Assembly (NCBI GenBank): GCA_945861235.1
Contig: CAMATV010000001.1
Span: 1-33,167 of the forward strand
Reading direction: 5' to 3'
Source: Opitutus sp. GAS368
GTDB lineage: Bacteria > Verrucomicrobiota > Verrucomicrobiia > Opitutales > Opitutaceae
Length of the DNA: 33,167 bases
A model generated the notes under the pieces. The model ran no database searches, was not told where the DNA came from, and saw nothing but the letters and a program-made list of their open reading frames with translations. Below, piece after piece: positions 1 to 33,167 of the stretch; the stretch's first letter is position 1; the number at the start of each line of letters is the position of its first letter. A program made the translations under genes and the position numbers.

Positions 1-425
1 GCGGCGATGACCTCGGCGACGTAGCGCTCTACCTCGTCGTCCTTGAGCTCGAGCCAGAACGGCAGAGCCAATTGCAACGCATCGGCCCCGGCGCGCTTGG
101 CCACGCGGATGCGGCGGATGGTCGTGCGGGTGCTGAGCGCCGTGGCGCCAATCTGCACGGGCAGGCCGGCCCGGTGGGCCTCCGCGCAGGCGATCTCGGT
201 GATTTTCTCAAAAGTAGCGTCGTCCTGCGCGTAGAATTCGCCGGTCGTGCCGCCAGTGTAAACCCCGCTCACACCGGTGCCGCCGTAGCTGGACACCTCC
301 CGGGCGAAGCGGCGGGCATCGAGTTCATCCCGATCGGTCCAGGGGACGATCAGGGCGGACCAGACGCCCTTCAGGGTCTGGCGGGTCAGCGGCGTAATCT
401 TGGCGGATTTTTTGGGGGAGCTCAT
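1..425 (-). CDS. DHDPS / N-acetylneuraminate-lyase family class I aldolase, N-terminal part (C-terminus lies beyond the left window edge)
   Basis: Own translation of the minus strand from ATG at 425-423: MSSPKKSAKITPLTRQTLKGVWSALIVPWTDRDELD...GVSGVYTGGTTGEFYAQDDATFEKITEIA...RVAKRAGADALQLALPFW. The GTTGE motif and overall layout are typical of the family. Absent from the ORF track because there is no stop inside the window. Confidence 0.8.
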   Translation of the reverse strand, partial: MSSPKKSAKITPLTRQTLKGVWSALIVPWTDRDELDARRFAREVSSYGGTGVSGVYTGGTTGEFYAQDDATFEKITEIACAEAHRAGLPVQIGATALSTRTTIRRIRVAKRAGADALQLALPFWLELKDDEVERYVAEVIA

Positions 426-468
426 GATGGTGGGAAGCCGGGTTGGGTGGCGGGCAAGGGCAAGGTGG

Positions 469-1299
469 TTAGGCTGTCGCGAAGCCGGCGGAAGGCAGGC
501 GGTCGAGGTGGAAGAACTTCACGGCGTTCTCGCGCAGGATGAGGCGCTTGGCCGCGTCCGTTAGTTCCGCCGTATCGATGCGCGTACGATGCATCGCCAC
601 GTCATAAAGCGGGCTGTCGCTGCCGAAGAGCACGCGTTCTGCGCCGAGTTCCCGGACACCCCACTCGATCAGGCCGGGTAGGATGCTGCGCGCGCTCGAG
701 GTGTCCACCCAGAGGTTGCCATGCTTCGCGGCTTGCGCGGCCCGCACCTGCAGGTCGACGCGGCCGTTGGCCCCGGAGCCGTTGCCCAGGTGCGCCAGCA
801 ACACGCGCGCACCGGGATGCCGATTGGCAAAAGGCACAAAGTCCTCCGGCAGGCTGTTGGGGCAACCACTGTGGGTCATGACCGGGGCACCGAGTTCCTC
901 GAAAAAAGAGAAGAGCTCCTCGCCGTGGTCCGCGATTCGGTAGGCGTGCTCCTCAGGATGGATCTTGATGCCGACACACCACAGGGACTTCAGCATCGTC
1001 CTCGCCTGATTATAGGTTTTCGGCTGCAGGGGATTCACGATCACATACTGCAGCAAACCGGGCACCGTCGGCACCTCGCGGAACGCCGCGTCGTTGGCCG
1101 GCGCCACGTCAACCGTCCGCCCGCGCGGCAGCAGCCCCGCCAGCGGCGACGCGATGGTCCATTGAATGCCGCAGGCCTTGGCCCGTCGGGTGACCAGCGC
1201 ACCCTCGCCGCTGGAGAATTCTGAGATCAACGGATCCGTATGCACGTAACGCCCGAAGTGGGCGTGGCTGTCGATGGCAAGAATATCGCTGGTGGTCAT
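469..1299 (-). CDS. Amidohydrolase-2 (PF04909-like) metal-dependent hydrolase
   Basis: Track ORF 469..1422. I prefer the internal ATG at 1299 (MTTSDILAIDSHAHFGRY...), which places the DSHAH metal motif near the N-terminus. FGSDSPLYD near the C-terminus matches the GSDxP signature of the family. It ends 43 nt upstream of the aldolase start, so the two are probably co-transcribed. Confidence 0.8.
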   Translation of the reverse strand: MTTSDILAIDSHAHFGRYVHTDPLISEFSSGEGALVTRRAKACGIQWTIASPLAGLLPRGRTVDVAPANDAAFREVPTVPGLLQYVIVNPLQPKTYNQARTMLKSLWCVGIKIHPEEHAYRIADHGEELFSFFEELGAPVMTHSGCPNSLPEDFVPFANRHPGARVLLAHLGNGSGANGRVDLQVRAAQAAKHGNLWVDTSSARSILPGLIEWGVRELGAERVLFGSDSPLYDVAMHRTRIDTAELTDAAKRLILRENAVKFFHLDRLPSAGFATA

Positions 1300-1428
1300 G
1301 CTGAACGGCTCGGAGTTAAACGGAAATAGCGTCGAGTGAAGCAGCGGGTAAAAAAGGTCTCGGGAGCGCCAATTAATTTGTTTACTCGCGTATACATCTG
1401 TATTAAATTTTAATCCGGTCAAGCGCGA

Positions 1429-1454
1429 CTTCGCTTATGTGCTTCGCTTATGTG
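1429..1454. repeat. Perfect tandem duplication, 2 x 13 bp (CTTCGCTTATGTG), in a divergent promoter region
   Basis: Read directly: cttcgcttatgtg at 1429-1441 and again at 1442-1454, 38 nt upstream of the 1492 start codon. An AT-rich dyad ATTAAA-T-TTTAAT lies at 1402-1414. Confidence 0.9.
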
Positions 1455-1491
1455 ACACAAGTCTTCCGCGGCCCGCTCGAACATTCCTGTC

Positions 1492-2613
1492 ATGGTCATC
1501 GACAGCCACATTTACTGCTTCACCGCGCCGGATACACCGGCGGGACACGCTTCCGGAGCGGAACATCTGGCGCACTGGCAGCGCCAATATGCCCAGCACC
1601 ACCAGCCGGCATTCCGCGTCCGGGACCGGGCACCGGGCGATGCCCACCGTTTGCTCGACCCCGCGCCCGGCGATCTTCTTCGGCTGGCGCGCGACTGCCA
1701 TTTCCGGGTCGACCGCACCTGCAACCGCCTGGTCTGGACGATCGACGGCGAGGATTACACGAAACAGCAGCTGCCGCCCAACGTGATTGAATTCAGCGCC
1801 GGCGCGATGGTCGCCGAGATGGACCACGCCGGGGTTGATGTCGGCCTGATCCAGGCCGATGCCACCCTGACCAAGGACGTCGCTTACCTCGCCCGGTGTG
1901 TCGCGGCTTTTCCGGACCGGTTGCGCGCGATGGCTCCCGTGGACGAGGCGCTGATCCCCGGGCAAACGGACCGGGCAATCGCCCAGACGGTGGCCGCAAT
2001 CCGGGAGCACCGGTTGCACGCGCTGAAGATCATACCCGCCTACGCCTACCAGCAGACCAGCTCGCAGAGTTTTCTCGATCCCGCGTGGCGGCCGTTCTGG
2101 GAGGTGGTGGTGGCCCTGGATGTGCCGGTGTTTTTCACGCTCGGTTCGCGACCGGGGGCCGCGGACCCGCGCCAAGGTTTCATCGACGAGGTATGGGAAT
2201 TGCGCCGGTTGATGGACCGCCACCCCACCCTTCGGGCCAGCGTGACGCACGGCTACCCGTGGCGCGCATTTCTCAACGGCGAACGGCTGTCCGTGCCGGC
2301 GAGCGCCTGGGCCCCGTTCCGGGACACGAGCCTGATGCTCGAAGTGGGCTTCCCGTTCCGCCTCGGCGACGTGTTTGAATATCCCTATGCCGAATGCCGT
2401 CCCGTCCTAGAGGCCATGGTCGGCCAGATCGGCCCCGACCGTTTGCTCTGGGGATCCGACATGCCGTTTCAAAACCGCTTCTGCACCTACAGGCAGTCCC
2501 GCGACTACCTCGAGAAATACAGCGCCTCGTTCCTCTCCGCGCCGAACCTCGCGAAGATCGTGGGTGGCAATGCGGCGCGCCTTCTCCGGTTGGACCCCGG
2601 CATCCCGGCCTGA
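1492..2613 (+). CDS. Amidohydrolase-2 family hydrolase (lactonase/decarboxylase-type TIM barrel)
   Basis: 373-aa ORF starting MVIDSHIY, with LLWGSDMPF near the C-terminus (family GSDxP signature). Divergent from the 469..1299 gene across an AT-rich 192-bp spacer. Confidence 0.75.
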   Translation: MVIDSHIYCFTAPDTPAGHASGAEHLAHWQRQYAQHHQPAFRVRDRAPGDAHRLLDPAPGDLLRLARDCHFRVDRTCNRLVWTIDGEDYTKQQLPPNVIEFSAGAMVAEMDHAGVDVGLIQADATLTKDVAYLARCVAAFPDRLRAMAPVDEALIPGQTDRAIAQTVAAIREHRLHALKIIPAYAYQQTSSQSFLDPAWRPFWEVVVALDVPVFFTLGSRPGAADPRQGFIDEVWELRRLMDRHPTLRASVTHGYPWRAFLNGERLSVPASAWAPFRDTSLMLEVGFPFRLGDVFEYPYAECRPVLEAMVGQIGPDRLLWGSDMPFQNRFCTYRQSRDYLEKYSASFLSAPNLAKIVGGNAARLLRLDPGIPA

Positions 2614-2642
2614 TTCCCTCCCGGCTGCTGCCCACGATCCTC

Positions 2643-2948
2643 ATGCCCGCTCCCACCGCCCGCCGCACCTTCCTGAAAGCCACGCTCGCCACCGGCCTCT
2701 GCGGCCTCGTGCGCGCCCCTGCCCCGGCAGCTTCTAGCGCCGGCGTGCCGGGCGGCGACTGGGTCGAGGCCGTGCGGGCCGAACTGCCAGGCATGAAACA
2801 CAGCCGCGGCTACTTCCAGACCCGGGCCTTCGGCCTGTCACCCCAGCGGGTGATGGACCGCACCAAGGAACTCATAACTCGTCCTCGCCACCTCATGTGT
2901 GTCTCTCGCACTAAATGCTACCAAAAATCCAACGATACATCCCCTTAA
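2643..2948 (+). pseudogene. 5' fragment of a Tat-exported class-V-aminotransferase-like gene (about 80 meaningful codons, then unrelated low-GC sequence and a stop)
   Basis: ATG at 2643 gives MPAPTARRTFLKATLATGLCGLVRAPAPAA (twin-arginine signal). It continues GDWVEAVRAELPGMKHSRGYFQTRAFGLSPQRVMDRTKELI, which resembles the N-termini of class V aminotransferases. After about 2875 the reading frame enters low-GC sequence and stops at 2948. That is far too short for the family. Confidence 0.45.
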
Positions 2949-3028
2949 CTTAGCGCCATTCCGGCCAGATCCCTGCATGGAGGCTTTTTTATGACCCTAT
3001 TCATTTCTTTCGCTGCGATCGGTTTCCC

Positions 3029-4666
3029 TTATTGAAACTGAAACGCAAATAACTTGGCCGCACGCATCTTGATGCGCAGTCGCACCCCCTGTCCAGCGAG
3101 AGCCGAAACATCAGATTTGCCGCCATTCCATGAGACCAGCATCCGCACACTGTTGCCGTTTATTTCGTCCGCTTCGGCCAAGGTGAAGCCGCGGATGGGT
3201 TCACCCGACTCGCGGAGCAACTCTACCTTCGCCACGCCGCCCGCACCGGTGTTCAGGTTCAGTTCCAGCCGCGACCCGGCGAAGACAAACGGGGGAGTAA
3301 TCAGCACGCCACCCTCGTAATCAGCTTCCGCCGCGACGAAACCGTCCAGCCGCAGCACGGCGCGCGATAGCGAGGTTTCTTTTCGTGCTGCCTTTGCGTC
3401 CAAGCGCCCCGCGTGGTCACAATTAGTCCCTGTGTAGTAGATCCACAACTCATCGCCCATGCGCACTGGCCGCAGCGTTGGGTAGAGCCATTTAGAATCC
3501 CAAGCACCATCCATTCCGGTCGTTAAAAACGCCCGCCGCGGACCTGGCCGCGTGAAGTGACGCGCATCACGGCTTACCGCAAGTTGAATGTCGCCGGTGC
3601 TGGGAAACGTATCCACTCCCGATCCACGCCAGTGATGAAACACGGGGATTAAGGCGAGGTAGATGCCTTCATAGGGAAACACGCCGGGCCCATAAAAATC
3701 GAGCGGCGCCGCCGGCGTCAGTACCTGGTCCTCGCCCACCACCCCAGCGGTTCTCAATTCGCGCAACGGCATCACGTCCTCGCCGCGCACCGTTAATTTT
3801 GTGGGATCCAGGACCATAGCCGGGGCTGCAGCGGCGTCTCGTTCATCAGGTTCCAAGGAGAAGTGCATAGCGGTCCAATTCAGCATATCGTCAGACTCGT
3901 TGTAGCTAGCCAGACGCACCCCAAAGCCCTTCTTCTCACGCAACCACTCCCGCGAGTATCCCACGTAACGAAGGACACGCGGATCCCAGAACCACGACGG
4001 CTGCGTGTCCGACGCGCGGAGTCCCGTTACGGCGCGCTCCTCGTGTGTCCAATGCAAACCATCAGGCGACTTCCATAGGCGATGCGGCCCGCGGATCGGG
4101 CTCCCCGGCTTGTGGTACATCTTGCTCCAACTCTTGTAACGCGCGTCCGGCGCAGCGTTAGGATTGTCGTCGCGCCAGACGGAGCCACCGCCGATCGAGA
4201 GCCAATCCGGCCGAGGGGGCAGCACCAGATTGTTTTCCTTGGTCCCGTTACGTTCCACCAAGCCAAGCGGCTTTTTCTGAAAGTGAATGCCATCAGTGGA
4301 TTCAGCGTACGCTAAGCCCATAAAGGGCGGGTTCTGGCCCGGCTCGGGGGTGCCCGCCCTGACATCATACCACAGTCGGATCTTTTCACCTTCTTGTACC
4401 ACAGTGGAGTAGCTACCGAGGTGAGCGTCCCGCTCCCACGGCGCGTCCATAGCTAGAAGCTTCTCACGCGGCTGCATGGGCGGCTGCATAGTCAAGGTGA
4501 TGCCTTCAGCGGACTCGATAAACTTGTGGTCTATGAACAGCTGTTTGCGCTTGCCGATTTCCATCACGCCATCGGCTGCGTACGCAGAAAATTCTGAGCA
4601 GAGCCCCAGCCCTAGCAGGCAAAGAGATAATTTGTTCATTAAAATCTTGATGGAAATCATGGTCAT
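3029..4666 (-). CDS. Secreted five-bladed beta-propeller glycoside-hydrolase-like protein with C-terminal beta-sandwich (GH32/43/130-like superfamily; family unassigned)
   Basis: Track ORF 3029..4693 (GTG). In-frame ATGs at 4666, 4660 and 4639; 4639 gives the signal peptide MNKLSLCLLGLGLCSEFSAYA. Motifs: KQLFIDHKFIE, APWE, YAESTDGIHFQKKP, AVSRDARHF, LRLDGFVAAEA, and a C-terminal LRIKMRAAKLFAFQFQ. Paralog of 4763..6247. Confidence 0.7.
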   Translation of the reverse strand: MTMISIKILMNKLSLCLLGLGLCSEFSAYAADGVMEIGKRKQLFIDHKFIESAEGITLTMQPPMQPREKLLAMDAPWERDAHLGSYSTVVQEGEKIRLWYDVRAGTPEPGQNPPFMGLAYAESTDGIHFQKKPLGLVERNGTKENNLVLPPRPDWLSIGGGSVWRDDNPNAAPDARYKSWSKMYHKPGSPIRGPHRLWKSPDGLHWTHEERAVTGLRASDTQPSWFWDPRVLRYVGYSREWLREKKGFGVRLASYNESDDMLNWTAMHFSLEPDERDAAAAPAMVLDPTKLTVRGEDVMPLRELRTAGVVGEDQVLTPAAPLDFYGPGVFPYEGIYLALIPVFHHWRGSGVDTFPSTGDIQLAVSRDARHFTRPGPRRAFLTTGMDGAWDSKWLYPTLRPVRMGDELWIYYTGTNCDHAGRLDAKAARKETSLSRAVLRLDGFVAAEADYEGGVLITPPFVFAGSRLELNLNTGAGGVAKVELLRESGEPIRGFTLAEADEINGNSVRMLVSWNGGKSDVSALAGQGVRLRIKMRAAKLFAFQFQ

Positions 4667-4762
4667 CTTTCGACGGCGATCCAACAGCCGCACGGTCTTA
4701 TTTGGGGAAATGAGTGTTGAAAGTCGGTTAAACTAGCGATCTCAGCCCGACGAAAATGGTTT

Positions 4763-6247
4763 TTATAGCCCGATCTGAAACGAGTATAAACCGGCCTTCT
4801 TCATATAAAATCTTAAGTAGACGGCCTTGCCCTTCAGCGCGCTCAAATCGGATTTACCCTTCCAGGTCACAGTGTGCGCTGTGTTGTCTGTCTTTATTCG
4901 GTCGCAGTCTTCCAGCGTAAAGCCCGGGACGGCTTTTTCCGTCATTGTCTCTTTCGTTTGGTAGTCTGGCGCTTCAATGATGGCGACGCGGATCCCGTCC
5001 GTCTCCTTTTGATATGGCGCCGGCTGTGAGCTCACATTCAAAACCAGCTTGCTGCCTTCCAGGATGAACTGCCGCGTCAGCAGGTAACCCGTCTGTTCGC
5101 CCGCCCATTGCCCAACGAAGCGATCCCGCCGCATGCGAGCTACGCCCACCGAGGTCTCCTTGTACAATTCCTGCTGGCCCGCGGGCGACGCATAGTAGTA
5201 AAGCAGTGACTCATCTCCAATCTCGACCGGCGTCGCCGTGCCCATCGCCACCTGTCCCCCGTCAAAACTCCCCGGCGCCCCGCGCGGAATGAACGGTTGC
5301 CGGTCCCAAGTGCGTTCCCAGTGGATGCCGTCCCGGCTAGTGGCGAGGTAGACCTGAGTCTCGCTAGAACCTTTCTCCTGTGTCATCTGGGTGTACAGGG
5401 CAAAGAAGACGCCGTGACGGCGAAATACCAGCGCACTATCGTAGTCCGGTTCGTCGCGCTCATCCGGGTAGAGGATGGTTCGTGGAGCGCTCCATGTGCT
5501 GAGGTCGGGACTGGTGCTCAGCGCCAGACGCCGTGCAGTGTGACGGCGTCCTTCGGGCAACTCGTTGACGCCGTTTGGGCGAATCGACGGGCGCACGTAC
5601 AGATGCCAGAGATTCAACTCTGGCACGCGGACCAGATGGTTGGGAAAGTCGCTGTGGTAAGAGAGCAGGGGCTCCTTAAGTATATCCCAGCGCAATCCGT
5701 CGGCCGAGTAGGCTAGGCGCACGCCGCTGCCCAAGAACAGCATCACAAAGCGGCGCGTGGGGTCCGACTGGTCTGGATTTATAAAAACCTGCCCTGCATT
5801 GGCGCGCTTGCCGCCCGGCCCCGTGTTGATGATGTTAGTGCGCTCGTATCCTCCGGAGGGAAATCCTTCCAGTGCCGGCTTGGTCCAGTTGAAGCCATCG
5901 TCGCTTTCTGCATAGCCGATGGTATACGACGGCCCCTGACGAGAGAAGTAGTTGGTCAGGTAAAAATTGTCGTAGTACATGCGGAACTTGCGTAACTGAT
6001 CGTCATAAACGACGCATGGGAAGCCGACGGCTCCCTCCCAAGGCTTGTCCTGTACCACGACTGGATTTCGAGCGTGCTTGATAACATTGCCCAACTTTCT
6101 GGTGAGTTTCCATCGGTCCTCGATGACGTAGTCGTCCACCAGCAGTTGAACTTGATTGCCGATTCGCAGCGGTTCGCCACGGAAATACACGGGAGTCTGC
6201 GCCATGATGCAGACCGGAAGTAAGAGGATCCAAAGAAATTTATGCAT
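4763..6247 (-). CDS. Secreted five-bladed beta-propeller glycoside-hydrolase-like protein with C-terminal beta-sandwich (paralog of 3029..4666)
   Basis: ATG at 6247; signal peptide MHKFLWILLLPVCIMAQ. Motifs: QLLVDDYVIED, KPWEG, YAESDDGFNWTKP, ATSRDGIHWER, MRRDRFVGQWA, and a C-terminal YLRFYMKKAGLYSFQIGL. Same motif order as the neighbouring gene. Confidence 0.7.
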   Translation of the reverse strand: MHKFLWILLLPVCIMAQTPVYFRGEPLRIGNQVQLLVDDYVIEDRWKLTRKLGNVIKHARNPVVVQDKPWEGAVGFPCVVYDDQLRKFRMYYDNFYLTNYFSRQGPSYTIGYAESDDGFNWTKPALEGFPSGGYERTNIINTGPGGKRANAGQVFINPDQSDPTRRFVMLFLGSGVRLAYSADGLRWDILKEPLLSYHSDFPNHLVRVPELNLWHLYVRPSIRPNGVNELPEGRRHTARRLALSTSPDLSTWSAPRTILYPDERDEPDYDSALVFRRHGVFFALYTQMTQEKGSSETQVYLATSRDGIHWERTWDRQPFIPRGAPGSFDGGQVAMGTATPVEIGDESLLYYYASPAGQQELYKETSVGVARMRRDRFVGQWAGEQTGYLLTRQFILEGSKLVLNVSSQPAPYQKETDGIRVAIIEAPDYQTKETMTEKAVPGFTLEDCDRIKTDNTAHTVTWKGKSDLSALKGKAVYLRFYMKKAGLYSFQIGL

Positions 6248-6333
6248 GCGGTTATTGAGTCGATACTGGATCAGGATGGGGTAGCGACTTGGGCTGCGAT
6301 AACTTAGTTTCTGCGAGCGTTACTGAAAGGGGA

Positions 6334-6369
6334 CTGGATTTTCAAGGGGGGCGAGTCCGGGAGGGGTTT
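6334..6369 (-). repeat. Repeat module M2, copy F (variant), between the transducer stop and the first GH-like gene
   Basis: ctggattttcaaggggggcgagtccgggaggggttt compared with the consensus CTGGATTTTCAGGGGGATCGGATCCGGGAGGGGTTTAA. Same length, 5 substitutions. Confidence 0.85.
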
Positions 6370-6424
6370 GTAAAGAGGCGCCCTGTGACAGACACGATTT
6401 TACCCACAAGCGACTGCCCTATCT

Positions 6425-9400
6425 TCAGAACTCTCCCTTGATCCCCACGGTCAGCGATATGCCAGAATCAATCATCCGGTCCAACCTGGCATGGCTGGGC
6501 GTGTTCTTGCTCCGATCGTAGATCAGGACCCTATCCTTATACCCGCCGGCGAGCAGATCGCTGATCTGCCCATAGATAGATAGCTTTTTTGTAACCTGAT
6601 ACTCGCCGGAGATGGTGTCGCGGTCAATAGCACCCTGATAGGTGGATCTCCCGACATCTGCCGTAGCCGTGCGCCGTGTCTCGCCCTGCTGGGCCATAGT
6701 AAATTTCAGGATGTACCGCGGCCGGACAAGGCTTACCCCCCAGCTCATCATCTTCGGGTTGAATTGGGCGAAGTCAGAGGTGGTAGATCCGCTCAACGAG
6801 TTCTTCGTGTAGTTGAAAAACACCTGCACTCCGCTTGCCCAGGAGTGAAGGAAGGCGAGGTCCTGCTTGTAGGAGAATTCGAATCCCTTGACTCTCGCAT
6901 CTCCGCCATTGCCCCGGGTCACGATGTCATAGTTCAGATACGATTCGCCGGACGGCACCCCGTAAAGGGACAGCAGCTCCTGAGTGGCTGCCGTGCGGAC
7001 CACGGTGAAAAAGTCCTTAATGTCTTTCTGGAACACGGAAACGGTGCCGAAGCCTCCCTTGAGGAAATACGATTCCAGTGAAAGATCGTAGTTGTTGGCC
7101 GTCCATGGCTTCAACCCGGTGTTGACCACCGTGACGGTCCCTTGCGACGTGGCGCCTGCATCGGAGATCGTAATGCCAGGAATGACCAATCCCAGGTCGG
7201 GCCGACCGATGGTGCTGGCAAAACCGAATCGCGCCAGCAGCCGCTCAGAGATCTCGTACGTGGCATTCAGGCTCGGGAAGAGGCCATCGTAGCTGCGCTC
7301 TGTCCGAGCTTCCCGCTCCCTGAGGACCAGCTTTTCCGCCTGCAATGGATTTGTGGTAATCGGCACGGGTTTGCCCGTCCCGTCTAGGACCAGCTTGCCG
7401 GACCCGTCCCGTACGTATTTCGCGTTGGGATCATTCAGCGGCCCCATGCCATCGTCTGCCGTCTTTTCGAACCGCACGCCGCCGACCAGGAATAGCCGGT
7501 TTCCCAGCAACTTCACATCGCCCCGAAAATATCCGGCGGTAATTGTTTCTGTCAGTTCCTTGGAATTGTTCACCCTAGTCCGGTACGTCGTCAGGTCATT
7601 GAGCACGAAATAGCCCGGCGAGGTCATGAAAAGATCATAGACCTTGAGCGGGCTGACCCACAGCACGGGTCTGCCGCCGTTCAGTATCCCTTGGTCCAGA
7701 TGAAGAGCAGTATCCACTAGAGCATTGTTGCCGGCCAATCGATCGGCTGCTGTCCCCGTGGGCCGGAAGGCGAACGTCCTATCGTTTCTAGCACCGTCAA
7801 ACTCATCGACCAAAATTGAAGCCCCAAATTTTATAGAGAGTGGAACTCTCGCGGAGAAACTGCGCTCGAGGCCAACTCTGGCCTCGCTTCTCGATACCTC
7901 GGTCTGTTGGCTTGCTGTGGATGCACTGGTGATGGTGTAAATGTTGCCATTGTTGCCATCTACAAGTTTTCCGGCCCGGTCTGTGGTCGTAAAGGCGGAA
8001 GGAACAAGATCGTATATTTCATTACCGTATCCGATACCAGAGCCTTTGATAATGAGATCTGAAATTGAGGCGCCCAAACCAGAGAAATACGGAAAACCTT
8101 CACTTCCGAAACTGGTTCTTGAGCGAGAGTTGCTCAGTTGGCCGGCTATCTTCCATAGATCGCCGCGATGACTGTACTTAAATACCCCATGCTTAGTTTC
8201 TATATTAAATTGGTTCCAGCCGAAAGTTTGCGAAAGCGAACCCACCCCAGTGCTGGCGCCCTGGGTGGAGGTTCGATCACCCGTGGCCCCGGCACCATAG
8301 TTGGTGTTGAGCGTGGACACCCCATCCGCGCTGCCCCTCCTGCGATATGATAGGCTGGCGCTGAATTCATTCCTGTCGTCCGGCTTCCATTCCACGCCCA
8401 CCCGTCCGTCCCTTGTTGCTTGCACCCCGGGGGAAGTCCGCACCCCATTCGAGGTTTGAATCAGGAGGTTCTCGTCCCATCGTGGGTAAGCTACGGTGTT
8501 GTCACTATAATTCAGAATGTTCGCCGCGGAGAGCGAGATTGCCAGCTTTTTGCCGATGGGGTGCATGTAAGCCACATCAAATGACGGCATAATCCGCCTG
8601 ATGGTAGAAACGTGCGACGAGGGAGTTCCCACATCGACCTCCTGCAGGGTCAACGGAAGATCGGTCCGAAGCAAACTATACACCGTGTAGGTAAAGAGTG
8701 GCCGCGTCCTTTCAAACCCGCTCTTGGTGATGATATTGATGCTGCTGCCCATACCGCTGGCCGGTAGGTCGGGCGTAGGCACCTTGTTCACCTCGACCCG
8801 CGAGACATTGGACATGGGGAGTGCAGCGGCCCTCGCTACCCTGCCAGGGCCAGTCAGGCCGGATGATACCAATGGAGCGCCATCCATCAACAATTCTGTC
8901 GTGTACGCCGGCATTCCCCTGACGGCGATACTGGAGGCCACGTTGCCAGAATAGACGATCGACATGCCCGGGATGAACTTTAGCAAATCCCCCACGTTGC
9001 CCTGACCGTTGTAATTGTACTCATCGAGGGCCACGACGTTCTTGATGTTTGCAGCGTTGCGCTGCTCATTCAGGGCGAGCGTCTGCGCGTTCATCTCGCG
9101 ACTCTCGATGACCGTCATCTCGCTCATGACTACGGGATCTCCCGCTCTGGCGAGTTCGAAATCACGCGTGGTGGTTTCCCCCGGTCTTACAATTGCAACC
9201 TCGATTTTCGCTTCCAGTCCGACATACGCCGCCCGAATCCGCACTTCACCGGCGGGCGCACCCGGCAGCCGGTAAGCGCCATTCACGTCGGTCGTGGTCA
9301 CTAGGGTGGAGCCAAGGATGGTGATGCGAGCGTTGCTAAGGTAGGACCCGGTGACCGAATTCAGGACTCGGCCTTCGATGGTTGAGCTAGTTTGGGCATC

Positions 9401-9910
9401 GACCGCAGTGGCTACGGCGAGCAAGCCGGTAAGAAAAGTGAGAAGAGTACGTGTTTTCACAGGAGGAGATTCGTTGTGTTTAGGTTGATTGGTTTTGGGT
9501 GTGTCGGGCGGCGGGGCGGGTGGGTTAGCCACCGGCGGGCCGCGTGATCGCTCCGACTCTTCCTGCTCCTTCTGCGCAGGTGCGGTCCGTTTTCGACTGA
9601 CGACAAGGGCACCCGTGGACTCGTCCTGGACGGCGAACAGAGCCGTGCCGGAGAGCATCACGCGGAGGGCATCGAGCGCCGCATACTCGCCGCGGACCGG
9701 CTGCGTCTTCTCGTCTCGGACATTTTCAACCAAGTAGACAATCTGGCAGCCGGAGTTACGGGCAAACTGCGTCAGCGTCGCGGCGGCATCACCACCCGGC
9801 ACATTGTAACTCTTCGTGGCCGCCGTGGCACCGGAGGTCGCCGACACGCCGATCGCGCAGCAAAATGCGGCTGCGAAAACCGGAGAGGCGGGGTAGATTT
9901 TTTGTGCCAT
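6425..9910 (-). CDS. TonB-dependent transducer: signal peptide, STN signalling domain, Pro-rich linker, CarboxypepD_reg-like domain, plug and beta-barrel
   Basis: Track ORF 6425..9991 starts at TTG. ATG at 9910 gives MAQKIYPASPVFAAAFCCAIGVSATSGATAA. The STN-like stretch is YNVPGGDAAATLTQFARNSGCQIVYLVENV...LRVMLSGTALFAV. This is followed by PPVANPPAPPPDTPK, then IEGRVLNSVTGSYLSNARITILG..NGAYRL, plug and barrel, ending in the aromatic ...GIKGEF. Confidence 0.85.
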   Translation of the reverse strand: MAQKIYPASPVFAAAFCCAIGVSATSGATAATKSYNVPGGDAAATLTQFARNSGCQIVYLVENVRDEKTQPVRGEYAALDALRVMLSGTALFAVQDESTGALVVSRKRTAPAQKEQEESERSRGPPVANPPAPPPDTPKTNQPKHNESPPVKTRTLLTFLTGLLAVATAVDAQTSSTIEGRVLNSVTGSYLSNARITILGSTLVTTTDVNGAYRLPGAPAGEVRIRAAYVGLEAKIEVAIVRPGETTTRDFELARAGDPVVMSEMTVIESREMNAQTLALNEQRNAANIKNVVALDEYNYNGQGNVGDLLKFIPGMSIVYSGNVASSIAVRGMPAYTTELLMDGAPLVSSGLTGPGRVARAAALPMSNVSRVEVNKVPTPDLPASGMGSSINIITKSGFERTRPLFTYTVYSLLRTDLPLTLQEVDVGTPSSHVSTIRRIMPSFDVAYMHPIGKKLAISLSAANILNYSDNTVAYPRWDENLLIQTSNGVRTSPGVQATRDGRVGVEWKPDDRNEFSASLSYRRRGSADGVSTLNTNYGAGATGDRTSTQGASTGVGSLSQTFGWNQFNIETKHGVFKYSHRGDLWKIAGQLSNSRSRTSFGSEGFPYFSGLGASISDLIIKGSGIGYGNEIYDLVPSAFTTTDRAGKLVDGNNGNIYTITSASTASQQTEVSRSEARVGLERSFSARVPLSIKFGASILVDEFDGARNDRTFAFRPTGTAADRLAGNNALVDTALHLDQGILNGGRPVLWVSPLKVYDLFMTSPGYFVLNDLTTYRTRVNNSKELTETITAGYFRGDVKLLGNRLFLVGGVRFEKTADDGMGPLNDPNAKYVRDGSGKLVLDGTGKPVPITTNPLQAEKLVLREREARTERSYDGLFPSLNATYEISERLLARFGFASTIGRPDLGLVIPGITISDAGATSQGTVTVVNTGLKPWTANNYDLSLESYFLKGGFGTVSVFQKDIKDFFTVVRTAATQELLSLYGVPSGESYLNYDIVTRGNGGDARVKGFEFSYKQDLAFLHSWASGVQVFFNYTKNSLSGSTTSDFAQFNPKMMSWGVSLVRPRYILKFTMAQQGETRRTATADVGRSTYQGAIDRDTISGEYQVTKKLSIYGQISDLLAGGYKDRVLIYDRSKNTPSHARLDRMIDSGISLTVGIKGEF

Positions 9911-10003
9911 GCGCAGGAGGTGCTTCACTCCTGAGACGCCGTATTCAAAAAAATGGGTAACAAACATCTTCACGAATCGGAGCGTTCCCAAGGATTAAAG
10001 GCG

Positions 10004-10029
10004 CCGCGAGAGGGCAACCGCCCTCGCGG
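10004..10029 (-). terminator. GC-rich hairpin just downstream of the FecR gene (candidate terminator/attenuator before the transducer gene)
   Basis: CCGCGAG(A)GGGC-aacc-GCCCTCGCGG: 10 bp with a 1-nt bulge. In minus sense it is followed by CGCCUUUAAUCCUU, only a partial U-tract. Confidence 0.4.
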
Positions 10030-10069
10030 AGTGGCTTGATTCCATTCTCCGATCATCGGGCCCACGGCA

Positions 10070-10112
10070 CCCACGGAACAGTCGGAAGGCCAGATTCCAA
10101 GTGTTCCGTGGG
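10070..10112. promoter_or_regulatory. 11-bp perfect inverted repeat CCCACGGAACA / TGTTCCGTGGG (21-nt spacer) between the FecR and transducer genes
   Basis: Arms at 10070-10080 and 10102-10112. A near-copy of the left arm (cccacggcac) sits immediately upstream at 10061-10070. Confidence 0.6.
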
Positions 10113-10227
10113 TAGCCCTGCTTTGGCCTTTGGTGGCGGCTGCGCCTCTACGGGTAGTTCGTGGGGGTTCCTCATCCATCGGTGGGACTGCGGTGGGGCG
10201 GCGTAGGCGCGCTGTAGAGTTTCCGGC

Positions 10228-11250
10228 CTATTGCGCCTTGCGCAGCACGATCTCGCGATCACCGCGGCGCTCGGCCTTCAGATCGCCGCCGCGCTCCAGC
10301 AGGCTGACAAACGCCTCGACGTTTCCGGCGGCAAACGTGCCACCCACCCGCCGGTCGCCCAAGTCGGCGTCGCCCAGATGCAGTTGGGTGCGGTTTTGCC
10401 GGTTGAATTGCGCAATGACCTTTCGCAGGGGCGTCTCGGAAAAGACCAGCATCTGCTCCTGCCAGGCGATCGCCTCCTGTAATTGCGCGGGCTCCAAACG
10501 CGTGATGATTGGAATCACTTCGGCCGCACCGCGCGGCACGAACGCACGGTCGCCTTTTTCCAAGAGCGGCGCTGCGGCCGGCGCCTCCGGTTTTGCTCCG
10601 GTCCACTGCTCGGGGGTGGACAACCGCACCTTTCCGGAGGTCACCACCACTTCGATCGACGCCGCGGCCATGCGGACGTTAAACGCGGTGCCCACGGCCC
10701 GGACCGTGACTCCACCGGCGGTCACCATAAACGGGCGCGCCTCATCGTGCGCCACCTCGAAATGCGCTTCGCCCGCATCCAGCAGCACGCGGCGCGCGGC
10801 GGAAGAATACTGCACCTTTGCGTTGCTGTTGGCGTTTAGTGTCACGGTGGAGCCATCCGGCAAGTCGATCTTCCGCATCATGCCCGCCGCGGTCGCATAG
10901 CCCGCATTCGGATTTCGGAGATCGTTACGCCACCAGATAAACCCGAGCATGAGCGCCGCGGCCGCCGCGAGCGACCAGACGACCGAGGCTCGGGACCACA
11001 TCGTCTTTCCGGCGGGTTGATGGCTCTGATGAGTGGCGCGGGCGGCAACCGGTGGCATTGCTTCAAGGATGCTCCAGGTCTCCTCCAATCGCTCAACGGC
11101 GTCTGCATGTCGCGGGCTCGCCGTCCGCCAGCGCTCGAATTCCTTCGCGCGTCCAGAGGCAAAGCCTTCGTCGCGTTCGATGAGCCAGGCCACCGCCGCC
11201 TCCTCGATGGGATCATGGTCGTCGAACGGATCGCTTTCCTGGGCGTTCAT
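10228..11250 (-). CDS. FecR-family anti-sigma factor / transmembrane sensor
   Basis: 340 aa. N-terminal anti-sigma region (EEAAVAWLIERDEG...RHADAVERLEETW), a single TM segment (VVWSLAAAAALMLGFIWW), a FecR core (DLPDGSTVTLNANSNAKV) and a C-terminal receptor-contact-like region. Its ATG overlaps the sigma stop (ATGA at 11247-11250). Confidence 0.88.
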   Translation of the reverse strand: MNAQESDPFDDHDPIEEAAVAWLIERDEGFASGRAKEFERWRTASPRHADAVERLEETWSILEAMPPVAARATHQSHQPAGKTMWSRASVVWSLAAAAALMLGFIWWRNDLRNPNAGYATAAGMMRKIDLPDGSTVTLNANSNAKVQYSSAARRVLLDAGEAHFEVAHDEARPFMVTAGGVTVRAVGTAFNVRMAAASIEVVVTSGKVRLSTPEQWTGAKPEAPAAAPLLEKGDRAFVPRGAAEVIPIITRLEPAQLQEAIAWQEQMLVFSETPLRKVIAQFNRQNRTQLHLGDADLGDRRVGGTFAAGNVEAFVSLLERGGDLKAERRGDREIVLRKAQ

Positions 11251-11804
11251 GACGCGGCCTTTTTCATGGTTTTTCCGTTCTGCAGCAGATCGCGCGAGGC
11301 GAAGAATTTGGCGCAGCGCCGAACGCCGCGGCCCAGTTGCACCTTTACAGTGTCGGTCGTGACGCCAAGGCGCTCGGCAATCTCCTTGTAGCTGAGGTTT
11401 TCCTGAAACCGCAGTTGCACCACTTCACGGCAGCGCTCCGGGAGACTGGCGAGGGCTTCCGCCAACGTCTCGTGCCGTTGGCGTTCATCCAAGAGATCGC
11501 CGACCCCGGGGGCCTCTTCCAGCGTAGGCAGTTCGTGCAATTCGGTCATTTCGACATGCTCATTTCTGGCCCGGCGGCGGAACAGATCCACGGCGACATT
11601 GTGCGCGGTCGAAAAGAAAAACGCCCGCGCGTGTCTGATCCCATCGCCTTTGGTCTGCGCCCGCAACATGCGTGAGAAAGACTCCTGCACGACGTCGTCC
11701 TGATCCCGCAGCGACGGGAAGCGCGACGTCAAATAGGCTCGGACGGCCGGTTCGTGCGGTTGCACATGCTCGGCAAACCATTGGAGTTCTTCAGGAGGGG
11801 ACAT
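11247..11804 (-). CDS. ECF-type RNA polymerase sigma-70 family factor
   Basis: 185 aa. Region 2-like: DVVQESFSRMLRA...AFFFSTAHNVAVDLFRRR. Region 4 HTH: LPERCREVVQLRFQENLSYKEIAERLGVTTDTVKVQLGRGVRR. The 4-nt overlap with the FecR gene indicates translational coupling. Confidence 0.9.
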   Translation of the reverse strand: MSPPEELQWFAEHVQPHEPAVRAYLTSRFPSLRDQDDVVQESFSRMLRAQTKGDGIRHARAFFFSTAHNVAVDLFRRRARNEHVEMTELHELPTLEEAPGVGDLLDERQRHETLAEALASLPERCREVVQLRFQENLSYKEIAERLGVTTDTVKVQLGRGVRRCAKFFASRDLLQNGKTMKKAAS

Positions 11805-11895
11805 CGGTCGGGGTTTTCCGTCGGGCGCAATAATGATTACCGCCGCCGGCCTACATGGGAAGTCAGGAAGAGCGGAAGTCGGCGAAAAGACTGAA

Positions 11896-12013
11896 AAAAC
11901 ATACCTGCGAGACCTGCGGGTGGTTTCTTTCGGTCACGGCCAAAACCCGGTTTTTGGGCGGGGGCTGATCGGAAGCTGGATTTTCAGGGGGATCGGATCC
12001 GGGAGGGGCTTTT
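11896..12013 (-). repeat. Repeat modules M1+M2, copy A, upstream of the ECF sigma gene
   Basis: 11896-11984 is identical base for base to 31983-32071. M2 (ctggattttcagggggatcggatccgggaggggctttt) occupies 11976-12013. Confidence 0.95.
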
Positions 12014-12083
12014 AACTTCGGCTTGGCTCCCGACCTTGGGCATCGCGACTGGTCTGCTGCGTGCGGCCGTGGACCCCTAGCAG

Positions 12084-12148
12084 GGTTCAGGTTTTAGTCG
12101 GCACATTCCGGCGGCTGACATTGGACATTAAAACCTGAGCCTTTTTTT
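12084..12148 (+). terminator. Hairpin plus T7 run, with intrinsic-terminator polarity on the plus strand only
   Basis: GGTTCAGGTTTTA (12084-12096) pairs with TAAAACCTGAGCC (12129-12141): 13 bp including one G-T pair. Followed by TTTTTTT at 12142-12148. The 32-nt loop can form an inner 6-bp stem (GTCGGC/GCTGAC). Confidence 0.55.
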
Positions 12149-12300
12149 GTTCCCTTGCCGAACCCCGGAATCAATTGCGCCGAAGAACGTTTACCCAGCT
12201 TCAACCGCCGCGACCCCAAACCCCAAAGCCTTCTCTGAGGAAGCGCGACGAGCGGCCGGCCATGCCCGAAAGCGGGCGCGAACGTCGAGCCTTTGGTCGG

Positions 12301-13614
12301 TCAGGATTCGTTGGCCTTGAGCACGCGAAGCATGTTGCCGCCGATAATTTTCTGGATCGTTTGATCGCTGTGTCCTCGCTGGACCATGCCGACGGTAAAC
12401 AGCGGCCAGTTGGTCCAGGCCAGCGAAGTGTCACGGTCCGGGCTGAGGGCACCCGGTGGCCAGAGGGCCTCCCAGCGGACTCGCGTTGGGTTGTTACGTG
12501 CCGGTAGTTTGACGTCGTTGGGTTTCACGCGGGATGTGTAGCCTGTGTCCGTGCCAATGCCGACGTGATTGGCGCCGAACCGCTTCACTAAATAGTCGAT
12601 GTGATCAAGGAAGGCGACGAGGTCTTTGTTACCGCCGAGGAAGTGGCCAATGCAGCAGACGCCGATGAGGCCATCGGTGTCGGCGATGGCTTTGATGACC
12701 TCGTCCTTCTTCGCGCGGATGTGTGGGTTGAGGGCGGCCGCAGAACTGTGGCTGGCGACCATGGGCTTCTTCGTGATTTTCGCAGCGTCGAAGCCGGTCT
12801 TCTGGCTGCTGTGAGCGCAGTCGGCGATTACCCCCTGGCGGTTGAGCTCGGCCACGACCATTTGGCCGAAGTCGCTCAGTCCGGCATCGATCGGCTCACC
12901 GCAGCCGTCGCCGATCGGGTTCCGTCGGTTGTACGTGAGGTGCATCATGCGCACGCCCAGCTCGGCAAAGACGCGGATATGACGCATTTCGTCGACGGTG
13001 TTGTTCCAATGTCCGACGAGGGGAACGCCATTGGTCGTCATCGTGATGGCGTGGTGGCCCGCTTTCTTGGCCGCGACAATCTCGTCCGCGCGCACCGCTT
13101 TAGGAAACCGTTCGCGCAGGCGGTCAGTGACGTAGACCCAACGGGCGAGTCTTTTCATGAGCCGCATCGGATCATTCCCCTCCTCGCCGGCGTTGCGGAT
13201 GATCGCCGTGACGCCAGCGGCCTGCCAAGCGCCCTCGTATTCAGCCCGCTCGGCGGCGTCGGTGACCATTCGGGTCATGCCCATGTCTTCGCGGGCATCG
13301 GCGATTTCCTGCTCAGCTGCGCCGGAGTTCATGATCTTCGCCAGGACGGCGTTATCGACTGCCGCGGCTGGGCCGAAGCCGTAGACGTCGAGCACCACGG
13401 AGTTAGCATGCAGCTCGAGGCCATGTTCGAGGTCTTTCGCGGAAGGTTTGAGGAGGGCGAGGCCGACCTGGCGGTGGGCGGCGATCTGCGTATTGGTGGC
13501 CGCAGGGGCAGGCCCGGCCGGCGCGGCGCCTTGGGCGGAGGGCAGCAAACTGGGTGCAACGAGGGGCGCGGCGGCTGCGACCAAGGAGTTGGCGAGGAAA
13601 GAACGACGGTTCAT
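12301..13614 (-). CDS. Tat-exported peptidase-M19 (renal/membrane dipeptidase) family protein
   Basis: Track ORF 12301..14031 overlaps the upstream receptor gene. The internal ATG at 13614 gives MNRRSFLANSLVAAAAPLVAPSLL (twin-arginine signal). Family-like blocks: MHLTYNRRNPIGDGCGE, IADCAHSSQKT, PMVASHSSAAALNPHIRAKKDEVIKAIADTDGLIGV, VGIGTDTGY. Confidence 0.8.
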   Translation of the reverse strand: MNRRSFLANSLVAAAAPLVAPSLLPSAQGAAPAGPAPAATNTQIAAHRQVGLALLKPSAKDLEHGLELHANSVVLDVYGFGPAAAVDNAVLAKIMNSGAAEQEIADAREDMGMTRMVTDAAERAEYEGAWQAAGVTAIIRNAGEEGNDPMRLMKRLARWVYVTDRLRERFPKAVRADEIVAAKKAGHHAITMTTNGVPLVGHWNNTVDEMRHIRVFAELGVRMMHLTYNRRNPIGDGCGEPIDAGLSDFGQMVVAELNRQGVIADCAHSSQKTGFDAAKITKKPMVASHSSAAALNPHIRAKKDEVIKAIADTDGLIGVCCIGHFLGGNKDLVAFLDHIDYLVKRFGANHVGIGTDTGYTSRVKPNDVKLPARNNPTRVRWEALWPPGALSPDRDTSLAWTNWPLFTVGMVQRGHSDQTIQKIIGGNMLRVLKANES

Positions 13615-13675
13615 CGTGGGAGGGAGGTTTGTGCTGAAGATTTTTTTGGAAATCGGTGAGAGGGGTCGCCGCGGC

Positions 13676-16600
13676 TTAAAACCGGCCGCTGACTCCGAGT
13701 GTGACGGTGACGTAGTTGTACATGATATCCTGAGCGCGCCCCGGGACGCCCTGATAGAGCCGCTGGGGTGCGTTAAAGATATTTGCCACGTCGCCGGTGA
13801 GTGAGACCGCCGGACGCAATTGATAGGCCAGACCCAGGTTGGTGGTCTTGAAAGAATACCGATAGAGGCTCGCCCCTGGACTCGTGCTGTTGTAACTGGA
13901 GATGTAGTTGCCGGTATAGTTATAAAGGATCCGGGTGCTGAAGCTCTGGTAGCGCCAGCTGAGACTGACATTGCCTGCCTTGGGGATGAAGCCGGGGACC
14001 TGCCCCGTCTTGCGCTCGGCCGTAGTGCCAAAGTTCCCCTTCGTGTCGATGACCGTATAGTTGGCGGCCCCGCTCAGACCCTTGAAAAGTCCCGGAAGAA
14101 AAGTGAACTGCTGGCGGTAGCTGAACTCCCATCCATCTACGGTGGCCGTGCCGTTGTTGGAGGAGGTTAGGCGCATGAAGCCGGCGTATTCACCATTATA
14201 GCCGTTGTCAGGTCCGGTGGGGACGATGCCGGTATTGGTGCCCGTCACGATATAATCCTTGATGGTCTTCTTGAACCAGCCGAGCGAAACGTTGCCGACG
14301 GGCTCGAAATAATAGTCGAGGGTGAAGTCCCAGTTCTTCGCGGTTTGCGGCAGGAGGCTGGGGTTGTTAATGGTGACAGTCTGGGTGGTCTCGTTGGCGG
14401 ATTCGCTGGGCAAGAGATTCGAAATGGCGGGTCGGCCGAAGCTGGTGGACCAACTGAGGCGGGCCTTGATGTCCTTGGTCAGATCATGGGTGAGGTGGGC
14501 GCTGGGGAACGATTTCGTATAGCTGCCCTTGCTCGCGCGCGCGGCACTTTCGTAATCGCGTTTCGCCGAACCCGCTGGATCGGCGACCTGCTGGGCGTTG
14601 GTGCTGCGGAGATTGGCGCGGACAAGGACCCAGCCCTGGCCCTCTGTATCGGTTTTTTCAGTACGTACGCCGGCGAGATAGCCCGTGCGACCAAGCCAAC
14701 CCTCGCGAGCGAGATTACCTTGGGCCATGAAATATCCGGCCGTCACCTCCTCGGATAAACTTCGCGTGCCGGAGTATTTGTTTGATTCGAAGAAATAGCC
14801 ATCTTCCAGCCAGAGGGCGGGGTTGGCAGGGAAGATGCCGGCCGAGCCGCCTCCGAAAAAATCGGATGTCTGCCACCGGGGAAGTTTCAGAGCGGTTTTG
14901 ATATTATTATAGGGGCGAGCGTTGGGATCGGCGGCGAGGCCGGTGGTGCCGAGATAGCTCCAACGCCGGGAGTAATTGGCGAGAGACACTTTCTGCGCGC
15001 GCCAAGATAAACCGGCTTTAAGGTGGGCGGGCACGGCCGTGGGCACGGTATAGCGCACGTTTCCGCGGGCTTGAGGCAGGGTCTGCGGTTGCTCGGAACT
15101 GGTCTTCAGAAGTCCGTTTGCGATCGGGCGATAGTTGGCCCCATTGGTGACGTCGAGCCCGGCAGTTTGGGTGAATCGGGGGAAGACATCCGACAGCGTG
15201 CGATCGATGGTCCAGCCGACGTTGCTCAAGCGGTTCGTGAGTGTGGTCTGGCCGCCTTGGGGCAGCAGGCCGGATTGCTGGTGGTTGCGGCTGAAGCTGA
15301 CGTTGTAGTCTATCCGCCATCGGCCGTACTCGTGCTCGGCTCCGAAATCCAGCAGGTACGTTTCAACGACATAGCTGTTCGGGCCATTGTTCACGATATC
15401 GATCATCGCTCCTGGAATCTGCCGTACCTGGGTGATTTTTTCGGTGTAGCCGGGGACGACCCCAGAGGTCGTCGCGTTTGGCACGGTGGTCCCATTCCCG
15501 GTGTACGCCGTCGCATTGTCGGTTCGGCGGAACCGCTCGACATTATCATTGATCGTCGCCGAGAGCGAAAACTTGGTGCTGAACGAATGACGGTAATCCG
15601 TCTTTACGTTCACGCTTCGCTGCATGCGGTTGTTATAACCTTCCCTCGTCTGGTAACTCCATTGGTAAGCGGGTTCGTTGAGATTGGTGGTGTTCTGAAA
15701 TTGGTTGGTCACGCGAAACTGACCGACGGCATTTTCGCTGTAAAAAATATTTGCCGCGATGCCCAGATTGCGAGTGCCCCCGAACACGCTGAAGACCTCC
15801 TGATAAGCGAGGTTCAATAAAGGATGGGAGCGGTGCTCCTCGCGCCGCGGCACCTGCTCGGTAAAGGCGGGGGCGGTCCTGACCGTCGCACTATAAGTTA
15901 CTCGGCGTTTTTCTTTCATGTTTAACGGCGACCGTGTCTTCATGTTGATCGTACCGCCGAGCGAGTCGGCTGTTTTGTCAGGCGTGTGCCCCTTGATCAC
16001 CTCTAATTGCTCGAACATCGTACCGGAGATGCTCTGGAGTTCGAAGGCGCGATTTGTGCCGATACTGGCCATGAGCCCTCCGTCTACGGTGACGGTGTTG
16101 AGCCCGGGCGCCATGCCGCGGATATTGAAAGCGTAGGCCAATCCCTCCTCGCTGGGGCTGCCGGCGATACCGGGCAGTCGCATCACGACCTCGCCTGCGC
16201 TCATATTAGGCAAGTTGCCGAAAGAATCCATCGCGACGATGTTCTTCACATTGCTCGCGTTCCGCTGTGCCGTGATGGCGAGCGCGTCACCTTCGCGTTC
16301 ACCCGTGACCTTGAACGCGTCCAACCTATAAATATTCGAGCTGAGTTCGAAATCGCGCAAGGCCCGCTGACCGGCGCCGATCGTAATCTGGCCGTTCGCG
16401 GAATCGAGGCCGATGTAGGATACGGCTATCTCGTGAGTGCCCGCCCGCACACCGGTGAGCACATAGCGGCCGGTGTTGTCGGTGAGGGCCTTGAGGCCTA
16501 GAGTTGGTAGCTCGACTCTCGCGCCTTCGAGCAGATTGCGGGTGGCGGAATTGCTGATCGTTCCGGTGATGGTACTGACGGGGGTCTCCGCGTTGATCGA

Positions 16601-16690
16601 TTTTTCGTCGACTGCCCGAGAACCGGGAGCGAGGGCCGAGGCGAGCACCATCGAGGCGAGCACGCGGAATTCTGAAGAACTTATTTTCAT
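13676..16690 (-). CDS. TonB-dependent receptor with N-terminal CarboxypepD_reg-like domain (TBDR-2)
   Basis: Track ORF starts at TTG 16711. ATG at 16690 gives MKISSSEFRVLASMVLASALAPGS. Then ITGTISNSATRNLLEGARVEL...TGRYVLTGVRAGTHEIAVSYIGL, plug (DAFKVTGEREGDALAITAQRNASNVKNIVAMDSFGNLPN) and barrel, ending ...LGVSGRF. Paralog of 28875..31919. Confidence 0.88.
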   Translation of the reverse strand: MKISSSEFRVLASMVLASALAPGSRAVDEKSINAETPVSTITGTISNSATRNLLEGARVELPTLGLKALTDNTGRYVLTGVRAGTHEIAVSYIGLDSANGQITIGAGQRALRDFELSSNIYRLDAFKVTGEREGDALAITAQRNASNVKNIVAMDSFGNLPNMSAGEVVMRLPGIAGSPSEEGLAYAFNIRGMAPGLNTVTVDGGLMASIGTNRAFELQSISGTMFEQLEVIKGHTPDKTADSLGGTINMKTRSPLNMKEKRRVTYSATVRTAPAFTEQVPRREEHRSHPLLNLAYQEVFSVFGGTRNLGIAANIFYSENAVGQFRVTNQFQNTTNLNEPAYQWSYQTREGYNNRMQRSVNVKTDYRHSFSTKFSLSATINDNVERFRRTDNATAYTGNGTTVPNATTSGVVPGYTEKITQVRQIPGAMIDIVNNGPNSYVVETYLLDFGAEHEYGRWRIDYNVSFSRNHQQSGLLPQGGQTTLTNRLSNVGWTIDRTLSDVFPRFTQTAGLDVTNGANYRPIANGLLKTSSEQPQTLPQARGNVRYTVPTAVPAHLKAGLSWRAQKVSLANYSRRWSYLGTTGLAADPNARPYNNIKTALKLPRWQTSDFFGGGSAGIFPANPALWLEDGYFFESNKYSGTRSLSEEVTAGYFMAQGNLAREGWLGRTGYLAGVRTEKTDTEGQGWVLVRANLRSTNAQQVADPAGSAKRDYESAARASKGSYTKSFPSAHLTHDLTKDIKARLSWSTSFGRPAISNLLPSESANETTQTVTINNPSLLPQTAKNWDFTLDYYFEPVGNVSLGWFKKTIKDYIVTGTNTGIVPTGPDNGYNGEYAGFMRLTSSNNGTATVDGWEFSYRQQFTFLPGLFKGLSGAANYTVIDTKGNFGTTAERKTGQVPGFIPKAGNVSLSWRYQSFSTRILYNYTGNYISSYNSTSPGASLYRYSFKTTNLGLAYQLRPAVSLTGDVANIFNAPQRLYQGVPGRAQDIMYNYVTVTLGVSGRF

Positions 16691-16748
16691 AGTGGCGGAA
16701 ATTTTACTCAAAAGAATACCTTTTTGAGACGGGGGTTACTGATAACGG

Positions 16749-17028
16749 ACTGGCTTTTCAGGGGGATCATAAGGGACTGGATTTTCAGGGGATCGGATCC
16801 GGAAGGAGTTTAAGGGGAGGGGCATGGTGGGAGCTGGATGAGTTAGCCGTAAATCAGTCGATTTTGAGATGGCGGCGGGTTCGGCTGAGGATGGAGACTT
16901 GGGGTGGGGAACGGCTGCGACGGAAAGGGGGCTTTCGGGCGCGAATCGAGGCTCTGCTTGCCGATTTGGGGCAAGCAGCGCGGGGTGGGGATGCGCGGAT
17001 GCAGTGATCCGGATCGCTCGGAGTCAAG
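16749..17028 (-). repeat. Repeat modules M2 (partial copy plus full copy) and M3, copy D, upstream of TBDR-2
   Basis: Partial M2 at 16749-16768 (actggcttttcagggggatc). Full M2 at 16777-16813. M3 at 16814-17028 aligns with 32190-32404; both are 215 nt, with about 30 differences by hand count. Confidence 0.9.
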
Positions 17029-17042
17029 GAGCCAGCGTTTTT
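17015..17042 (+). terminator. Weak hairpin plus T5 run at the plus-strand end of M3 copy D
   Basis: CGCT(C)GG at 17015-17021 pairs with CCAGCG at 17032-17037 (6 bp, 1 bulge, 10-nt loop). Followed by TTTTT at 17038-17042. Confidence 0.3.
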
Positions 17043-17196
17043 AGAATCGCGGTAAACGCCTAACCGGGGTCGGAACCCCTTGCGCGGACGCGCCACCAAT
17101 GACACCCCACACGGCCTTCGGCATCAGACTGCTAGACGGGCTTAGAAAATACCCGTGCAAGGACGATGGAGCTATTGCCTCGCGGAAAGAACCGCT

Positions 17197-17331
17197 CACC
17201 TGCATGCACGATCTGCGGCTATATCGCGGCATCGCGCACGCTGTTGATTTCTGTCACGGCCAAAATCCGATTTTGGGGCGGGGGCTGCTAGGAAACTGAA
17301 TTTTTAGGGGGATCGGATCCGGGAGGGTTAA
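17197..17331 (-). repeat. Repeat modules M1' (diverged) plus M2, copy C, abutting the TBDR remnant
   Basis: ...ttctgtcacggccaaaatccgattttggggcgggggctgctaggaaactgaatttttagggggatcggatccgggagggttaa. The dyad CCAAAATC-C-GATTTTGG replaces the CCAAAACC-C-GGTTTT(T)GG of copies A and B. Confidence 0.85.
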
Positions 17332-17509
17332 TCGCCACCCGGGCGGTTCCCGCGATGGCGACCGAAGCTCCGGCAAGGTATAAACGGGTCGCGGCGTTGT
17401 TAACCTCGCTGGTGAGGCTGGCCGCAGGGGCGGAGGAAACCGGCGCGGAAGACGAAAACAAGGCTCCGAGGGTGGTGAGGAGGAAAGCGAAAGGACGGGA
17501 ACGTTTCAT
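17288..17509 (-). pseudogene. Remnant of a TonB-dependent receptor gene: signal peptide plus the first part of the CarboxypepD_reg domain, then read-through into repeat M2
   Basis: ATG at 17509 gives MKRSRPFAFLLTTLGALFSSSAPVSSAPAASLTSEVNNAATRLYLAGASVAIAGTARVA. This aligns with GSLTGFVSNAETKRGLEGAIVEVPQ of TBDR-4. The remaining 14 codons (INPPGSDPPKNSVS) are simply the translation of repeat M2/M1'. Confidence 0.6.
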
Positions 17510-17655
17510 GTCGGTGCGCGGCGTATTCGTGGTGGGTAGTTTCAGGGGCACGGGGGCATAGGATGGCCAACGGGCGGCGGAACGGCCGCTATTACTACCC
17601 CCCAGGAATCAAGCAATTCATCAGCCGGCGAAATCAGATCACCGTCGGGATTCAA

Positions 17656-19749
17656 TCACTGTGCCCGCAGCGCGGCGACCGCCCCGCCACCGATCACGAC
17701 CCGGGCGTTGGAACCGTAAATGCTGCGCGCGGCTTCGGCGGTGACGGCCTTGCCCTCCACGTCGACCGGATCCAGCAGGACCACGCGGCCACGACCCGCC
17801 TGCGCAGCGAGGTCGGACAGATCCAGATCCTGCAGGACGCCGGGAATAATGATGTCCACGTGTGGTTCCGGCAGCTGCGGCGTGCGCACAAGTTCGAGGT
17901 AGGACAGCACCGTGCCGTTCGCCACGGTCCGGGCGATGCGGGGCTCGAGCGCGGTCGCGTAGAGCGCGATCACGCCCAGGTTGCCGCGGCCAACGAGCGA
18001 AATCCGGTCGGACGCAACCCACGGCTGGGCGCGTACGAAATCGTAGAGCGCCAGTGCATCCTGCACCCGCATGCCGGGCATCGATTTACCGATGAGAATC
18101 GCCCGCATGGCCGTCTTGTAGGGCTGGGTGTAATACGAGCGCTTTTCCGTCGTCGCCGGGAGCGCGCCGCGCAACGGCGCGACCACCACCCCCTGTCCCG
18201 CCCGCAGCCAGGCGGCGACATCCGCGTCGGCCGCCGCGTCCACGGCACCGAGATTCTCCCGCAGCACGATCACCGCCGGTCGCCGCTCGCCCCCGCCCGC
18301 GGGCGTGAAGACCTGCACGTTCAACTCGATGCCGGGCTCCGGCACGACTGCGAAGGTCTCCGCGGCGAAACCCGTGCCGGCAGTGCGAACCCGCGACGTC
18401 GCCGTCGCCGCCGCGCGTCCCGCCGGCAGGCCGAGCCGGCGCGCAATCGTCGCGCGCGCCGCCGTGGCGTCGCCCGCTTTTGCCAGCGTGCGCCGTGCGT
18501 GGACTTCCTCGGCGCGGGCCTGGTTGAGCTGCTGCATCGTCTTCGAGCCGAGCGCCGTGACGACATGGCCCGTGTCGGTGCAGTGGAGCGTGCGCACGTT
18601 CTCCGTCGTGTGCTCCGGCTCGTTCACGAACTCCGCCCGGCCGGCGAGCCACTGATCGAACCACGCGGTCGTGGCCTCGCGGCGAGGCTTCGACCAGGCG
18701 TGGCCGTCGTTGAATTCAAAATACCCCATCTGCTTCTCCGCGCCCAGCAGCGCGAACATCCGCCGGGCCTCCACGTGCGCCACCCGCGCGCCCTCGACCG
18801 GGAACATGTCCTTCGTCGCGGTCAGCATTAAGATCGGCTTGGGCGCAAATGCCAAGGCGAGATCGGAGAAGTCGAGCCCGGCGCGAATCCAGCCGGGCAG
18901 CACCTGCTCGGAGTCCTGGGGGCCGCCGCTCTTCCAGAGATGCGGCCAGTCAGTCCAGTAGCAGGACGACGCCACCGCCGCCAGCCGCGGTTCGCAGATC
19001 CCAAGAAAGGCGGACTGCGTGCCGCCGCCGGAATTGCCCGCCACCCCGATGCGGCGTCCGTCGACCTCGGGACGCGTGAGCAGGTAGTCGAAGCCGCGAA
19101 TGCCATCCCACATGAAGTACCGCGCGCTCGTGTCGCCCGTGAGGAGGCACTGCAGTCCCGGGCTAATGTGGCCGAGCGACTTCATCTCGCCCGTGGCCGG
19201 ATCCTTGAGTTCCCAACGTTCGCCCTGGGCCGGCGGATCGAAGGCGAGGACGACGTAGCCGCGCAGCGCGAGCGCGATGAAGGCAGACTGGTACACGGGC
19301 GACGCCTTGCCTTCCGGCATGGCGTGCCCCGCCGTGCCGAGCACCGCGGGAAACGGCCCCGGGCCGGTCGTGGGCACGTAGAGGTTGGCCGTGACGAAGC
19401 ATCCCGGGAGGCTCTCGTAGATCACCTTCTCAACCCGATAGCCTTTGCGCTCGAGCGTGCCGGTGACGCGCGCGTTAAGCGGCGTTTTCGTGGCCGGCAG
19501 GCCGCCGATCGCCCGGAGAAATTCCGCCCGGATGAACGCGATTCGCTGCCGGACGTCGTCCGCCGTCGTAACCCTCGCCAGCTGATTCGCCCGGTCGCGC
19601 CACTGCTGCTGCACGAGGGCGCCGAAATAGTTTTCCAACGGATAGCCCTCCGCGGGAGGCACTGGCGCCTTGGCTCCGGTCGCCAACAAAATCCCGGCGG
19701 TCGCAAACCCGAAAATCAGAGAACGAAGGACAAGGGATGGGAGGCGCAT
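17656..19749 (-). CDS. Secreted alpha/beta-hydrolase-fold serine hydrolase (AXE1/peptidase-S9-like N-terminal half) with a long C-terminal extension
   Basis: ATG at 19749; signal peptide MRLPSLVLRSLIFGFATAGILLATGA. Nucleophile elbow: IGVAGNSGGGTQS. Candidate Asp in LMLTATKDMF and candidate His in FNDGHAW (Ser-Asp-His order). Paralog of 23400..25394. Confidence 0.75.
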   Translation of the reverse strand: MRLPSLVLRSLIFGFATAGILLATGAKAPVPPAEGYPLENYFGALVQQQWRDRANQLARVTTADDVRQRIAFIRAEFLRAIGGLPATKTPLNARVTGTLERKGYRVEKVIYESLPGCFVTANLYVPTTGPGPFPAVLGTAGHAMPEGKASPVYQSAFIALALRGYVVLAFDPPAQGERWELKDPATGEMKSLGHISPGLQCLLTGDTSARYFMWDGIRGFDYLLTRPEVDGRRIGVAGNSGGGTQSAFLGICEPRLAAVASSCYWTDWPHLWKSGGPQDSEQVLPGWIRAGLDFSDLALAFAPKPILMLTATKDMFPVEGARVAHVEARRMFALLGAEKQMGYFEFNDGHAWSKPRREATTAWFDQWLAGRAEFVNEPEHTTENVRTLHCTDTGHVVTALGSKTMQQLNQARAEEVHARRTLAKAGDATAARATIARRLGLPAGRAAATATSRVRTAGTGFAAETFAVVPEPGIELNVQVFTPAGGGERRPAVIVLRENLGAVDAAADADVAAWLRAGQGVVVAPLRGALPATTEKRSYYTQPYKTAMRAILIGKSMPGMRVQDALALYDFVRAQPWVASDRISLVGRGNLGVIALYATALEPRIARTVANGTVLSYLELVRTPQLPEPHVDIIIPGVLQDLDLSDLAAQAGRGRVVLLDPVDVEGKAVTAEAARSIYGSNARVVIGGGAVAALRAQ

Positions 19750-19847
19750 AATCAGGAAAACCCACAGTTGTTACCGAACCGTGGAGGCGGGGCACTTCTG
19801 TCCCGAGGAAGGGCCACTTCCGCCTCCGAGTCAAACCTTGGCTGCCG

Positions 19848-19886
19848 GCCGCACGCGATTTTTCGGGCCGGCCGAACGCGTGCGGC
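19848..19886. promoter_or_regulatory. Strong composite hairpin/dyad about 100-137 nt upstream of the 19749 start codon
   Basis: GCCGCACGCG (19848-19857) and CGCGTGCGGC (19877-19886) form a perfect 10-bp inverted repeat. The inner TTCGG/CCGAA adds 5 bp around a 5-nt loop. Confidence 0.6.
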
Positions 19887-20089
19887 ATCCAGTTCCCGAT
19901 TGAAATCAAGCGCGGCGCAAAGGACTGTCGTCGTCCTTTCCACGACCTTCGGCGTCGCGTTACCCGTGACGCTGAGAGTCGTTGCCCGTTTCCCTCCGCC
20001 CACCGGATCCGCCCTCGCGGCCGACGCGATCTGCCCCGTCCATAAAATCGAGCTCCCCCCACCTTCGACGGTTTGTTGCTGCTCGGAAA

Positions 20090-20124
20090 CTGGATTTTCA
20101 GCAAGAATCGGACACGGTCGGGCC
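20090..20124 (-). repeat. Repeat module M2, degenerate copy H, upstream of the lone alpha/beta-hydrolase gene
   Basis: ggaaactggattttcag is intact. The 3' half (caagaatcggacacggtcgggcc) matches the consensus only partially. Confidence 0.6.
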
Positions 20125-20419
20125 GTTCAATGTTCGAATGGTAATCATGCACAATGAAAACCGAGCAAAACCTCGAACTCCGAACTCCGAACGACGAACG
20201 GCCCGACCCCATTGGTTACACGGCTCTTCACATGTATCGAGCTGATCGATACGCAAAGTGCGCAACAGAATTTCCCTCTCTTCTGGCAATGGGTGAAGGA
20301 TCATCCTGCCCATCGGCAAAATTTTTTTCTTCCCAATGTCCCGCAAAATCGGAGCCGCTAGTCCTGATCAGCCATTTAGATCAACCTAGGACCACGCGCT
20401 GAATCTGCACGGCGCGGCC

Positions 20420-20557
20420 CGATGGGGTCTGTCCGCTGATTGCAATGCAGTCCTATCGCTGAATCTTGGCGCCTCGAGGATGGGTCGGATCGGCGCTGGC
20501 ACGGGCTGAGGGCAATCTCTCGCAACAGACCTTGCAATCAGCGGACTGACCCCATCG
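20420..20557. repeat. 138-bp element bounded by 26-bp near-perfect terminal inverted repeats (MITE-like or long stem-loop)
   Basis: Left arm cGATGGGGTCTGTCCGCTGATTGCAA at 20420-20445. Right arm TTGCAATCAGCGGACTGACCCCATCg at 20532-20557. One mismatch in 26. The direct repeat CGCTGAATCT occurs at 20397-20406 and 20457-20466. Confidence 0.85.
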
Positions 20558-20696
20558 CCCCCCCCTTACCGCCGGTGATTCGCATTCGGTAGCGATCGGT
20601 CAATCTTCGGAGGCTTTCCGGCGTTTCGCAGTCTTGGGCAAGAGCGAACGCACCAGCGGCAGGGAGCCGGAAGGCGAGGAAGCTGCTGAGCTCGCC

Positions 20697-22148
20697 TCAG
20701 GCGCCGATTTCCTGCTCCGAAGGTAGGACGAAGGGCTTGCGGTATTCGCGGGTCAGGAGCGCGTTCGCGGCGGCGTTGGCGACGAATTTTTCCTGGCCCG
20801 GCTCGGCCTGCAGGAGCGGGCCCAGGGTCAGCTTCGATTTTTCCAGGTCGACGTTGTTGTCCGCCAGATGCCGGCGCGTGCGCGCAAACGTCTCCATGAC
20901 GTCGTCGTGTGCATTGAGCTGGCTCAGCTGTTGCTCGATCTCGCGCGGCGTGGCGGGTTTTCCGAGCCGCCAGGAAATGTTGGCGGCGTGAATGAGCGCG
21001 GTGGACTGGTGGCCCTCGAGAATGTCGGCCTTCATATCGGTAACCTTGCGCGTGCGCATGGCCTGGAGGAAATTTGCGAAGTGGTTGTCGCTTTTCCCGT
21101 CGAAAGCGCGGACCAGCTTCCCCTTCAGATCGAACAGCGACGTGTCGGCGATGATGCCCTCGGTGCCGAAGAAGAACCATCCGTTCTTCACGTCCGGGTG
21201 ATAGGGCTCGCTCTTCAGTCCGCGGGTCTCCGTGACGATCGTCTTGCCGCCAAAATCAAGGATCGCGACCTGCGTGTTCGGGGTTTCGCCCGCGTCGGCA
21301 TAACCCACGCGCCCGCCGTAGCTCAGCACGCCGCGACCTAGGCCGCTGACGCCCAGGCCCCAGCGGCAGATGTCGAGGCCGTGGATGTTGTTGTTGCCGA
21401 TCTCGCCGTCGCCCGTGTCCCAGATCCAGTGCCAGTCGTAGTGGAAGTTCGGACGGTTGATCGGCCCCATTGAGGCCGGGCCGGCCCATTGGTTGTAATC
21501 GACGCTCGCCGGAATCTTCCCAGGCGTCGGCCCGCCGATCGATTTGCGCGAACCGTACATGATGCTGCGCGCGAGCTTCACTTCGCCCAGCTTGCCTTCC
21601 TGTACATACTGCACGGCGGTCGCGAGCGGACCACGCGAACGGTTCTGCGTGCCGCCCTGGCAGATGCGCCCGTAACGGCGAGCGGCCTGCACCATCCGCC
21701 GGCCCTCGACAATGGTATGGCTGACGGGTTTCTCCACGTAGACGTCCTTGCCGGCCTGCATCGCCCAGACGGCGCTGAGCGCATGCCAGTGGTTGGGCGA
21801 GGCGATGAACACCGCGGCGACGGACTTGTCGTCGAGCACCACGCGCACGTCCTGCACGGCCTTCGGAGCGCGGCCGCTCTTGGCGCCGATCGTGGCCGCG
21901 AGTTCGGCGGCGCGATCACGATCCGGATCGCACACGTACGCGACTTCGCAGTCGGGCAGGGCGGCGAGCGAACTCGCGTGCTGCTTGCCGCGAATGCCGC
22001 AACCGAGAATGGCCACGGTGATCCGGTCGTTCGCACTGACCTTCGTCGGTTCGGCCGCCCCGAGTCGTGACGGCAGCGCCGCGGCGGCGGCCGCTGCCGC
22101 GGTGAGCATGGACTGCTCGAGAAAGTGGCGGCGGGTGAGGTGAGTCAT
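20697..22148 (-). CDS. Tat-exported Gfo/Idh/MocA-family NAD(P)-binding oxidoreductase (about 480 aa class)
   Basis: Track ORF 20697..22196. ATG at 22148 gives MTHLTRRHFLEQSMLTAAAAAAAALPSRLGAAEP (twin-arginine signal). Followed by the Rossmann motif ITVAILGCGIRGKQH and ASPNHWHA. Confidence 0.85.
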   Translation of the reverse strand: MTHLTRRHFLEQSMLTAAAAAAAALPSRLGAAEPTKVSANDRITVAILGCGIRGKQHASSLAALPDCEVAYVCDPDRDRAAELAATIGAKSGRAPKAVQDVRVVLDDKSVAAVFIASPNHWHALSAVWAMQAGKDVYVEKPVSHTIVEGRRMVQAARRYGRICQGGTQNRSRGPLATAVQYVQEGKLGEVKLARSIMYGSRKSIGGPTPGKIPASVDYNQWAGPASMGPINRPNFHYDWHWIWDTGDGEIGNNNIHGLDICRWGLGVSGLGRGVLSYGGRVGYADAGETPNTQVAILDFGGKTIVTETRGLKSEPYHPDVKNGWFFFGTEGIIADTSLFDLKGKLVRAFDGKSDNHFANFLQAMRTRKVTDMKADILEGHQSTALIHAANISWRLGKPATPREIEQQLSQLNAHDDVMETFARTRRHLADNNVDLEKSKLTLGPLLQAEPGQEKFVANAAANALLTREYRKPFVLPSEQEIGA

Positions 22149-22204
22149 GGGAGCGGAAAGAGAGGTTGCGTTGGCGAGGGGAATTGGTGGGTGCAATCAA
22201 CGCA

Positions 22205-23272
22205 TCAGCGCGGGAGCTTGCCGGCGGCTTCCGTGCGGGCTTTCGCGAGCACGCTGGCGATCGTCACGGCCTTGCCGCCCTGCCGCTTGCTTTCGTCGGC
22301 AGCCTCCATGAACGCGAGGACCTCGAGCGTTTCCTCGGCGCTGACCGGCGCTTGGCGCGTCCGGAAAAAACGGGCGATCTCGACGCAGAGGCCCCGATAG
22401 CCGCCGAGGCTCCCGGGTGCGGCCGGGGCGAAGGACTCGGTGCCAAACGCGACGAGACCGAAACCGCCCTTGACTTTGCGGAACCCGCGATACGTCGCGA
22501 CCCGGCCATCCTGCCAGGTGCCCGACACGACATCGACATCCTTGGTGTGCACGCGCGTGACCGACTCGCAGCCGCGGCCGAGGAGCGCGAAGAGCGGCTC
22601 GACGCCATGAATACCGTAGAAGAAAAGGTCCGGTGTGCCCGGCTCGTAATCGCAGGGTCCCCAGGACATCGCGCCGACGATCCGGCCGAGTTCGGCCTTC
22701 TTGGACAGTTCGGCGATGGCGGGGGTAAACCGCAGCGACGAGGAGGAGAAGCAGGGCACGTTGTGCTTCTTCGCCAGCTCATAGATCGCCACGGCATCGG
22801 CGAGCGTGCCGGCCGCCGGCTTGTCGATGAACAGCGGCTTGCCCGCCAGGATCACCGGGATCGCCTCCTGCAAATGGATGCGGCCGTCGACGCTCTCGAT
22901 GAACACCACGTCCACCTTCTCCAGCAGCTTCGGGATCGAATCGACAATCTCCACCCCGGCGGCGCGCACGGTCTCGGTGAATTTTTGCACGCGATTCTTG
23001 CTCGCCGGCATGTCGGTGCCACCGGGATAACCGGCCACGATCCGGACACCCGCGAGGTCGGCGGGCGCGTTCGGGTCGTTGAAGAGTTTCACGAACGCAG
23101 GGACATGCGACGTATCCAGGCCTATCATACCGGCTCGCAGCGGCGCGGGCGCAGCGCTGGCCAGGCCGGCGCCCACGACGAGGGCGAGGCAGGCGACGAC
23201 AGCGTGGCGCCACCACGGGCGCGAGGGAGAGAACGAAGCGGGCAGGGCGTGGGCGTTGGCGGGGCAATTCAT
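22205..23272 (-). CDS. Exported Gfo/Idh/MocA-family oxidoreductase (about 350 aa class)
   Basis: ATG at 23272; hydrophobic leader ...WWRHAVVACLALVVGAGLASAAPA. Then LRAGMIGLDTSHVPAFVKLF (dinucleotide-binding N-terminus typical of the family), VVFIESVDGRIH and LFIDKP. Confidence 0.8.
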   Translation of the reverse strand: MNCPANAHALPASFSPSRPWWRHAVVACLALVVGAGLASAAPAPLRAGMIGLDTSHVPAFVKLFNDPNAPADLAGVRIVAGYPGGTDMPASKNRVQKFTETVRAAGVEIVDSIPKLLEKVDVVFIESVDGRIHLQEAIPVILAGKPLFIDKPAAGTLADAVAIYELAKKHNVPCFSSSSLRFTPAIAELSKKAELGRIVGAMSWGPCDYEPGTPDLFFYGIHGVEPLFALLGRGCESVTRVHTKDVDVVSGTWQDGRVATYRGFRKVKGGFGLVAFGTESFAPAAPGSLGGYRGLCVEIARFFRTRQAPVSAEETLEVLAFMEAADESKRQGGKAVTIASVLAKARTEAAGKLPR

Positions 23273-23399
23273 AGGGGTGAAGCGAGGGTTGATATTGGTC
23301 CCAGAGGTACAAGGGAATTACGGCGATCGTCCGGTCGCCGGCGCGCCGACGTAGACGAGGCATCCTGCCTCCTGGGTCGCAACGGAAAGGGAGTTCCGG

Positions 23400-25394
23400 T
23401 CATATGGGCGCCGGCCGCAGCTTGCCGTCCGGTATCATCCGGATTAGATCGGGCAGATCGTAGGAGTGCAGCGCGCCCCGGACGACATCGCCCGCCGCCA
23501 GCGGCAAGTTGGGCGTGCGCACGATCTCCGCCCATCCGGCCGGCGGCGCCGGCAGTTCGAGCGAAGCGAAGAGCCCGGGCTCGAGCGCAGCCGCGTGCAG
23601 GGCGGCGATGGCGGCCTCCCGACCACACACGAGATGAACGCCACTCGCGGCGCCGAGGAAGCGGACCGCGTGCAGGATCGCCTCGGCCCGGAGCGCGACG
23701 AGATTGCGGGCCACGAGCAGTGCTTTCTGCGCCTGCTTCGTGTCGATCGCGTTCGAATTCGCGACCGAGCCCGATGCAGCCGGGCGCATTTCACCCAGTC
23801 CCGGCAGGTCGAGGGTGAGCAGGCACGTGCCGCGGCTCAGCAGCTTGTCCAGTCCGCCGCTCGCGACGCCGGCCTGTTTGCCGCCGTCCGGGAGGAACAG
23901 GATCGCCTCGGCGGAACCGCCCGCGGTGGCCGCCGGAAAATGGAGCGCGGCCAGCCAGAGTCCGGCGTCGTAGTGCAGGATCACGCTTTCGCCGCTGCGA
24001 CCCTGCCACGTGAAGCCGCCGCGGGTCTCAGGACGGACCGGCGGCAGCGCGGCCGCGGCGCGAATGCCCGCGACGGTGCGAATGCCCGCGGGCGTCGGAC
24101 GCCGCGGCTGGGCGCGCTTTACCTCGTCGGCTAGGAGCTCGAAAAGCGAGAGCGCCCCGGCCATGCGCAGGACCTGGCCCTCGGGTGTGCACAGCAGGCT
24201 CTTTTCCTCGGGCAGCTTGATCGGCGCTTCCCGCACGGGCGCGTCGATCCCGAGCAGCCACCGACGCATCCAGCGCGTCGCACCTTCGCGCAGGCGAATG
24301 GAGAAACCGTGCTTCTCGTCGGTCTCGACCAGCTCGACTGACTCGGGCGCATCGAGCCGGGTGTAGATCCGCTTCGACTGGCGGAAAATATCCCAGGCGC
24401 CCTGAATGTCGAAGTAGTCCTGAGTCGCCACGCACAGCAGCGTGGGTCGCGGCGCACGCAGGAGCACGAAGTCCGCGTGGTCGAGCCCGCCTTCGATCTG
24501 CCCGTAGATGGTCTGTTCGTAGTCCTGCGGACCGATCGTCTGGTAGAGCCGCCGGAATCCGGTCAGGTAACAACTGGGCGCCGCGCACGCGATCCGCTCG
24601 TCGAGCGCCATCAGATACGATGTCAGCGTGCCGCCCCCGGAGTTGCCCGTCGCGCCGATGCGATCACGCAGGATGTCCGAACGGCTCTGTAGGTAATCGA
24701 TGCCGCGCATGCCGTCCCAGATGAAGTACCGCGCCACCTCGACGCCCGTGAGCCGGCAGCGCAGCCCGAGCAGGTGATGCTCCTGCGTAGGGCCGTAGAC
24801 GGGTTTCTCGCTGCCCGACAGGTACTGGCGTCGCTCGCCCTGGCCCACAGGGTCGTAGCTGAGCACCGCGAGGCCATTCCGTGCCATCAGGGCGCAGGCC
24901 AGTTGATAGGTTTCGATCGCCTTGCCGTTGGCGCTGTGGCCGCACGAGAAGAGCACGCCGGGATAAGGTCCGGGCGTGGCCGGCAGGTAGAGGTTCGCCG
25001 TGACCAGATAGCCGGGCAGGCTCTCGTAGATCACCTTCTCGATGCGATAACCCTCGCCTTGAACATGGCCGACCACGCGCGCGTTCAGCGGCGTCCGCTC
25101 AGGAAATCCGCCGAGCTGTTGCACGAAGAAGGCTCGGAGTCGCGACTGATAAGCGCGGATCTGTTCCGGCGTCTTGAGCGCGTCGTACGCCGCCTGACGC
25201 CGGTCCAGCGCCGCGAAGGCCAGTCCGTCGAGATGCTTCTCGAGCATCGCGTCCGCCGCCACGCCCCCCACGGGTCCGCCGTGAGTCGCGAGGGCGGGCG
25301 TCGCGCCGAGCACCCGTTGACCATACGCCAGCGTTGCGGTGCCGAGCCCCACGGTTCTCAGGAAGCCGCGGCGGGAGGGGGTGAATGTTTGCAT
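23400..25394 (-). CDS. Tat-exported alpha/beta-hydrolase-fold serine hydrolase, paralog of 17656..19749
   Basis: Track ORF 23400..25700. ATG at 25394 gives MQTFTPSRRGFLRTVGLGTATLAYG (twin-arginine signal). Motifs: IGATGNSGGGTLTS, LLCVATQDYF and DEKHGF, in the same order as the paralog. Starts 80 nt after the stop of the upstream receptor gene. Confidence 0.78.
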   Translation of the reverse strand: MQTFTPSRRGFLRTVGLGTATLAYGQRVLGATPALATHGGPVGGVAADAMLEKHLDGLAFAALDRRQAAYDALKTPEQIRAYQSRLRAFFVQQLGGFPERTPLNARVVGHVQGEGYRIEKVIYESLPGYLVTANLYLPATPGPYPGVLFSCGHSANGKAIETYQLACALMARNGLAVLSYDPVGQGERRQYLSGSEKPVYGPTQEHHLLGLRCRLTGVEVARYFIWDGMRGIDYLQSRSDILRDRIGATGNSGGGTLTSYLMALDERIACAAPSCYLTGFRRLYQTIGPQDYEQTIYGQIEGGLDHADFVLLRAPRPTLLCVATQDYFDIQGAWDIFRQSKRIYTRLDAPESVELVETDEKHGFSIRLREGATRWMRRWLLGIDAPVREAPIKLPEEKSLLCTPEGQVLRMAGALSLFELLADEVKRAQPRRPTPAGIRTVAGIRAAAALPPVRPETRGGFTWQGRSGESVILHYDAGLWLAALHFPAATAGGSAEAILFLPDGGKQAGVASGGLDKLLSRGTCLLTLDLPGLGEMRPAASGSVANSNAIDTKQAQKALLVARNLVALRAEAILHAVRFLGAASGVHLVCGREAAIAALHAAALEPGLFASLELPAPPAGWAEIVRTPNLPLAAGDVVRGALHSYDLPDLIRMIPDGKLRPAPI

Positions 25395-25474
25395 GAGTGT
25401 AGCCTGTAAATCCTGTTCATCCTGTCGTCCGTTTAGATTGGTTTCTTTGTCAGCCGCGGTACGAGGCATCCTGA

Positions 25475-28381
25475 CTAGAAAACACCTTTCACGCCGAAGA
25501 CCCAGCTCGCGCCCTGGATTTCGAATTGGTTGAGCATGCCGCGCTGGTTTCGCAGATAGACGTAGCGGGCCTGGTTGGTGATGTTGCGGCCCGTGACCGT
25601 GAGCGATGTCCGTTCGGTGAGGCGGAAGTTCAGGCTCGTGCCGAGGAACAGGTAGGTCGGCAGATAACCGGTGGCGTTCTCCAGGGCCTCGGAGCTCCAA
25701 GCGCCGCGGAAGGCTACGTTGAGCCGCCGATACCGGAACGAAACGCCGGCCGACGCGGTTTTCGGCGCCGCGCGGTAGGCCAGTTCGGGGTCGCTGCGGG
25801 TGAATTGATTATAGTTCGCGAAAACGCCCAGTCCCTTGAAGACCCCGGGCAGAAACGTGAGCTGCTGGCTGTACGCGAACTCGATGCCCTTGTTCGTGAA
25901 ATCGCCGACGTTGGAGAGCGCCGTGAACGAGTACCCCGGATAGTCGTCACCCAGCCCGATGCTCTCGGCCGGGATGCCCGTGACCGACCGGTGGAGATCG
26001 CTGATGTCGAATTGAAACACGCCGATGGAGAACGTGCCCGCCGGCTCGAAGTACTGTTCGAGGCGGATCGAGTAGTTGTTGCCGTGTTCGGGCTTGAGCT
26101 CGGGATTCGGCAGCGTGCCGGTGCGGGTCGTGTCGTTGACCGAGAGCACGCCCGAGAGGCTGTTCAGATTCGCGCGCTGGATCGACTGGCTGAGCGACGC
26201 GATCGCCATGAGTTTGTCCGTGAAACGGTACCGCACCGCACCGCTGAAGAACGGGTCGGCGTAGTCGCCCCGGCGCTTCCTCAGCACATTCCGCTCGTAG
26301 CTCTTGCCCTCATTATCGGTCTTCTCGTACCGCACGCCACCCTGCACCATCAGGCGGCCGAAGCGGCTGTTCGCCAGAAAGTATCCCGCATCGATGTATT
26401 CGCGCGCCGAGCGCTCCGGCTGCAGGTTGCCCGCGGCGGTGAGATTGGCCGGATTGGGAATGAAGTACTCCGGATGCTGGCGCTGGATCACGCCGATCGC
26501 GTGCCGGTCGGGGAACGGAATCTGGCGGTCGAAAATGTTGCCGCCGGTGAAAGGATCGAAGGGCGCCACCGTGTCGGGCTGGTCCGCCTGCAGTCGATCC
26601 CCCGTTGGTCCGACGTAGGTCCAGGAGTAGCTGCCGGTGAGGCTGTAAAAACTCGCGGCGGTGCTCTTCAGTCCGACCTTGAAGAAGGTCGGATAGGTCC
26701 AGTTCATCGCGTACTTCGCGTTGATCTGGGCCAGCAGGTTTTTTGTGGTCGGTTCGTTGGGCGCCCGCACGATGTTGTTGGTCAGGCTGGTGCCCCGCCA
26801 GTTGTTCAGCACGTAGAGGTCGGGACCGGCGGTCTGCTGGAAGTCGAAGGCGGTTTCGCCGCTGCCGGAGCGCCGCGCCGTCCAGCCGACCCCGAACAAT
26901 TGCATATTGGCCGAACCGACTTCGTCGTCCATGGGCCCCTGCGCGCGCAGATTGCTGCGGTATTGACCGAGCCGGCTGTAGGCGAGGCTGGCGTCGAGCG
27001 TGAGCCGCTTGCCCTCGAAGAAGAGCTGGGGCGAAAAGGAGTGGGTATTGCTGATCCGGTGGCTGAGGCCGCCGGCGAGGTTGAACCGGTTGACGTTGTT
27101 GGCCGTAGGCACGCCGATGAAAACCAGGTCGTTCGAACCCGCCCCCAAGGTCGCCCGGGTGGCGGTGATGGCGAAGCTCTTGTTGTAGTTGCGCGCGTCC
27201 TCCCAGCTCGCCTGACCGCGCAATGCCAGCGTGAGCTGCGGGGTCAGCTTGTACTCGAGATTCAATCCACCGCCGCGCCGCTTCTGGATGATGGCGCCCT
27301 TGCCCCACTGCAGGCCCGTGATCACGGTGGGCAGGGGGCCCGGGGCCGTCGGCAGAGGGTTGTAGGTGAAATTCAAAAAGCCGGAGCCGCTGGTGGAGTT
27401 GGTCTCGGCCAGGTTCATGACCACGCCCAGCTTGCCATCGAGGAAGACATCCGAGTAGTCGAGCACGAGGGACGGATTGAGCGGCCGGCTCTGGCCGTCA
27501 TTGGGGCCGTTGACCTTGCCGAGTGTGAGCGGGTTGTGCGTGTTGTAGATCGAGTAGGCTTCCCAGGAGAAGAACCGGCCCTTGCGCTGAAACGCACTCT
27601 TGCTCCGCATGTTTATTGAGCCTGCCGGCGCGTCCGCGTCCATCTCCGCGCTGTTAGTCTTGTTGATCTCGATCGTGTCGGTGGCATAGGCAGAATAGGA
27701 ACTGAGCGCGGGCGCGCGCGTCGCGCCACTGGTCCGCACGCCGTCGACCATCAGCGCGCCATACTTGGAGTCCATGCCGCCCATGCTGACCGTAAACGGC
27801 ACGTCGCCCGAATAGATCACCTGCATGCCCGCCACGTATTGCAGCACGTCGCCGACATTGCCCTCGACGATCGAGCCGAAGGTGTCCGTCGCCACGACAC
27901 TCTTCACCGTCATGGCCGAGCGCTGCTCCATGATCGCCTTGGCCGTGCCTTCGCGGGCGGCGGTGACGGTGAAGCGATCGAGGGCGACGACATTCCGGCC
28001 GGTGTCGGTCGGCTGACTGCTCTTGAGGTTGAAATTGCGGACGACGATTTCACCGCCGCTCACCGTCACTGCCGTGGAGGCGGATTCGTAGCCGGTGTAG
28101 CTGACGATCACGGTCGCGTTTCCCGGCGGCACATTGACGAGGCGGTAGCGGCCGTCGCTCTGCGTCACGGCGCGAAGCTCGGTGCCCTGAAGGCGCACCT
28201 CGGCATTACCGAGGTATTCGCCGCTGGCGGGATTGAGCACGCGACCCTCGATGATGCCGCCTCTTGCCGCCGCCGCGGCGGGGCCGGAGGGCGCGACCGC
28301 AGCAGCGGCTTGGGCCGGTGGCCGCGGCGCCAGACTCAGCACGATCCAACTAATCAGCAGGGCGGTGGGGAGAAGCTTCAA
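25475..28381 (-). CDS. TonB-dependent receptor with CarboxypepD_reg-like domain (TBDR-3); probable TTG start
   Basis: Track ORF 25475..28672 (TTG). There is no in-frame ATG before the mature domain. TTG at 28381 gives (M)KLLPTALLISWIVLSLAPRPPAQAAAA, then GGIIEGRVLNPASGEYLGNAEVRLQGT..DGRYRL, plug and barrel, ending ...GVKGVF. The start position is uncertain. Confidence 0.8.
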   Translation of the reverse strand: MKLLPTALLISWIVLSLAPRPPAQAAAAVAPSGPAAAAARGGIIEGRVLNPASGEYLGNAEVRLQGTELRAVTQSDGRYRLVNVPPGNATVIVSYTGYESASTAVTVSGGEIVVRNFNLKSSQPTDTGRNVVALDRFTVTAAREGTAKAIMEQRSAMTVKSVVATDTFGSIVEGNVGDVLQYVAGMQVIYSGDVPFTVSMGGMDSKYGALMVDGVRTSGATRAPALSSYSAYATDTIEINKTNSAEMDADAPAGSINMRSKSAFQRKGRFFSWEAYSIYNTHNPLTLGKVNGPNDGQSRPLNPSLVLDYSDVFLDGKLGVVMNLAETNSTSGSGFLNFTYNPLPTAPGPLPTVITGLQWGKGAIIQKRRGGGLNLEYKLTPQLTLALRGQASWEDARNYNKSFAITATRATLGAGSNDLVFIGVPTANNVNRFNLAGGLSHRISNTHSFSPQLFFEGKRLTLDASLAYSRLGQYRSNLRAQGPMDDEVGSANMQLFGVGWTARRSGSGETAFDFQQTAGPDLYVLNNWRGTSLTNNIVRAPNEPTTKNLLAQINAKYAMNWTYPTFFKVGLKSTAASFYSLTGSYSWTYVGPTGDRLQADQPDTVAPFDPFTGGNIFDRQIPFPDRHAIGVIQRQHPEYFIPNPANLTAAGNLQPERSAREYIDAGYFLANSRFGRLMVQGGVRYEKTDNEGKSYERNVLRKRRGDYADPFFSGAVRYRFTDKLMAIASLSQSIQRANLNSLSGVLSVNDTTRTGTLPNPELKPEHGNNYSIRLEQYFEPAGTFSIGVFQFDISDLHRSVTGIPAESIGLGDDYPGYSFTALSNVGDFTNKGIEFAYSQQLTFLPGVFKGLGVFANYNQFTRSDPELAYRAAPKTASAGVSFRYRRLNVAFRGAWSSEALENATGYLPTYLFLGTSLNFRLTERTSLTVTGRNITNQARYVYLRNQRGMLNQFEIQGASWVFGVKGVF

Positions 28382-28782
28382 AGGTGGAGAAACTGGGCGG
28401 GCATGGTGGGGAACTGACCTGGCGGAGGCGCGGCGTCCGAGGGGGTAAACGCCGGCGAGAGGAGTGAGGCGCACGATCCGGGGAAAGTAAACCGGGTTTT
28501 TCGAAGTAGGTTTCCGGCCGGATATCCGGGCAGGACCGGGAAGAAAATGGTCCTTCCGTTCGGCGGTGGGACGCGCGGAATTGGCAATGACGTTTCGCAC
28601 GACTCGCGATTGTCGGCGCAGAACCCTGGGCGTTGGCTCCTGGCCGGACACCGGCGCTTCCGTTCCTTCCAACTCCGGCCGGCCCCAGAATTCTTATGAG
28701 CACGAGCACGACGAACCGCAGGGACTTTCTCAAATAAGGCATGATCGGCACGGCGGGCGTGTCGATCGGCACCATGGGTTTC

Positions 28783-28832
28783 GCTGATAGAAAACTGGAT
28801 TTTCAGGGGGATCGGATCCGGGAGGGGTTTAG
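28783..28832 (-). repeat. Repeat module M2, copy G, between TBDR-4 and TBDR-3
   Basis: gctgatagaaaactggattttcagggggatcggatccgggaggggtttag. The core is identical to the consensus. Confidence 0.9.
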
Positions 28833-28854
28833 TGGCGGAATTACGCCCTCCCGG
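28818..28854 (-). terminator. 9-bp perfect GC-rich hairpin 20 nt downstream of the TBDR-4 stop; one arm is part of M2 copy G
   Basis: CCGGGAGGG (28818-28826) pairs with CCCTCCCGG (28846-28854), with a 19-nt loop. No adjacent U-tract in minus sense, so terminator function is uncertain. Confidence 0.4.
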
Positions 28855-28874
28855 AACCTAACTGTCCTGTCCGA

Positions 28875-31800
28875 TTAGAACCGACCGGAAAGTCCGGCGG
28901 TGATGGTGAGGAAGTTTTGCGTGTAAGCCTGGTATCGGTGTGAGGTACCCTGATAAAAGGCCTGCGGCTCCTTGGTCAAGTTGCTGATATCGAGTGTGGC
29001 GGTGAGCTTCGGATTAATTTGGTAACCCATGCCCCAATCCAACACCGTTCGGGCATAGCGATAGAGATTAGCCCCGGGGGCGGTCGCGCTGAACGAGGAA
29101 ATATAGGAGCCGTTGTAGTTGGCGATAACGCGCGTGTTAAAGTTTTTGTAGGACCACCGCACCATGACATTTCCCAACTTCGGTACAAAACCGGCCACTT
29201 CACCGGTCTTCCGCTGGACGCCGGCGAGGTTGCCGAAATCACCTTCGGTGGTGAGCGTGGTGTAATTGGCCGAGAGGGCCATTCCCTTCCAAAGCCCGGG
29301 CAGAAACGTGAACTGCTGCTGGTAGCTCAATTCAAAGCCGTTTACTTTGGCGGTACCCGCATTGAGCGAAGTTTGGATGCGATAGCCCGCATACTCGCCG
29401 TTGAACCCGTTACCGTTGCCACTGGAGACAATCCCGTTGTCTAATCCACTCACGATGTAGTCGGTAATATTCTTGTTGAACCAGCCCACGGACAGGCTGC
29501 CCAAGGGTTCAAAATAATATTCGAGCGTCGCATCCCAATTGGTCGCCATCTGCGGCAGCAAGGACGGATTGTTGATGGTGATCGTCTCCGTCGACTCGCT
29601 GACCGACTCATTAGGCATGAGGTTGGTCGGAGCAGCGCGGCCGAAGCCGGTCGACCAGCTCAAGCGGGCCTTGAGGTTCCGCGTAATATCGTGGTGGATA
29701 TGGACGCTCGGGAAGGTCTTGGTGTAGCTCCCCTCCAGAGTACGCCGGTAGGCATCGTAATCGCGAAATGCCGATCCGCGGGGGTCGGAAACTTGCTGGG
29801 CGACGGTGCTGACGTTCGTGCCCTTCGTGCGCACCCACCCGTAGCTTTCTGTTTCGGTTTTTTCCTGACGCACCCCGGCAAGAAAGCCGCTGCGGGACAG
29901 CCAGCCTTGGGAGCCGAACTTGCCCTTGAACATGCCATAACCGGCGGTGACGTCCTCGGTCACACCCCGATCGCCAGTGTAGGCATTTTGGTGAAAGAAG
30001 TAGAGATCCTCGGACCAAAGTGCCGGATTTTTTGGCGCGCGGTCCGTCATGAAATCAGAGACCTGCCAGATCGGCATATTCTTGCCTTCGGCAAACGTGC
30101 CGTAAAACCCGATGGTGGGATCCGTGGGAAGGGCTGCGGCACCGAGGTAACTCCACCGGCGGCTATAATTTTGGATCTTTATGTCCAGTTGCCGCCAAGT
30201 GAATCCAGTTTTGAAGACGATGGGGGCAGCCGTGGGCAGGGTGTAAATCAGGTCCGCGTTGAAATGTTTGTTATACTGATTCTGAGTCTGCGGACTGGCA
30301 GCTAGCCCGTTGGCGATCGGGCGGTAATTATTGGGATCCGAGATATCCGGACCGGCGGTTTGGGTAAGACGGGAAAAATCCGCGCCGTTAGGGCTCTCGA
30401 GGGTCCAGCCAGCGCCAGCCATGCGTTGCGTGAGCGCGTATTGGCCGCCCTTCCCGCCACCCGTGGTCTGACCGGTCATAAGATTATTCCGGCTGTAGCC
30501 GGTATTATAATCGAGTTTGATCGGCCCGTAGGTGTGTTCACCCGCAAAGGACGCGAGCCACTGCCGGACGATGTAGCTGTTCGGACCCGTCGTGCTCAGA
30601 TCAATCAGCGACGTGTTCGTCGCGCTCGTCAGGTAGTTGGCCGTGGTCAGCGGCCGAACGGTGGTCACGGTATCCGTCCAACCGGGATTAATGCCCGTGG
30701 CGAGGGAGGTCGCGCTGGGGACGGCGGTGCCGGAGCCGGTGTAAGCCCGCATGGTATAGCCACGGCGCATCCGCTCGATATTATGGTTGAACAGGGAGTT
30801 AACCGTGAACTTTGAAGTATCCGAAAACCGATACTCCGTCTTCACGTTTACGTTCTTCTGCGCCCGGTTATTGAAATTGTTTCGAATACTGTAATCCCAA
30901 ACGTACGCCGGAGACGCCGTCACGTTTTGGAAATTGCGATTAACGATCACGCCGCCAATCGCGTTTTCACTATAGCGGACGTTGGCCTGCACTCCGAGAT
31001 TACGCTGTTCCCCAAAAACGCTGAAGACTTCCTGATAGGAGAGCGTGAACAGTGGATGATAACGATGCTGCGCCCGGAGCGGAACATGCTCCGTGAAGGG
31101 AGGCGCGCCGCGAACCATCGAGCTGAAGTTCAGAATCCGCCTTTCCTTCATGTTGAGGGTCGACCGGGTTTTCAAATTGAGGTTGCCGCCGAGCGAGTCG
31201 GCGCTCGCATCGGGGGTCAACCCCTTGATCATTTCCATCTGCTCGTACATCGTCGCCGAAACCGTGTGCACTTCCAGCGCGCGGTTCGTACCGATGGTGG
31301 GCATGCGCTGGCCATCCATCGTCACCGTGTTCAGGTTGCCCGGCATGCCGCGGACTTGGAACCCGGTGTTGAGCCCCTCGTCATTCGTGGAAGGGGCGAC
31401 GCCGGGCAGGCGCATCATTACTTCGCCCACACTCATGTTCGGCAGGTTGCCGAAGGAATCCATCGCCACCACGTTCTTCACGTTATTCGCGTTGCGTTGC
31501 ATCGTAAGCGCTAGGGCATTGCCCTCGCGTTCCCCGGTTACCTTGAAGGCATCCAGTTTATAGACGCTGCTCGTGAGCTCGGCATTGCTGGTCGAACGCT
31601 GGCTCCCAGCGACCGAGATCGATACTTTCATCGTATCAAGACCCAGATAACTGATCGAAATCTCGTGAGTTCCCGCCGGTAGGCCAGTCAAGACGTAACG
31701 GCCGGAGTTGTCCGACTGAGTGGAGAGTCCGAGTTGGGGCACCTCGACGATGGCGCCCTCAAGGCCCCTTTTCGTTTCGGCGTTGCTAACAAAGCCGGTG

Positions 31801-31919
31801 AGGCTACCGCTTCCCCTGGCTTGAGAGGTGGCGGTGGCGGCAGGTTGGGCGAGCGAAGTGGGCAACCCTTGGAGGGCAGCCCACGCGGTTAGTCCGACTA
31901 ACAGGGGCAATATTTTCAT
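28875..31919 (-). CDS. TonB-dependent receptor with CarboxypepD_reg-like domain (TBDR-4), paralog of TBDR-2
   Basis: Track ORF 28875..31958. ATG at 31919 gives MKILPLLVGLTAWAALQGLPTSLAQ. Motifs: SLTGFVSNAETKRGLEGAIVEV...SGRYVLTGLPAGTHEISISYLGL and DAFKVTGEREGNALALTMQRNANNVKNVVAMDSFGNLPN. Ends ...AGLSGRF. Confidence 0.88.
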   Translation of the reverse strand: MKILPLLVGLTAWAALQGLPTSLAQPAATATSQARGSGSLTGFVSNAETKRGLEGAIVEVPQLGLSTQSDNSGRYVLTGLPAGTHEISISYLGLDTMKVSISVAGSQRSTSNAELTSSVYKLDAFKVTGEREGNALALTMQRNANNVKNVVAMDSFGNLPNMSVGEVMMRLPGVAPSTNDEGLNTGFQVRGMPGNLNTVTMDGQRMPTIGTNRALEVHTVSATMYEQMEMIKGLTPDASADSLGGNLNLKTRSTLNMKERRILNFSSMVRGAPPFTEHVPLRAQHRYHPLFTLSYQEVFSVFGEQRNLGVQANVRYSENAIGGVIVNRNFQNVTASPAYVWDYSIRNNFNNRAQKNVNVKTEYRFSDTSKFTVNSLFNHNIERMRRGYTMRAYTGSGTAVPSATSLATGINPGWTDTVTTVRPLTTANYLTSATNTSLIDLSTTGPNSYIVRQWLASFAGEHTYGPIKLDYNTGYSRNNLMTGQTTGGGKGGQYALTQRMAGAGWTLESPNGADFSRLTQTAGPDISDPNNYRPIANGLAASPQTQNQYNKHFNADLIYTLPTAAPIVFKTGFTWRQLDIKIQNYSRRWSYLGAAALPTDPTIGFYGTFAEGKNMPIWQVSDFMTDRAPKNPALWSEDLYFFHQNAYTGDRGVTEDVTAGYGMFKGKFGSQGWLSRSGFLAGVRQEKTETESYGWVRTKGTNVSTVAQQVSDPRGSAFRDYDAYRRTLEGSYTKTFPSVHIHHDITRNLKARLSWSTGFGRAAPTNLMPNESVSESTETITINNPSLLPQMATNWDATLEYYFEPLGSLSVGWFNKNITDYIVSGLDNGIVSSGNGNGFNGEYAGYRIQTSLNAGTAKVNGFELSYQQQFTFLPGLWKGMALSANYTTLTTEGDFGNLAGVQRKTGEVAGFVPKLGNVMVRWSYKNFNTRVIANYNGSYISSFSATAPGANLYRYARTVLDWGMGYQINPKLTATLDISNLTKEPQAFYQGTSHRYQAYTQNFLTITAGLSGRF

Positions 31920-31982
31920 GGTCTGATTTTCGTGGGGGGCAGATCGTGGAAAGTTCACTCACTCTCAAGAAACGGCATTCGT

Positions 31983-32071
31983 AAAACATACCTGCGAGAC
32001 CTGCGGGTGGTTTCTTTCGGTCACGGCCAAAACCCGGTTTTTGGGCGGGGGCTGATCGGAAGCTGGATTTT
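31983..32071 (-). repeat. Repeat module M1, copy B, 64 nt upstream of the TBDR-4 start codon
   Basis: 89 nt identical to 11896-11984: aaaacatacctgcgagacctgcgggtggtttctttcggtcacggccaaaacccggtttttgggcgggggctgatcggaagctggatttt. Confidence 0.95.
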
Positions 32072-32151
32072 TTTCGACGCCGGTCACTTCCACCTTGGCG
32101 AGTTGCTCGATGTGGAGCAGGACACTGCCAAGTTGAGCGGCTGCTAGGAAA

Positions 32152-32404
32152 CTGGATTTTCAGGGGGATCGGATCCGGGAGGGGTTTAAGGGGAGGGGCA
32201 GGGGGGGATTTGGATGAGTTAGACGTAAATGAGTCGATTTTGGGAGGGCGGCGGGTTCGGGTGATGCTGGGGACTTGGGGTGGGGAACGACTGCGACCGA
32301 AAGGGGGATTGCGGGCGCGAATCGAGGCTCTGCTTGCCGTTTGGGGACAAGCAACGTGGGGTGGGGATGAACGAGCGGTGAGCTCCGAATCGCTCGGGGT
32401 CAAG
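32152..32404 (-). repeat. Repeat modules M2+M3, copy E
   Basis: M2 consensus copy at 32152-32189. M3 at 32190-32404 aligns with 16814-17028. Confidence 0.9.
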
Positions 32405-32687
32405 TCGCAACGCGTTGCGGGCCTCCGAGCGAATTTCCCATTATGCGTTTTGTGTTGGCCGGATCGAACCAGCGCACGGTGGGACGAGGGTTGTTATGAC
32501 GGTGACCCTGTTTGCATCACATGCTCCGATGCACAGGCTTTCTGCTGTTCCTTCCCAAGTTAGCATCACGACGACTCCCATTCATCGGGCGTCACCAACC
32601 GAGCCTACACGGGCCACGGTGGTCAATTGATGTGGGCCGCGTTTCGCGGGCCAAAATCGCCGTGGTGCTTCAGGTCGGATCGTTCCA

Positions 32688-33167
32688 ATGAAGCAAAATC
32701 AAACGCTCGAAGTTCAGTCGTCTAGCCGGTTAGCCAATCTTGCCAACGCGCTCGTCGTATGCGCCAAGGAGTTTCATGCCGATGACGCGCCACCCTTGAT
32801 CGAACGAGTCACGCAACTGGCGTTCGCCAACGGGTTCTACCTCACCGTGAAGAACCCCGAAGACGCCGAGAAGCTGCTGGCCGAGTTAGATATTTTGGAA
32901 ATTACAGGAGGTGTCGACCGATCTGCGTTGGTCGAGACCTTGCACGTCTTGCTAATCGGCGATGCTTGGCTGCGGGCGATTGGCGAGAAGCTCAGAACCT
33001 TCGTGCAGGACCGACCGGATGATTTGGGGCGGATACTCTTCGGCTTTTTCGCCGGACTGCATGTCGCCAAGTCGCTCCCGAATTATGCCAAGCTCATGGG
33101 TGGGCAGTGGGATTCCTTCAACACCGAGACAAAGTTTCTTTATGCTCGGCTGATCAGGTGGCGGTTG
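32688..33167 (+). CDS. Hypothetical protein, N-terminal 160 codons (open to the right window edge)
   Basis: Own translation from ATG 32688: MKQNQTLEVQSSSRLANLANALVVCAKEFHADDAPPLIERVTQLAFANGFYLTVKNPEDAEKLLAELDILEITGG...FNTETKFLYARLIRWRL. No stop before 33167. Not in the ORF track. I recognise no family. Confidence 0.5.
   Translation, partial: MKQNQTLEVQSSSRLANLANALVVCAKEFHADDAPPLIERVTQLAFANGFYLTVKNPEDAEKLLAELDILEITGGVDRSALVETLHVLLIGDAWLRAIGEKLRTFVQDRPDDLGRILFGFFAGLHVAKSLPNYAKLMGGQWDSFNTETKFLYARLIRWRL

Follow-up and report, generated by a model that had tools for sequence, protein, structure and literature searches.

The short repeat M2, found between the genes of the window (the whole 33,167-nt stretch of Opitutus sp. 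GAS368 DNA analyzed here), is an IS-derived dispersed repeat made up of solo or 5'-truncated ends of an IS91-type element. It is very probably the right-end terminal unit of IS91-family elements, that is, the side downstream of the transposase (oriIS side). The IS91-family group that carries M2 populates freshwater Opitutaceae genomes, with dozens of solo copies between genes. Among the roles proposed in the preliminary description, the core of a small mobile or recombinogenic element is the one that agrees with these results. That description had regarded a match to a known IS or MITE terminus as incompatible with a repeat tied to the receptor super-locus, and an IS91-family right end is what M2 now appears to be.

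Read in gene sense, M2 is a 48-nt unit with sharp borders, AAACCCCTCCCGGATCCGATCCCCCTGAAAATCCAGTTTCCTATCAGT, with at least 184 occurrences in 106 stretches from 33 Opitutaceae MAGs. Alignment of 155 distinct copies gave 1.2–2.0 bits at 46 of the 48 positions and about 0.1 bit beyond either border. The repeat first reported is therefore genuine but longer than the 38 bp assigned to it, and its shared left flank, GCTGATxGGAAA, was correctly noticed but is M2's own 3' terminus in gene sense. The first 41 nt, ahead of a variable last heptamer, are nearly invariant across the 33 species-level MAGs; such uniformity exceeds what is expected of neutral relics and calls for continued amplification or a constraint of some kind. 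The gene-sense strand is C-rich, G-poor and predicted to be unstructured. Neither strand folded better than shuffled sequences (z about -0.4), with no palindrome and no significant hairpin, and no sigma-70-like promoter or terminator-like site overlapped the two copies in the scanned stretch 28000–33167, in line with the earlier statement that the repeat is neither promoter nor hairpin. The Rfam search recommended at that time was run with M2 and matched no family. Downstream of the M2 3' end there is a weak preference for AA (67 of 184), and GTTC/CTTG, the target tetranucleotide of IS91, was not seen in the flanks of the 184 copies.

IS91-family elements transpose in rolling-circle mode, using a Y2 HUH transposase. 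In the intact elements found here, M2 forms the last 48 nt downstream of a transposase of 517–535 aa with Zn_Tnp_IS91 and Y2_Tnp domains and HUH and YxxxY motifs; the P0021 transposase carries HPHVHV and RYYGWYSNK. By tblastn, identity to annotated IS91, ISCR1, and ISVsa3 transposases was 25–35%. The stop codon of P0212 (517 aa, Zn_Tnp_IS91 and Y2_Tnp; L128–L133) is followed by a 225-nt tail, CCCCTCCCCTT, and an M2 variant ending CCTACCAGC; these elements have three unrelated right flanks, some of which, as the contigs are metagenomic, may reflect assembly choices at a repeat. P0227 (522 aa; L118–L127) is followed by a tail and then a 37-nt M2 variant, present singly or as a tandem pair according to the sample, and in P0238 (535 aa; L134) nothing but the 21-nt core AAAATCCAGTTTCCTATCAGT closes the tail. 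Each transposase subfamily thus has its own repeat variant, and the M2 3' core is common to more distant IS subfamilies. This core closes with TTCCTAT, which is shared by the oriIS ends of an E. coli IS91-family element (...TCAATTTCCTATAC) and of ISCR1 (...GGTTTATACTTCCTATACCC), the M2 end being ...CCAGTTTCCTATCAGT.

Alternatively, M2 could be an independent REP-like host repeat beside which IS91-like elements insert with site and orientation specificity. The IS would then end at ...CCCTCCCCTT, with M2 as its target and not its terminus. Several IS families target REP sequences, solo M2 units are far more numerous than IS copies, and solo units have their 5' border exactly where tail and M2 meet in the IS, as this explanation would have it. 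However, M2 differs between transposase subfamilies (48 nt in P0212, 37 nt in P0227, only the 21-nt core in P0238), as would be expected of an end carried by the IS but not of a host target, and its 3' core contains the oriIS motif TTCCTAT. In addition, the tail motif CCCTCCCCTT was followed by M2 in 27 of 29 occurrences, the other two leading to an internally deleted M2 and to an unrelated coding sequence, so that apart from this coding match no tail was without M2. M2 is also non-palindromic. We consider a host repeat improbable and treat M2 as an IS end below.

The window holds 7 to 9 M2 copies or part-copies, all on the same strand and every one intergenic, far above chance, and no transposase gene was found within it. 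The 38-mer with up to 3 mismatches matched the + strand at 11976, 28795, and 32152 and gave no match in shuffled sequences. The 12-mer CTGGATTTTCAG, with up to 1 mismatch, gave seven matches versus 0.08 expected, and a repeat finder returned a seven-member family at 6322, 11964, 16738/16776, 17284, 20078, 28783, and 32140. All copies listed earlier were thus recovered, on the + strand as written, intergenic and in one orientation. By class, there are four solo 48-nt units, two units with about 230 nt of IS tail (D2), and three 5'-truncated cores.

In gene sense all of these lie on the minus strand. The solo units are a degenerate full-length copy at 6322..6369 (78% identical to the reference copy; read directly), between the TBDR-1 stop (6425) and the start of a GH32-like gene (6247); a full copy at 11964..12013 upstream of the ECF sigma gene (38-mer match, repeat finder); one at 17284..17330 (TAACCCTCCC...TTTCCTAGCAGC; repeat finder, read directly); and one at 28783..28830 (38-mer match, comparison with L108), the 3' end of which is an exact rearrangement breakpoint. 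The IS tail is still attached to the copy at 16769..16811, which lacks the last 4 nt and one C (repeat finder, read directly), and to the full copy at 32140..32187 (exact 38-mer match, read directly). The partial extra copy reported at 16749 proved to be a 31-nt 5'-truncated unit at 16738..16768 (GATCCCCCTGAAAAGCCAGTCCGTTATCAGT; repeat finder, 12-mer search, read directly), which directly follows the copy at 16769–16811 in the nested pattern of the L064 array described below. The copy at 20090 is also present, but just as the 24-nt 3' core at 20078..20101 (CTGAAAATCCAGTTTCCGAGCAGC; repeat finder, 12-mer search), and its 21-nt core is all that makes up the right end of the P0238-type IS in L134. 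The earlier list had missed a 21-nt 3' core at 32051..32071 (AAAATCCAGCTTCCGATCAGC; read directly), which is part of an 89-nt exact duplicate.

M2 combines with two companion modules, B and D2, as mosaics. The D2 modules at 16812..17042 and 32188..32404 (both minus strand) match the non-coding tail located 3' of the transposase stop codon in a second subfamily of IS91-like elements. Together with M2, they show 84.8% identity over 277 nt and 82.2% over 270 nt, respectively, to the tail plus M2 of L069, which lie downstream of a frameshifted transposase gene. D2 plus M2 is therefore a 5'-truncated IS fragment. The segments 16788–17028 and 32164–32404 are 86% identical to each other. The B modules, a second repeat family, also lie on the minus strand. 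A partial one at 11896..11963 directly follows the M2 3' end and exactly duplicates part of 31983–32071, the 89 nt at 11896–11984 being 100% identical to that segment. A complete short one was identified by a survey of the B family at 31940..32050, upstream of TBDR-4, and a long one (B') lies between two M2 units at 17043..17283, with 81–92% identity over about 240 nt to sequences in L040, L054, L104, L029, and L087.

In L113, a strain 99.4–99.9% identical to the window, a 506-nt indel is bounded by M2 copies. L113 has two M2 copies, 506 nt apart, at the ECF sigma site, and B' at 17043..17283 is part of the polymorphic 506-nt unit. The window copy at 11964..12013 is a hybrid whose 5' part (GGATCC) is that of L113 copy a and whose 3' part (CAGCTTCCGATCAGC) is that of copy b, and so looks like a recombination product. 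L114 carries the same sigma gene without M2 and without B, homology beginning at window position 11897. The L113 contig ends inside M2 copies, at window positions 6346 and 17298. Homology to L108 (89%) ends at 28782, next to the 3' end of M2 at 28783, where M2 cuts off the stump of a divergent GFO_IDH_MocA oxidoreductase gene (28696..28782, + strand; 29 codons, one in-frame stop). The stump reads MSTSTTNRRDFLK, a stop, and GMIGTAGVSIGTMGF in the window versus MSTSTTNRRDFLKQGMIGTAGVSIGAMGFSAKS... in the intact L108 gene. For a single solo M2 unit no clean pair of empty and filled sites was found, and we infer movement of the 48-nt unit itself.

It was suggested that M2 stands in front of essentially every transcription unit of the receptor super-locus. 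This does not hold as a specific link. The appearance arises because the genes near M2 all lie on one strand and because M2 occupies and inflates most long intergenic spacers. Since every gene flanking an M2 copy in the window is on the minus strand, M2 polarity there equals gene direction. The polarity of M2 is a regional property: of 66 copy pairs in a locus with more than 500 nt between them, 65 had the same orientation, versus 70% of gene pairs.

A cis-regulatory site of the receptor super-locus, either an operator or a promoter element for the ECF sigma gene (11247–11804), is very unlikely. The window copies precede TBDR, sigma, and hydrolase genes in one orientation, and in L108 the TBDR-3 orthologue has a decayed core-like sequence about 100 nt upstream. 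TBDR genes are also modestly enriched beside M2, being downstream of 13 of 70 co-oriented copies (18.6%) and upstream at 10 of 80 (12.5%), compared to a background of 8.5% in M2 loci. However, 81% of the genes downstream encode something other than a TBDR, convergent gene pairs flank M2 at about the baseline rate (25 of 99, versus 72 of 372 intergenic spacers), and copies run antisense to Pfam-verified genes in L046, L058, L067, and L098. Tandem nested arrays, the lack of promoter-like hexamers at the two copies in 28000–33167, and the position of M2 at the terminus of transposase-bearing elements also argue against it, as does the difference in M2 between near-identical strains before the same sigma gene, which L114 has without M2. 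The lack of TBDR specificity, the positions between convergent genes, the antisense copies and the tandem arrays likewise speak against a binding site for a locus-wide regulator and a processing or attenuation signal in leaders, both of which had been proposed.

Even less credit can be given to an action of M2 as RNA, whether in Rho loading at a C-rich rut site, in 3'-UTR stability or as a processing signal. The C-rich, G-poor, unstructured gene-sense strand would suit such a role, as would the 51 copies co-oriented with flanking tandem genes versus 7 anti-oriented. Nevertheless, the locus-wide orientation holds even where genes flip, Rfam gave no match, a rut site would not be expected to be nearly invariant over 41 nt, and IS membership accounts for the sequence without any RNA role.

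One end of the M2 copies, 3' in gene sense, is fixed, and the other is truncated at discrete or variable points. Among 141 scored copies, 108 start at consensus positions 1–4, 3 at 12 and 11 at 28–29. The nested array of L064 contains full, 33-nt, 21-nt, and 7-nt units, each ending in TATCRGT, and new units directly adjoin the fixed end of older ones. Truncated and internally deleted derivatives were also found. Target-primed reverse transcription by a retroelement would also leave a 5'-truncated nested series with a common 3' end, and a group II intron lies near M2 in L092, but this origin is hardly credible as M2 physically ends HUH-transposase elements of three subfamilies, carries the oriIS motif common to IS91 and ISCR1, and has no reverse transcriptase consistently associated with it.

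As ends of an IS91-type element, M2 copies could arise if a transposase acting in trans nicked the fixed end and displaced the strand starting with M2. Displacement would often stop early, and a favored stop, directly after GGGGTTT, seems to resemble the IS left end, directly after GGGGTAAG. Early stops may generate ori-proximal mini-units that integrate elsewhere, preferably beside an existing end. Strand-specific integration of single-stranded DNA would explain the uniform orientation, and the regional polarity is probably tied to replication direction and not to a role in transcription. GC3 skew was -0.18 for genes co-oriented with M2 and -0.11 for anti-oriented genes, a difference whose sign is not as naively expected and which gene content may confound. 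To the host, these copies are most likely neutral passengers, which make intergenic spacers longer, provide substrates for recombination and cause breaks in assemblies.

Similar to the IS91 family (IS91, IS801, IS1294) and ISCR elements (ISCR1, ISCR2/ISVsa3), the Opitutaceae elements have a single transposase with N-terminal zinc-binding and Y2_Tnp HUH domains, no terminal inverted repeats, and a non-coding tail of about 170–290 nt downstream of the gene, with a conserved ...TTCCTAT... terminus. Their derivatives retain the ori-side end and vary at the other, in agreement with what has been published on IS91, the left end of which is dispensable, and on one-ended transposition. Different from these elements are the transposases, 25–35% identical and with a long acidic C-terminal extension, the C-rich 27-nt segment that extends the M2 terminal unit, the GTTC/CTTG target unseen at M2, and the occurrence of the 48-nt unit in dozens of solo copies per genome, along with tandem nested arrays and a regional orientation that is almost uniform. 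We know of no description of such solo-unit abundance, with arrays and regional polarity, for IS91 or ISCR.

M2 also resembles PATEs of the IS200/IS605 family and short non-autonomous eukaryotic Helitrons in being a short, transposase-less, intergenic unit of high copy number that keeps only cis-acting end(s). In IS608 and ISDra2, orientation bias has reportedly been explained by insertion into single-stranded DNA at replication forks. PATEs, however, carry subterminal hairpins at each end and require a Y1 enzyme, whereas M2 has no significant hairpin and is apparently only the ori-side end of a Y2 element. With REP/BIME, ERIC, and BOX repeats it shares a short, abundant, intergenic and modular nature (here M2/B/D2 mosaics), as well as recombination between copies and assembly breaks. 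REP elements are imperfect palindromes, RAYT-linked and often in inverted pairs, whereas M2 is non-palindromic, almost never inverted within a locus, and part of an IS91-type element.

What decides the membership of M2 is the DNA around intact transposase genes, which makes it the terminal unit of IS91-family elements. Homologue searches, after many fragments, yielded complete proteins (514-547 aa) in which Zn_Tnp_IS91 and Y2_Tnp occur together; over 60 full-length proteins, about 490-590 aa in size, have this domain pair, and their genes lie directly upstream of a tail followed by M2. The N-terminal Zn_Tnp_IS91 domain (PF14319) was matched in protein P0001 at E = 1.5e-15, and Y2_Tnp (PF04986, profile positions 1-179) in P0021 at E = 2.5e-21. 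By eye, P0021 has an HUH motif, HPHVHV, within WHPHVHVIATAG and the YxxxY motif as YYGWY within VRYYGWYSNKSRG; with these catalytic motifs present, it is a predicted Y2 HUH transposase. A tblastn search of plasmids with P0212 gave 25-35% identity to transposases labeled "IS91 family", "ISCR1 family" and "ISVsa3 family" (E 1e-13 to 2e-16), and P0265 is named "IS91 family transposase" by NCBI. The IS group itself is a further member of this family, which was already known.

The order of gene, tail and M2 recurs with different transposases. The stop codon of P0212 (517 aa; loci L128-L133) is followed by a 225-nt tail, CCCCTCCCCTT and an M2 variant ending ...AAAATCCAGTTTCCTACCAGC, beyond which lie three unrelated right flanks. 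P0227 (522 aa; L118-L127) has a different tail, CCCTCCCCTT and a 37-nt variant, AAACCCCTCCCCCATGCCAATCCAGTTTCCTATCAGT, which occurs singly in some samples and as a tandem pair in others. After the stop of P0238 (535 aa; L134) the tail terminates with nothing but the 21-nt core AAAATCCAGTTTCCTATCAGT. M2 comes next after 27 of the 29 occurrences of the tail motif CCCTCCCCTT, the other two leading into an internally deleted M2 and into unrelated coding sequence. In ten loci a conserved stretch of about 260 nt (module A) directly precedes M2. It forms the non-coding tail behind a gene; the encoded protein finishes in ...VRYYGWYSNKSRG...DPLKCPLCSG..., which is an IS91-type transposase C-terminus. 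As a candidate non-coding RNA, module A had no Rfam match and proved to be this 3' tail.

The repeat itself is well defined. The 38-mer of the preliminary description, at three or fewer mismatches, matches the window at 11976, 28795 and 32152, and shuffled sequences gave no match; the 12-mer CTGGATTTTCAG at up to one mismatch occurs there seven times against 0.08 expected. All members of the seven-member family returned by the repeat finder (6322, 11964, 16738/16776, 17284, 20078, 28783 and 32140) are on the plus strand, in agreement with the single orientation described earlier. A pattern scan with one genome per species found the M2 core in 106 stretches from 33 assemblies, nearly all of them MAGs of freshwater Opitutaceae; these MAGs are represented in time-series metagenomes of Mendota, Erken and Trout Bog. 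Alignment of 155 distinct copies gave a 48-nt unit, AAACCCCTCCCGGATCCGATCCCCCTGAAAATCCAGTTTCCTATCAGT in gene sense (the minus strand of the window), with 1.2-2.0 bits of information at 46 of 48 positions and about 0.1 bit beyond both borders. The "extended left flank" is indeed shared sequence, but as the 3' end of this unit and not as a separate flank. The last heptamer is variable and its commonest version depends on the genome, being TATCAAT in CAMDOF01, TATCGGT in SXSC01 and TTCCAGT in several others; the fetched parts of the first two MAGs hold at least 42 and at least 26 copies, respectively. Some M2-bearing contigs (L020, L021, L022, L037, L067 and L075) came from bins named Rubrivivax, Akkermansia muciniphila, Chthoniobacter flavus, Pedosphaera or Limisphaerales. 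The "Rubrivivax" contig L020 is 100% identical to the Opitutaceae contig L047, which suggests mis-binning or mis-naming, not spread outside the family.

Among known systems, IS91, IS1294 and ISCR are the closest to the M2 elements, sharing with them domain architecture, catalytic motifs, annotated relatives, the lack of inverted repeats and a terminal motif. M2 ends CCAGTTTCCTATCAGT, an E. coli IS91-family element (L136) ends ...TCAATTTCCTATAC, and ISCR1 (L137) ends TATACTTCCTATACCC, also written as ...GGTTTATACTTCCTATACCC. TTCCTAT is common to all three at an equal terminal position, and the homology between copies stops 5-7 nt later. We take the TTCCTAT-bearing end downstream of the transposase gene to be the oriIS of IS91 and ISCR elements. 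The left end common to the IS copies in L107 and L026, CTTACCCCATAATTTGGGTATAGC, is by inspection not inverted relative to the right end. IS91-family elements make no target-site duplication and have the tetranucleotide target GTTC/CTTG at the ori end. M2 is followed by AA in 67 of 184 cases, a weak preference, and its variable last four bases, C-R-R-Y, might stand in for the target tetranucleotide. A search for the empty site of a single M2 unit, with joined flanks and all-against-all BLAST over 107 loci, returned only filled orthologues.

The preliminary description had placed M2 in front of nearly every transcription unit of a receptor super-locus and had considered a locus-wide regulatory role. 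Within the window, in our own ORF calls, every M2-flanking gene is on the minus strand, plus-strand calls occur only at the two ends of the window, and the neighbors comprise four TonB-dependent receptors (TBDRs) with CarboxypepD_reg and Plug domains, an ECF sigma factor, a FecR protein, an M19 dipeptidase, a GH32-like protein, two AXE1-like hydrolases and two GFO_IDH oxidoreductases. Across all loci, in gene-context counts that rest on our own rough ORF calls with key cases checked against Pfam, 166 of 189 copies are intergenic. In spacers between tandem genes, M2 is co-oriented with both neighbors 51 times and anti-oriented seven times; 25 copies lie in convergent and 16 in divergent spacers, close to the background, in which 72 and 66 of 372 spacers are of these kinds. 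A TBDR is the next gene downstream in 13 of 70 cases and upstream in 10 of 80; TBDRs make up 8.5% of all genes in these loci. Two M2 copies that lie over 500 nt apart within one 8-kb stretch have equal orientation in 65 of 66 cases (gene pairs, 70%), and separate tiles of one contig likewise agree. The genes antisense to an adjoining M2 in L046, L058, L067 and L098 are genuine by Pfam (Der GTPase, pseudouridine synthase, TBDR, Ser/Thr kinase, BamB-like protein and DUF4143 ATPase). Given this agreement between pairs and these genuine antisense genes, M2 polarity is regional and independent of the adjoining transcript. The TBDR share, the regional polarity and the IS membership together leave a regulatory element of the receptor super-locus unsupported.

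M2 is neither a promoter, nor a terminator, nor a known RNA: no conserved -10 lies at a fixed distance within the unit on inspection, as an ECF, sigma-54 or sigma-70 promoter would have, and a scan of 28000-33167 placed no sigma-70-like or terminator-like site on the two M2 copies there. The earlier impression that a strong hairpin is lacking also held, the two strands folding at -2.1 and -3.0 kcal/mol (z -0.38 and -0.46 against shuffles). With covariance models, M2, the second repeat family B and the IS tail module D2 had no Rfam match in the window at E <= 1; over 20 related loci the sole match at gathering score was an unrelated group II intron. Classical DDE-derived MITEs have terminal inverted repeats and a target-site duplication, and REP/BIME elements an imperfect palindrome with a stable hairpin. 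The two ends of the 48-mer are unrelated to each other, and TAA stands at both borders in some copies only. M2 is therefore no classical MITE, as it lacks inverted repeats, and no REP, as it lacks a palindrome. A CRISPR-like array is dismissed by the spacing of 20-75 nt and by units that are nested part-copies, and a coding repeat by the lack of 3-base periodicity in conservation and by inconsistent frames.

The copies in the window are solo or truncated derivatives of these IS91-family terminal units and are associated with rearrangements. The D2 modules at 16812-17042 and 32188-32404 match, with 82-85% identity, the tail after the frameshifted transposase gene of a second IS91-like subfamily in L069, so their two M2 copies are 5'-truncated IS fragments. 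The end of the copy at 28783 coincides exactly with the point at which homology to L108 (89% identity) breaks off. In L108, a divergent GFO_IDH_MocA gene is intact and runs past the window breakpoint; the window retains a stump at 28696-28782 on the plus strand, 29 codons with a twin-arginine-like N-terminus and an in-frame stop at codon 14, cut at the M2 3' end. A metagenome scan for relatives of the receptor TBDR-3 gave no match, and orthologous contexts were obtained via protein look-ups. The TBDR-3 ORF (25475-28672, minus strand) has 1065 aa and its orthologues 955-985 aa, covering 87-91%; the ORF as called thus probably begins about 100 codons too early, the real start being near 28380.

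Strains were compared through contigs encoding an identical sigma factor (L112, L113 and L114), L112 belonging to the window's own strain. Upstream of its sigma gene (11247-11804 in the window), L113, 99.4-99.9% identical to the window, carries a pair of M2 copies 506 nt apart, and the segment has the B'-D2-M2 structure of window 16815-17327 (B' being the long form of B). The single window copy at the sigma gene has its 5' variant in common with one L113 copy and its 3' variant with the other, a hybrid that fits recombination between direct repeats. In L114 the same sigma gene follows an AbiEii gene and lacks both M2 and B. Contigs of near-identical strains (L113, L115, L116 and L117) break off within M2 or B, at window 17298, 6346, 11989 and 11925; both repeats systematically break Opitutaceae MAG assemblies, and M2 accounts for many of these breaks. 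The long spacers, mosaic leaders and strain-to-strain differences of the locus stem from repeat insertion and recombination. For annotation, M2 should be masked as an IS-derived repeat and not used as a regulon signal, and the "receptor super-locus" is left without a demonstrated common operator.

Transposition in the IS91 family is rolling-circle and one-ended. M2 derivatives have one fixed end (3' in gene sense), a truncated other end and head-to-tail nested arrays, features that would fit this mode. L107 and L026 contain internally deleted elements, and other loci hold a partial transposase C-terminus with tail and M2, starting at different points. At 2033-3415 (minus strand) of L032, a ceramidase-like N-terminus (PF04734) is fused into the C-terminal 155 residues of an IS91-like transposase; this chimeric ORF represents a gene carrying an inserted 5'-truncated IS fragment. 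Among 141 M2 copies the 5' end falls at positions 1-4 in 108, at position 12 (GGATCC) in three and at positions 28-29 (AAAATCC) in 11, with the other 19 scattered under an ungapped scoring that misplaces variants with a 1-nt indel. In the L064 array, full, 33-, 21-, 20- and 7-nt units form a chain, all ending TATCRGT, each starting directly at, or a few bases beyond, the end of its predecessor, with two sequence variants intermixed. Truncation series and nested arrays form the pattern expected of copying from one fixed end with early stop, existing ends being preferred for integration. On the transferred strand the sequence up to the favored stop is GGGGTTT|, and that of the IS left end is GGGGTAAG|, a suggestive resemblance.

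The mini-units would then be mobilized in trans, by rolling-circle initiation at the fixed end followed by early termination, and regional polarity would arise from strand-specific integration. We tentatively propose, while thinking it somewhat likelier to be wrong than right, that solo 48-nt M2 units are self-standing miniature elements of the rolling-circle type, ori-only and made up of an oriIS nick site and an internal pseudo-terminator, amplified in trans by IS91-family transposases and integrating into single-stranded DNA at the fork. If true, integration of ori-only elements at the replication fork would account for the 65:1 regional polarity. GC3 skew is -0.18 in genes co-oriented with M2 and -0.11 in anti-oriented genes (105 loci with uniform M2 orientation), a difference whose 95% bootstrap interval is clear of 0 with length cut-offs of 600-1800 nt and barely covers it at 2400 nt, whose sign is opposite to the naive replication expectation and for which gene content is a possible confounder. 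The M2-sense strand is C-rich in 78 of the 105 loci. This pattern may be a replication signal or a gene-content effect. ISCR elements mobilize adjoining genes by read-through. If the proposal is true, M2 units could likewise start read-through mobilization of host genes, a candidate segment being the TBDR-4 block abutting the truncated GFO_IDH gene at 28782/28783. We know of no description of abundant ori-only 48-nt units with near-uniform polarity for the IS91 family, and to our knowledge IS91-type elements have been little studied in Verrucomicrobiota. The M2 copies offer a natural record of IS91-type enzyme action, with a fixed end, discrete early stops, head-to-tail re-insertion and strong strand polarity, and they suggest that an ori segment of 21-48 nt is enough for mobilization.

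Some minor features of the window concern other sequences. At 32558-32667 (plus strand) a local search found a SAM-I/IV riboswitch-like match that spans the entire model and scores 37.5 bits, short of the gathering score (41.1), with E = 9e-5. It lies 20 nt upstream of a plus-strand ORF beginning at 32688, in which Pfam gives no domain. The B family (CCCCCGCCCCAAAATCGGATTTTGGCCGTGACAGAAAGAAAC...GTTTCTTAGGAG in gene sense) occurs in the window at 11896-11963, 17043-17283 and 31940-32050, and elsewhere in L024, L029, L041, L044, L054, L069, L078, L087, L092, L099 and L105. It includes an AT-rich hairpin and a variable middle, which may co-vary; its first 41-46 nt are common to about 25 loci. Thirteen of 17 B copies begin directly after the M2 3' end; tandem B-B units also occur. 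A role of B as the IS left end is unsupported, B being absent from all intact IS loci. The stretches 11896-11984 and 31983-32071, upstream of the sigma gene and of TBDR-4, are 100% identical over 89 nt (21-nt M2 core plus 68 nt of B), which points to very recent duplication or gene conversion. Compared with L069 (7050-7160), L092 has an insertion of about 6.2 kb (~160-6420) between D2-M2 and B, containing a group II intron (RF02005, 84.8 bits, 5739-5951) whose 3' end abuts the start of B.

Follow-up and report, generated by a model that had tools for sequence, protein, structure and literature searches.

The window analysed here is a 33,167-nt stretch of Opitutus sp. GAS368 (contig CAMATV010000001.1). 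Two TonB-dependent receptor genes in it, TBDR-2 (13676-16690, minus strand) and TBDR-4 (28875-31919, minus strand), lie downstream of copies of a G-rich repeat module designated M3 (copies D and E, respectively). Pfam assigns CarboxypepD_reg, Plug, and TonB_dep_Rec_b-barrel domains to TBDR-2, and CarboxypepD_reg, Plug, and barrel domains to TBDR-4. The start codons of both genes and the signal peptide of TBDR-2 were checked. The two proteins are 53% identical from residue 40 onward, and their signal peptides are unalignable, as a sequence-only reading of this DNA had already stated. An exact-protein look-up of TBDR-2 returned no record.

Repeat search identified 16788-17028 and 32164-32404 as a gapless 241-nt repeat pair with 86% identity, and MAFFT was concordant. 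The sequence-only reading had paired 16814-17028 with 32190-32404 at about 85% identity; the pairing was right, and similarity extends about 26 nt further to the left, into an adjoining 49-nt motif (D1). With 86% nucleotide identity in M3 and 53% identity between the receptors, the upstream module is therefore better conserved than the genes. Copy D spans 16788..17045 based on repeat search, an nhmmer family profile, and alignments (nhmmer match 16816-17043; module of the earlier reading 16814-17028), and copy E spans 32164..32411 based on repeat search, MAFFT, nhmmer, and alignments. Both are assigned to the minus strand, which is the C-rich strand and the sense strand. Copy E lacks the terminal GCGTTTTTA and has CGCAACGCGTTGCG in place of the right end. 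Contig L012, which is 94% identical overall and matches window positions 32303-33167 at that identity, has the same ending.

Strand composition of M3 is extreme. The plus strand contains 45-47% G and 16-18% C over 214 nt, with 7-10 runs of at least four G per copy. No G-skew tract in the whole window is longer or stronger than the two copies, where (G-C)/(G+C) reaches 0.62 and 0.73 compared to a window mean of 0.03. The coding strand had been described from the letters as C-rich and G-poor, and these figures confirm it. TRF found no internal tandem sub-repeats in M3.

M3 belongs to a mosaic of intergenic repeats. The window has seven copies of D1, all of them upstream of minus-strand genes (sense strand ...CCCCTCCCGGATCCGATCCCCCTGAAAATCCAG...), and an 89-nt module (D3) occurs three times, with two copies 100% identical by repeat search. 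A D1 with a duplicated core, CCCCTGAAAATCCAG, separates copy D from the start codon of TBDR-2 (16738..16812, minus strand; repeat search, TRF, and module BLAST). On the other side of copy D are M4a (17029-17123, minus strand) and M4b (17124-17215, minus strand), both delimited by BLAST of the intergenic region and of separate modules, followed by a distal D3-core and D1 copy (17216..17332, minus strand; repeat search and module BLAST). M4a/M4b follow M3 in copies D, L001, L007, L008, L010, L015, L016, L017, and L022, and the distal D3-core/D1 order of copy D recurs in L007, L010, L015, and L016. Copy E is abutted by a D1 (32140..32188, minus strand; repeat search and module BLAST), and a D3 that is 100% identical to 11896-11984 lies between this D1/M3 and the TBDR-4 start (31983..32071, minus strand). 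On the sense strand the order is D1-D3-M4b-M4a-M3-D1-(D3)-gene. The copy D order, D1-D3-M4b-M4a-M3-D1, thus brackets the M4-M3 cassette by direct repeats. By module BLAST, the arrangements D1-M3, D1-M3-M4a, and D1-M3-M4a-M4b-D3-D1 all occur; module order is fixed and module presence is variable.

Upstream of the copy D cassette is a receptor 5' stub of 72 codons (17291..17507, minus strand), whose product comprises a signal peptide followed by the opening residues of the CarboxypepD_reg region. The stub matches the TBDR-4 N-terminus by BLASTP and receptor N-termini in L009 (E 1e-7), L013, and L011 by tblastn. Because it runs straight into the distal D1, it represents a decapitated receptor gene joined to the repeat. 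No further receptor 5' stubs were found beside other M3 copies.

M3 is not a chance repeat, as it recurs at 78-93% pairwise identity in other genomes. A scan of one genome per species with a 22-mer from M3 detected 10 loci, eight of them spread over seven contigs from a single "Opitutus sp. GAS368" metagenome-assembled genome (MAG) and two in other Opitutaceae/Opitutae bins. A metagenome scan with an overlapping 20-mer detected 12 contigs, seven of which carry true M3 copies; the other five pattern matches are chance occurrences inside genes encoding ...RARIEAL.... Both k-mer scans select for one block of M3, and independent copies were sought with the translated consensus against a protein collection. 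This search returned 30 "protein" clusters, mostly singletons (1-4 members), with lengths of 94-214 aa and no domain. These clusters are spurious ORF calls over M3, and the contigs behind them provided seven more M3 loci that are independent of the 22-mer. Overall, about 25 copies were found in Opitutaceae genomes and lake metagenomes; plasmid, phage, and IMG/VR collections contained no M3 copy. Contigs start or end within M3 at L009, L013, L015 (both ends), L016 (both ends), L017, and L022, as expected for a multi-copy repeat. L016 has 99.2% identity to window positions 11919-17192 and is therefore from the same species. M3 is a module of a lineage-specific mosaic intergenic repeat family of freshwater Opitutaceae (Verrucomicrobiota).

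The position of M3 relative to genes is strict. In all 17 copies with a visible neighbour gene (17 of about 25), a gene whose sense strand is the C-rich strand starts 18-400 nt downstream. Seven copies have a same-strand gene on the other side of M3, and M3 is in sense orientation in 7/7. The downstream gene encodes a TonB-dependent receptor in 12/17 copies and an unrelated protein in 5/17 (PQQ_2 propeller, TIR_2, BNR_2, Acyl_transf_3 with Ank repeats, and a beta-lactamase-fold protein). The receptors come from very different subfamilies, with 25-45% identity to TBDR-2, TBDR-3, and TBDR-4 by tblastn. The sequence-only reading had proposed a regulatory leader for this receptor subfamily or, alternatively, a non-autonomous repeat. 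Such divergent receptors and the five unrelated genes contradict the first proposal; the second is closer to the truth, with many unrelated loci occupied, eight in one MAG and about 25 overall.

MITEs and Correia-type elements are small, non-autonomous, dispersed elements that are often located upstream of genes and break assemblies. M3 shares these features. It differs from them in that repeat searches and alignments revealed no terminal inverted repeats on M3, D1-M3, or D1...D1, in having no related transposase nearby, and in its locked orientation. No target-site duplications were found either: the flanks of 17 copies share only D1, on one side, and the sole flank duplication is CCCCTCCC at the D1/M3 junction in three copies. 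Many unrelated loci with target-site duplications had been named as the mark of a plain MITE. The loci are indeed many and unrelated, but the duplications, the inverted repeats, and the free orientation are missing, and a classical MITE was rejected.

Recombination offers another route for the spread of M3. The divergence of L016 from the window falls precisely within the D1 that precedes an ECF sigma gene; there L016 carries D3-M4b-M4a-M3, and the junction motif TTCTAAAAACGNNG is triplicated. In contig L012, only the distal half of M3 is left at the locus orthologous to copy E. Together with the receptor stub, these two junctions indicate that the modules are recombination junctions. The 100% identity of the D3 copies at 11896 and 31983 points in this direction too. 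Judging from such comparisons, the M4-M3 cassette could be gained and lost at D1 without a transposase, which would also lock its orientation.

A rival reading gives M3 no host function. M3 could be a selfish or neutral repeat in decay, derived from one ancestral expansion by recombination or a mobilising enzyme, with copies drifting since and with an orientation bias that exists because the opposite orientation is harmful (for example, a G-strand hairpin and T-run terminating the host transcript). We regard this as possible, although doubtful. It accounts for the star-like similarity matrix, in which same-genome copies are no closer than between-genome copies, for the truncated and mosaic copies L007, L010, and L012, and for the fact that neither structure nor coding signal was found. 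A 28-nt "invariant core" (CGGGCGCGAATCGAGGCTCTGCTTGCCG) was rejected as an ascertainment artefact, which also fits decay; in pattern-independent copies it has about 9% substitutions, the family average. In the single orthologous pair compared, M3 is 95.1% identical and the adjacent unique intergenic DNA 94.3%; M3 is thus no better conserved than its flank in this pair, and function is therefore plausible at most. However, outside the search block there are 89 invariant columns compared to 40 expected under uniform rates, an excess to which tree structure may contribute. Placement 18-400 nt upstream of a start codon is very consistent, full-length copies are kept in several species despite bacterial deletion bias, and the mobilisation machinery, inverted repeats, and target-site duplications of a mobile element are lacking.

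Conserved secondary structure, a hallmark of structured cis-regulatory leaders and riboswitches, was searched for on both strands, and M3 has no conserved RNA fold. From 17 full-length copies (about 230 nt), RNAalifold predicted 43 pairs at -37 kcal/mol for the G-rich strand, with many G-U pairs, and 19 pairs at -8.7 kcal/mol for the C-rich strand, with 0 compensatory pairs. The covariation term was favourable on neither strand. Measured against dinucleotide shuffles, the MFE of single copies had a mean z-score of -0.23 on the G strand and -1.60 on the C strand. In the G-strand structure, 95.5% of cells are paired compared to 95.0% in shuffles (20/500 shuffles reach the observed value), and double changes occur at two pairs (119/500 shuffles reach the observed value); both counts are within the range of structure-free related sequences. 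Covariation had been named as a check on M3, and none is significant on either strand. Rfam 15 gave no match at M3 or M4 with E up to 10.

The sequence-only reading had also described a hairpin, CTGCTTGCC-GATTTGG-GGCAAGCAG (16954..16978, no strand assigned), as retained in both copies. It is exact at these positions in copy D; it is degraded in copy E and broken in most copies. Over 17 copies the helix is 93% paired; the four broken cells all fall at a single pair, and true compensation is absent. Outside copy D the 3' arm is GCAATCAT, GCAAGCTG, or ACAAGCAA opposite an unchanged 5' arm, giving four uncompensated variants, and the 5' arm is also broken in later-found copies. A local GAAAG/CTTTC hairpin was likewise rejected, as its arms vary without compensation.

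Promoter and terminator searches were made around the two window copies. A sigma-70 scan of both strands of both intergenic regions, with stringent and relaxed settings, gave nothing usable; this phylum may use other kinds of promoter. Inspection by eye showed neither a sigma-54 nor an ECF consensus, and a conserved TTGACT stands without a -10 partner. In most end-intact copies, including those without M4, M3 is bounded on the right by GCGTTTTT(T)A. In L004 and L006 a perfect 8-bp stem directly precedes the T-run, whereas in most other copies the stem has only 4 bp and is 5 nt away from it. A terminator scan at the M3 end made no call, and a G-strand intrinsic terminator, good in L004 and L006 only, is doubtful. 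The weak hairpin followed by T5-6 in most copies hints at transcription of the other strand.

Small RNAs are one way to read that hint. M3 would then be a G-rich small RNA gene of about 230 nt, divergent from the receptor and running from near D1 to the hairpin and T-run, and its product would act antisense in cis to the leader or in trans on C-rich leaders. Besides the recurrent boundary and the two perfect stems, several one-sided changes are G-C/G-U switches, which are tolerated only on the G strand, and multicopy RNAs controlling SusC-like receptors provide a precedent (PMC11697453). Nevertheless, this reading is unlikely. The G strand folds no better than shuffles, its covariation is not significant, no terminator is called, and no promoter was found on it. 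Copy E and L012 have no T-run at all, and solo D1 copies, if they carried promoters on the G strand, would direct transcription into the 3' ends of the genes upstream.

At the DNA level, M3 might be an upstream regulatory region with binding sites for a receptor-gene regulator, such as the palindrome CTCCG-N7-CGGAG, or it might modulate transcription through G-quadruplexes formed from its approximately ten template-strand G-tracts. Conserved blocks without RNA structure or coding signal are compatible with such a role, CTCCGGATCGCTCGGAG is among the best conserved blocks, and every copy has its runs of four or more G. We still judge a DNA-level role to be quite improbable, because 230 nt (430 with M4) far exceeds the length of an operator, and the downstream genes are functionally unrelated in 5/17 copies. 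In addition, L010 lacks the promoter-proximal 85 nt and the rest of its M3 abuts the start codon, which fits a leader better than an upstream activating site.

M3 is not protein-coding. Among 17 copies, 153 distinct substitutions are distributed 46/52/55 over the codon positions with no periodicity, and synonymous changes are as frequent as random placement predicts in each of the six frames (500 simulations). In the open G-strand frame, 40 synonymous changes were observed compared to 42.3 +/- 5 expected, and in the open C-strand frame 44 were observed compared to 40.6 expected. Six-frame translation of 12 copies revealed stops or frameshifts in several of them. A non-coding substitution pattern had been proposed from the two window copies; 17 copies bear this out, with no codon bias and no synonymous excess. 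A small protein (G-strand frame ...RARIEALLAVWGQ... or C-strand frame ...TASRASIRARNPPFRR...) can thus be dismissed almost entirely despite two stop-free frames in the consensus, three 3-nt indels that preserve the G-strand frame, and the ORFs placed over M3 by gene callers, as the even substitutions, the absence of synonymous excess, and the stops and frameshifts are joined by the lack of a conserved start codon and by the singleton, domainless nature of most called ORFs.

M3 is most likely a piece of a long untranslated mRNA leader and not a structured switch dedicated to two receptors. The truncated M3 of L010 is separated by 18 nt from a TTG start codon that is followed by a clear signal peptide, and in L008 the distance from the end of M3 to the ATG is 36 nt. 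These gaps leave no room for a promoter; M3 is therefore either transcribed in sense or itself holds the promoter. Because L010 lacks the promoter-proximal 85 nt of M3, its promoter must be further upstream. D1 and D3 are found upstream of many genes that lack M3, which makes a transcribed leader the best reading. Against it, about half of the receptor genes in M3-bearing loci have no M3.

The best overall explanation, to which we give a probability of roughly 0.5, is a recombination-spread, orientation-locked leader module that is a candidate for Rho loading, as an attenuator or insulator. M3 would be transcribed in sense, within a long untranslated leader or an inter-cistronic spacer. The M4-M3 cassette would spread among gene-upstream regions by recombination at flanking D1/D3, which would serve as portable homology and make a transposase unnecessary; recombination at these sites would explain why M3 orientation is locked to D1. 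Its effect on the host gene would come from composition: 45% C, 17% G, near-zero consensus structure, and few start codons, since ATG, GTG, and TTG all need G. The M3 RNA could then act as a Rho loading site and create a Rho-dependent attenuator or insulator, with read-through setting receptor expression.

Untranslated RNA that is C-rich, G-poor, and poor in structure is the textbook substrate of Rho. A rut site takes at least 80 nt of C-rich, G-poor RNA, and sense M3 offers 45-47% C and 16-18% G over 214 nt. Two observations count against the rut reading: C-rich strand copies fold slightly better than shuffles (z -1.6), and between-copy identity of 78-93% is more than a rut site requires. The role of Rho is plausible from composition, and it is the weakest link of the proposed mechanism. 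Attenuation, as the sequence-only reading had suggested, would be the most economical biochemical role, but for a portable repeat and not for a switch of one receptor subfamily.

A bolder version, which we consider rather unlikely, is that M4-M3 is a mobile regulatory cassette with D1/D3 as portable homology or recombinase sites. Such a cassette would move among upstream regions of outer-membrane receptor and glycan-utilisation genes and install, at every site, a long C-rich leader with conditional attenuation dependent on Rho or antisense RNA.

In enterobacteria, Rho-dependent attenuators reside in the long 5' leaders of genes such as mgtA, corA, and rho. M3 is similarly C-rich, G-poor, and located just upstream of a coding region, and it would likewise form a long, untranslated, weakly structured stretch. 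The enterobacterial leaders differ in being single-copy, locus-specific, and controlled by defined structures or sRNAs, whereas M3 is a repeat common to unrelated genes, and its Rho dependence is putative.

BIMEs of E. coli and BOX elements of Streptococcus pneumoniae are modular intergenic repeats that are palindromic and form stable stem-loops. Like them, M3 and its companions are short non-coding modules of fixed order and variable composition, intergenic, multi-copy, and restricted to a narrow lineage; BIME and BOX elements can also sit in transcribed leaders. Unlike them, M3 lacks palindromic stable stem-loops (z -0.23 and -1.6 on the G and C strands, respectively, with no covariation), is much longer at about 230 nt (430 nt with M4), and is strongly strand-asymmetric with a single orientation relative to the neighbouring gene. 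Within the known class of mosaic repeats, M3 is unusual in its strict orientation, extreme strand asymmetry, and preference for receptor genes.

Regulatory RNAs associated with SusC-like receptors are known in Bacteroides. Bacteroides fragilis has DonS, an antisense RNA associated with polysaccharide utilisation loci (PULs), and cis-antisense RNAs occur at susC genes. FopS RNAs are multicopy, trans-acting RNAs of 65-70 nt that share a conserved seed and whose promoters and terminators have been mapped (PMC11697453). M3 resembles FopS as a sequence family of about 10-15 copies per genome linked to the expression of SusC/TonB-dependent receptors. It differs in its length of about 230 nt, its attachment to the receptor upstream region, its lack of a detectable promoter or robust terminator, and its occurrence in a different phylum.

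For genome analysis, M3 explains assembly breaks at receptor loci of Opitutaceae genomes. It also affects annotation, as it yields the spurious ORFs that make up 30 mostly singleton "protein" clusters in a public collection. If M3 is no more than a repeat in decay, its importance is local.

Among polysaccharide degraders, freshwater Opitutaceae are abundant, and nutrients enter their cells mainly through TonB-dependent receptors. To our knowledge, almost nothing is known about how these receptors are regulated in Verrucomicrobiota. M3 provides a handle that marks long leaders as candidates for Rho-dependent or RNA-based control. Strains that share 99% identity differ in whether M3 is present. 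If the mobile-cassette reading is true, gain and loss from strain to strain would rewire which nutrient receptors are expressed.

The 49-nt D1 motif is a repeat module of the same mosaic as M3, the approximately 215-nt non-coding repeat found mostly upstream of TonB-dependent receptor genes. D1 has seven copies in the window (6322-6370, 11964-12012, 16738-16812, 17284-17332, 20078-20126, 28783-28831, and 32140-32188), all in the same orientation and each upstream of a minus-strand gene. Its sequence includes GGATCNGATCC as well as the core CCCCTGAAAATCCAG; a core resembling that of D1 directly precedes the start codon of the receptor gene TBDR-4. In three places, a receptor gene precedes D1, which begins about 45-55 nt downstream of that gene's stop codon. 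Possible roles for D1 are those of promoter, leader, or recombination site. A 26-nt inverted repeat unrelated to M3 (arms 20420-20445 and 20532-20557, 96% complementary, 86 nt between arms) is intergenic in the region at 20.2-20.6 kb.

D3, an 89-nt module, is present at 11896-11984 and 31983-32071, and it opens with a plus-strand hairpin and a T-rich tail (31989-32009) that the scan labels terminator-like. These two copies are 100% identical despite lying 20 kb apart and having different downstream genes (that of an ECF sigma factor for the first, TBDR-4 for the second), suggesting recent gene conversion. Metagenome contig L016 (5120-5558) diverges from the window (11780-12075) inside the D1 copy upstream of the sigma gene despite 99.2% identity. 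At this D1, L016 has D3-M4b-M4a-M3, where M4a and M4b are further modules of the mosaic, with three copies of TTCTAAAAACGNNG at the M4a/M3 junction. Either near-identical strains are structurally polymorphic here, or the contig is an assembly chimera.

A 72-codon minus-strand ORF (17291-17507) upstream of the M4-M3 cassette encodes a signal peptide and the very start of a TonB-dependent receptor, with homology to the N-termini of receptors in L009, L011, and L013. The ORF is cut off by a D1 repeat, to which it is fused, and this truncation and fusion identify it as a decapitated receptor gene. In L001, only 30 nt separate the M4a end of an M3 copy from the end of a truncated serine-recombinase ORF (Resolvase N-terminal domain; L001 3516-4055, minus strand); this is the sole locus where such an ORF was seen beside M3.

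A candidate SAM-I/IV riboswitch aptamer (RF01725) on the plus strand at 32558-32667 matches the full-length model below threshold (37.5 bits, where the gathering score is 41.1; E 0.01). Directly 3' of it, a plus-strand ORF begins near 32689 (MKQNQTLEVQSS...) and has no Pfam match. The candidate is the stretch that diverges most from the related contig L012 (82.7% identity, compared to 94-100% in neighbouring stretches), and the differences, which are clustered, could be compensatory.

The FecI/FecR-type unit (6425-11804, minus strand) consists of an ECF sigma factor (11247-11804), a FecR/DUF4880 anti-sigma factor (10228-11250), and a 1188-aa receptor (6425-9991). The same cluster includes a weakly matched GH32 N-terminal-domain protein (4763-6247; Pfam E 2.7e-5), an M19 dipeptidase, and an AXE1-like esterase, and it resembles a locus for the utilisation of polysaccharides or peptides.
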